From the NCBI RefSeq assembly GCF_963676685.1, contig NC_092346.1:51336001-51400000 (forward strand): a stretch of 64,000 nucleotides of DNA, written 5' to 3'. Numbering within the stretch: position 1 is the stretch's first letter; each line of letters opens with the position of its first letter. Position numbers and translations under genes: made by a program. Below the pieces are notes generated by a model that worked only from the letters and a program-made list of their open reading frames with translations, did not search any database and was not told where the DNA came from. Below, piece after piece: positions 1 to 64,000 of the stretch. Source of the DNA: Mytilus edulis (lineage: Eukaryota).

Positions 1-589
1 TAAAGGGCATCATTTTACAACACAATATGATTGGAAAAAGCAAAACAGAAAAACTAATACCATACTATAACGTTATGACCGTGATTTTTTTGGTAGTTTA
101 TGATGCAGAATGGAATGTTGCACTGTATACTACTCTGTCGAACATCTGTATTCAATAAATATTTCAGTACAGACAAGATCAGTGACAAAGTAAGCCACGT
201 GAACGTGGTCCCCTTTTCTTACATTGATCTGTTTTTAGTTTGTTTTCCGTCAATTCTTTCTATGACTGTGTTGAGTCTTACATTGGGAGTAGTTTCCTAA
301 AACAATAAACTGTGAACCAAAAAAAAAACCAGACTGGTTAATACCATATGTATACATCACGCAAACTATACAGCCAGGTTTGATGTTAAACTAGCTTTTT
401 CCTTCATTAAACCATGCGGTGGCTGTCAATTGATTATAAGACACTTTCTGTTTTAATAATGAGGTTAAAACCTAAAAAATGGCGAAAACACACAGCAATA
501 ATAATAAATTATACATATTTTTTTTAATTAGTTGTGTGTTTATAATCTGTATGTACATCTGATAAGAACTTTGATGTGTCTTTAAACAG

Positions 590-714
590 ATAATGCGGCA
601 ATCGAAAACTTTGCAAAGATGATGATTGATTTCGCTGTGCTTCGACTAGTAAACGAGTCACCGTATAGATTTGAATTTTATCAGATTGGCAATGTATGTA
701 CACTATTTCTATCT
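590..714 (+). CDS. Possible upstream coding exon of ZF-A (…NAAIENFAKMMIDFAVLRLVNESPYRFEFYQIGNVCTLFLS)
   Basis: Acceptor tttaaacag ends at 589, the frame is open, and the donor gtaagt at 715 is phase 0, matching the phase-0 start of the 957 exon. No homology support. Confidence 0.35.
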
Positions 715-956
715 GTAAGTGCTTTTGTTGATAGAGGTAACTTTGTCTAGTGCATTATTGTGTGTATTACCATTCTGTGTATAAATGATTGTTTTTTGCT
801 ATAAATACTATTCCATTCCAATATATCATATGCTGATTTCAGCATTATCGTTTGTTTTAAATCATTCAAAAATTTAGGACATTCCATTCAAAACGTAAAT
901 CATTGCCAGTTGGTAAGCCATTTATTGTAATTTTGTCACTTTTTAATTTTATACAG

Positions 957-2117
957 ATCAAAGAGAAAATCAGACAAAAGCAGTTTAATGACAAAGAAAA
1001 GAGAACGAAGTTAATAGCGATGGAAAATTTACAAGGTTTTTGTGAGATAAAACAAGAGCATACGAGTGCCACAGTTACAGTTCAACCAAATACTGAAACC
1101 TACATAATCAACCCTGATTTAATACAGACTAATGTTGAAGGTACTAAATTTGAACAAGACAATTGTTTCGCAGAATCTGTATTTAACATTACATCTGTAT
1201 CAGAATGTTATTCAACAGGCGCACAAGTTTCTCACTTTGGGGATTCGCCAAAGCTCATAAAGTTTGAGAAGGAAATTGACGATATCGTTACGGAAATTGG
1301 TGTTGAGATTGGTACAAATAAATCCAGTACTAAATGTAAAACTTGCTTGAAAGAGTTTTCAAATGTCAGTAATTTAAGAAGGCACATGAACACTCATAAA
1401 GGAAAATCAAGTGATGGTAAGAAATTTAAGTGCGAGATCTGCGGAAGAATTTTTGAAAAGAGATACCAACTTGTAAAACACAAAAAATCTCACATCGGTG
1501 ACGTTGTTAAAGATGATAAACAGTTAAAATATAAATGTGGAATATGTGGGAAACAGGAGTCGAATAAGAGAGAGTTTGAGGATCACATGAGAGTACATAC
1601 AGGCGAACGACCTTTTCAGTGTGACGTGTGTGATCTCTCCTTCAAACAGAAGAGTCATCTCAGACGACACAGTCGTGTTCACACTGGAGAATATTTACAC
1701 GAAGGAAGTTTTATACAATGTGATGTCTGTGGTCGAAATTTTGGCCAAAATCATCAGCTAGTTCGTCATATGAAATGCCACTACCCAGCTAAGAAAGAAT
1801 TTAAATGTGACCTTTGTTCAAAAGAGTTCAACGAAAAGCATCATCTGGTACGACATGCTCGGTTACATACTGGTGAAAAACCTTACACGTGTGAATTTTG
1901 TGGGCGTTGCTTTACTACTGACACTGGTTTGACTATTCACCGTAGACTTCATACAAATGAAAAACCTTACACGTGTAGTTTGTGTGACAAATCATATACA
2001 CAATCGACAGCCTTGAAGCTACACATGCTTGTGCATTCTGGGGAACCTCGTTATACGTGTACAGAATGCGGAGAGAAATTTGATAAACCAAGCCTTCTTA
2101 AAAACCACAAGCATTGA
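957..2117 (+). CDS. C2H2 zinc-finger protein, cluster member ZF-A (9 fingers, last one truncated); main coding exon
   Basis: Nine CxxC-x12-H motifs with TGERPF/TGEKPY linkers. Acceptor ttttatacag ends at 956 and there is an in-frame ATG at 1020. The ORF is open from the acceptor, so upstream coding exons are possible. AATAAA at ~2318. Confidence 0.93.
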   Translation: MKEKIRQKQFNDKEKRTKLIAMENLQGFCEIKQEHTSATVTVQPNTETYIINPDLIQTNVEGTKFEQDNCFAESVFNITSVSECYSTGAQVSHFGDSPKLIKFEKEIDDIVTEIGVEIGTNKSSTKCKTCLKEFSNVSNLRRHMNTHKGKSSDGKKFKCEICGRIFEKRYQLVKHKKSHIGDVVKDDKQLKYKCGICGKQESNKREFEDHMRVHTGERPFQCDVCDLSFKQKSHLRRHSRVHTGEYLHEGSFIQCDVCGRNFGQNHQLVRHMKCHYPAKKEFKCDLCSKEFNEKHHLVRHARLHTGEKPYTCEFCGRCFTTDTGLTIHRRLHTNEKPYTCSLCDKSYTQSTALKLHMLVHSGEPRYTCTECGEKFDKPSLLKNHKH

Positions 2118-3382
2118 ATTTTCAAATAGTGCATATACATGGGCATATTTATTATATGTTTTCTGTCGGAATCTGATATTTGGTATTTGCGTTGGTGACT
2201 CAGTAATGCTTTTAATTATGGTCGTTTTGATTTCAAGTATTTCGGTACTCCTGCTTTCTGTAAAAGACCGGACTTCACTTAACGTATTGATGGACAAATC
2301 TCCAGTATTAGTTTTTCAATAAAACAATTTATATTTCTTTTTGATTTTTTTAAAATGCCTTTCTGTGCATCAATAGATTTACTTCCCGACATTGTCCAAA
2401 TCCTTTATTGAGGTCCCTCAATATATGACAATTGTTCGTCATATTTGAGTCAATATTTGGCGGACGTAGACATGTTAGATCATACACACAAATTGATGAC
2501 AATTCAGAAAGGGCATTATAATGTAACTTTGATCAATATTATAAGCTGGTTCAGAATGCGTTCTGTTATATAGATATAGGAAGATGTGGTATGAGAGCCA
2601 ATGAGACAACTCTCCATCCAAGTAACAATTTATAAAAGTTAACCCATATAGGTCAAGGTACAGCCTTCAACACGGAGCTTTTGCTCACAACACCAAGCTA
2701 TAATGGGCCCAAAATTTACCAGTATAAAACCATTCGGGAAACCAACGGTCTAATCTATGTTTATATATTACTAGGTTTATCTGTTTCTTAAAAAATGCAT
2801 GTATTGGTAGTACTAGATCACTGCGATTGAAAGCTAGTCGCTCAAATGATATAATAAAGGTCGAGTTGGCATTTAAATTGAAATTTCAGTTATCTGAAAG
2901 TTAATCGAATATTCTCTTAACCATATATTTCAGAAACTTAGCATATAATTATACTACAGCAATAATGATGCATATAAACAAATATGAAAGCAGTTCATTT
3001 TCGCCACAAAAGCAGTACATTTATTCAATTGTGCATATGTGACAATTTAAATTATACGGGAGAGACGACTTTCAAAAATATATATAATAAACATTATAAA
3101 TCTTGCAGGTTATTCTTATACAAGTCAACAAACACAATAATATCACTTGATTCAGCATAACTAATAAAGTGTAAATCATACATAAAGTACTTGCATATTT
3201 TTTTTTTACAATAATGCAGTAAAAACTTTTTTCAGAAATAGCAAAGTTACAACCTAGAATCAAATGACACTCATCACCTCTTTCGTTTGAGTCACATGGA
3301 TTACAGTTTGTTACTTAGCTTGTGGTATTCCTCAGACGAAATACACATCATTTTAAAACCACTTCTATATGATTGAACACGC

Positions 3383-3601
3383 ATCTAATTAATTAACCAT
3401 CAATTGTAACAGAATAAAACAAGCTATTGGACACTAATTGAGAATTTTGACAGATCACTACTAAGAACATGAGTTATTTAAATATTGTATAAATCAGTCG
3501 ATAGTACACCAATTTATCATATATGAGTGAATTTGTGGTTTCATCTAGAGCTACTGTTGTATACTATAGTGGAAGATAGACATTTGTAACATAAAGTAAG
3601 T
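3383..3601 (+). promoter_or_regulatory. Putative promoter and non-coding first exon of ZF-B (donor gtaagt at 3596)
   Basis: Collinear similarity to 13604-13820 upstream of ZF-C. Contains TAATTAATTAA, an Inr-like TCAGTC (3494) and a conserved donor. Confidence 0.6.
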
Positions 3602-4383
3602 AAACCAAGTTATGGAAACAAGAATAAGAGACATAAAAAGGGGGGGGGGATTAAAAACCCATCTTTGTTTTATTTTTTTTAATTATCTAATATTGATTGT
3701 ATTTAATACTTCCATTACTAAAGTTCTCATATCTTAATCACAATGACTTTGATTACCAAAGTGGCCAGCAAGTTGATAGATTCTTGATTGTAAGGATGCA
3801 CTCCCCGTTCAGTAACGGATCTGGAACTTTTTGTAAGGGGGCCCACTGACTGACAAGGGGGCTCCAGTCATGATTCAGTTATTCCCTATATAATCAACCA
3901 AATCCACCTCCCCATGGATCTGCCTATGCCGTCTAGTATAATGTTTTGTGCTCGAATTTAAAAAGTTTAAAAAAAAAAAGAAGATATAAGATCTATGTAT
4001 TTACAAGAGCCACATAGTTTAGTACTCAATCTCGTTATAATTATAGTATATGTTCATATGCTTCGACGAGCACGCGAGTTTTATTGGATCTGTATTTGAT
4101 CACTTTACAATATTAAAACTTTTATTAGTTTATTATCACAGAAGAAATATACTGCTCACACAAAAAATAGAGACAATAAAAAATCTGCCATCAACACACA
4201 ATTATACCGGATTCTTGACGGACGACGAGCATATTAATTATAAATTTAAGTGGCCAGATTTTCTTGCTGCATTGAAGACCCATTGGTGGTCTTCGGCTGT
4301 TGGTCGGATTGCTGTCGTTTTTACATATTTCTCATTTCCAGTCTGATTATTTATTATTTTGCTATTTTTGTTACAGGAAGATC

Positions 4384-5454
4384 ATGACGATCAAGACAGA
4401 CGATGACAGTTTCTTTATAAAAGATCCAGAGTATAATGACATAACAGGAGAAATAGAAGACGAAATAAACGTAACTGAAGAAAGTGTGAGATTATTTTAT
4501 AAAATGAAAGAAGAATATACAAGTGCATTAAATCCAGTATTTACAGTTCAAGAGATTGAAATTTATAACACTGTTTATAAACCTGTTCAAATTAATAATA
4601 TATCCTCCCTGCCACACGATGTTGAAAATTCTCAGAAAGAACGAAAATTGATCAAAAAAAAACCTTCGGAATGCCAAATTTGCTTCAAAACCTTTTCAAC
4701 TAACGGGAATTTAAAAAAGCATATTGATATACACACAGGAGATGCTATTCACAAAAGGAAATTTCAATGTGATATTTGTGGAAAAAGTTTTGGGAGGAAA
4801 TACCGACTAGTTAACCATGTAAGATCTCACAACGGCGATGGTACTTACGAAGATAAAAAGTTCAAGTTTGAATGTATAGTGTGTGGAAAGCTTGTGAAGG
4901 AAAAGAGGGAGTTTGAGGATCACATGAGAGTCCATACAGGCGAAAGACCTTTTCAGTGTGATCTGTGCCACCTCTCATTCAAACAAAGGAGTTCTCTCAG
5001 ACGACACAGTAGTGTTCACACTGGAGAATTGTCACACAAATGTGAAGTCTGTGAGCGATGTTTTGGACAAAGCCAACATTTAACTCGCCATATGAAATGT
5101 CACAACCCGTCAGCTACGAGAGAATACAAATGCGACCTCTGTCCAAAAGAATTCACCGAAAAGCATCATCTCTTACGACACGCTCGCTTACATACTGGTG
5201 AGAAACCTTATAAGTGTGAATTTTGCGATAAACAATTTACTTTTCACACCTCTTATACTAGTCATCGGAGAATTCACACCAATGAAAAGCCATACGAATG
5301 CAGTATCTGTGATAAATCATTTACCCAATTGTCAGGATTGAAACTGCATATGCATGTGCACTCTGGAGAACCTCGGTATCAGTGTAAAGAATGTGGCGAA
5401 ACGTTTGGCAGACACAGTAATCTTAAAAAGCACAGACTAGAACTCCATCATTGA
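4384..5454 (+). CDS. C2H2 zinc-finger protein ZF-B (9 fingers)
   Basis: Acceptor tttttgttacag ends at 4376. The ATG at 4384 (MTIKTDDD) matches the start of the paralogue at 14917. Nine C2H2 motifs; ATTAAA at 5560. Confidence 0.95.
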   Translation: MTIKTDDDSFFIKDPEYNDITGEIEDEINVTEESVRLFYKMKEEYTSALNPVFTVQEIEIYNTVYKPVQINNISSLPHDVENSQKERKLIKKKPSECQICFKTFSTNGNLKKHIDIHTGDAIHKRKFQCDICGKSFGRKYRLVNHVRSHNGDGTYEDKKFKFECIVCGKLVKEKREFEDHMRVHTGERPFQCDLCHLSFKQRSSLRRHSSVHTGELSHKCEVCERCFGQSQHLTRHMKCHNPSATREYKCDLCPKEFTEKHHLLRHARLHTGEKPYKCEFCDKQFTFHTSYTSHRRIHTNEKPYECSICDKSFTQLSGLKLHMHVHSGEPRYQCKECGETFGRHSNLKKHRLELHH

Positions 5455-5727
5455 AAATGTATATACATGTTCCATAATTTGTTCCACTCATGAATGTTAA
5501 TACTATTGTCATTACTTTGTCACCTATATGATAAATATAGTTTGTGATTTTCAATATTTATTAAAGCTGTTATCATTTCAAGTTCCTTTTTTTTTTGTCA
5601 TCATGATATCTGCTTGGTTTAGTTTTAGCATATTTAATCTCCAATATGACTAATGAACTAGATAGAAAAATAACGTCTACTTCAAAACATACGTAAATAA
5701 ACACACAAATGAACGCATAGATATAAG

Positions 5728-6120
5728 AAGGTGTAATGTGACTTCCAATGAGACAACTCTCCATTCAAGTCACAATATTTAAAAGTAAACCATTACAGGT
5801 CAAAGTACGGACTTCGATTCGGAGTCTTGGTTAACACCGAACACCAAGCTACAAAGGACCCTACAATTTACTCATGTACAAGTGTAAAACTTTTCAAAAG
5901 AGAAAACTAACGATCTTATCTATATAATAAACGAGAAACGAGAAAAACTTATGTACCACACCAACAAACAACCACACCTGAACATCAAGTTCCGGACTTA
6001 GGACAGGTGCAAATAAATGCAGCGGGTTTTAACATTTTAATAGGTACCAACCTTCACTCTTACCTGAAACAACTATGTAACACCACAACACAGAAAGACA
6101 CACTATAAAATATCAATTGA
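5728..6120 (-). mobile_element. SINE-like repeat (aatgagacaactctcc 3' family); fragments also at ~2575-2760, ~32480-32700, ~50040-50175, ~56080-56165
   Basis: Shared aagatgtgg…ccaatgagacaactctcc terminus in several dispersed copies in both orientations. Confidence 0.65.
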
Positions 6121-7182
6121 AATGTATCTGACACTAACCAATTTTTAAAGCAGGAAGATATAAACATATATAAGAAATTTGATGACACGAAGTAATGTAC
6201 TTCAAGAACAAATCGAATGCGACTTATTGTAGAATAAGCAACAAACAAACACACCTAGCTGTGTAATATGATGACTTGTGTTTGTATATACACGAACCAA
6301 GTCATAGAAATAATTTGTTTAGGAAATTAACGATGGGATATATATATGATAATTGCTTTGATTACTCTTGCTAAGACTTTCGATTCACGAAGGAACCGCG
6401 AAAACGAAGTCAATGGCAGGTGAATTCGGCTGGTAGGACATTCCCACCTCGCAGTCATTCCGTATAAAACATGTAACATATTCACATTGTACACGACATA
6501 TACACCAAACATTGTTGGCATTTTGCTTAATTTATCCGAAAAAACGGATTTTGCTATGATTCGATAAGTTAAGCGAGACACGTTTAAATAAAATCTGCAT
6601 TGTATTAGACTGGCAATGTACAACACTTCCATCTTTCCATCTGTAATTGGGTTTTAACTATGCTTTAAAAAGGTACATATACATTACTGTAGTGTATCAA
6701 GTATATCATTGCATAGAGAGAGCACTGTTGTTTTTATTTGGTTGTATTTATCAATATATCTAATCATTCAGCAATATAGGACCATTCGTCTATAATGAGC
6801 ATCACTGCAAATTTGGTCTTTCCTTTGTAATTTCGCGAGATAAACAGATAAAACTTTTTTTTCTAAAACAGTGGTAGTTCAGTGACGGGAGAAAGTATGA
6901 AGGTGCGTTTGGGTCATAATTCATTTTGTTACACATTCGCTAAGAGGTACACATAACAGGTCGTTCACGAACTCTGGAAGTACACGTAGCAATTTATTCA
7001 TGTACCCTAGAGGTACACGTAACACCTTTTTCATGTACCATAGCGTTACGCGCAACTATGTGTTCATGTATTCTAGAGGTACACGTAACTTTTTGTTCAC
7101 ATACATTAGAGTTACGTGTAACCATTTGTTCGCGTACTCTAGAGGTACACGTAACTTTTTGTTCACATACACTAGAGTTATT

Positions 7183-10100
7183 GTGCTTGTCACTCTCGCT
7201 TTCAGCATTCATCACTGGCTAGCAGCTTGCTGTGAAAAGGAGAGCCGAGTGCGTAAGTCTTTCCTGCCAGTTACAGCCTCTCATGCAGTAAGACCTATGT
7301 GGCCCAGATATGGGATCCTCCACGAGGTGATAGATGGAAACTGGGCACCTCACGGCTCCAGGCAAAACCACAAGGTCTCGGAGGAGGTTTGGCCCCTAGA
7401 TGCAAGGCATGCTAGGCCCACCGGTGAGTGGATATGCCCTGGTGCCTGCAAACCAAACCCCCAGCTATGGGTAAATAGTCCCACTGCCTTGTGGGTGACT
7501 GTGGAAAGTCAAAGGCTATGGGAGACAACCCAGAAAGAAATCCGGACAGATGCAATCCGTTAGCATGGTAATGCAATCATCTACGGGAAGGACTACCCAT
7601 AGAGAAAACCCGGCCCACCAGAGTGGAGGTTGGACGTTGGGCTAACTACCCAACTTCGTACCAAGAATGGTGTACTGCTGAGGAACCAAACATGACACAT
7701 TTGGGGGAAAGCCGAAAGGAAGCTCAAAAGCCGATCGGTTCCATAGTAGCGCCAAAACAAAATATGTATATAGGATGTTGGAATGTTAGAACAATGGCAG
7801 ACATATCAAAAGCAGCACAAGTAGCGAAGGAAATGAAAAATTATGGTATGGACATACTAGGTATCAGTGAGAGTAGATGGAAAGGATCGGGTGAAACCAA
7901 GCTTCAAAGTGGAGACACGGTGATATATGTCGGGGATGATGAACATCAAGTCAAGGGAGTAGCCATAATGATGAATGAAAGAGCTAAGAAAGCATTGATG
8001 GAATGGACACCTATTAACAAGAGAATGATGAAAGCAAGATTCTATTCAAAGTATAAGAAACTGACAGTTATACAAGCATATGCTCCAACAAATGATGCAA
8101 AAGAGGAAGAGAAAGAAGAATTTTACCAACAACTACAAGACAATGTTTCATCCTGCAATAAGAATGATATGCTTATAGTTATGGGTGACCTGAACGCAAA
8201 AATAGGCAAAGACAATAGCCATATGCAAGAGGTGTTAGGAAAACATGGAAGTGGGACAATAAATGAAAATGGTGAATTATTATGCAATTTCTGCCAAATC
8301 AACGGCCTCCCCATAACAGGCTCCATTTTCCCACATAAGGAAATACATAAAGTAACATGGAAATCCCCTGATGGAAAAACAACAAACCAGATAGATCATA
8401 TAATGGTACGAGGGGACATGAGGACATCAATATTAGATACAAGAGTAATGAGAAGAGCAGATGTGTATACTGACCACTACTTAGTAAGGTCAAAGATCAG
8501 ACTCAAACTGGCAAGAAATAAAGGTTATAAGAACAAATGCAAAAGAGAGAGATATGACCTAAACAAGCTAAAAAGTATGGATGTAAGGAAAAAGTACAAC
8601 ATTGAAGTGAGAAACAGATTCCAAGTACTGGAAGAAGGTAACATAGAAGATCCAGTGTTGAAATATGAAGGTGCAGTAGAGATATACACTGAGGCAGCTA
8701 AACAGGTATTGGGGAGCAGTAAAAAGATCAGTAAACCATGGATAACCAACAATACATGGAAAATGGTTGATGAAAGAAAAGAAATTAAAAATAAATTAGA
8801 AGGAACTAGATCGGAAAGATTAAAAGTGAGACTCAACGAAGAATACAAGCAGAAAAATAAAGGGGTTAAGAAAAGTGCCCGAGAGGATAAAAGGAAGTGG
8901 TACAATATGATGGCTGAAGATGCAGAAAAAGCAGCAGAAAATGGCAGAAGCAAAGAGCTTTATATCATCACTAAAATCCTAACAGGTGAAAGAAAGAGGC
9001 AACACACAGGAGTAAAAAGTAAAGAAGGAGAACTGAAAAGTGAAAGAAATGATATATTGAATAGATGGGTAGAACATTTTAGTGAAGTTTTAAATAGGCA
9101 AGACCCTCTTCGTCCAATTTCAGAGGAAGATGTAGATATGGCCGAAATTATAATAGACGAGATCGATCTAGGAGAATGGACAGTAGATTAAGTTAAAAGA
9201 GCACTGAAGAAGACGCAAAATGGGAAGTCAGCAGGAACAGACAGTGTAACACCAGAGCTTATAAAGGCAGACATCGACCTTACAGCAGAGAAAATGGCAG
9301 AAATATTTAATAGCCTATGGGAAGAAGAAAATTGGCCATCAGACTGGAGAAAGGGATTGATTTGTAAGATCTTTAAGAAGGGCGATATGACAGATTGCAA
9401 CAACTGGAGGGGAGTGACGCTTTTACCTGTTTTCAGTAAAGTATTCTGCAGAATGCTAATAGAAAGAATAAAAGAAGGAATAGGCAAGAGATTGAGGAAT
9501 GAGCAGGCAGGATTTAGACCAAAAAGAGGAACAACTGAACAAATGTTTATCCTTCGAAACATACTCGAGCAAACAAATGAATGGAGGGCAGCTTTAATAA
9601 TACTTTTTATAGACTTCGAAAAAGCATTTGACTCAGTCCACCGAGAGAGTCTATGGTATATCATGAAGAGCTACGGAATACCTGACAAGATCATAAGAAC
9701 CATAAAGGAGATATATAAAGGATTTAAGTTCTGGATCATGCGGAAAACAACTGCAGACAAAGCCAGAGGGATACGATGGAACTTTAATACTGTTCTAGAA
9801 GATCTTGACTTTGCTGACGACATCGCACTTCTTTCCTCAAAATTTAGCGACCTTGATGAAAAAACACAGAAATTAACAACTGAAGCTGAAAGAGTTGGAA
9901 TGAAACTTAACCCCAAAAAGTGTAAAACTCTGAGATCAAAGCAAACAAAGAATAAAGAGTTGATAACACTATACGACCAGAAAGTAGAAGATGTAGACAA
10001 GTTCACATACCTTGGAGCAGTCATGGACAAAGAGGGAGGAGGAAGTTGTGACATCAAAAACAGAATACAGAAAGCAAGAGGGACATTCCATCGCCTAAGA

Positions 10101-10608
10101 AATATATGGTATGCAAGAGGAATTGGCCGAAAAACAAAAATACACCTATATAAATCATTAGGTAGACCTGTATTATTGTATGGATGGGAAACATGGAAAC
10201 TAACAAACATTGAAGAAAAGAAACTAAATACTGTAGAACACCAATGCCTAAGAAAGATCCTAAATATAAGATGGCAAAGTAAAACATCAAACAAAACAGT
10301 AAACGAAATAGCTAACACCAGAAACATCAGTTGTGAAATCAGAAGGAGACGTTGGACATGGATAGGACATATTTTAAGGCGTGAAAGAGACAACAACAGC
10401 TATGTAGCTCTACAATGGGCACCTGAAGGGAAAAGAACTATAGGAAGGCCAAAAACTACATGGAGAAGAACAACAGAGAGAGAAAGGAACCAACAAGGAT
10501 GGACAAGTTGGAATGTAGCCAGAACAGCGGCAAAAGATAGAAAAGGGTGGAAAAGCAGCGTGGAGGCCTTATGCGACTTCTGGCGCGGAGAGAATTAATG
10601 TTAAGGTA
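7183..10608 (+). mobile_element. Full-length RTE-clade non-LTR retrotransposon (single APE-RT ORF), inactivated
   Basis: 9-bp TSD agagttatt at 7174-7182 and 10609-10617. About 510 bp of 5' UTR. APE motifs (GCWNVRT, GISESRW, QAYAPT, GDLNAK, IDHI, TDH) and RT motifs (QAGFR, DFEKAFD, FADD). C-terminal WIGHILR…GRPKTTW; short taagg-like tail. Confidence 0.95.
7692..10598 (+). pseudogene. RTE endonuclease-reverse transcriptase ORF with a premature stop and an internal deletion
   Basis: Track ORFs 7623-9191 and 9294-10598 are in the same frame, split by TAA at 9189 (likely GAA>TAA in TVDEVKRALKK). The GVxQG RT motif is missing at ~9728 (IYKGFK|FWIMRK). Confidence 0.9.
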
Positions 10609-10865
10609 AGAGTTATTCGCGTACTCTTGAGGTACACGTAACTACTTGTTCGCATACTTAGAACAACCTTTATACCCTATGCAAAATTAACTCGTCTGCT
10701 GTAAAATATTTAAGTAACCATGAAAACATTAATTACCTTTTTAAAAATATTAAAACTCGATTAAATTTATTGATTTAAACCAAAATTTATATTTAACAAG
10801 AATTTTGGTAATCATATTGTGTACATGGAAACCGTATTTTTCGTTTTGTTACATCAGTTGTTGCC

Positions 10866-11449
10866 AAAGGAGTAGGTTCAGTAAGACCCCTTTTTGGCCC
10901 CACAATTAAGCAGTTTTGCAAAATTGTCAAAATGTAATCTTTTAGCTATTTTTTGGAAAGTAGAATGCTTCTGCTACATAAATATGTGCTGTTTTTGACA
11001 ATACAATGCACATATATTGTGTACTAGCATCATAAAGTCATGCTAAATTACTGAAATCTTCACAATTATAGCATTTTAGTTAAATTTTAGACGGTTTCCG
11101 TCTTTAATGAAAGTGGCCGCATTCGTGTTCATTCATAATATTGAAATGTAAGTTGTATTTGATGATAATACATAACATATATAAAGGTTGAGGATGAACA
11201 CGGATGCGGCCACTTTCATTTTTGACGAAAACCATCTGAAAAGTGACGTTTTTTGGCATATTTGATAGATTTTTCATATTTAAGCTTCAATCGGAGCGTT
11301 TTTAATGACTGAATCAGTTAAAATCTTTAGCATAAACTAATCGAATCATTTAAAATAGACACTTAAGTGTTTAAAAAGTGTCCTAAATATCTCGTTAGAT
11401 GAAACTGATATTTGGGGCCAAAATCGGTCCTTACCGGACCTACTCCTTT
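10866..11449. mobile_element. MITE, ~580 bp, TIR aaaggagtaggt…
   Basis: Ends aaaggagtaggttcagtaagacc and ggtccttaccggacctactccttt are inverted repeats; a second copy starts at 12051. Confidence 0.85.
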
Positions 11450-12050
11450 CAAGCAGTTTTTACAGAGTTATCTTCCGTATTCAATACACGTTCTAAAATG
11501 ATATAATTAATTTCTTTCATTTATAATTTTAGACATCTGCATTTAGTTCACGGTGGGTTTTTTTAACTTTGTCAATACTTATAACTTATAAAAATGTATT
11601 CTTCTGTTGCAAGTAGTTGAATATGGGGGATGATGAAATTGTGCTGACAAAGATAATCCACTTTTCAAAGAAAGGGATGAAAGGTTTTCTGTTGCAGTTA
11701 GCGGCAAGAAAAAACAGTTACGCGAACCTCCAGAGTACGTGAATAAACAATTGCGCGATTGCCAAATCTCATGGAAACGTGAACAAACAGTTACGTGCAC
11801 CTCTATAGAAACGGTTATTGTTTGTTCACGCATTTACTGTTACGTGTACCTCTATATACTATAGGATACGTGAACAAGGTGTTACGTATAACTCTAGATA
11901 ACTCAAGGGGAGGGGGTCGTGAATAAAGTGTTACATGTAACTCTTTGATATATGAGCGACCTGTTACCTACGTGTAACAAAATGAATTATAAGCCGAACG
12001 GCCCTTCATCGAAAGGTGAATGGAGTAGATGAAAATATACAGTAGATGGA

Positions 12051-12616
12051 AAAGGAGTAGGTTCAGTAAGACCCTTTTTTGTCCCCAAAATATAGCAGTT
12101 TTACAAAATTGTGAAAAAGGTAATCTTTAAGCTATTTACTGGAAAGTAGAATTATTCTGCTACATAAATATGAGCTGTTTTTGACAATACAATGCACAAA
12201 TATCGGGTACTAGCATCATTAAGTCATGCTAAATTGCTAAAATCTTCACAATAAAAGCATTTTAGTTAAATTTTAGACGGTTTCCGTCTTAACTGAAAGT
12301 GGCCGCATTCGTGTTCATTCATAATATTGAAATGTAAGTTGTATTTTATGAATATACATATATAAAGGTTGAGGATGAACACGGATGCGGCCACTTTCAT
12401 TTTTGACAAAAACCATCTGAAAAGTGACGTTTTTTTGCATATTTTGTATATTTTTCATATTTAAGCTTGAATCGGGGCGTTTTTAATGACTAAATCAGTT
12501 CAAATCTTTCCCAAAAACTAATTGAATCAATTGAAATAGACACTTAAGTGTTTAAAAAGTATCCAAAATCTTTCGTTAGATGAACTTGAAATGACCCTGA
12601 CCTAGGTCCTACGCCT
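12051..12616. mobile_element. Second copy of the 10866-11449 MITE (right TIR degraded)
   Basis: Near-collinear identity with 10866-11410. Confidence 0.85.
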
Positions 12617-12730
12617 GGTTTTGTGAGATCAAAAAAAAAAAACTACGAGTGCCACAATAACGTAAAATCCGATGTAAACCAACCTGAATTATATGAAGAT
12701 TAATATTGAAGATATATAAATAGAACAAGT
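12617..12730 (+). pseudogene. Relic of the 5' coding part of a ZF-A-like gene
   Basis: ggttttgtgagatcaaa…tacgagtgccacaataac…ctgaattat…taatattgaag…gaacaag aligns by eye with ZF-A 1035-1160 (ggtttttgtgagataaaacaagagcatacgagtgccacagttac…taatgttgaag…gaacaag). It is frameshifted and flanked by transposons. Confidence 0.7.
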
Positions 12731-12862
12731 CAAAGGGGTCAATTGAGCATTTCCGTCACTTAGCGTCCGTCGTCGTCGTTAGTTATAGTTTATTAAAATT
12801 ATCTCCTCTAAAACTGCGGGACTAAATTTATTCAAACCTTATAATCATCTAGATATATAATT

Positions 12863-13336
12863 AACAAGAATGTGTCCAAAGTACACGGATGCCCCACTCG
12901 CACTATCATTTTCAATGTTCAATTGACCGTGAAAATTGGTAAAAAATATAATTAGGCATTAAAATTAGAAAGATCATATCATAGGGAACATGTGTACTAA
13001 GTTTCAAGTTGATTGGACTTCAGCTTCATCAAAAACTACCTTGACCAAAAACTTTAACCTGAAACTCGCACTTTCATTTTCTATGTTCAGTGGACCGTGA
13101 AATTGGGGTCAAAAGTTTAATTTGGCTTTAAAATTAGAAAGATCATATCATAAGGAACATGTGTACTAAGTTTCAAGTTGATTGGACTTCAGCTTCATCA
13201 AAAACTACCTTGACCAAAAACTTTAACCTGAAGCGGGACAGACGGACGAACGAACGGACGAACGGACGGACGGACGAACGGACGCACAGACCAGAAAACA
13301 TAATGCCCCTCTACTATCGTAGGTGGGGCATAAAAA
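12863..13336 (-). mobile_element. Helentron-associated non-autonomous element (HINE/DINE-like) with two ~170-bp core repeats and a (ggac/gaac)n microsatellite
   Basis: Terminal hairpin atgcccctctac…gtaggtggggcat, microsatellite at 13236-13290, duplicated core. Related fragments at ~41260, 42350, 47200, 56490, 56810 and 59810. Confidence 0.75.
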
Positions 13337-13603
13337 TATATGTCCGGTGACCTCGTTTACCAACCAAGATACCTTACACGGCTAAAATAGAACATAGGGG
13401 GATGCATGTTTTGTCTATTATTCTGAAAGCTGCTGTCAGACGAATAGTAACGGGAATGAGTTGTTGCCTTTAAATGATAAATTTTGTCTTCTTTTGTTTT
13501 TCATTTCGCCTATAATCTTGAAAAATAGCATAAACTATTAGCAAGACAAGATCTACATAAATGTCACATGATTGAAAATGCACATAGATCAACACTGACC
13601 ACC

Positions 13604-13820
13604 AATCTAATTAATTAAACACAATTAATGACAGAGTGAAAAAGACTATTCCACACTAATTGAGTCGTCTAAAATTTGACAGATCACTATTTAGATCAAG
13701 AGTCAATGAATATAATTGTCCAAATCAGTCGATAGTTCACCAATTTATCATATATTTGTGAATTCTATAGCTACTGTTGTTACTATAGTGGAAGAGAAAT
13801 ATTTGAAACCTAACGTAAGT
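13604..13820 (+). promoter_or_regulatory. Putative promoter and non-coding first exon of ZF-C (donor gtaagt at 13815)
   Basis: Paralogous to 3383-3601 with the same motifs; TCAGTC at 13725. Confidence 0.6.
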
Positions 13821-14916
13821 AAACATAGTTATGGGGGAAAGGACATGAAACATTTAGCTAAAACAAAGTAGTTTAACTTAAAACGCACCTATATTTTAAT
13901 TATTGTTGATAAACATGCACGTATTAACTGTTACAGTATTGAATACTTCCATCCACATAATCACAATTACCAAAATCAAAGTACTGAAATACTGAACATC
14001 GGATGACCGCAAGTTCTTGTGGATGGTCCGACAAGCACTTGTCTCTGAAAAAAATCACACCTCTATACCTGAAAGTGAGGTTAATGTACAGACATAAGAA
14101 AGTTCGTGCGTGGGTGATAAATAATGACAGGGAATTCATCCTCACCGTAATGACTATTATAATGTAGAGATACAAATCAGTATACTCTGGTTTATTGTTA
14201 TATATTATATTAAAATACTTGTATATACATGTATATATAATTTTCATGTATTTGAATATCATTTTATTCTACTATATCAATAAAAGTACAGTGCAAGTGC
14301 ATGGTGGACACGTCACTCTTCTGTAATAATTCAATTTTTCTAATAGAATGGATTTAAGTAGGCATTCGTATTTTCCCGCAAAAATTGTTTAATCATCCAT
14401 GAAAAGTTATCGTTCCTTGAGATTGCATATTTTCGCTGCGTGTGGGTGGATATTAATGTTTTTATATATAACAAAACATTTTATATTATTAATTTATCTT
14501 CTTTAAAATATATTTGATGAATATTCATTGGAGAAATGAATTTATAACAAGCGATAAGGAATGTTAGTTTGCACTTGATTGTGTCTACGTATTCATCATG
14601 TTTAAAGATCGGTTAAAAATATTACGTAATGGAAATATAGGCGATAGCAATACACCGGAATGCCCACACGGTCAGGTGATGACTTAGGAAATAATTGTAA
14701 CAAAAGGTTAACATTTATAAAAAAAAACTTAAAGTCACTGAGAGATCACCTTCCAGATACCAATAATCGCAGAGTCTAAAAAAAATTTAATAAAAAAAAT
14801 CCAGACAATAAAAATCTGTCATCAGCACACAATTATATACTGGTACCAGATTCTAAACTCTCAGAAAAAAAAATATTCATCTATTTTCGTTTACAGGAAG
14901 ATAGATTCCACCGATC

Positions 14917-16173
14917 ATGACGATCAAAACAGACGATGACAATTTCTTTATACAAGATCCCGAGTATAATGAAATAATCGAAGAAGAAAATGAAGAAGAA
15001 ATAAACGTATCTGACGAAAGCGTCAAGTTATTTTATGAAATCAAAGAAGAATATACAAGTGCGTTAGATCTGGTATTTACAGTTCATGAGATTGATATTC
15101 ATAAACCTGTTGAAATTAATAATCAGATAACCGCCCTGCCACAAGATGTTGAAAAATCTCAGAAAGAGCGAGCAGAGAGTGACGTTCGTCTCAGAATATT
15201 CTCTGACAGGCACTCAATGGTCCTACATCGACTGTCGCATACGGAGGCCACACCAGAACGAAGAAAGAAAATGGATGCCTATCATAAAATCAAAGAGGAA
15301 ACAAAATCTGAGAATAGTATTTCATTAGGTGAAATGATCCAAGATAAATCTTTGGAATGCAAAATTTGCTTTAAAACCTATTCAAGGAGCTGGACTTTAA
15401 AAAGGCATATGGAAGTTCATACAGGAGAATCCATTCGTGATAATAAATTTCAATGTGATATTTGTGGGAAAAGTTTTGAGAAGAAATACCGGCTAGTGAA
15501 CCATGTAAGATCTCACAACGGCGAAATTACTTACGAGGAGAAAAAATATAAGTTTAAATGCGGAGTGTGTGGTAAGCTTCAGCGGGGAAAGAGAGAGTCT
15601 GAGGATCACATGAGAGTCCATACAGGCGAACGACCTTTTCAGTGTGATCTGTGCCACCTCTCATTCAAACAAATGAATCATCTCAGACGACACAATCGTG
15701 TTCACACTGGAGATATTTCACACCAAGAAAAGCCTTTTCAGTGTGAAATATGTTGCCGATATTTTGGACTACCCCACCAATTGACTCGCCATATGAAAAT
15801 TCACAACTCATCAGCTACGAAAGAATTTAAATGTGATCTTTGTCCGAAAGAGTTCAGCGAAAAGCATCATGTCGTACGACACGCTCGCTTACATACTGGT
15901 GAAAAACCTTATAAGTGTGATTTTTGCGACAAACAATTTACTTTTCACGCTTCTTACACTTCTCATCGTAGAATTCACACTAACGAAAAGCCATACACAT
16001 GTAGTTTATGTACCAAATCATTCACACAATTGTCAACTTTGAAACATCACCTACATGTGCACTCTGGTGAACCTCGGTATAAGTGTAGAGAATGTGGTGA
16101 AACGTTTGGCAGGTACACTTATCTTCAAAAGCACCGACTAGAATGTATATACCATATAGAGCATAGACAATAA
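14917..16173 (+). CDS. C2H2 zinc-finger protein ZF-C (9 fingers plus one degenerate N-terminal finger)
   Basis: 418-aa ORF, closest paralogue of ZF-B. Acceptor ttttcgtttacag ends at 14896; ATTAAA at 16261. Confidence 0.95.
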   Translation: MTIKTDDDNFFIQDPEYNEIIEEENEEEINVSDESVKLFYEIKEEYTSALDLVFTVHEIDIHKPVEINNQITALPQDVEKSQKERAESDVRLRIFSDRHSMVLHRLSHTEATPERRKKMDAYHKIKEETKSENSISLGEMIQDKSLECKICFKTYSRSWTLKRHMEVHTGESIRDNKFQCDICGKSFEKKYRLVNHVRSHNGEITYEEKKYKFKCGVCGKLQRGKRESEDHMRVHTGERPFQCDLCHLSFKQMNHLRRHNRVHTGDISHQEKPFQCEICCRYFGLPHQLTRHMKIHNSSATKEFKCDLCPKEFSEKHHVVRHARLHTGEKPYKCDFCDKQFTFHASYTSHRRIHTNEKPYTCSLCTKSFTQLSTLKHHLHVHSGEPRYKCRECGETFGRYTYLQKHRLECIYHIEHRQ

Positions 16174-16616
16174 GTTGGGAATGAATTTATTTCGGTTATA
16201 TGAATGTTCTTAATGTTGTTATGACTTCGTCATCTAATAATGTCATTTGTGATTTCTAATATTAAAGCCGTTTTAGTTTCCATTCCATATTATTTAGTCA
16301 TTTATTTATAGTATTTGCAATACATCACATTATTAAACACAGCATATATCTGACACTTACAAATCATTGCGGTATGAAAATATAACACACGAGATAAATT
16401 ATTTATTGTACAATCAACAAAACAATCAAACAAACCGAGCTGTGTAATATAATAACGTATGTTGGTGTAAACGAATTAAATTTTGCTTTGAGTATTATCA
16501 CGTAACTTCCAAATGGGACATACAAGATATCTGCTTGGTTTTCCCCTCTGAAGCCGAGACTACAAAGTCAACAAGGACCATGAAAATGCAGCCAATATCA
16601 AGTAAACCATGACGGT

Positions 16617-16938
16617 CACAGGCACTCGTCTCAGAAAAAAATTCCTATATACCTTTATATAACACTATTCACAGGCACTCGTCTCAAAAAAATTCCTATA
16701 TATCTTTATATAACACAAGGTACTTAACTCGCGATTTAGAAAAATGTCAGGCGGTGACGAAATTCCGTTATATGCCGATTTCTCGGCTGTCAACCCAACT
16801 ACTGAAAACTTGTTATTTTGTAAATCTACATTAATTTATCTTCCCAATGGTGTGAAACACGCCTACTTTTGTTGTCGGAATCATCCGTAGCAATCCTACC
16901 CAAGGATGTCAATCGTAATTCTGAGACGAGTACCTGTG
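16617..16938. mobile_element. MITE with CACAGG termini and 8-bp TSD (P/hAT-like)
   Basis: TIR cacaggcactcgtctcag / ctgagacgagtacctgtg; TSD atgacggt at 16609-16616 and 16939-16946. Confidence 0.85.
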
Positions 16939-17032
16939 ATGACGGTCGGACGTATCCACCTTGCAATCATTTGAAATCACAGTATCTTCAAAAAGCGGAT
17001 CTGATTACTCACTTGATCGTTGACCAACAAAC

Positions 17033-17117
17033 AAAAGGCACTTGTCTCAGATTTAAAAAAAAATAAAAAATTAATATAACACTATATAGGATCCCCCACC
17101 CGAGACAAGTGCCTGTG
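17033..17117. mobile_element. 85-bp miniature member of the same MITE family
   Basis: aggcacttgtctc / gagacaagtgcctgtg inverted repeats; TSD caacaaac at 17025-17032 and 17118-17125. Confidence 0.75.
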
Positions 17118-17156
17118 CAACAAACCATGAAAATGTCAATTCCAATTTATATAACA

Positions 17157-19024
17157 CCGGACAGACACGTACACATTACAATCATTCCAAAATAATATTA
17201 CCGGACAGACACGAACACATTAAATCATTCCAAAATAATATTACTGGACAGACACGAACACATTACAATCATTCTAAAATAGTATTTCCGGACAGACACG
17301 AACACATTATAATCAATCCAAAATAATGTTACCAGACAGACACGAACACATTCCAAAATAATGTTACCGGACAGACACGAACACATTACAATCATTCCAA
17401 AATAATATTACCGGACAGACACGAACACATTACAATCATTCCAAAATAATATTACCGTACAGACACGAACACATTACAATCATTCCAAAATGATGTTACC
17501 GGACAGACACGAACACATTACAATCATTCCAAAATAATATTACCGGACAGACACGAACACATTACAATCATTCCAAAATGATATTACCAGACAGACACAA
17601 ACACATTTCAATCATTCCAAAATTATGTTACCGGACAGACACAAACACATTACAATCATTCCAAAATGATGATACCGGACAGACACGAACACATTACAAT
17701 CATTCCAAAATAATATTACCGGACAGACACGAACACATGACAATCATTCCAAAATAATATTACCGTACAGACACGAACACATTACAATCATTCCAAAATA
17801 ATATAACCGGACAGACACGAACACATTTCAATCATTCCAAAATTATGTTACCGGACAGACACGAACACATTACAATCATTCCAAAATAATATTACCAGAC
17901 AGACACGAACACATTACAATAATTCCAAAATGATGTTACCGGACAGACACGAACACATTACAATCATTCCAAAATAGTGTTACCGGACAGACACGTACAC
18001 ATTACACTCATTCCAAAATAATATTACCGGACAGACACGAACACATTACAATCATTCCAAAATAATGTAACCGGACAGACAAGAACACATTACAATCATT
18101 CCAAAATAGTGTTACCGGACAGACACGAACACATTACAATCATTCCAAAATAATATTACCGGACAGACACGAACACATGACAATCATTCCAAAATAATAT
18201 TACCGTACAGACACGAACACATTACAATCATTCCAAAATAATATTACCGGACAGACACGAACACATTTCAATCATTCCAAAATTATGTTACCGGACAGAC
18301 ACGAACACATTACAATCATTCCAAAATAATGTAACCGGACAGACACGAACACATTACAATCATTCCAATATAATGTAACCGGACAGACACGAACACATTA
18401 CAATCATTCCAAAATAATATTACCGTACAGACACGAACACATTACAATCATTCCAAAATAATATTACCGGACAGACACAAACACATTACAATCATTCCAA
18501 AATAATGTTACCGGACAGACACGAACACATTACAATCATTCCAAAATAATGTTACTGGACAGACACGTACACATTTCAATCATTCCAAAATAATGTTACC
18601 AGACAGACACCAACACATTACAATCATTCCAAAATAATATTACCGGACAGACACGAACACATTACAATCATTCCAAAATAGTGTTACCGGACAGACACAA
18701 ACACATTACAATCATTCCAAAATAATATTACCGGACAGACATGAACACATTACAATCATTCCAAAATAATGTAACTGGACAGACACGAGCACATTACAAT
18801 CATTCCAAAATAATGTAACCGGACAGACACGAACATATTAAATCATTCCAAAATAATATTACTGGACAGACACGAACACATTACAATCATTCCAAAATAG
18901 TATTTCCGGACAGACACGAACACATTACAATAATTCCAAAATATTATTACCAGACAGACACGAACACATTACAATCATTCCAAAATAATGTTACTGGACA
19001 GACACGAACACATTACAATCATTC
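17157..19024. repeat. 44-bp tandem satellite, about 42 copies
   Basis: Unit ccggacagacacgaacacattacaatcattccaaaataatatta; period 44 (e.g. 17411 to 17455). Confidence 0.98.
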
Positions 19025-19457
19025 GATACACCGACACTGACATAGTCAGTATCATTATCATCAACCAAAACCAAAATCATGAAAATGAGATAATAGTCAT
19101 ACGAACCCTGCCATCCAGACGGACAAGTACACCAATTTTCCATTTATCAAATATTGTTGACCTATAATTGCTAAAGTATTTGAATCAAAGAGCTGAAAGC
19201 TCTGAAGAAAAATGACGCCACTGTCTCTAATATTGGGATAGTTTTTATGCAAGTCTTGATTTTCACATACCGTAATTAGTTTAACAATGCAACATGTCTC
19301 GTAAGCATATAATTGATATTCGTATATGTGTGTGTGTGAAGTGAAGGTGCCAACTGGCTGGGGTTTTTTTTTAAGACAAATGAATAGGTCAAGACTACCT
19401 GAATTGTACAAATAAATACCGTAGAAAGGCTTCTATATTTCTCACTGGTACATAGGC

Positions 19458-20176
19458 TGAATCCGGGTCCGTTCGCGCCCATTCACGCTTGCACCAACTC
19501 AGGTTCGCCCCCTTTCACTTTCACACCCTACATGTTCGCAACTAATCTTAATTGGTTTTGTGTTTAATAACTCTGTAAGCAAGTGTTTTCTTATAAGTAT
19601 AATTGTTGTCATTGTCTCAAAATAAAGTGAGACAGCATTTTTTTTTTGTGTTGAATAAATCTTAATCATGTTTTGGATAGCGTATTGTTAAAGATAATAA
19701 TAATCGTTTCTAAATAAAGTGGTATTTTGTCAACGTTTTATTTAGCGTTGAATAACTCTTAATCATGTTTTGGTTAGTGTATTGCTATACTTTGTTTCAT
19801 TGACCTCTTTCATAATGAAGTGAGATTCTGACTATTTTTTTTCTGTGTGTTGAATAAATTTTATCATGTTTTGGTTATAATAGTGGAATGCTATATTTTG
19901 GTTCCTATATTTTATTGTTTTGTTGTTTCAGATCAAAAGGCTTAAAAACAATTATCTTTTGTGTTTTTCCTTTAAAATCTTCAATGTTTTACTCATACCA
20001 AGCTAAAAATACATTCAGTATTTACACCAAAGCAATTTAAAACAACAATCATGATTTTCCAATTATTCAACTTGAATTTGAATTAAAATTGGGCGCGAAT
20101 GAGTAGAGTGCGAACGGACCTTGGGTGTGAACGTGCGAGGTGCGAAAGTGTATTGGGCGCAAACAGACCTGATACC
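19458..20176. mobile_element. MITE with GC-rich subterminal repeats and AT-rich interior
   Basis: Left tgaatccgggtccgttcgcgccca versus reverse complement of right end ggtatcaggtctgtttgcgccca; repeated gttcgc / gcgaa motifs. Confidence 0.65.
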
Positions 20177-21123
20177 ACCTAGTCTGAACCCCCTTCTCCC
20201 ACAAAATATGATGTAAATTAAAAACAAATTGTTCAGAGAACAATTGAAGTCTTTCCACTAGAAAAGATCTATTTTTATATTGAAATATGAAAAATCAATT
20301 TAAAATGTTAGTTCCTATGGCTTTATGACGTCCTATTAACCTTTGACCTTGACCTCAATTTCAAGGTCACAAACCATGGACCTTGAATCAAAATATCCTA
20401 GGTCTTTAATATGTTTGGTTAATGAGTACTACCACTTGACGCGTAATTTTAAATGTAAGATGGACAAAAACTCCCTTTTATTGTATGCGCAGCCTTTCAA
20501 CCAAAATATACAAGTAAGGACATGTCGCAACTAATAATTTATGAAAAATTATTTGTCAAAATGTCATACAGTATTTGAAAAGAAGTGAAAATAAGCCAAA
20601 ATCAAAATTTATAATATGACCTTGACCTTTGACATTGACCTCATTTTCATTTTTAGTACCAATGACCTCATGAAGACCCTAGGTCTCTATCAGTTATGGT
20701 TTACCAGTTGAAAATGCATATCGCTTGAATCAAATGAAAAAGGGGGAATAACTCTCATATGGAGTCCCCATAGAGCTATGGTTCAAACGAATATTCTTAT
20801 CCTAAATATGTAACGAGCAATTTGGTAAAATAAAATCTTTTACGGTTACGAAGGAGAGGTGGCCACAAGAAAAACAGTGTTTGGGGAGATAACTCTTACA
20901 ACGTAATGTATTTTGTTATAATTACATTTGATATATGTTTCATTATAATACTTTATTCTGATTGGCTAACTGCACATCACATGTTATTCCTCAAGCAATT
21001 GCATCACTCAATAAAACTTTTCATTCATGATAACACGTGGTCCCACAATAAAGTGCACAGATGAATTGAATAAAAAAGTTATAAAATTCGTGTTTTCATG
21101 ATCCTAGCTAAAAAAAGTAATTA

Positions 21124-21283
21124 TAAGTATTGAATGTTTCTTTTTGTAACCTCATAGGGTTGCAAAAGCGTTGACCGTGTGCACATTTTTAGAATGAAGC
21201 GCTTACGCGCTTCATACAAAAAGTACTTCGGTCAACGCTTTTACACCTCAATGAATTTACAAAAGAAAGCATTCAATACTTAA
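21124..21283. repeat. ~160-bp imperfect palindrome ending an interspersed element (~20930-21283)
   Basis: taagtattgaatg…aaaagcgttgaccg…atgaagcgc ttac gcgcttcat…cggtcaacgctttt…cattcaatactta. Confidence 0.85.
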
Positions 21284-24200
21284 ATGCAGTTGTAAATTTT
21301 TAAAGCAAAAAGAGTTAATACTAACTTTCACTTTTTTGGATGTTCATTTACATTTTGAATGTATTTATTTTTCTCAACTACATGAATTTTTTGGTGTATT
21401 TTTAATGATATATATGAGTAGTCCAAATAATTATTACATCTGGCAAGGCTTTTTAAATTTTATTCTGGGACACCTTCCTATGACCACAAGGCTTATGTTA
21501 ATTTTTTTCTGGGACGCCTTCTTAGGAAGCCTTCCTACGAACGTCTTACGAAGGCGTCCCAGAAAAAAATAAAATAGCCTTATTGGATATTTTTATGCAT
21601 TATTTAACCAGTTAAGTCTTTTACAGGATTGTTTGTTTAATGCTGTTTAAACATTACTGAAAAAAAAACACCTTAAATTTGCTAATTATTTGGCATGAAA
21701 GTTTGATTTATTGAAAGGGACTCATAGTTTTTCATTTAATTTTAATAATTGTCTAATGCAGTAATGGTTAAAACAATAGCTTCGTTGTTTACTTTTATAC
21801 ACAACAACATATTCACTTTGGTCTCGTTGTTTACCTAATATTCACTATGTACTTGGTAACAGTTATTAATTAATTGAATAGAAAATATTATAATAAATAT
21901 TATTGGAAGCCGAATTGACGTCAAATAGGTGCCGATTTGACTAAATGCCAATTTAACCAGGTGCCGACTTGACTTGTACGTTTCAATTCCTCTGCGATCG
22001 TTTGCGGTATTTTCTTGAGAAAGCCTATTTTCCATCATCAAAGAGAAGAAGAAACTGCTTGAAATGATTCCCGAACGCTTCGTGATTGTTAAAATAAGTT
22101 TAATTCACTCAAAAAACAATTTTAAAACTTGCGATGTTTAAACAGGAAGTTTCAAAAGCACGTGTAAAAGAAGAAATTAACCGGTGAGAGTGGAAATCCG
22201 TACATAACATATATCACTATAGTACGACTTTTAAAGCAAAACAGTTTCATCCTTTTGTAAAACAGTCTTTAATATACCTATCACATTAATGTTTGAAGGG
22301 TCTTAAGCTTATTCAAACCATATAAGTCGGTATGAAACACCAAAACGGAATGATAATAACCGATTACGTTTTGTAGTTTACAAAATTCTGGACTGGTTCC
22401 TGTCAAACTACAACACTTTCTTCGACTGTAGTGGAATACAAACAGAAACCAGTTAGTTTGTAAACTGGTTCCTGGCTGATTACTACACAATGCTCATGCA
22501 TAATGATAACACAAGCACATTCCTCCAGTTTGTATTGAAATTAGTAAATACGAAACCAAGCGCGGTAGGCAGAGAAATCAGGTCGGCAGTTATGGAACAA
22601 TGACTGCGTCATTTTCCAAAAACGGATCTTATTTTAAATGCGTGGCTTTGAATAATAATGTCCGAAATTGGTGTAAATTCCGATTAAACCCTATCAGACG
22701 AGCATGCACACATTGCAATCTTAATTTCACCAAAAATAAATGATTAATGGCGAAAACTCAAAGTTGGCCAATGAATCAAGAAATTACCTAAAGGTCAGAT
22801 GCTTTGGTGGAAACTACAAATCATCAAGCATCTGTATACAAGTCCTAGTCATGTCTCGCTTGCGACAAAAGCGAGACAACCATTAACTTACTATGACTTA
22901 TCAAATCCAATGTTTGAAGTTGTCTTGTGTTGAAAAAGGAATTAAATTTTGTGTGTATTCTTCAATCCAAACGCGGTAATACTTTTTTTTCTTTTAAGCT
23001 CATTTTTCCTTTCTTTTCTTGTCTTTTGATTGGGTGCGTAAGTCTCGTTTGGTTTGCTGTTGAAACTTTAACACTTATATGAACAAAATAGTTCGGAACT
23101 GAACTTTGCAATAAGATTGCAAACTAAATGTGCCAAAACGGCACGAATGCTCCCAAAAGCACGAAGACATTTTTAAGAGGAAATTTGATAATGAAAGTCT
23201 GAATCACTGTTATTTTTAAGTCTTCCCTCGTCATTTCTGCATAAAAAACATAAGTGCATGTAACCAAACGTGAACTAGTTTTGTAACTTAATCGCATTGA
23301 TATAACCTAATAAATTTCTTCGCTGAGCTCTTCTGGATACGACCGCAGATATCAAACATTGAAAAGTTGGGGCCAAAATAGACACATTGTCCAAGCTTGA
23401 TACATGTCTGAATTTGGATTGTAATTAAAATTTTGACACAAAATAGGTTTCTGACAGAATAACTGTAGTCAAAGAACTTTAAATTGGTTAAACGATGTGA
23501 ATTCAATATCAATGATTTGCTTTTGTGCAATACACTATGCTGTTGCGAATTAAATGAATAGCGAGTTTTTGATATTCTAGGTGTCAGTTGATCCCGGCCT
23601 GCCTCTATATCGGCAGCAATGCCATGCATCATCCTAGGCATTGTCACAGCTAGTTTTCCCTACAACATGTAAAGATCCCAACATCAGCTCCCATAGATGT
23701 AGTCGAGAGTCTTAGGGAAAAGAACATTAAACAGAACATGTTACAGTACACGAATATCAACCTATTTCTTGTTATAATAGATGTGTTGTTAGATACACAA
23801 AATATACAAAGAGCAAATAGGTTAAAAAATCAGAGACAAGCACCGATGTTTATTATGACTGAATCTTCGAACACCAAAGAAGAAAACGATGAAACATACC
23901 ACTGACATTCTAAAATTTAGTAAGCCGCCAAGATCTACCAAAATAAAAGAATTGTTTACGGTCAAATTATTGAAAACTTAATTTAATTAAAATCGCCTAA
24001 CACACCTGTTAATCCGTTTTAATTGGATATATGAAACGTTAAATAAACATAGATGTGTCATAATTACCTAATTGGACCGTTAGTTGACTAGGGGCCATTT
24101 TCGATGAGAAAAAAACATGTGTATCATAAACGGATGAACTGAAATACTGGTAAGTTTTAGAAAAATGCATATAAAATTTCATACAAACATTTTTGGATAT

Positions 24201-24906
24201 AACTAGTACCCGGTATACTTAATGTTTTCTTGGTGTAAGTCAACTGTAATAATGGTAATGTGTTCACGCTACTAGCTTTTAGTGTGTCATTGGGTTGATG
24301 TCTCATTAATATTCACACTTTTAAGATATATATATATAACTTTACTTTTAAACCTGGACATGTCGCAAAAGTATTAATAATCCCATGAAAAATTATTTAT
24401 TACATAATCTTCTTTATATTAGAAGTAAATATTGTATATTGTATCGGTTTGATCGCTGGTCAAGTTTAAATCTGCCAGTATTCGGCCCCTGATAAGTTTT
24501 ATTTACTTTGTAAGGTAAACAGACCTGTATACTGGTAAGTCAGTTTACAAGCTTTATTATAGAGTTAAAAGACCTTTACTGGTAAGACATTATTTAAGTT
24601 ACATGTACCATATATTTGACAAAAACCAGAATAATGCTGCACGTAAAAAAAAAAGTTATGTATATAAAGGACTGCACATTATGGAGAACATAACAAGCAA
24701 ATAGCCTAGCCATTCCTGTAAAAAAAAGTTGACTACTAGTATCCATCATTTACCTAGGCAGCAAATCTACTGTAACTTTTGGAGTGCCGCTCTAATTTTG
24801 AAATCTGGTATTTTATGATTTTGTTTCCATTCATTCACTTCTCCTACATTGATAATCATCTGAATTTTGATTGTTATTTTGTGCTTTTATCATTTTACAG
24901 GACAGG

Positions 24907-26154
24907 ATGACGTTAAGTAAGGACTGTGAAAGTTACATCATAAAAGATCCTGAGTATTATGAAATAATGGAGGACGAAATACCAATAGAGGATGACATTC
25001 CCGTAAACGAAAATTGTAAAAGGTTATTTTATAATGTCAAACAAGAGAATATTAATGGAAAACATGTCGTTTATACGGTCCAGGAATCGGAAGAGCCCGA
25101 CGTATATGACATTGACAATCAAATACCGCCTGATTATGATTACAGAGATTTTATTGCGACCAATAGGAAACAAGTGAACAATTTAAAGTATCGGAGAAGG
25201 CATAGTCTCCGGAAGTTTTCGGGCAAACACACTATAATACAAAAACAGCTGTCACATGCTGCGGAATCAGTAACACAAAAAAAGAAGATGTCCGAACACA
25301 AAATTGAAAAATATTATGAGCTTGATACTCAAATAAAACAACCAACAGAAGATAAAACGAGGGAATGTGAAATTTGCTTCAGGACTTTTTTGAAAAGAAG
25401 CAACTTAAAAAGACACATGGCTGTCCATGCAAATGAACCGGTTTCCATTAGAACATTTAAGAATAAGATTTGTGGCAAAACATTTGGGGAGAGAAGCAAT
25501 CATCAAAGTTCAAAATCTCACAATCATAAAATAAAAGAGGATCTGAAGAAGTTCAGATGTAAACTGTGTGGAAAACAAGAGTCGAATAAGAGAGATTTTG
25601 CCAGTCATATGAGAGTTCATACAGGCGAGCGACCTTTTCAGTGTGATCTGTGTCATCTCACCTTTAAACAAAAGAGTGGTCTCAGACGACACACTAGCGT
25701 CCACACTGGAGAATTTTTATACAAAGGGAAGCCTATCCAGTGTGAAATATGTGGACGTTTTTTTGGACAAAACCAGCAGTTAACACGCCATATGAAATGT
25801 CACAATCCATCATCTACGAGAGAATACAAATGCGGTCACTGTCCAAAAGAGTTCAACGAAAAGCACCATCTTGTACGACACGTTCGCTTACATACTGGTG
25901 AAAAACCCTATAAATGTGATTTTTGCGACCAAAGATTTACTTTTCACGCTGTTTATGCCAATCATCGAAGGATTCACACGAAAGAGAAACCTTATACGTG
26001 TGGTTTGTGTGACAAATCATTTACACAAAGGTCAACATTGGACTTTCACATGCATGTGCACTCTGGAGAACCTCGTTATAAGTGTAAAGTATGTGGAGAA
26101 AAATTTGGTCAGCACCATCGTCTGAAAAAGCACAAACTACAATTAAATCATTGA
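24907..26154 (+). CDS. C2H2 zinc-finger protein ZF-D (8 intact fingers, 2 degenerate)
   Basis: Acceptor cattttacag ends at 24900, ATG at 24907 (MTLSKD…IKDPEY). C2H2 array with TGEKPY linkers. Confidence 0.94.
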   Translation: MTLSKDCESYIIKDPEYYEIMEDEIPIEDDIPVNENCKRLFYNVKQENINGKHVVYTVQESEEPDVYDIDNQIPPDYDYRDFIATNRKQVNNLKYRRRHSLRKFSGKHTIIQKQLSHAAESVTQKKKMSEHKIEKYYELDTQIKQPTEDKTRECEICFRTFLKRSNLKRHMAVHANEPVSIRTFKNKICGKTFGERSNHQSSKSHNHKIKEDLKKFRCKLCGKQESNKRDFASHMRVHTGERPFQCDLCHLTFKQKSGLRRHTSVHTGEFLYKGKPIQCEICGRFFGQNQQLTRHMKCHNPSSTREYKCGHCPKEFNEKHHLVRHVRLHTGEKPYKCDFCDQRFTFHAVYANHRRIHTKEKPYTCGLCDKSFTQRSTLDFHMHVHSGEPRYKCKVCGEKFGQHHRLKKHKLQLNH

Positions 26155-27442
26155 AGATTTATGTATTTTAAAGGAAATTTTAGCTAAGTGTTGTGACTTA
26201 GGATTCGCTGTCTACTAGTATCATCCGCGCATTAAATCTGTGATAGTAACCTTTCACTTTTCTTAGCTTTGTCATTAAAGACTTATCATCAGTTGTCAGT
26301 TATTAATATGTATTTATACAATAGTGTTAAGATAACAGAATAGACAAGAATCCGAGAGTATTGCATGGATATATAGTCCCATGCCGGTTAAAAATTAGCT
26401 GTACTCGGAACAAAATGCTAACTTTATCTATAACTTGTCATGTAAATTATAAAACAAAACAAACAAATATCAACTCAATATCTTCAAGCATGACGAAAAA
26501 AATTTGGAAAACTGATTTTTTTTTAAAAGTCCAAGGACCATATACATTTTAAAAAGAAAAGCACGTTACTAAAGATAAAGAGCTTTGTGTCCATCATTAA
26601 TGTTGGTTCCCAACAGGCTAATTTATGTCAAAGGTATATTCAAACACTTAAAGAAGAAAATCAGTAATGTTGGTTCACAATAAGCTTATTTATACCAAAG
26701 GTATATTCAAATCCATAAGTCGAAGACAAACTGACAACACCATGTATACAACAAAATTAGACCAAAGACTCAAATGTCATTTACACCTTATACAATAATA
26801 TCAATAAAGCAAATAAACAATAAACAACTTAGGTATTTAGGTGGTATATAGTATATCAGACATCTTGGTAAACGATGTGCCCAGGATACTGTTTTAAATA
26901 AATCATTTGCAAAGATGCAGTTGAGATAACCCTAATGCCGCGTAATATATGACTGCTGCTGGAATCTTTCAATATCTGAACGTCAGCATTTTATCTAGCT
27001 TCCGAGTGTAGTAAACATATACACATCATCAGTACACAAACCTCCTACAGCACGTACATATGAATAGTGGATTAAAGACAAACAATCAAAGAGTAGCAGA
27101 CTTCGAAGGATTCCATCAATACTCTATATAAATTGATTCACTTACGAATATTGAATGCAGTTGGTTAATTAATAAAACATATTGATTGATGTGTGGAATG
27201 TTTCTGAGTGTGTAGATATCAAGTGCTACAGTATGGTGGAGGAGAAATAAGTGTATCTTATTTACACGATTAAGGTATGTCTTTATCTTTTAACGAAAGG
27301 CAGTATTAATCAGTCTCTATTTTCATTCAATGCATATTTACAAAACTATGCCCACTAAAAGTTTATAAGGGTAACAGAGCTCAGCAATGTGGGGCGATAT
27401 TAAATTCACTACCACCACCGATTGCAAAGAAATACCGAAAAG

Positions 27443-27580
27443 CATAGGCGGATCAAGGGGGGGCCCTTTAGTGGGAAAAATTTGGTTGATTATATAGGGA
27501 ATCATTGAAGCATGACTGGAGCGGGGCCCCCTTAGGTCAGTCAGCGAGTCCCCTTAGGAAAAGTTCTGGATCCGCCACTG
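27443..27580. mobile_element. ~135-bp MITE (ggcggatc TIR family); other copies at ~3810-3928 and ~33408-33571
   Basis: cataggcggatc…gatccgccactg with a shared internal ctccagtcatgcttca / ccctatataatcaacca core. Confidence 0.7.
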
Positions 27581-27824
27581 GAAAAGTCATCAATATATAA
27601 CCCGATTCCACAAAGCAAACATAATTTACACATGTTAAGGCGGAAATGCTTGGGACGAGACATTAAGATGACGATAGATTTAAGGGTTATCGATAATAAC
27701 TGATACACGGAAACACAAAAACTAAAATTAATATAGCATGTATAGTATCGCTATAGTAGTAAGCCGAACTTAATAAGTACTTGTATGAAAACATCATATC
27801 AATCGTTTACTAGTATTTTATATA

Positions 27825-28271
27825 TAGTATGAAATTCAAAACAGTGTAGCTGTGGCCATTGATTGACACATTAAAATCATTCATTGACTGGGACAATTTA
27901 GGTGAACGTTTGTATGTAACGACCAATGCTCACTATGTACTTTTTAAAGACACTTAAACTATGGGGTCACCAAAGGTTCTCAACACCTAAATAAAGTAAT
28001 TCGAAAAATTAATCAGAAATAACACGATATTTTGATTTATGTCAATTATATAAATCAAAACACAAAGGTTATTCCTGATTAATTTTTCGAATTATTTTAT
28101 AATTAAAGGCGTTAAGAAACCTTTGTTGACCCCACAGTTTAAATGTCTATCGTAGGTACGTCATGAACAGTGGTTGTTACAGACAAACGTTCACGTAAAT
28201 TGTCCCAGTCAATGGATGATTTTGACGGGTCAATCAATGGCCACAGCTACACTGTTTTGAATTTCATACTA
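27825..28271. mobile_element. ~450-bp foldback MITE (near-complete palindrome, TA-flanked)
   Basis: tagtatgaaattcaaaacagtgtagctgtggccattgattgac matches the reverse complement of the right end exactly, and pairing continues to a centre at ~28047. Confidence 0.9.
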
Positions 28272-28893
28272 AATAAGGAAGAGATTAGATAGGGTTGCAT
28301 GCCAGTGGGACAACTATCCCTGAAGACCAACGCAAAACATGTGAATGATTAGACTCACGGGGCGGGATTTCAACCCTCCCATTTATTTGTGGCTGTGGTA
28401 CATAATAACACAACGCAAGCATAAACTAAAACCCATTTACAAAATACTAATACATTGGTACAAGACACAAAAACAAATGACACAACCACACAACGTAACG
28501 ATCTTAAAAAGTACTTGCAGTTATTGAAAGTAAGTTCAATAACCAATTTCAACAATAATAAATGGAACCTATGCTATCAATATTTCATATTTTTATCCTT
28601 TTTTAGTGTTCAATAAAAAAAAATGAAATGGCTTCCGAGGAACACAGCAAATCTTATACGTTGAATTGGGTACTTATAAAAACTATTTCCTTGAAGGTCA
28701 ATTATCTGTCGTGAATCTAAGCCGCACACCAAAAGTGTTTTCTAACTTTAACTTTTAATAACCCGTAAAGGATAAATGCGGCTTTATTTTTTTAAATCTG
28801 CGATATTCGTGTTTTTTGTTTCTGGTTTTCCCGAATCTTAATTGTAGTTTTATGCTATTTTCATTTCACAGGATGTTTTGAAACACATGAATT

Positions 28894-30261
28894 ATGGCTT
28901 GCATTAAAGACGATGGAAATTACGTTATAAAAGATCCTGAGTTTTATGAAATAAATGAGGACGAGATACCGATAGAAGACGAAATAACCGCAAATGAAAA
29001 TTGTGCAAGGTTATTTTATCATGTCAAACAAAAGTATATCAATGGAAAATATATCGTACATACAGTCCAGGCATCTGAAGAGCCCGACATGGACGACATT
29101 GATAACCAAATTCACCAAGATGATTATCACAGAGATTTAATCAAGACCAAAAGGAAAGATGTGAAATCGTATCGAAGAAAGCGTGTTGGGTGTGACATTT
29201 GTCTCCGAAACTTTCCGGACAGGCGCACAATGATTCAACACCGCCTGTCACATGATGGTGAAAGAGCAAAACAAAAACAGAAAAAGTCAGAAAATAAAAA
29301 GAAAAATAACCACAAGATAGGTCCAAAAATTAAAAAAACAAAAAGAGATAAAACTTTGGAATGTGACATATGCTTCAGAACCCTTTCAAGTAAAAGCAAT
29401 TTAGAAAGACATATGGACGTTCATTTAAGGGAACCAGTTTACAATAGAACATTCAAGTGTCAGATCTGTGGTAAAACGTTTGGAAAGTTCAGTCGGTATG
29501 AAAGTCATACACAAACTCACAACTCTGATATAAATAACGATAACAAATTTAGATGTGGAGTGTGTGGAAGGGCAGAAAAGGGCAAAAGAGATTTTGAAAA
29601 CCACATGCGAGTCCATACAGGCACACGGCCATATAACTGTGATATATGTGACCGCTCCTTCAAACAGAAGAGTCATCTGAGACGTCACAGTCGCGTTCAC
29701 ACTGGGGAATCTGCCTTATATAAATACAAGGGGAAAATTATCCAGTGTGATATATGTGACCGCTCCTTCAAACAGAAGAGTCACCTGAGACGTCACAGTC
29801 GCGTTCACACTGGAGAATATGCCTTATACAAGGGGGAGATAATCCAGTGTGATATATGTGGACGAAATTTTGGACAAAACCATCAACTCATTCGTCATAT
29901 GAAATGTCACTATCCCCCTACCACGAAAGAATACAAATGCGACTACTGTCCAAAAGAGTTTGCCGAAAAGCATCATCTTGTTCGACACGTTCGCCTACAT
30001 ACTGGTGAAAAACCTTATAAATGTGATACTTGTGACCGAAGTTTTACTTATCATGCTGCTTATACTTGTCATCGAAGAATTCATACAAAAGAAAAACCAT
30101 ACACGTGTAGTCTGTGTGACAAATCGTTTACACAACTGTCAACAATGAAGTTTCATATGCACGTGCACTCTGGTGAACCTCGTTATCAGTGTAAAGAATG
30201 CGGAAAAAAATTTGCGAAGCATTCTGATTTTAAAAAGCACAAAATTTGCGAAGCATTCTGA
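28894..30261 (+). CDS. C2H2 zinc-finger protein ZF-E (11 fingers including one internally duplicated finger; frameshifted C-terminus)
   Basis: 455-aa ORF with acceptor catttcacag ending at 28871. Closest paralogue of ZF-D. Confidence 0.95.
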   Translation: MACIKDDGNYVIKDPEFYEINEDEIPIEDEITANENCARLFYHVKQKYINGKYIVHTVQASEEPDMDDIDNQIHQDDYHRDLIKTKRKDVKSYRRKRVGCDICLRNFPDRRTMIQHRLSHDGERAKQKQKKSENKKKNNHKIGPKIKKTKRDKTLECDICFRTLSSKSNLERHMDVHLREPVYNRTFKCQICGKTFGKFSRYESHTQTHNSDINNDNKFRCGVCGRAEKGKRDFENHMRVHTGTRPYNCDICDRSFKQKSHLRRHSRVHTGESALYKYKGKIIQCDICDRSFKQKSHLRRHSRVHTGEYALYKGEIIQCDICGRNFGQNHQLIRHMKCHYPPTTKEYKCDYCPKEFAEKHHLVRHVRLHTGEKPYKCDTCDRSFTYHAAYTCHRRIHTKEKPYTCSLCDKSFTQLSTMKFHMHVHSGEPRYQCKECGKKFAKHSDFKKHKICEAF

Positions 30262-33200
30262 TTTTAAAAAGCACAAACTAGAATGTAATCATTAAAATGT
30301 GAATTTTAAACGTTGATAAAATGTGATTGTGATTTACTTTTAAGTCCAATGGCAAATATTTCATTCAGGTTCAGGACTAGCTGAACAAATCTAACTCATA
30401 TATTAAGATAGCACCATTTTAGTCACGTGTTTATTTTGCACGAAATACATAATATCCATATTTTCAACAGAGCATAAAGATTGATTGATTCTTACGTTCT
30501 TAATAATCTTACTTCAAATCTAATACATTGTCCTATTTTTCCATGTTGATGGTATTATTTATGAAGTGTAAAAATATTTTGATATAAATGGACACACTTA
30601 TCATAGGCCAAAATAAAAAAATACTTGAAATTTTGGTGTTTTTACTAAAGATTTTGTATACCAGTGATATCACCAGTCCCTGGTGCTCGCCATTTTATGC
30701 CACTATGAAACCAACAGTAGAATGACTTAATAAAGCAAGAAAGTCAACTTTTTTGGGGTTTACGATTGCTATAAAATGATTTTAACTGAGCTCAGTTTAT
30801 ATAAAAATGATGCATCTTCCGGCTCACAAATTCAGACAAGGATCAAATAAGGTGTCACGGTACAAAATGAAATAAGCACGTTATGTATGCATGAATACGT
30901 CAAAAGATTTTTTGTTATTTTACTTTCATCAAAAATGCTTAACCCCAAATGCATAAGTATCTGAACACATAAAGAGCTTTGTTACCAAAAACAACCGAAA
31001 AATAATAAGTCAAATCAATCCAAGGACAACCTGTCTTAGAAACAAGATTTGTTTGAACATCAATGTTGAAAATTATAAACAACCTTGAGCGACATGGTCA
31101 CTGAAATTTGGATTTGAATAGTAACCTTCTGAGTCTCTTCGAACACAATTTTAAGAAGCCACAATCATATAGGACAATCCGACATCTGTGTCAAAAGTTT
31201 TAAAAAAAAACGGTAAAAATATGTTTTTTCGTGCATAGCATTACTGGTGTTTACTTATTATTTGGAAACTAGGTTTAGGTTTGTGTAATATCTTACATAA
31301 TTTTGCAATTTGACGCCAGAAGTTTGATTTAGTTTAATTTCAAAGTACATATACCCTATAGATATTATTGTTTCATGCAGATTGGTCTCCGATGAGAACA
31401 TTTTTTTGCACTAGACAAAGACCATGAAGATCCCACTTCGATTTATACAAAACTAGATCTGAATTTTGACTATTCCATAATGTGCATGTTCGTACCACAA
31501 CCTTTCTATGGACCTTATAAGATCCTGTTACGATTTCGCTACGATAGTAACACGTTCTAGTCACGATCTTTCCGATCGCAATACTATATCAAGTAAAAGT
31601 AGAGATAACAACCGAAAGAGGTCGTGCAGTTTTCGTGACTAGGACGTACATTTAGTAGAATCGTAATTGAGGTCGTACTGAGGACGATTGTCTTCTTCTT
31701 CGTAGAATAATCGTAAAGACGCAGTGAAATCGGGATAGTCGCAGTTAAATCGTGTTAAGATTGCAGCAAAATATTTGCCATTGGATTCCCCGATTGCACC
31801 ACGTTTCCAATACGATGCTTCTACGCCCATCCCGATCTTACTACGTCCTTTCTACGTTTCTAATACGACTAGGTTATGAATGTTCTGAACATGTTCAAAG
31901 TTTGCCGTGGACCTCCACGATCACGAAGACTTGGCAGCTTCTAAATACGACCTTACCACGATCTTTTTACGAGTTTCATAATTTTTCATAATTTCTGAGA
32001 TCGTATAGTGGGATCTTGATCCTATTTACACGTGATTGGTGTACAATAGCGAGTTTCGATCGATCTGAATTTTAATCAGATTGACGATCTCGTTTAATTT
32101 AACCATGTTTAATTTCTATATTTGTATCAATTTGTTATAATTGGTTACAATTCTCTCATTCGTTGACTGTTCATACAGCTAATGCAGGCCCTGTCGACCA
32201 TGGTTGTCACCGATAACATTTACCACGGCATATTCTTAGGCAGCGGACAGTGGATGTCCTTTCAAAGGCCACGATGTCAAATTCATAATCTCATCGCATT
32301 GCACGAACCTCAGATTTAACATACATGTAGTATGTAATCTAAAAAATACTATTAATTCCACTATTTCGTACTTGATTACATCTTTAAGTTTCTATGAGTT
32401 GTATACATTGTTTCTAAGCGCGGATCTAGTAATGATCTTCTAATAGATTACAGAACAGGCCCACAAAACGTTGATAAGACACATATTAGGGGAATGCAAT
32501 TGCCGGTGAGACAAATATCTATATTGGAAATAAACACACAGGTCATCGGATGAGCTTCAACAATGAATAAAAAACCATAAAATTCACAAACTGAGCACTG
32601 CAGTCAATGACATACTAGTAATTCAAAAAAAAATGAAGACCACCAGTGTCCATGTTACTGCAGGCTCCTGGTTTCTGCCATAATTTATGTGATGCAAGGT
32701 GAATCATTATTTTAGTGCAGCATAGTCCTAGTATCAGAATGTTGTACAAATAAAGCCTATAAGATTCTTAGATAAGGTTAAACAGCTAAAACTATCATAT
32801 CCAATACAAACCATTTCAATGTATATACATATAAGAGGAATGCTGAACTCAAAGTAACCCCAGTTTCGTTCAGATCGTCCACATCTCTTGTGTACTAATC
32901 CTTGATCAATTCCCTGTGATGCATAACAGCCTTCTTATACACCTATTTTATGTGAGCTTATAATTTTATCTACCAAAATTTAAAAAAAAAATGATGTGGA
33001 AAGGTTATTTTCACAGAAGATCAAAGATTTAAAATAGGCTTAAACACAAAAGAAAACGTTAATAGTAGTGTTAGTTTATACGTAAACAAACAGACAACTT
33101 GATGTGACAAGAAACAAAGCTTAATGGAACTTTCCTTTTTCTCCATTTCAGAGTAGCACTGTATATGGTACATGTACACAAGCAGTGGATTCTGTTTTCT

Positions 33201-35189
33201 TACAGAGTAAAACAATACATTGTACCTACCTGTTTGTGGTTTTTATCTGTACTGTAGTTACACACAGCCTCTTAAATTTAAGCCTCTAGACTATTCAAAA
33301 AAATCTTTTCGAATATATTATTACTTGTTTGTTCTAATCTGATTGAAGTTTCAATCCTGGATATGCAAATTTTACAACTAAATGCCAACTTCATTTTAAA
33401 TTGTTTTCAGAGGTCGGGATTGTGAGGCGGGGGGAGGGGGGCAGACACACCCCTTTAGTGGGAAACATTTGGTCGATAACTTACAGAATCACTGAAGCAT
33501 GGCTGGATCGAGCGGGCACCCTCATGGGCAGTAAGTGGACACCCCTTATAAAAATTCTGGTTCCTCCACTGGTCTGGTCAACAGGTCAAACTGTGACAGA
33601 ACTGAACGTTCAAACGATTTAAATTGTTTGCAGTCAGGTTTCCATCTCGTAGTTTGTCACGTCTAGCATCTTATCTTACTTTAACATGCATGATTTAGTA
33701 AACACCTACCTGAGAAGTAACCGTTCTTTTGCTGCCCATTGTCCACGTGGATTTGTTTACAAAAGTCTCTGTCAATGTGGACACGCTTTTATCAAACATT
33801 TATGTGATTACAGTAATAAAATATGAGTCGTCATGTATAAGGAGACGAGCGTGTTCCGAAAAACAGTTTTGATTTAGCTTGATTTGTTGGGGACTGTGAC
33901 CAACTTGAATATGATGCAAGTTACTTTTTAGTCTCATTAATTACATACATATTCCAACAGAGATTACTATAAAACATGTGTTTTAATAATCTTAGCATTC
34001 CAATAATTTTTAAGTCACATTAAATTTCAAAATACAAACACTTTTAGTTAATTGAATTTGGTCAAAGTTCCTTTTACTATTTATGCTCACAAATGTTGGC
34101 TTTGTAAAAAAAAAAAAAAAAAACGATTCGAGAGACATTAGCTGGAAAGTTTGTTTGTTTCTGTGGTGTTTTTTTCTCACAGATACATGTATGTATCAAT
34201 CTAATCAAAATATAAATCTCTTATCGAAATTTCGTTATTCTCATATGACGCAAGTTACCGGATGGATCTTTATTTTAATATGATGTGTAAATTTCTTTGA
34301 TATCTCAAAATTTGATCTCTTTGATCCTTGCCGTATAAAAAAATAACACAATATTAGAGCCCCCCCCCCCCCCCCCTTTTTTTTCCCTGTTTGTGGTTTG
34401 AGTAATTTGCTGACACAATATAGACTTAAATTGTTTATAGAAACAAAGAATAATAAATCTTAGCCACTAGAAGAAACTTCACATATTCACAGAAAAGAAA
34501 AAAAAATATTGTTAATTTCTCTATCATAAATTCACAACTAAGATGCTCGCAAAATAAAATGAAACAAAAACATTAAGATGTACTATATACTAAGATGTAA
34601 AAGATATCATCCTCATTATACAATAATGGTATGACACAGTTGGATAAATCAACAACACTCTTTTATGAAAAGTTAATGGGGGATAAAACCCGATCAAAAC
34701 ATGGGATAACTTCCCGGCTATTGAAAAACTTTACTTCCGATAAATGTATGTCAGCTATCCCCATTATGATTGAAGGTGCAAAGCAAGCAGATAATGCATG
34801 AATCTGACCGATATATTCAAGGAAAAAATACACGCTAGGAGCTCGAGATGGTTTGGCTGAATTTAAATCCGTCAAAATAATTATTTCTTAGAAAAATTTG
34901 TCATCTCTGTTTGATAGATCGTTGTGTCCAGTTACAAGTTGTACATGCAATTTTTCCAAGACCTGTTTTAAACATCCTTTTAATATTTACACTTTCTGAA
35001 GTAGGGATCAACTTTTATTTGAATTATTTAAAAGTGATTTTGCTGACAGTCATTGGTTATATAGTTCTCCCAAAGTGAAACGCATTTTTATATTATTATT
35101 TGTTATATTTGAAATTCCTGCAAAAAAAAATCACATGTCTAAGGGTATCTTCACCCATGTTTTCTATAAGTAAATGAAAATAAAAAATG

Positions 35190-37750
35190 GATTTGACAAT
35201 GCTTTCTTAAATTGTCAGATTGCTTTGGATTTGTCCATATACCTGTTTCATTGCCTTTTATTTGCCAATATACCTGTGTTATTGCTTGGTTTGTTGATGC
35301 ATCTGACAATGTAACATTGTTTTTGATTTGTCCATACAATTTTCTCTTTGCCCTCATTTTGCCAATACAATTGTCAACATTTTGCCAATACAATTCATTT
35401 TTGTCAAATTGCTTTTGATTTGAAAATACAACTGTCTCGTTGCTTTTGAGTAGTTTATACAACTGTCAGTCTACTTTTAGATCTAATTTGTCAATACACT
35501 CATGCACTCATCTCTTGCGTTTAATCTGTTAGTTTTGATTATATAACTGCTGTCCCATTCTTTTGATTTGTCCCTACGTCTGTCTAATTGAGCTTTTTGG
35601 TTTGTCCAAAATTCCTCCCAATTGTGTTTGATGTCTCCATACAAATTGACGTCTGGTTGTTTTGGGGTTGTCACCTGTCTGATAAATTTTGATTTGTCCA
35701 CACACCTGTTGCTTTTCATTTGTCAATATACTTGTCTTGTTGCATTTCATTTGTCAATATAAAATTGAGAATGGAAATGGGGAATGTGCTAAAGAGACAA
35801 CAACCCGACCATAGAAAAAAACAACAACAGAAGGTCACCAACAGGTCTTCAACGTAGGCTAGCGAGAAACTCCAGCACCCGGAGGCGTCCTTCAGCTGGC
35901 CCCTAAACAAATATATACTAGTTCAGTGATAATGAACGCCATACTAATTTCCAAATTGTACACAAGAAACTAACACAAGACTAACAAAGGCCAGAGGCTC
36001 CTGACTTGGGACAGGCGCAAAAATGCGGCGGGGTTAAACATGTTTGTGAGATCTCAACCCTCCCCCTATACCTCTAGCCAATGTAGAAAAGTAAACGCAT
36101 AACAATACGCAAATTAAAATTCAGTTCAAGAGAAGTCCGAGTCTGATGTCAGAAGATGTAACCAAAGAAAATAAACAAAATGACAATAATACATAAATAA
36201 CAACAGACTACTAGCAGTTAACTGACATGCCAGCTCCAGACTTCAATTAAACTGACTGAAAGGTTATGATTTCATCATATGAACATCAGGCACAATCCTT
36301 CCTGTTAGGAGTTTAGTATCATACCATCATAACATATATGAGAAGAATATAACCCGTGTCATGCCAACAACTGGTTTTTGAATAAATGTGTTTAGTTCCG
36401 ATGCAATATACTTGTCTTGTTGCTTTTGATTGTCAATATACTTGTCTTGTTGCTTTTCATTTGTCAATATACTTGTCTTGTTGGTTTTGTTTGTCAATAC
36501 GATCTCTCGTTTTAATAATTTTCTTTTTATACAACTTCTGTCCCGTTTAATCTGATTTGTCCCTGTGTTTGTCTCATTTTTTTGAATTGTCCATACAAGT
36601 CTCCTTGCTTTTTTGTCTGTCTCGTTGGTTTTTAGTTATCCATGCAACTCTCTCATTGATTTTGAGTTGTGCTTACACATGCTACGTTGCTTTTGATTTG
36701 TCAATTCAATGTCATGTTTCCTTTAATTGTAATACATATGCTGTCCAGTTTCTGATGATTTTTCCTACGTCTTACTCATTGGTTTTGAGTTGTTCATACA
36801 TATTAATAATTGCGTTTGATTTGGCTACAGACTGTTCTCGTTGCTTTTGATTTTCCATACACCTGACACCTATTTCATTGCTGTTTTAATGCATAATGAT
36901 TGTCCGTAAACTTGTTGACTTATTGCTTTTGATATATTAATATAACTGCTTTCCTGTTTCTTTTGATTTGTCCCAACGTCTGTCTCATTGCTTTTGATTT
37001 GTCCCTACGTCTGTCTCATTGCTTTTGATTTGTGTCTACGTCTGTCTCATTGCTTTTGATTTGTGTCTACGTCTGTCTCATGGCTTTTGGTTTGTCCTTA
37101 CGTATGTCTCATTGCTTTGATTTGTCCCTACGTCTGTCTCATTGCTCTTGATTTGTCCCTATGTCTGTCTCATTGCTTTTGATTTGACCCTATGTCTGTG
37201 TCATTGCTTTTGATTTGTCCCTACGACTGTCTCATTGCTCTTGATTTGTCCCTACGTCTGTCTCATTGCTTTTGATTTGTCCATACACCCGTCTCATTGT
37301 TTTACATTGGTAGACACAGCTGCTTTCCCGTTTCCATTGATTTGTACCTACGTCTGTCTGTCTCATTGATTTTAATTTGTCAATACAGTTTTTACGTCGC
37401 TTCTAATTTGTTAATACAATTGTCTCTTGCTTTTGATTTAATACAATTGATGTTCCTTTCTTATTATCTGCCTTTAACCTGTCTGGCTTTTGATATTTGT
37501 TGGTCCACTTGTCACGTTGCTTTGACTTGTACATACACTTGTCACACTTTTGATTTGTCCATGCTTTTAATTTGCATATTCAGCTGTCACACTGCTTTTA
37601 TTTGTCAATACAATTGTCTTCTTTCTTTTGATCTTTTAATTTCTGTTAATTCAACTGCCGTTTCTATTAATTTGCCTTTTAAAACTGTCACAATGCTTTT
37701 GATGCTCAGGGAACCTGATTCGTTGCTTTTGTGTTGTCAACTGTTTCGTT
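35190..37750. repeat. Degenerate ~31-bp satellite (ttgcttttgatttgtccctacgtctgtctca), homogeneous core at ~36960-37300
   Basis: Recurrent ttgcttttgatttgtc motif at ~31-bp spacing. Confidence 0.85.
35762..36403 (-). mobile_element. Retroposed SINE/LINE-tail element inserted in the satellite; second copy at 37992-38310, fragment at ~4260-4340
   Basis: Starts aaattgagaatggaaatggggaatgtg…aaagagacaacaacccgacc; flanked by caatata at 35755-35761 and 36404-36410. Confidence 0.8.
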
Positions 37751-37982
37751 GATTTTGACTTCTCAATATAAATGTCTCATTGATTTGAATATTCACTTGT
37801 TTCTTTGATTTTGACTTCTCAATATAAATGTCTCATTGATTTGAATATTCACTTGTTTCTTTGATTTTGACTTCTCAATATAAATGTCTCATTGATTTGA
37901 ATATTCACTTGTTTCTTTGATTTTGACTTCTCAATATAAATCTCTCATTGGTTTGAATATTCACTTGTTTCTTTGATTTGAT
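37750..37982. repeat. 56-bp tandem repeat x4
   Basis: Unit starts gattttgacttctcaatataaa at 37751, 37807, 37863 and 37919. Confidence 0.95.
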
Positions 37983-38562
37983 TTGCCAATAATAAAAGTG
38001 AGAATGGAAAGAGGGAATGTGCCAAAGAGACAACAACCCGACCATAGAAAAAAAAAAATAAAAAAAAAAATACAACAGCAGAAGGTCACCAACAGGTCTT
38101 CAATGTAGCGAGAAATTCCCGCACCCGGAGGCGTCCTTCAGCTGGCCCCTAAATAAATATATACTAGTTCAGTGATAATGAACGCAATACTAATTTCCAA
38201 ATTGTACACAAGAAACTAAAATTAAAATAATACAAGACTAACTAAGGCCAGAGGCTCCTGATTTGGGACAGGCGCAAAAATGCGGCGGGGTTAAACATGT
38301 TTGTGAAACATGTTTTGTTGCTTTTGGTTTGTCAATACAATGTCTCTTTAACTTGTATTTCAACACAACTGCTGTCCTGTTTCTTCCCTACATCTTTGCA
38401 ACTCATTTGTCCTTGTCTGTACAACTGTCTCGTTGGTTTTGATTTAGTCAAATAACTGCCTCATTCACATTGGTTTGAATTTGTCCATTCACTTGAGCTG
38501 TTGCTTTTGATTTGTCCATACAATGGCACTTGAATTTTCCTTCAATACAGGTTCTGTTGTTT

Positions 38563-40905
38563 TTAGCTCACCTGGCCCGAAGGGCCAAGTGAGCTATTCC
38601 CATCACTTTGCGTCCGGCGTCCGTCGTCGTCCGTCGTTCGTCGTCGTCCGTCGTCCGTCGTCGTCCGTCGTCCGTCGTCCGTCGTCGTTAACTTTTACAA
38701 AAATCTTCTCCTCTGAAACTACTGGGCCAAATCAAACCAAACTTGGCCACAATCATCATTGGGGTATCTAGTTTAAAAAATGTGTGGCGTGACCCGGTCA
38801 ACCAACCAAGATGGCCGCCACGGCTAAAAATAGAACATAGGGGTAAAATGCAGTTTTTGGCTTATAACTCAAAAACCAAAGCATTTAGAGCAAATCTGAC
38901 ATGGGGTAAAAATGTTTATCAGGTCAAGATCTATCTGCCCTGCAATTTTCAGATGAATCGGTCAATCGGTTGTTGGGTTACTGCCCCTGAATTGGTAATT
39001 TTGAGGAAATTTTGCTGTTTTTAGTTATTATCTTGAATATTATTATAGATAGAGATAAACTGTAAACAACAATAATGTTCAGCAAAGTAAGATCTACAAA
39101 TAAGTCAACATGACCAAAATGGTCAGTTGACCCGTTTAGGAGTTATTGCCCTTTATAGTCAATTTTTAACCATTTTTCGTAAATTAAAGTAATCTTTTAC
39201 AAAAATCTTCTCCTCTGAAACTACTGGGCCAAATTAATCCAAACTTGGCCACAATCATCTTTGGGGTATCTAGTTTAAAAAATGTGTGGCGTGACCTGGT
39301 CAACCAACCAAGATGGCCGCCACGGCTAAAAATAGAACGTAGGGGCAAAATGCAGTTTTTGGCTTATAACTCAAAAACCAAAGCATTTTGAGGAAATCTG
39401 ACATGGGATAAAAATATTTATTAGGTCAAGATCTATCTGCCCTGAAATTTTCAGATGAATCGGTCAATCGGTTGTTGGGTTGCTGCCCCTGAATTGGTAA
39501 TTTTGAGGAAATTTTGCTGTTTTTGGTTATTATCTTGAATATTATTATAGATAGAGATAAACTGTGAAAGCAATAATGTTCAGCACAGTAAGATCTACAA
39601 ATAAGTCAACATGACCAAAATGGTCAGTTGACCCGTGTAGGAGTTATTGCCCTTTATAGTCAATTTTTAACCATTTTTTGTAAATTAAAGTTATCTTTTA
39701 CAAAAATCTTCTCCTCTGAAACTACTGGGCCAAATTAATCCAAACTTGGCCACAATCATCTTTGGGGTATCTAGTTTAAAAAATGTGTGGCGTGACCTGG
39801 TCAACCAACTAAGATGGCCGCCACAGCTAAAAATAGAACATAGGGGTAAAATGCAGTTTTTGGCTTATAACTATGAAACCAAAGCATTTAGAGCAAATCT
39901 GACAAGAAGTTAAATTGTTAATCAAGTCAATATCTATCTGCCCTGAAATTTTCAGTTGAATCAGTCAACCCGTTGTTGGGTTGCTGCCCCATAATTGGTA
40001 ATTTTGAGGAAATTTTGCTGTTTTTGGTTATTATCTTGAATATTATTATAGATAGAGATAAACTGTAAACAGCAATAATGTTCATCAAAGTAAGATCTAC
40101 AAAAAGGTCAACATGACGAAAATGGTCAGTTGACCCGTTTAGGAGTTATTGCCCTTTATACTAATTTTTAACCATTTTTCGTAAATTAAAGTAATCTTTT
40201 ACAAAAATCTTCTCCTCTGAAACTACTGGGCCAAACTAATCCAAACTTGGCCACAATCATCTTTGGGGTATTTAGTTTAAAAAATGTGTGGCATGACTTG
40301 GTCAACCAACTAAGATGGCCGCCACAGCTAAAAATAAAACATAGGGGTAAAATGCAGTTTTTGGCTTATAACTATGAAACCAAAGCATTTAGAGCAAATC
40401 TGACAAGAAGTTAATTTGTTAATCAAGTCAATATCTATCTGCCCTGAATTTTTCAGATGAATTGGACAACTGGTTGTTGGGTTGCTGCCCTCCAAATGGT
40501 AATTTTTAAAGAAATTTTCCCGTTTTTGGTTATCTTGAATACTATTATAGATAGCGATAAACTGTAAACAGCAATAATGTTCAGCAAAGTAAGATCTACA
40601 AATAAGTCAACATGACCTTAATGGTCAATTGACCCCTTAAGGAGTTATTGCCCTTTATAGTCAATTTTTAACAATTTTCATTAATTTGGTAAATTTATGT
40701 AAATTTTTACCAAATATCGTTCTCTGTTACTAATGGGCAAATTTCATTATAGATAATATTGTAAGAAGCAAAATCGTTCAGAAAGTAAGAACTTCAAACA
40801 CATCACCATCACCAAAATACAATTTTGTCATGAATCCATTTGTGTCCTTTGTTTAATATGCACATAGACCAAGGTGAGCGACACAGGCTCTTTAGAGCCT
40901 CTAGT
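38563..40905 (+). mobile_element. Helentron-associated non-autonomous element (HINE) carrying four ~500-bp internal tandem repeats
   Basis: 5' hairpin tagctcacctggccc-gaa-gggccaagtgagcta, (cgt/ccgt)n microsatellite at 38618-38688, repeat units starting at ~38694, 39195, 39706 and 40197, 3' subTIR ggtgagcga plus hairpin aggctct-tt-agagcct, T-rich flanks. Partial minus-strand copy at 58785-59197. Confidence 0.88.
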
Positions 40906-41952
40906 TTGTCTTTTTTCCCCTTTGACTGTCTCACTACCTTTAATTACCAATACACCTGTAACTTTGATTTTGACGCCAATACACCAGTTTCATGCAATTT
41001 TTGTCGTAAAAGCGAGACAGCAATCCTTCATTCCATCGTCGTCTGCCTTGTCCATAAATATTCACTTGGGTTAAGTGTTTGAGATTTTGATAACTTTCTT
41101 AAATCAAAGTGCTGGATAGCACCTCTGGAAAGTTTGCAACTGTATATGTGCATTATTTCAAATAGGTTATAGACGTGTATTATTTCAAATATGTATTTAA
41201 TCACAGTTTTGATTTTTCAAACTAAACCATTATCTCGCAGCAATTTCCAAAAATCACTTTTTATGCCCCATTTATGGGCATTATGTTTTCTGGTATGTGC
41301 GTCCGTTCATCCGTCCGTCCGTCCTTTTATCTGTCTGTCCCATTCAGGTTAAAGTTTTTGGTTGAGGTAGTTTTTGATGAAGTTGAAGTCCAATCAATTT
41401 GAAACTTAGAACACACCCGTGATATTTGGGGTCCGTGACTGAACTAATGTATATAACTATGCGTAAGCCTTATTTTAGTATTGGGATTGTCATATGATAA
41501 AGTCATGCCCATTATAAGATGCAGTTTCCTCTGCTTTCAAAATCATTCTTTTTGAACCTGTCGACCTGGAACTTATCAATTATTGGTAATATTAATTATT
41601 CGGAAAACAAAAGGCCCTGAAGTATTTTTTAATTTTTTAATCAACATGCAGCATTGTCCTATATTTATTCATTTAGTTATAAATAAAGTTGAATTCTTTG
41701 ATTCGCTGTTTTATGTCATGCCCGCTAACAAATTGAAAACTGTACCTATACACCTTATTTTAAAAATTTTAGTATTCGTATTGTCATCTTAGAAAGTCTT
41801 ACTGATTAAAATACTACAATAGGGAACAATTTGACAATGATTGAATTTATTAGTGTCAACCCTGCAATTATGACTCGTGTATATAGCAAAATTCGAAATA
41901 CACCGTTTGGTGGTGCACCTGTCAGATGAGAAATGTACAGATAAGGTAATAG

Positions 41953-42100
41953 AAGAGGGACGAAAGATACCAAAGGGACAGTCAAACTCAAATATCTAAA
42001 ACAAACTGACAACGCCATGGCTAAAAATGAAAAAGACAAACAAACAACAGCACACACGACACAACATAGAAAACTAAAGAACAAACAACACGAACCCCAT
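41953..42100 (-). mobile_element. 5'-truncated SINE fragment with TSD
   Basis: aggtaatag duplicated at 41944-41952 and 42101-42109. Confidence 0.7.
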
Positions 42101-42869
42101 AGGTAATAGGTGAATATACATGTACTATTGGTATTGGTATCGGATTCGACCCTAAACTTTTGTACTCACTTGTGTACTATGGACACATTCTCGTTTTATA
42201 TATATACATATCTATACTTCTAAATCTAAAGACCGTTTTTATGTTCACCTGATAAATGTATAACCGAAGAAAGCTACAAGTCAAACTTATATAAAAGGGT
42301 AAATATACTTGATAGGGTATACTGAACATTTCACCCCTTTACATCTAGAATGGTAAAAGTGACGCCAACAAAATTCAAACTTGACTTGTGTTTTGTGTTT
42401 AATATAAGAATTGCGTATAAGTTTCATAAAATTTGGTTCATGCAAACTAAAGTAAGAGAAGAGAAATCAATTTTGGGATGCATGGACATACGTACAAGTA
42501 AGGGACGTACATATTTACAGAAAAAAACAAGGATAAAACTCAATAAGGTGGGGGCATAAAAATAGTAGTATGACCTCAGGAATAAAACGTTTATATAATT
42601 AGATTCATACAATGTTGATCTGAGGTGCTTATAACCCTGTAACACATTTTAGTTGCTGCTGTGTAATTACCATTGAAGCAATGACATTTGAGATTTTTGT
42701 TTTAAGCCATTCATTTGATATACTAGTAATCATTGCCTCTGTGTTAGGACGACACATTGTTAATTATAGGTCAATCTTAAAGAATCATACTGCCCCAGGA
42801 ATAAAGTCTGAGGATAAAAAGTTCTGGATCCGCCACTGCATTGTTAAGCACTAAGAAAGTCATTGTGCT

Positions 42870-43720
42870 ACTTACATGCTTCAAGCAAATAAGGCAAAAT
42901 TCCCAATAGAAAATGCTGACTCAACCTGTCCCATTTGCAGGATTGAAGAAGAAAACCTTATTCATTTCATTACAAGATGTCCTGTCCTCGAAGGTATCCG
43001 TAGAAAACACTATGGAACCATCAAGCAAGAGATAGTGAACAAAATTGGAAGCATTCAGTGGAATAACAAGTTCCGTGATAGAGACATTATATGCCAATTG
43101 ATAACAGACTGTAGGAAACTCACTGGAGAACATCTGCCCTATGATGCAGAGCTTATGAACAATATAGAGTCAACATCTCGTAAAATGTGCTATGATATGC
43201 ATGTAAAGCGTCTGAACGCAATGAACATAGATTAAAACAAAAGTGAATATGTACATGTACTCAGTATTAACCATAGTGACTAATCAATAGCTATCGTTTA
43301 TATATCATCTGTGTGCTTAGACTTTAGCATGCTTAACTATAGCATTATTGTAATTTGAATGGCTTAATCTGTGTGGCTTGGCTTACCTGCTAGATTAACA
43401 GTAGCAAATATTAGTGGCCTTGTCTTGCTGTGTTGTGCTGATTACAAAACCGTTTATATGAACACTTTTTAGCTTTTAAAAATTTCAGTCTGAAATTGTT
43501 AGTCTGTATATATTAACATTTAAAACAGTCCATAGTTTTATGATAGTTTTAAATAACATTCTATGTGGAATACTTTTAAAATGGATTATATTGTGCCGTG
43601 TTACATAAGCCTCACATTCTATATTGATATTTGTGCCCGTGTAATATAAGCCAACTATTTCTTAAAATCCGTTTGGATGTGCTCCTCATTAGCAGGAGGA
43701 AGATACAGAAAAGAAAAAGA
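42870..43720 (+). mobile_element. 3' fragment of a non-LTR retrotransposon (C-terminal CCHC knuckle, 3' UTR, A-rich tail)
   Basis: CPIC-x8-HFITRC motif in ORF 42876-43235 is typical of LINE ORF2 C-termini; ends in agaaaagaaaaagaa. Confidence 0.75.
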
Positions 43721-43882
43721 AGCTAGTACATGAACAAATGTTATTAGATCATTTTAATAATTTCTACAGCACTTGTCTTTAGCTTGACCTCGGTCTTGAT
43801 ACACTGAACTATAATATTCTAAGAAGTAGATGATGACTTGGTTGTTTTTAAATTATGCGGATGCTATGATAATTGTCATTAA

Positions 43883-44461
43883 GGTTCATCATAAGGAATT
43901 GAAAAATATGGCCGTGTTTACACCTCCAAAATTACTATGAGTACAGACAAACTGGTATATCCAGGAAAGTTTTAAGGCATGGCAGGAACTAGATATATAA
44001 AAGTTATATGAAGTCTACGTTTCAGAAAATTAAAAACTTACCTGGATTTTGATGTTCATTTTTTTCCAGTCTGCAGAAGATAGCAAAATAAACAAACACC
44101 CGAGTTTCATTTGATACGGTCCACTCAGTTACACAGTTAAATCACCTATTGTTTACAGGTGTCTATTGTCCATCTATTGTCCATTTAAATCAATACTACT
44201 CACAACATTGATTATATGAGGGGAGCTTCTCAATCGTTTTCACTACTTAGTTAATTTTTGCACCTTCTGCAGGAACGAAAAAAAATGGATAGCAAAATCT
44301 AGAAAAGTTTATAATTTTCTGAAACATAAAATGCATTTAAAATTTATATATCTAGTTCCTGCCATCCCTTAAAACTGTTGCAGGTGTATAGGTTAGTCTG
44401 TACTCAGAGTAAAATTTGGGGTGTAAATACGGCCATTTTAGCCAAAAGGTTATGATGAACC
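43883..44461. mobile_element. TTAA-flanked MITE (GG…CC termini, Kolobok-like)
   Basis: ttaa|ggttcatcataa…ttatgatgaacc|ttaa with long imperfect TIRs. Confidence 0.85.
43976..44368. mobile_element. Second TTAA-flanked MITE nested inside 43883-44461
   Basis: ttaa|ggcatggcaggaactagatatataaa…tttatatatctagttcctgccatccc|ttaa. Confidence 0.85.
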
Positions 44462-45357
44462 TTAAGACAATGTTTTTCTGTTGTCAGTTTGATCCACTTG
44501 AGCATGCTGAACGAGTGAAGGTCCTTATATCCACATTAGAATGTGAAACAGCTAGATATTTAAATAACGCAATAAAGTTTTCAAATGATTTTTGGCATCA
44601 AAACTTTCAGATCGATGTCAGTTTGGCAAAAACAATGCACTTTTCTATTAAAGCCGGTATTTACCTTTACTCGTCCTTGGCGTGAGACACAAGCCATATA
44701 ATTGTCGATTATTCTATATTCTATCACCTGTGTATTGTTAAAATAAATCAAACCATTATCACTTGTCAATTACTTGTTCTCGCATACCGGAATCTTTCGA
44801 TACACTCGGGCTTTTACTTATTCAATAATAAACAGTTGTAAATATCGTACATAGTAAAAAAAATAGTGCGGGAAAATGTTCATTCATGAAATATTCATGA
44901 ATGAAACGCTGTCTCGCGTAGATTTCTTTTGATTTTCTCTTCAGCCAATGGCCGATCCGCAAAGTAGTGTTTGTGATATTTATTTTCAAAATGATGTTAA
45001 CTCATCTGAATTGTCGGTGAACATTTATTCCTTTTTTTTCAAGCTGTAATCATTTCAAAAGATTAGCAACTCAAAATACCGGTATCCAAGAATCAGAATT
45101 CGAACACTAGTACTACATTATCATGGAGCAGAACATTGCGATAGTCTGTCTCATCAGAAGTTAAGGCTGATGCCTATGGAAAGTAGCTATAGCAAGCTAT
45201 AGCAAACTTTCCAAAAAATAGCATGGATTTATACCAAATATGGACATAACTTGTTTATGATAATAAGATAGTATCAAGAATTAAATATTGTAAAAAAAAT
45301 CCTGTTTATTCGTATTTTACTTATAAATGGACTTACAGACACAAGACAACATAAATA

Positions 45358-46198
45358 AACAGCTGTGCCATGAGCGCATGATACGCCCGACGTCTTGTGT
45401 GGAAGTTTTATGCAATAATCATAAATAGTTTCTGAGAAAGTTTTAAGCAATTACCATTTATTGCTTTTGAGACACGGTGGGACTTTAAACCCCCCACCCT
45501 GTTTTTTTTTTTTAAATATCACTAAAATAAAATTTTGAATCAAACCAAAAAGTATACAGATCTTTAGATTAATATAACAAAGAAGTGTGTAAAGTTTTAA
45601 GCAATAATCATAAATCGTTTTTGAGATACGGCACGACATGTAAAAACCCCCTCCCCCTTTTTTACAAAATACTCAATAACTCAAAAATGAAATTTTGAAT
45701 CATCACCAAAAGGTATACAGATCTTTAGATTAATATAACAAAGAAGTGTGTAAAGTTTTAAGCAATAATCATAAATCGTTTTTGAGATACAGCATGACAT
45801 GTAAAAAAAAACACCCTCCTTTTTTACAAAATACTCAATAACTCAAAAATAAAATTTTGAATCATCACCAAAAAGTATACAGCTATTAAGATTAATATAA
45901 CTAAGAAGTGTGTAAAGTTTTAAGCAATAATCAAGAATCGTTTTTGAGATACGGTGCGACATGTGAAAAAAAACACCCCCTGTTTTAGTTACAAAGTGCC
46001 GTAACTCAAAAAGTTTAAATCTTATTTTCACCAAAAAGTATACAGATCATTTGACCATCATAAAAAACAACTATATCAAGTTTCATGAAATTTAGATGTC
46101 GTTCTCAAGTTACGGTGCGACATGTTTACGCCGGACAGACAGACGGACATTTGTATACCATAATACGTCCCATCAAAATTTTGATGGGCATATAAAAA
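45358..46198 (-). mobile_element. HINE-like element with about four ~160-bp repeats
   Basis: gttttaagcaat units at ~45447, 45601, 45762 and 45924; ggacagacagacggac microsatellite; terminal hairpin cccatcaaaattttgatggg. Confidence 0.75.
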
Positions 46199-49106
46199 CT
46201 AGACTAAGCAACAAAAACCCCACCAAAAAGGGGGTGATCTACGGTGCTCTGGAACTATCCTGGATTTGCACCAAACTTGGACAGAAGCTTGTTTATGATC
46301 AAAATTTAGAATAGTATCTGCAAGGAAATTTTGTAAAAAAATATTTCCTTCTACCTATATTATTATAAATGGACTTTAGTTTTTTTCTTCCAGTTAACAT
46401 TACATACAGTTTGCAGTTAAATTTTTCAAAACATTTATTAGATTCATTAACCATCCGGAGTTTTACCAAACTTGGACAGAAGTTCTTACAATCAAAAGAT
46501 AGTATTTAGAGGAATTTTTTTAATAATGTTTTCCCCATAAACAAGAGCAAAAGTAGGCGAGACATGCGGAACCCTTTCAATTTTTTATATGGGTTAATAA
46601 CATGGTAACATTAATTTAGTATGATCTCATATTTATATAACCAAGATAAAAAATTTCATGACGAGACTTAATGTTTGATCTTGTTTTTGACAAGTGTCTG
46701 AATGAACTCTAAACCATACAAAAATATGAATAGGTCAGCAAGAAGCGCAGTTTGTTTCCAATGAAATGCTGTGCTGACAAATTAGAGTATTCTACAAAAA
46801 AAGCACGAACCTACAGGCATATCCTCATGAGTGGTGTATAAAACAAATAAAAAAACATCTAGAAGCAATGAAACAGTTGTATGAACAAATCAATGCAAGG
46901 AGAAAGGTTACAACTTGAAAGCACCATTCAGCAGCAATCAATAGCAAGGAGACAGTTGCATTGAAAAATCAAAAGCAAGACAGGAAAAGAAACCAGACAT
47001 GTTTAAGGACAACTCCTTTATTTTGTATATGAAGATGATTTCTGATATGGACTCGTTGATAATCAATTCATAAAAAGATTAACATTTATAGTGGCAATTC
47101 CTGAAACATCCATTCACTTCATAATACACACATTGGAATAAGAATTCAACAGCAATGGTCAAAATAAATATTTTTTTACTTGTGTACATGCCAATAATTG
47201 TACAATGTGTCCATAGTACACGAATGCCCCACTCACACTATCATTTTTTATGTTCAGTGGACCGTGGAATTGGGGTCAAAACTCTAATTTGGCTTTAAAA
47301 TTAGAAAGATCATATTATAGAGAACATGTGTACTAAGTTTAAAGTTGGTTGAGCTTCAACTTCATCAAAAACTACCTTGACCAAAAACTTTAACCTGAAG
47401 CTGGACAGACAGTTGGACAAACGAACAGACACAGAAACCAGAAAACATTATGCCCTTGGAAAAATATTTTGTTGTTAGCCCAAACTTCTTAATTTACTTC
47501 TTTTTTTTCTGAAATGTCTGGAAGATTTGTAATCCCTAAAACAAATGACAATGGCTTTGAGTTCAGCAGATACAACCAACATTCGGCAGCTAAATAATCA
47601 TCAGATTCCAATAGTATTATAATTTGTTTTAATTGGTTTATCAAAAAGTACAACAATGTTATGGATAACAACATTTAAACTTCTTGAAAAAAAAAGATCA
47701 TCTGTATCTTGACTATAGTTTTACATAAATTAATGACCTTTATACAGCACTGTACTACTTGGAATTATTTATGAAACAAAATGGTTGCAACTGAATCTCT
47801 AGGATTTCCTCAATGACACAATGGAAACGTCTGTTGAAGTCATTTTAAGATGTATCATGTCTTATTTAGGACAAAAAGAATTATTACATTTTCTTGGTCA
47901 TTGCAGATATATTTTCCAATCACTATGCAAACATTTACTATTTAAAACATTTTAATATGTCTTAATATTTTAATAATTGCGACTTAATAGAAAAAAGTTA
48001 TCAGCTATTTAAATGCAAAATTCAGTTTTGTTTGACTTTTTTTGATAAAATAAATCCATTAGTTTTGTTATTTTTGAAAGATAAATGGGAGACAACTCTT
48101 AAATTTAAAACCAAAAACAAAAAAATGTTGGTTGTTTTGTTTTACAATTTCTCCTTCTGTCCTTTTTAACACATATTTACAAAGCTATTTACATTATATA
48201 CACTACTATTTACAAAGTCTTATACATAAAATTATATAAAACTCATCAAAATATACATGATTTGACAACTAGGAATCTGGTGGATCAGTGTTTTACAATA
48301 TGTACATATTTACATAAACATCTTGCCATCTTCTTAAAATGAAAATAGCAATTCCATGTAAATGTTAAAATATGAAGAAATAAACTACACTGCTTGTGTT
48401 TTGGTTGTTTTTTTTTTCATTTATATAATAGAAAAATATAGAAGTCAATTTGAAACATGCATGTATATGAAAATGTTATTCTATCTTAATATATTAACAA
48501 TGGCACTGTGTTCCGAACAAATAAAATAGTATTCCAATTGATTTAAAAAAAACTTAAAAAAGGTTTTGGTAATTTCATGTTTTCAAATAACAAAATAAGT
48601 ATCATAGAGAAACAAGTGGCAATAAAAACTTATTCACAAGGTTTTGCATACATCAATTTTGACTACAGGACGAAACTTCAAGAATCAATAAGAGTTAAGG
48701 CTATCTCATAAGTGCTTATCAAAGGTGAGATCATTATGAACTTGAGTATTCTCTCATCTTAGCAGATTTGAATACATTTATTCCATTCTGTTCATTCATG
48801 TTTACCCTGACATTTAAACAAAATAATTTTTTTTTAAATATAATAAAAGTAGATTAAAATTAGTTGAATTTAGTTTAATAAAATTAGTTGAACTTAGTTA
48901 AATAAAAATTAGTTGAATTAAGTTTAATTAAAAAAAAAAAAAAAAAGCCAATTAAAATCTTCCAAAAATAAATTGAGCAATACATTTTCTAGTCAAACAT
49001 AATGATAATGGAAATTAGCTTCAAAATAAAAATAATACAACATATCAATGGACATGATTAATAACAAAATATAAGAGAATATTGCTCTGGATTAGTCAGA
49101 TTTGCA

Positions 49107-49267
49107 CTAGTATATTTTGGGGAATATTCTATATGGAACCCTCTCACAGTACCGATCCCAGCTGGCTTTGTACTTCTTAGCACAAACTTGTTCATCTCTT
49201 CTCTGACGATGAATGAGCAGAATTGTGAAGTATATTGGATAAAACCATACAATTGGTGTGGAAAACC
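49107..49267 (-). CDS. LBR: LBR coding exon 10 (terminal)
   Basis: [17 protein letters not shown]…[10 protein letters not shown] then TAG. Confidence 0.93.
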
Positions 49268-52200
49268 CTGAAAAATAAATATGTGATGAGTACAATTGGT
49301 GTGGAAAACCCTGAAAAATAAATATATGATGAGTGGATGTTATCAATATATAGTTTGAATAAAAAACTTTCTGAAGGCAAGTCAGGTTAAATACAAGTAA
49401 AATGTTAGCACTGCAATAGGATGTTCCCCAAACAGCACACTATTAACAAAGCCAAAAGAATAATGTCTGCAATACCAGGAGAATGTGAGTTTAATTTGCC
49501 TATGCAGGTGAACATTATTATTTGGAAACAATTTTATCTCCAAATTGCCATCTTTTATAAAAGATTAACTACCATGATGATTGCATCCAGTAGTAATTGA
49601 GTTTGTAAGAAGTTAACTAAATTGGGATTCAACAACAATCTTACAATTATTTGGATAATATAATTTGTTGAACCTGTATCTATAGGTGTCTTGTCCTGTT
49701 AAAATAATATCCTGATTTGCATTACTTATGTGTAAGCTTAGATTTTGGTTTGTATTGATCTGTAAGCTTTCTGAGAAAAATATTCCTCACTAAATATTGA
49801 CCCTTTTTAACACTAATTCTAGCATACATACCACATGGTAATGACCAAGCTATAGACATGATTATATCACCAAGGTAGTTTGGTTTCCTACATAATCCCC
49901 ACCATCCAGATACCAATAATCTATTCCCAATTGTTGTTGGAATAGTTTCCAAATCTGCAAATAAGAATATAAAATAGTTAATGACACTAGAAAATATCTT
50001 GTCTGTTTAAATATGTTTATTATTTCAAAGTTCAAATAACTACAGCTTGCTATGCAGTATGAGTTTTGCTCATTTGTGAAGACCTCACAGTGAACCATAT
50101 TTTCTAACAAGTTTATCATTTGATCTCCTTTGGAGAGTTGTCTCATTGGCAATAAAACCACATCTTCTTATTTTTTACTGATGTCAAGATTAAATGAAAC
50201 TTTTTTTTTTTTTATTAAAAGCACTTTCATAAATTCATATATAAAATAATGTGAAAATTTGTAAAGTTAATGAAGGTTATCAACTACAGTGGTGCAGCAC
50301 AATAAATACTGTTTTTGACTACAGGACCTTGTGTACAATCCTTGTGATGTTTTCATATTCACATGAAAATCCATTTGACCCATACACACAAGAGATTTCA
50401 GATTTTTAATAATCCACCTGAATAGGCCTGACCTGCATGATCTAGAGGAATCTAAAAAGTCTGCTTCAGATTCGAAAAAATTCCAGTCAATCGAAACATT
50501 GTTTTTTTTTAAACTTTTAAACCTAGATTGAGCAATCATTTATTCATTTATGTTTAACAAGTCAAAATAAAGATCCAAACTGACAAAGCAGGGTACAACA
50601 ACATGTATATGCCTTCTATCAAAATAGATCTTTCTGCTAATTTACTGGGAATCTACAATAACTTGTTTTTTGCATTATAATTGCCTATTATCAATACTTA
50701 CGTGATAATGTTGGATTATATGGATTCTTCCTAAATTCATTTTTCTGTGAATTACTTCCTCTGAACATGAAATAACCAATAACTACAATATAAAATGGCA
50801 TTGGATGCATTTCTTTAATTTTAAAAATTATCATTTATTTTTTTCCATTACCTTTTTAATGTCTCAGATATAAAAACCCTCTTAAAGAGGAATACTTGTA
50901 CATAAGGAAGACAAATTCAGAATTAATCATTCATTTCTATTATCAAAATTATCTTATTCACAGTCTGTACCGTTAGCCCCTAAATGCCCCAGACTAGTAA
51001 AACTTAATTCAGAGCAAGGATTTTCAAAATCATATTTAGACACATATTAACATAAAAAAAAAAAAAAAAAATGGTATATTGATTCTTTGGACAAGTAGTT
51101 GAAAAAAATCAGTATTTCAATATATCCCTTTAAAGTTCCTAACAGTTCAGGTACATGTATGACTAATTTTTCAGGTATGTAGCAGGACACTTCTAATTAT
51201 TCTTTAGGCCTTTTTGTAAAAAGGTATTCTACAAAATAAGGTCTGTAAAGTCTTTTTGAGACAACCATCATCCATCTGATATAATATTATAAAAGCTAAA
51301 GGAAAACTACAGCATACAAATTTTGACTTCTCATTTAGATTGTGTTACCAATATTGATTGTCTCTGTCAACAGTAGCATGGCTTTTAATTCATTTAAGGA
51401 ATATTGTTAAATAATGGCACTTAACATCAACTTAATGGAAATAATCAGATGGGTGTTTAAGTCTGGTAACTTTACTTTGGGATAAAAATATTTCCCTGAT
51501 TCTTCCTCAATTTATCCCTTTTTGCACCTATTGTATAAAAAGATTTAATCAACCCCTGGTTCCTTTGATCTCAGCACCTCATTGGTTAAAATCCGATTAT
51601 GATGTTGAATTTTTTTGCTTTCCTCTGGATTTCCTATTGTGACGGCATGAAAAATGGTGACCATGCCTGATGACGTCAGATAAAAAGAACACATCTTTTG
51701 CAGGTCATTCGAAAAGAAGGAATAAGTTTGCCTGTGTATTATTTGAAAATCATTAGAGAAACAGATTCCACCACCAAATCTCGTGTAATACGATATTTAT
51801 CCACTCTTGATAGTTAAAATTTTAAATATTTAAAATGCTCTGCGAGCCTGGCATTTTAAATTTCATTTTGAAATGTAAACTGTCTCGAGTGGATAAATAT
51901 TTTATCACACTTGATGCAGTGGTTGAATCTATATATATAGAAGAAGAGAATCTGCATACATTTATAAGAAAAAAACATCCCCAGCCTCTGACAGGAGGTT
52001 ATAATAATACTTACAGTTTAAGACTCCAATGGCTGCCAAACAATACCAAAATAAATGAACATCATTCTCTGCCAGAAATTTAGTCTGTAGACAGTACAAG
52101 AATGGCACCCAAACAAGATCTCCAAACACTAACATGAACCCAAATCCATCATGTATAATATCCATTGTAGTCAGGATGGCATCCTAAAAATATGAAATAA

Positions 52201-55200
52201 AGTCATGTTCAAATCTATATTGGGTTTTTTAAAATAATTTCACAATGATGCAAAATTTAACAAGCAATGACACAGAATATGTCCCACAAGAATATGAACA
52301 AATTACGTGGTAGCAATCTTTACTTAAAAGATCGTTGAAATTCCATTGCAACTCTTCAAAACAGGAGCAAACATTGACAATGACAGCCTTCATGAAATTA
52401 AATAATTGACAGAAGAGCTGGATGTGGAAAGCAATATCAATTAAAAATTTCTTTAGTTTTATATTGCTTGTCTGGACCATGGGCTTAGGTAAACCTTGAA
52501 GACTTTAGTTACTAATTCAAAAAATAATGATTTAACAAAATATATCTTCCTTTCATTGCTTTATACATGTACCTTTATGTCAGCTCTTTTTTAAAATGAG
52601 TTCCAAACAGTTTCAAAACTTTTTTAATTTTGAAAATATGAACTCTTCAATAAAGTTATACTATTTATAACTAAACAGCTCCAAATATTGATACAGATAT
52701 CAAGTCTTTAACTTACCTCAAACCAAAGAGCATCAGCAACATATAGTGCCTGGAACACAACCACCATTGTAAGGCCAGGAGGGAGAACACCATTGTTCTT
52801 TTGGTAAGCTTCTGTCAAAAATACTAAGTTGATCATTAACCAACCAATCAGACCTGGTCGAAGTTCACAGAAAAACTTCAGGTCAAAGCTTCCTATTCTT
52901 GGATTAAGTTCATGGCCAATGAAGAAGTCATACAAAAAGTTGCCTGTAAAATAAAGCAAAACCAAGGTCATTAAATATGTGTATATGAAACAACTGGCAC
53001 AAATATAAAGTCTTTTCTCTGGAACTGAATTCAAAACTAAGCTAAATACTGAAATCCCATAAGATAAGATAAGATAAATAATAGTTTATTAAAGTGTCAC
53101 ATATTGATCTACATTAAAATACATAACATCATTAAAAAAAGGATCAATACCCAGCCTATAAAGACTTACGAGACACATATAAGATAAACATTGGGCGTCT
53201 TTTTTTTGTACATTATTTTTCAATGAAAGAGCATTAAAAATATTCTTTGTTTAAACCTAAAGGTAAAAAGCCATGTTCAAACTGCAAACTTTTTTTTACC
53301 ATAGACGTTCAGCATCTTCAGGATAGAACATAATGCCCTTAATTTTTTTTTTTTTTTTAGTTTTATTATAAATATTTCATTACCTGTATTTCCACCAGGA
53401 GCTAGACTGGCATTTGGTCCACGACGAGCTTTAATGTACAACAATAGACTCAAAACAAAGCTGAAGATAATTCCACTGGTGATCAACTGTATAAATTTAG
53501 TGTGGACTATCTGAATAGGATATTTCATGTAAACTGCTCCAGTAAAAGCCATTAAACTTACAATCAAGGCAAAGAATCCTGAAATAAAAACATGCATCTC
53601 TTTAAATCATAATGGTATCCAATTCAAATGGATAATATTGTGGTTTACCTATAGAACCAGGACAATTGTTTGAAATGTGATCACGCATAGAAAATATTGA
53701 TTTTTTTTCTAGGTGCGCATGGTATTACTGTTTTCAATTTAAAACTAGTCTGACAAGTCCAAAATTAAGATTTATTCTATATCATATTCTACCAAGCTAT
53801 TCATTGACAACCAGATCAATAACATTTGTTCAACTAAAATGGCGTCCTATTAGTCTTTTGAATACTGATATGAAAATAGCTTCTGCTGTTATAGCTAATA
53901 GACTTAAACCCGTTTAACCATTTGTCATAAGTGACACACAAAAAGGTTTCATTAAAGACAGATTTATGGGTGAGAACACACGCCTTTTATATGATTTGAT
54001 GCACTATCTTGAGGAAAATAATAAGACAGGTCTTTTATTACTTGTTGATTTTGAAAAGGCATTTGATTCCTTGGAATGGTTATTTTTAAAAAATTCTTTG
54101 AAAAGCTTTAATTTTGGGCCTTCTATATGTAGATGGTTTGAAACTTTATACTCAGGGGCATCAAGTTGTGTTATAAATAATGGACACATGTCTAAGTTTT
54201 TTTCATTCAGAAAGAGATTGCAGACAAGGAGATCCTCTTTCTCCTTATCTATTTATAATTGGGGTTGAATTATTATCTTTGAAATTAAAAGGTAATCCTG
54301 ACATAAGGGGAATTACCATCAATGATAATGAATCTCTTTTAAGCATGTACGCAGATGACACATTCCTTATGTTAGATGGAAGGGAAATATCGTTGAGGGA
54401 AACACTTTCATGTTTTGAATCTTTTTATAAAATTTCAGGTTTGAAAATAAATGCTTCAAAGACAAAAGCACTATGGGTTGGAAGTAAAAAATATTCTGAT
54501 CTTATTTTATGTCCCGACTTAAAACTTCATTGGTCACATTCAAATTTTAAACTTTTGGGGATTGAATTTTCTTTAGATTTAAGCTGTATCACAGAAATTA
54601 ATTTTGCTAAGAAAATTAAAGAGGTCTCTGCAATTCTGAAGAGCTGGCAACATCAAAAACTCACATTATTAGGAAAAATTACAATTAAATCACTTGCTCT
54701 TTCAAAGTTGGTCCATTTATTGACTGCATTACCAAACCTATCACACTCCAGGTTAACAGAGCTCACTTCATTATTTTATGATTTCATATGGAATGGAAAA
54801 CCAGACAGAATTAAGCGAAACACACTTATTGGTGATATTTCACAAGGTGGACTTAATATGGTACATCTTCATTCAGTTAATATCTATTTGAAAATTAGTT
54901 GGATAAAAAGACTGCTGGCAAACCCTAGCGGTGGCTGGCAGCAGTTGTTACTGGCAGACCTTATGCAGTATGGGGGTGAAAGGGTTTTAAATCTTCAGAA
55001 AGAAAAGCTGATTGAGATTTCTAAAAGATGTAAAAATTCTTTCTGGAAGGATGTTTTACTATGCTTTTCCGCAGCAAAACCTATTACTGAGATTTCTGTC
55101 AGTGACATTATATTCTTAGATATTTTGAACTTTTCTTCTTTGGATGATTTCCCATATTACATTCAATGGGAAAAGGGGTGTGTGCAGTCAGTAAGTGACC

Positions 55201-58200
55201 TTATTAATCGTGAAAATATGATTTTTTATAAATTTGAACAATTTCAAGAAAAAGTACAAACCTACAATTTTATTAAATATTATGGTTTGTGATAAAAAAT
55301 CCCTAACACTATGAAAAAATGCCTTAAAGAAAACTGTCTAAAACCTAAAAGACTTAACACTGGTGAAGCTTTCTTAAAAAAAATCGGGTGTAATGTGAAA
55401 GCCAAATTTGTATATAAAAACTTAGTAGATGAAGTTATTCAACTGCCAACAATCAAATTTTTGAAATGGGAAAAACTGTTATTAATTGATACTACAGAAT
55501 GGTCAGAGTATTTCATGATAACAAAAAAGTCTTGTAGAGATGCTTATTTAAGAACCTTTCAATATAAATTTTTGCATAGAGTTATAGCAACTAATACCTT
55601 TTTGTACAAAATCAAATTAAAAGATACCTAGTTATTTACTTTTAGTAAACTTGGAGAAGAAACCATTGAACACCTGTTTTTTGAATGCCCAATAACTTTT
55701 CAATTGTGGCAGTCTTTTTCCAATATTGTGAAACTTTTTTTTGTAAATTTTGATTTCAACAAAGAGAATGTGTTTCTTGGTTGCAAACATGAAAGTTTAT
55801 TATTGAATCTGCTAATCATAATTACAAAGAATTATATATACAAATGTAAATTAAATGAAACTAAACCAAATATGATTGAGTTAAAGAATAAAATAAAGAA
55901 ATACCAATTTCTTGAAAATCATATTGCAAAGAAAAATGATAAAGTCCAAGTTTGTAAAAAATTTTGGTCTCCTTTACATGTTATATTTAACTAAGTGTTG
56001 TTTTCATATTATCTATGTTTAGTTCAGAGAAAAGAAATAATTTATAAATTATGTGCAATTTTTTTATAAAAGATACTATAGCTGTTAATTTCTGTGTCAT
56101 TTGGTCTCTTGTGGAGAGTTTTTTCATTTCTCAATCGTAACACATGTTCTCTTTAATACTTTTATTTTCTTCACTTTCAACGAGCATTCCAAAGTAATAT
56201 TATTGCAACTGCAGCAGTCTGCTATTTTTACAAATGTTTGCAATTTTTTTTATTACCATTACATCTGTACTGAAGTCTGTGTCCAGATTTAAGTGGCTGT
56301 CCATTGACAACTTTTCCTATTGGTAACATGTAAAGAAAAGCTTGGAACAGGAACCAACCAACATATATTAATGCAGCTTCCTTGTCCAAATATGTCTGCC
56401 AGTTTGTTGAAATCTTTGGCATTTGCACTCCACATTTATTCTGAAATTGATACAATAAAATTAAAGGTGTGTATGAAAAATAATAATAAACAAGAATGTG
56501 TCCACAGTACATGGATGCCCCACTCGCACTATCATCATCTATGTGCAGTTGACAATGTCATTGGGATCAAAACTCTAATTTGGCCTTAAAATAAGAAAGA
56601 TAATATTATTGGGAACATGTAAATTGAGTTTCAAGTTGATTGGACTTCATAACAAATCAAAGTGCTGGATAGCATCTCTAGAAAGTTTGCAACTGTATAT
56701 GTGTATTATTTCAAATAGGTTATAGACGTGTATTATTTCAAATATGTATTTAATCACAGTTTTGATTTTTCAAACTAAACCATTGTCTCGCTAGCAATTT
56801 CAAAAAAATCACTTTTTATGCCCCATTTACATATTTATGGATATTATTTTTTCTGGTCTGTGCGTCCGTTTGTCTGTCTGTCCCATTCAGGTTAAAGTTT
56901 TTGGTCGAGGTAGTTTTTGATGAAGTCAATTTGAAACTTAGTACACACTAGAACACACTCGTGATATCCCGGGAACGTGACTGAATTAATATACTAAAGT
57001 ATAACTATTCGTAAGCCTTATTACGAGTGAAATAAAGGTTGGCAGGTAGGTGAAACTTAAATATTTCCATACACCAAATATAGTTGACCTATTGCATACA
57101 GTATAAGAAAACAGACCAAAACACAAAAACTTAACTATAACCACTGAACCATGAAAATGAGGTCAAGGTCAGAAGACACCTGCCAGTTGGACATGTACAC
57201 CTTAGTGCTTCCATACACCGAACAGTGTTCTCCCCAGGATTTTTTTAAGGCGCAAAATTCAAGGGCGCGTAACTCCTTTTTTATAGTGAACTTTTGTGAT
57301 CTGAATCAATCAGTCATAAATCATAACATGCAATATAGCTTTGTGTTGTGTGTTTAATAATGTAGTATTAATGAATTTATACAAGAATATATATGAAATA
57401 AATTGATTTTAAACACAAAAGTTATTTATATTCAGTCAATTAAAGAAGTCAAAATATAAATATTCATCTCTGTACTCTCAGCTACTTCTAGGGATATTGT
57501 TTCAAGATAGTGTTATTTTGTTGGACAGTCTGATCCTCAACATTGTCTTAATCCTCTTCAGGGTTGAAAACCCCCTCTCATAATATCTTTTGCTTATACC
57601 CCCTTAATTAACATTTCTATGCCATGAAAACTCAGTCAGCCACTTGTCACTGAAACCAGAAACATGGTGCTTGCTGTTATCTCTTGCTAAAACTTTAGCT
57701 CAGTTGGGATTAGGAGGAGCAATTATAACATCTGCTTATACTGACAGCTGAGTGTAGAGGGAGGTTTGTGTATTCCCCTTTTCATTAGAGGTCACTGATC
57801 TGAAAAAAAACTTCTACATTTGTACTTCCATCATGTCTTAAACTCTTTTGCTTAGAATTCACCCTTTGTTATTTGGAGAGAACATGTTCATTCAGAATTA
57901 ATAAAATCGAATATGGTTAAGATACCGGTAGTTGGTATACAACTTTTTAAAACAAAAATATTTTAATGAACAGCTGACAAGATTCCGTAGTTTGACATTT
58001 ATTTACGCTTCCGTGTACATTATTGTTAAAACCTATCTTTGGCAGGTAGATATAAACCAAATTTTCGTTAAAGTTAAGACCATTGGAATTATTTACTAGT
58101 GACATTATACAGAAGCAGCAGCGATTCCGTACCCGTGTTGATTGTCACATAAAATCATAAAAATGTTCCCGACGCACGGATTCACGATCGATGTTCAATG

Positions 58201-61200
58201 ATCATTTTATTTCTACAAATATGAAAATTAACACGCTGCGGGATCAAGTAGTAAGGGACAGCGGCCAATTAAGACGCTGCTGGATTTACGAAAATATTAT
58301 GAAGGCGCTGCGGCACCCCAGTGTCATATCGGCCTGGGGAGAACACTGCCGAATATACTAGACCTATTGCTTATAGTATCTCAGATATGGACTTGACCAC
58401 CAAAACTTAACCTTGTTCACTGATCCATGAAATGAGGTCAAGGTCAAGTGAACTGTCAAACATGCAAGAGGACCTTGCAAGGTACGCACATACCAAATAT
58501 AGTTATCCTATTACTTATAATAAGAGAGAATTTAACATTACAAAAAATCTTAACTTTTTTTTCAAGTAGTCACTGAACCATGAAAATGAGGTCAAGGACA
58601 TTGGACATGTGACTGACAGAAACTTCGTAACATGAGGCATCCATATACAAAGTATGAAGCATCCAGGTCTCCCACCTTCTAAAATATAAAGCTTTTAAGA
58701 AGTGAGCTAACACCGCCGCTGCCGCAGTAGGATCACTATCCCTTTGTCGAGCTTTCTGCGACAAAAGTCGCAGGCTCGACAATAAGCAAAGACTGCAAAA
58801 TTTCCTTAAAATTACTAATTCAGGGGCAGCAACCTAACAAAGGGTTGTCAGATTCATCTGAAAATTGCAGGGCAGATAGATCTTGACCTGATAAATAATC
58901 TACCCCCATGTCAGATTTGCTCTAAATGCTTTGGTTTTAGAGTTATAAGCCAAAAACTGCATTTTACCCCTATGTTCTATTTTTAGCCATGACGTCCAGT
59001 TTGGTTGGTTTGGCGGGTCACCGGACACAATTTCAAACTAGATACCCCAATGATGATTGTGGCCAAGTTTGGTTAAATTTGGCCCAGTAGTTTCAGAGAA
59101 GATTTTTGTAAAAGTTAACAACGACGACGATGATGACGACGCCGGACGCCAAGTGATGGGAAAAGCTCACTTGGCCCTTTGGGCCAGGTGAGCTAAAAAT
59201 GAACAGATTGATGCCCAATTTATATAATTCCAAGGCCCTCAATCGGCACCAGAAGAGACGAAGCAGCACATCTATTTTGGGTGGGCAAATATCCACTTTT
59301 TGATATGGGATGAGCTGACGTCCCACGGCCCCAGCTTGTCTGGCAAAACAGCCGTTGGACGTCAGAGTTATCTCGGACCAGTATATTGGATATATAGAAA
59401 ATTGAATTCTTTGATTGGTTGTGACGGCTGACAAATTGGACCTCGTTATTTTAGTATTATAGATGAACAAATAACAAATCTGTAAATATTACACCTGCAG
59501 GAATATTACTTGCCAAATAAATCCCTTCCTCAAACTTATGTAGAATGGAAGTATAAATTTTAGTGTCTTCTTGTTTTAAAGGAGTAACTTTGTCTATAAT
59601 GTGGATATTCTTCATGTTAGCTCAGAATACTGCGGTTTCATCCACAACAACAAGTAACAAATCTACCACATGTAGACATGTCTAATGATGTCATGGATAC
59701 AATCAACATGAATGACTGAGTTCATGACCCCTGCAATTTCATCACAGCTACATGTTTACAAACATTTTAAGAGGGTAGACTTTTGTAACTTTTTCATTAT
59801 AAAAGATTGAAAATGGGGAATGTGTCTATTGGACACAGATGAAAATCCCACTTGCATATCATATAAAGTTATAAAGGGACATAACTGAAGAACGGTAAAA
59901 GTGATGCTACACAAATTTGTACTTGATCTATGTTTTGTGGTAATAAATACAGGGTTCATTGAAGCCGGTAGCCGGCGGAAATCCGCCGCTTACGGTGGCT
60001 TCAAGTGCCGGCTACTTCACTGCCAAAAAAATAAGTTCAAAAAGAAAAAAATATCTTTTTCAAATGTTTACAGGCAGCCGAGAGACGTATATTGTCGCAA
60101 AGTCGCGGTCACGATAAACAAGGATGAAAAGTCAATGTTTACCTTGGGCTAAATATAATTCACATGAATTCAGGTCACTGATTGGTTGTCTATTTAAAGT
60201 CAGAATGCATCGTTTCTTTTCAAAGATAACAAGAGAGACGTTCCGGTGGTCATTGAACGATAACAATAGAGACGTTCCGATGGTCATTAACTCGTTGGCT
60301 TTTTTGGGCTTTTAAAACGTGAAGACAATCAGATAGGATGACAATCTTATGTTATGGAATAATATTAGTCAAATTAAAGAAAGTGTAGTAGATCATATTG
60401 TTCAGAATCTGGAAAACAGTATCTTTTGAAGTTCATTTTTCAAAGCCCACGTGGTGTTCAGAGAATCAAGGTCAAAAACGAAAGTAGAATATTGTCGACT
60501 CAACCTCAAATAAATAACATTTCCAAATGATTTATGTATCCGACTTATTGAACAGTTTACAAAAACAAAAGAGAAAATCAGAGGATATATCAATTTTCTG
60601 TCAATGCTTGAGAAATAAATAGTTATGCAAAATAAATCGATCAAGATTTCTAACAAACCGGATGATTATTTAAATAAAACTCCTTTAAAAGTAAATGAAT
60701 TTTAAGCATAAGGTAATGAAAATGAAAAAACTGACATAAAAAAAAAAATGAAATTTCTTAGAGTTTTTTTTTTTTTCTTTCTTTAATTTCATACATAAAA
60801 AATGGTCATTTGAAAGATTAAATTAGGTGCCAGGAGATTGCGAGAATGCAGGATTTTGCTCTATTTATGCCAGAGCTTCTGGGGGCCATGAGCAGCCCCC
60901 AGACCCCCTGCCGTAAGGCACCAAGCTTACAGCTTGGTGGGCGTCCGGCTTCGCCGAACGCATGTTATAGCCGCCTATAATTTTAATTCAGCCTTCTACT
61001 TCCATTTCAATGGAAAGCCCTGTAAATAGTGTGTATTAGTTTCATAATATTTGATTGATTAAAAGAGTTATTACCCTTTCATGATAATATTAACTAAAAC
61101 AAAATGGCCATCACCTATACAATGACATTTAACTTTGCATACATGTACACAACCACACAATTCGAACTTCATGACCTGACACCACCTATACAAAAACAAT

Positions 61201-63917
61201 TTAGAGTGTCTTTAGGCCAACCACCCCATTATATATTGTATCTTAAATAACCTTGAGTAAATACAACATATTGAACTGAATCCTGTCGAGTGACTGTGTA
61301 CTTTACTGATTGACAAATTATTTCATAAACAATTTTAAAAAAAACGTACCTGAGAACACAAGATATTTAACCCAAGTACTCCAGCAGGTAATCCTAAGAC
61401 CATAAAGAATGATCCTATAGCCCCACCAAACTCTCTGGACCTTGTCATCCCAATTCGTACTTTCTCGGGTTCTTCCATCATCTGAAATTCAACAGGCTGT
61501 TTCTCTTTTTCTGGAAGTGTCTGTGGAAAGATGAGATCATTGAATGCCAATTATATTACAACTTTTTAGCTGTAAATATCAATACATAATTACTAATCCA
61601 TTCTCAAGCATTGTAAAAATAATTGGTATCTAATGAAATGATGTGTTTATTACTTTTTCAATTTAAGCTGTTTAACAGATATTTACTATTTATTTTGGAG
61701 TGTTGAGGCAATCATGCATCAACGACTCCAATGGATTAAATTTGTTTGTATGCATCTGTTTAACATGTATAAACTTGTACTAAAAGCCTGACTCAATTTT
61801 ATTCATTTTTATTGTCTGGGTTACATTTGTACATGAAGTTTTCAAGCTACATGTACATCGAACATATTTCAATTCTTTTTTATATTAGAGTTATACTGTA
61901 CATGAAGCTGCAATTATTAAACTTGAAGATAAACAATGAAATTGAAATCTGTAAACAATATCATAAGTATGAAAGCATTTTAGCTTTCAATTACTTGTCA
62001 AAATTATAAAATGAAACTAAAAACTACCTTATTTACAAGTCTAGTAGACCTCCTAGTAGGAGTTACTGCTCTATCTTCCCTTTTCACTTTCCCAGCAGCT
62101 GGTGTTGCTGGTCTCTTTGTAGACTTTGGTGGAGAAGTTTTTGCTGGAGTAGATTTTGCTGGGGAAATTGATCTTTTAGAACGTACAGATCTTCCACGGC
62201 TACGACTTCTACTGCGACTTCTTGACCTTGTACTTCTAGAGGAACTTGTAGATCTCCTCCTAGAAGGTGATTTTGATGATCTAGTCTGGAATGACACAAT
62301 CAAGTTCACTTGTATATTACTTTTACAAATACAACATGTTTAAATTATAAATTTGTATACAACATTCATATTACAGGAAATTAAATTTAAATTGTTTGAT
62401 GTTTATGAAAATAAGAAAGTATTGTATATTGGAAAAAATTGCATTGTTTTACAATTTATCATTGTGGAGGCTAAATAGGCTTATCGCTTGCAATAGGGTA
62501 TGGTTTTTGCTCATTGGTGTAGGCTATCCAGCCACATTTAGTAATGAGCTTCCAAGTCTGGGAGAACATGTTTTGTATTTTTTTTATCATTGTTGTACCT
62601 GTAGTATATAATAGGCCGACTAAGGCCCTGGCATTGGTTCATTAAGTGTTCACACATAGTCTGAATGTTAAAAAGATAGAGGAACACAACCTTTTATATC
62701 TAGCATGTAGAGATCCCTGCACAGATCATTTACTTCATTCCTCAATTTTCTAAGGTACTAGAGGAATAATTGTATATAAATTATAAAAATTGTCAGGGTC
62801 GACCCATGAAGATTGAAACAGGAAATTAAAAATTTATTTAATAAAACCTACACTGGACACCAGACTCAGCATGAAAGATTATTAAACAGCAGCATGCTAA
62901 ACAATATGAAGGTTATGAAACAAGATAATAATTGTCAATTATTTAGAAACAGACTATAAAATAATAGAATTACATTTTTTTAGATAATCATCATTTGAGG
63001 ATTATGGATCCATACATTTCTTTATAAATTTAAAATAACAATACAATTTAATTTACCTGTCAACCTTTGATGGACTTTACCTATGGTTTGATTTATGTAC
63101 ACCTCTGAACTCAAGGCATATCATGTGACCAAAGTTCAGTTATTTAATAAACTCGACTATGTGACCCAACAAAAGTTTAAAATTTTTTTCGAATATGATA
63201 AGTGTACATATTTTACCTACTAAAATGATGTATTTATCTATATATATAACATTTAAAGATATAACAAGTAATATTACCAAATTTTTTTAAATTTCAACAT
63301 TTTCACATAAGGTATAGAAAAAACAAAGTATTTATTAAAAGGTTGAAAATGGAACCCAATGTTTAACAATTAACTAGGGAGTCAAGAGTAGGAAAAGCCA
63401 TTTATCTAATCTAGGCCAAGGATATTTTTTTTGCATAAATAAAAGGTATATATTTATTCACTAATGCAAAAATGATTGTGGATTTAATCATATTATAAAT
63501 TACAATTTATTGCTTGACCAGTTAATAGATAATTATCATACCAGACTTTATAAATAAGTCATTATTTTAGAACATGAAGACGTTGAAAATCATGTTTTTA
63601 CAAACTAATATCAAATATAGGAAAATAATTTAAATTAAATTTAAAAAAAAATGACTTTTCATCAATTTACATAATTTTAGTAGGTATGAATTTAATAACA
63701 TCAGTAATAGCTTACCAATACTCTTAGTCTATACCAAGGATTTGTAGTGTCACTATACAAATCCTTCTCTACCATGTGTTTTAAAGTAAAATTTGCCTTC
63801 TAAGTACATGTATACAAAAATATTCCACCATTGTTTTATTTGAAGTATCATAGAACTTTCAGGGGGAAAGACAAGGGAATTAGTGAAGCCTTTGCTTACC
63901 TTTCTTGGTGATGCCAT
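49107..63917 (-). CDS. LBR: Lamin B receptor / delta(14)-sterol reductase (ERG4/ERG24 family), 10 coding exons, 528 aa
   Basis: join(complement): 63900-63917, 62028-62285, 61350-61520, 56257-56440, 53384-53578, 52717-52943, 52015-52183, 50702-50782, 49832-49954, 49107-49267. All introns are GT-AG, phases are consistent, total 1587 nt. RS domain, [57 protein letters not shown]…VPYRIFP. Confidence 0.95.
49832..49954 (-). CDS. LBR: LBR coding exon 9
   Basis: LETIPT…[14 protein letters not shown]…SLPCG. Confidence 0.95.
50702..50782 (-). CDS. LBR: LBR coding exon 8 (not in the ORF track)
   Basis: [20 protein letters not shown] read manually; tgtag acceptor and gtaagt donor. Confidence 0.93.
51765..51931. 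repeat. ~165-bp imperfect palindrome ending an interspersed element in an LBR intron
   Basis: gattccaccac…atatttatccactc…taaaatgc…gcattttaa…gagtggataaatat…gtggttgaatc. Confidence 0.75.
52015..52183 (-). CDS. LBR: LBR coding exon 7
   Basis: [28 protein letters not shown]. Confidence 0.95.
52717..52943 (-). CDS. LBR: LBR coding exon 6
   Basis: [12 protein letters not shown]…LRPGLIGW…DALWFE. Confidence 0.95.
53384..53578 (-). CDS. LBR: LBR coding exon 5
   Basis: …LSLLLYIKA…LAPGGNTG; canonical splice sites. Confidence 0.93.
53830..56030 (+). mobile_element. 5'-truncated, decayed L1/Tx1-clade LINE (RT, zf-RVT region) antisense in an LBR intron
   Basis: [58 protein letters not shown] motifs. 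Stops or frameshifts at ~53915, ~54205, 55290 and 55629. Confidence 0.92.
56257..56440 (-). CDS. LBR: LBR coding exon 4
   Basis: [22 protein letters not shown]…YRCNG; canonical splice sites. Confidence 0.93.
57223..58348 (-). mobile_element. Internally deleted hAT-type DNA transposon
   Basis: Perfect 16-bp TIR cagtgttctccccagg / cctggggagaacactg. Minus-strand remnant [19 protein letters not shown] (57523-57579) matches the hAT dimerisation motif. Flanking ccgaa duplication. Confidence 0.88.
59950..61022. mobile_element. Non-autonomous CAGGG…CCCTG (hAT-like) element
   Basis: cagggttcattgaa / ttcaatggaaagccctg termini; taaata duplicated at 59944-59949 and 61023-61028; it interrupts a HINE fragment. 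Confidence 0.75.
61350..61520 (-). CDS. LBR: LBR coding exon 3 (EFGG, first TM segment)
   Basis: ttccacag acceptor; CAG|gtacgt donor. Confidence 0.92.
62028..62285 (-). CDS. LBR: LBR coding exon 2 (RS domain)
   Basis: cattccag acceptor; [11 protein letters not shown]; AAG|gt donor. Confidence 0.92.
63900..63917 (-). CDS. LBR: LBR coding exon 1 (MASPRK)
   Basis: aagATGg context, in-frame TAG two codons upstream, AAG|gtaagc donor. Confidence 0.75.
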
Positions 63918-64000
63918 CTTCTAATCTTTCAGTTTTTCAGCTGTTAATTGAAAGAGTTATTTTTGTATCCAGTAATAGATATACATTTAGAGTATAGACT

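What the first reader, a model, noticed from the sequence alone, without database searches (positions are those of the whole stretch)
957..30261. Tandem C2H2-ZNF family with an unassigned acidic N-terminal module: candidate lineage-specific KRAB-analogue
Seen: ZF-B, C, D and E begin with a shared ~60-aa module: D-x-x-[FY]-[FIV]-I-[KQ]-D-P-E-[YF]-x-[ED]-I … E-[DE]-[DE]-I … [RK]-L-F-Y-x-[MIV]-K-[EQ]-[EK] … V-[FYH]-T-V-[QH]. ZF-A keeps its second half (FCEIKQEHTSATVTVQ). The module is better conserved than the linker that follows. It contains a psi-K-x-E SUMO consensus (MKEE, IKEE, VKQE, IKQE; VKQK in ZF-E) next to hydrophobic/acidic SIM-like patches. It does not resemble KRAB, SCAN, BTB or ZAD (no Cys quartet). 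Known: clustered poly-ZF families with a short N-terminal effector (KRAB in tetrapods, ZAD in insects, FiNZ in cyprinid fish) are linked to transposon control or chromatin regulation. Inference: this may be an undescribed molluscan effector domain recruiting SUMO-dependent co-repressors in a TE-dense genome.
Basis: partly seen in the sequence, partly recalled or inferred. Interest (0 to 1): 0.8.

Follow-up and report, generated by a model that had tools for sequence, protein, structure and literature searches.

The report
Mussel zinc-finger genes share acidic head
Five neighbouring zinc-finger genes of a mussel share a short, acidic, unclassified N-terminal segment that is kept between mussel species, but the family is tiny and lacks the hallmarks of the large transposon-fighting zinc-finger families.

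Summary
Five + strand poly-C2H2 genes (A-E, 957-30261) are real. B-E start with a shared 57-60-aa acidic module and A keeps only its second half. The module matches no Pfam family, PDB sequence, KRAB or SCAN profile, or Atlas cluster. It evolves more slowly than the linker and has dN/dS of 0.2-0.6. It is truly N-terminal in B and C. A and B are transcribed.

The "KRAB-analogue" reading is only weakly supported. In the 1.37-Gb genome the module occurs at these four places only. Among 1.84 billion representative proteins there are six real hits, three of them Mytilus coruscus orthologues. DNA-contact residues are no more variable than other finger positions. This is therefore a small, stable, mussel-restricted transcription-factor cluster, not an expanding arms-race family.

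AlphaFold gives a low-confidence model with one amphipathic helix. My best reading is a family-private cofactor-docking (effector) segment whose sign is unknown. SUMO-dependent repression is untested.

The parts
582..693 (+). ZF-A exon 1 (at least this much). In the frame that joins exon 2 there is a stop at 583-585, ATGs at 619 and 622, and an open frame to 693.
   Evidence: an X1 contig of 1513 nt lies on 582-693 and 957-2336, with the joint skipping 263 nt (GT..AG). Translation.
957..2336 (+). ZF-A second exon: open frame from 957, Met at 1020, stop at 2115-2117, then 3' UTR to at least 2336.
   Evidence: Finger Pfam families.
1020..1085 (+). ZF-A half module (22 aa, aligns with the second half of the B-E module; psi-K-x-E = IKQE).
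3374..3595 (+). ZF-B putative non-coding exon 1 and promoter-proximal stretch, ending before GTAAGT at 3596. The 5' limit is uncertain.
   Evidence: 3374-3615 is 77% identical to 13596-13834 upstream of C. X3 record 20 ends exactly at 3595. Sequence. The exon is inferred; the joint itself is not among the rows shown.
4377..5575 (+). ZF-B coding exon: acceptor AG at 4375-4376, ATG at 4384, stop at 5452-5454, 3' UTR to at least 5575.
   Evidence: contigs begin at 4376/4377 with 28 and 69 unplaced leading letters, and contigs run to 5575..
4384..4554 (+). ZF-B N-terminal module (57 aa).
13596..13814 (+). ZF-C putative non-coding exon 1, ending before GTAAGT at 13815 (inferred by likeness to B).
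14897..16173 (+). ZF-C coding exon: acceptor AG at 14895-14896, in-frame TAG at 14902-14904, ATG at 14917.
   Evidence: read by eye.
14917..15090 (+). ZF-C N-terminal module (58 aa).
24901..26154 (+). ZF-D coding exon: polypyrimidine tract and AG at 24899-24900, ATG at 24907.
24907..25086 (+). ZF-D N-terminal module (60 aa).
28872..30261 (+). ZF-E coding exon: AG at 28870-28871, a two-codon upstream ORF ending in an in-frame TGA at 28879-28881, ATG at 28894.
28894..29073 (+). ZF-E N-terminal module (60 aa; VKQK in place of psi-K-x-E).
29638..29860 (+). 108-bp tandem duplication inside ZF-E that adds one whole finger.
   Evidence: 2.1 copies, 90% matches. (the same finger appears twice).

Best explanation
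The locus is a tandem array of five paralogous, transcribed poly-C2H2 transcription-factor genes. Each has a non-coding first exon and one coding exon. The array is private to mussels of or near the genus Mytilus and is kept as 1:1 orthologues between species. The first 57-60 residues of B-E form a family-private segment, not a globular domain. It has a hydrophobic start with an invariant D-P-E-Y core, an acidic run, and one amphipathic helix (R-L-F-Y-x-psi-K-x-E ... V-x-T-V-Q). Most likely it is a cofactor-docking (transcriptional effector) segment that folds on binding, while the fingers, which are alike between paralogues, bind related DNA sites. Shown: gene structure, transcription of A and B, conservation, purifying selection and the absence of known homologues. 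Inferred: that the module docks a cofactor. The sign of the effect is open. Its make-up (12-19 acidic against 3-6 basic residues, about one third hydrophobic or aromatic) fits an acidic activation domain at least as well as a repressor.
For: Five finger genes and the shared module are shown. The module is N-terminal: in C an in-frame TAG lies within the coding exon before the ATG. In B, RNA contigs start at the acceptor 7 nt before the ATG, and the inferred exon 1 carries an in-frame TAG. Met1 is invariant in 10 of 10 sequences. A GT..AG-spliced contig covers A, and exon-only contig coverage of A and B is seen in three runs. Duplications are old: dS is 0.34-1.2, and flanks do not align beyond the ORFs apart from two short pieces near A, B and C. 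Even so, module dN is below linker dN and omega is 0.2-0.6. Orthologues in M. coruscus pair 1:1 with A, D and E, and with B/C as a trio, at supports of 98-100. Their module identity is 77-83%. Two more distant, unnamed sequences (P0005, P0008) keep the D-P-E-Y core, and P0008's fingers hit these five genes best in the genome. No known family matches. Two AlphaFold runs agree on a helix at about residues 33-61 (C) and 35-56 (D), with pLDDT 70-85 there and low elsewhere.
Against: There are no functional data of any kind. The AlphaFold models are poor (mean pLDDT 63 and 59, pTM 0.29 and 0.23) and rest on 10 sequences. An omega of 0.2-0.6 on 57-60 codons is noisy and only moderate; one first-half pair (B-E) gave 1.03. 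ZF-A has lost the first half and ZF-E the Glu of psi-K-x-E, so the module is not indispensable in every copy. Transcription is shown only for A and B, from contigs of runs whose RNA nature is a guess. The raw RNA reads of X21 (6% of the run read) gave at most about 1.8x depth in any coding bin.
Confidence: 0.55

Rival explanations
1. One reading: a mollusc KRAB-analogue. In this model the module recruits SUMO-dependent co-repressors and the clustered family silences transposons.
For: At the aligned position psi-K-x-E is present in 8 of 10 module sequences, and also in both A-type sequences, so 10 of 12. The module is acidic, like KRAB and FiNZ (PMC10547256, passages). TEs lie within the cluster: a LINE-like endonuclease/RT at 7623-10598.
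Against: There are only 4 full copies plus 1 half copy in 1.37 Gb, and none in the genome's large ZNF clusters. Orthologues pair 1:1 across species instead of turning over. Contact residues are not hypervariable, 0.51 against 0.54. One psi-K-x-E per protein is expected by chance, with shuffle means of 0.66-0.95. The Lys lies in the best-predicted helix, whereas SUMO consensus sites are usually in extended segments (the latter point is from general knowledge). The hydrophobic patches do not fit the usual SIM cores when read by eye (recalled motif, not a tool test).
Confidence: 0.08
2. A dimerisation module, working like ZAD or SCAN. The amphipathic helix pairs paralogues that have similar DNA specificity into homo- or heterodimers.
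For: A single long amphipathic helix is the only confidently predicted element. The paralogues keep near-identical contact residues in the central fingers (QSHR, QHQR/QQHR, EHHR), which would suit cooperative binding.
Against: There is no sequence or profile likeness to SCAN (hhalign probability 0.1%) or to ZAD (no Cys quartet; no Pfam hit). The invariant D-P-E-Y core lies outside the helix.
Confidence: 0.15
3. There is no specific function. The N-terminal likeness is residual similarity among duplicates under weak constraint.
For: Omega values reach 0.5-0.6 for some pairs and 1.03 for one half-module pair. A lost the first half and E lost the consensus Glu. AlphaFold confidence is low.
Against: Synonymous sites are near saturation between the B/C and D/E lineages (dS 0.6-1.6) and non-coding flanks no longer align. 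Yet the module has half the dN of the adjacent linker. It is the best-kept pre-finger part between species. Its core survives in the much more distant P0005 and P0008.
Confidence: 0.12
4. The module is not protein-coding or not N-terminal: a mis-called 5' UTR, or an internal part of a longer protein with upstream coding exons.
For: All five genes have an upstream exon. In ZF-A the spliced mRNA has an earlier in-frame ATG at 619. For D the upstream exon was not found, so an in-frame upstream start cannot be excluded.
Against: In-frame stops lie between the acceptor and the ATG in C and E and in the inferred exon 1 of B. Met1 is invariant in 10 of 10. The codon pattern has dN below dS. The M. 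coruscus gene models start at the same Met.
Confidence: 0.03

Closest known systems
FiNZ-ZNF genes of cyprinid fish (Wells et al. 2023, PMC10547256; passages read)
   Same: A short, Glu-rich N-terminal sequence with no likeness to known domains, attached to a poly-C2H2 array in tandemly arranged, lineage-restricted genes.
   Different: FiNZ is 28 aa long, stands on about 700 genes in zebrafish and evolves under positive selection. Here the module is 57-60 aa long on 4-5 genes, with 1:1 orthologues and no excess variation at contact residues. The FiNZ sequence is in a supplemental figure that I could not see, so no direct sequence comparison was made.
KRAB-ZNF genes (Pfam PF01352)
   Same: An N-terminal acidic helical segment before a C2H2 array, predicted to fold poorly on its own, in clustered genes.
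   Different: There is no Pfam match and the profile-profile probability is 0.4%, against 100% for the KRAB-versus-KRAB control. The family has 5 genes, not hundreds. A true ancestral KRAB is reported in mussel PRDM9 (PMC8835667, figure legends read), so mussels are reported to have the real one elsewhere.
ZAD and SCAN (dimerising ZNF-associated domains)
   Same: N-terminal position in lineage-enriched C2H2 proteins. A helix-mediated protein contact is possible.
   Different: ZAD needs four Zn-binding Cys, while the module has 0-2. The SCAN profile does not match.
Acidic transcriptional activation domains
   Same: A strong net negative charge interspersed with aromatic and aliphatic residues, predicted disorder with one short amphipathic helix, and an N-terminal position in a DNA-binding protein.
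   Different: This is a compositional class, not a family. Activation was not tested, and such segments are rarely this well conserved in sequence.

Membership tests
Poly-C2H2 zinc-finger transcription factors | Tandem C2H2 fingers with TGEKP-type linkers | tested here: met
   zf-C2H2 at E 7e-26 to 6e-43 and zf-H2C2_2 at E about 1e-39 to 1e-44 in all five; 8-10 regex fingers per protein.
KRAB (PF01352) | Sequence match to the KRAB-A box | tested here: not met
   No PF01352 row at E<=1 for the five proteins or at E<=10 for 10 module sequences. hhalign of the module against 18 KRAB segments gives probability 0.4%; the control gives 100%.
KRAB (PF01352) | Binds TRIM28/KAP1 and represses | not testable with these tools
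   Needs a bench assay.
SCAN (PF02023) | Sequence match to the SCAN box | tested here: not met
   No Pfam row. hhalign against 16 SCAN segments gives probability 0.1%.
ZAD (zf-AD) | Four conserved Zn-binding cysteines | tested here: not met
   The modules hold 0 (B, C) or 2 (D, E) Cys. No Pfam row.
BTB/POZ | Pfam BTB match at the N-terminus | tested here: not met
   No row.
FiNZ | Sequence likeness to the 28-aa FiNZ consensus | not tested
   The consensus is in a supplemental figure of PMC10547256, and supplements are closed.
KRAB-like class (functional analogy: expanded, TE-directed ZNF family) | Large lineage-specific copy number | tested here: not met
   4 matches among 9 scored candidates in the 1.37-Gb genome, even at E<=10. 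6 real hits among 1.84 billion representatives.
KRAB-like class (functional analogy: expanded, TE-directed ZNF family) | Diversifying DNA-contact residues and rapid gene turnover | tested here: not met
   Pairwise identity is 177/344 at positions -1, 2, 3 and 6, against 362/676 at other positions. Orthologues pair 1:1 with M. coruscus. Whole-gene omega is 0.29-0.44.
KRAB-like class (functional analogy: expanded, TE-directed ZNF family) | Represses transcription or binds TEs | not testable with these tools
   Needs tethering assays and DAP/ChIP-seq.
SUMO-consensus-bearing regulatory motif | psi-K-x-E at a conserved position | tested here: met
   Present in 10 of 12 family sequences at the aligned site; absent in window ZF-E (VKQK) and P0008 (VTRE). 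The chance expectation is 0.66-0.95 such motifs per protein.
SUMO-consensus-bearing regulatory motif | The Lys is actually SUMOylated and needed for activity | not testable with these tools
   Needs a bench assay.

The most novel reading that the evidence does not exclude
The module is a genuinely new ZNF-associated effector domain born in mytilid mussels. A D-P-E-Y-centred hydrophobic/acidic segment plus an amphipathic helix would dock a chromatin co-regulator, possibly through the conserved psi-K-x-E lysine. That would make this five-gene cluster an early, unexpanded stage of the kind of family that became KRAB, ZAD or FiNZ elsewhere.
Probability: 0.25. Interest if true: 0.55.

Novelty: new variant of a known kind. 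Interest (0 to 1): 0.3.

Why it matters
Lineage-private N-terminal segments on C2H2 arrays are how KRAB, ZAD and FiNZ families began. No such segment is described for bivalves in the papers I could search (passages). If the module proves to be an effector, it gives a small, tractable mollusc example: five genes with clear orthologues. It could show what a new ZNF-associated domain looks like before any expansion. As it stands it is a modest annotation gain: a conserved, unclassified region in a small mussel transcription-factor family, which M. coruscus records carry under the name 'KRAB' although no KRAB match was found in the homologous window proteins.

Tried and rejected
1. Divergent KRAB or SCAN: rejected by Pfam and by hhalign with a positive control.

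2. Any solved-structure relative: the profile against PDB sequences gave only E>=0.19 chance rows. Foldseek of the C-type model against PDB gave 0 matches at E<=10, though the model is of low confidence. pdb_via_wide was not run.

3. ESM Atlas: best feature scores were 0.77-0.80 to unnamed clusters, below the lead level.

4. More copies in the genome: none, even at E<=10. P0005 and P0008 used as queries hit only this locus with their module part. The C11 and C7 ZNF ORFs that I inspected (5 loci) have no such pre-finger region in the same exon.

5. A KRAB search of the own genome (PF01352) found nothing, but the controls rang nowhere either, so it is uninformative.

6. The full-length homologue search was swamped by generic vertebrate ZNFs. 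Only the M. coruscus P0001 and P0002 are specific.

7. An N-terminal region search with P0008 found only P0008 itself.

8. I asked whether ZF-A's basic stretch (957-1019) is a frameshifted acidic run. Reading the other two frames by eye showed early stops and no acidic run, so I dropped the idea.

9. The two bacterial hits P0006 and P0007 are repeat surface proteins that match only a short V-Y-T-V-Q-E-like stretch. I judged them chance from their sequences and from the sub-threshold Cna_B rows.

10. The exact window proteins are not in the 15-billion collection.

11. Earlier scan notes gave nothing on this family.

12. Supplements of PMC10547256 (the FiNZ consensus and per-species ZNF counts) were not opened. 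They may bear on the FiNZ comparison and on mussel ZNF counts.

Full report
WHAT IS THERE. The first 30 kb of the window carry five + strand ORFs of 356-455 codons: A (Met at 1020, stop at 2117), B (4384-5454), C (14917-16173), D (24907-26154) and E (28894-30261). All five score only zinc-finger Pfam families above cut-off, and those matches lie in the C-terminal two thirds. Pairwise nucleotide likeness is 67-82%. It stops at the ORF borders apart from two short pieces, 3374-3615 against 13596-13834 and 2570-2719 against 5717-5871. B-E begin with a 57-60-aa module, and A has only the second half. The aligned four-residue strings are IKQE (A), MKEE (B), IKEE (C), VKQE (D) and VKQK (E).

GENE STRUCTURE AND EXPRESSION. 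I laid three runs kept as Logan contigs, labelled 'RNA?' as a guess, and one raw RNA run on window 1-6000.
- One 1513-nt contig of X1 covers 582-693 and 957-2336, with a 263-nt GT..AG skip. ZF-A is therefore transcribed and spliced.
- Contigs of X1, X2 and X3 cover the A and B coding exons. The bins 2801-3200 and 4001-4200 are empty or nearly so, which fits RNA.
- ZF-B contigs begin at 4376/4377 with 28 and 69 unplaced leading letters. This is just after a polypyrimidine tract and AG (4375-4376) and 7 nt before the ATG.
- An X3 contig ends exactly at 3595, just before GTAAGT. That stretch is 77% identical to the one upstream of C, which also ends in GTAAGT at 13815. I infer a non-coding exon 1 for B and C. 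The B joint itself is not among the rows shown.
- In-frame stops precede the ATG in C (14902-14904, inside the coding exon), in E (28879-28881) and in the inferred exon 1 of B (3567-3569). These were read by eye. D has the same acceptor layout, but its upstream exon was not found.
- Met1 is invariant in 10 of 10 sequences.

The module is therefore the true N-terminus in B, C and E, and probably in D. ZF-A differs. Its exon 1 has ATGs at 619 and 622 in a frame that runs open to 693, and exon 2 is open from 957 into the finger ORF. A may therefore carry a different, basic leader in place of the acidic first half. I searched no joined sequence. Raw RNA reads of X21 (about 6% of the run read) gave only sparse depth on the coding parts.

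IS IT A KNOWN DOMAIN? No.
- Pfam has no row in the module at E<=1 for the whole proteins or E<=10 for 10 module sequences. The only exception is a sub-threshold Cna_B row.
- A profile of 10 module sequences against all PDB sequences gives nothing better than E 0.19.
The KRAB-versus-KRAB control gives 100%.
- The ESM Atlas gives 0.77-0.80 to unnamed clusters.
- AlphaFold2 on the 10-sequence alignment gives mean pLDDT 63 and pTM 0.29 for the C-type module, and 59 and 0.23 for the D-type. Both models have a weak N-terminal hairpin and one helix (33-61 and 35-56), with pLDDT 70-85 in its first two thirds.
- Foldseek against PDB finds nothing.

HOW WIDE IS THE FAMILY? In the window's own 1.37-Gb assembly, the four-sequence profile matches only the four window copies. 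All 9 first-look candidates were scored, and the result held at both E<=0.01 and E<=10. The tool warns that such counts are lower bounds.

Among 1.84 billion representative proteins, 8 score E<=0.001.
- Three are Mytilus coruscus proteins, named 'KRAB' by their source.
- Three are unnamed: P0004 and P0008 from Logan, and P0005 from ENA.
- Two are bacterial repeat proteins that I judge to be chance.

P0008 has a divergent module. It keeps Y-V-I-Q-D-P-E-Y-Y-D-I and the acidic run but lacks the Lys. Its finger array's five best matches in the genome are exactly A-E (53-61% identity), against 51% or less for almost all other matches in the genome.

A maximum-likelihood tree pairs A with the first part of P0001 (support 100/99), D with P0002 (98/95) and E with P0003 (98/97). 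It groups B, C and the second part of P0001 together (100/100). P0001 is a fused gene model, which I cut in two. The A, B/C, D and E lineages therefore predate the split from M. coruscus.

Its closest named proteins are M. coruscus, at about 70-80% identity. Three coded organisms share 41-91% of its 31-mers. I infer a Mytilus-type mussel.

SELECTION. Nei-Gojobori estimates are as follows.
- Whole genes: dS 0.34 (B-C), 0.77 (D-E) and 0.9-1.16 for the rest; omega 0.29-0.44.
- The four B/C-versus-D/E pairs: dN is 0.33-0.38 in the module, 0.50-0.99 in the linker and 0.24-0.27 in the fingers.
- Module omega among B-E is 0.20-0.61. Half-module values are noisy, and one reaches 1.03.
- Against the M. 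coruscus orthologues, module identity is 17/22, 46/58, 48/60 and 50/60. Linker identity is 60/114, 60/88, 70/91 and 70/96.

Across the 10 module sequences, M1, D14, P15, E16 and E26 are invariant.

DOES IT BEHAVE LIKE A KRAB-TYPE FAMILY? No. Copy number is 4-5. Orthology is 1:1. Pairwise identity at the DNA-contact positions -1, 2, 3 and 6 is 177/344 (0.51), against 362/676 (0.54) at other non-structural finger positions. The central fingers share QSHR, QHQR/QQHR and EHHR. The genome does hold large ZNF clusters, for example on contig 11. The five such loci I looked at start their fingers right after the exon border and have no such module.

In the papers I could search, FiNZ is described as 28 aa long, Glu-rich, on about 700 zebrafish genes and under positive selection (PMC10547256, passages). 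A cephalopod C2H2 paper does not mention N-terminal domains (PMC12513265, passages). A true ancestral KRAB is reported in M. galloprovincialis PRDM9 (PMC8835667, passages and legends). No paper in three searches describes this module; for most hits I saw listings only.

THE SUMO IDEA. psi-K-x-E stands at the aligned site in 10 of 12 family sequences. Shuffles of each protein give 0.66-0.95 such motifs by chance, so only the positional conservation counts. The Lys sits in the best-predicted helix. The hydrophobic patches do not match the usual SIM cores as I recall them, which is not a tool test. The idea is not excluded, but nothing here favours it over a plain acidic activation or docking segment. 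The modules of B-E hold 12-19 acidic against 3-6 basic residues and 20-22 hydrophobic or aromatic residues out of 57-60.

VERDICT. Its most likely role is a cofactor-docking effector segment of unknown sign (confidence 0.55). The rivals are dimerisation (0.15), no specific function (0.12), SUMO-dependent TE repression (0.08) and mis-annotation (0.03). Interest is 0.3.

Paper supplements were not seen.

Noticed in passing
window 582-1019: In the spliced ZF-A mRNA the first in-frame ATG is at 619 in exon 1. ZF-A may therefore carry a roughly 46-residue basic leader instead of the acidic first half of the module. The M. coruscus gene model starts at the later Met.
   Followed up: partly
window 15200-15270 (C), 25190-25260 (D), 29190-29255 (E), approximate: The 'linker' holds an extra, isolated C2H2 finger. 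It is intact in E and in the M. coruscus C-orthologue, has lost its cysteines in C and D, and is deleted in B. This is an orphan finger decaying independently in the paralogues.
   Followed up: partly
window 29638-29860: A 108-bp tandem duplication (2.1 copies, 90% matches) adds one whole finger to ZF-E, with the same contact residues, QSHR.
   Followed up: yes
window 7623-10598: A LINE-like retroelement lies between B and C on the + strand. It has an endonuclease ORF (Exo_endo_phos, E 8e-08) followed by a reverse-transcriptase ORF (RVT_1, E 3e-23). A second RT fragment lies at 54180-55292.
   Followed up: partly
window 17156-19024: A 44-bp satellite of about 43 copies with 91% matches lies just downstream of ZF-C and has strong negative GC skew.
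   Followed up: no
window 2570-2760, 3860-3905, 4260-4302, 5717-5950: Short interspersed repeats with very high summed contig depth (10^3-10^5) in all four runs, with many loose ends at their borders. The pieces at 2570-2719 and 5717-5871 are 77% alike and lie about 450 nt and 260 nt past the stop codons of A and B.
   Followed up: no
window 3374-3615 and 13596-13834: A conserved non-coding stretch (77% over 252 nt) upstream of B and C ends in the same GTAAGT donor. It probably holds the shared promoter and 5' UTR exon and is the only non-coding likeness left between the two genes.
   Followed up: partly
G000 contig 11, about 16.8-17.5 Mb, 19.3, 21-22.4, 41.5 and 54.2-54.5 Mb: Large clusters of poly-ZNF ORFs lie elsewhere in the genome. 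They make up most of the 247 matches to P0008's fingers, and the tool scored only 98 of 1554 candidates. They lack this module. Whether they carry their own N-terminal exon is unknown.
   Followed up: partly
P0004 (Logan contig of 2035 nt, organism unnamed): A 70-aa ORF consists of a B/C-type module and then stops shortly after K-P-V-E. It could be a broken copy, an intron in that species or a module-only isoform.
   Followed up: no
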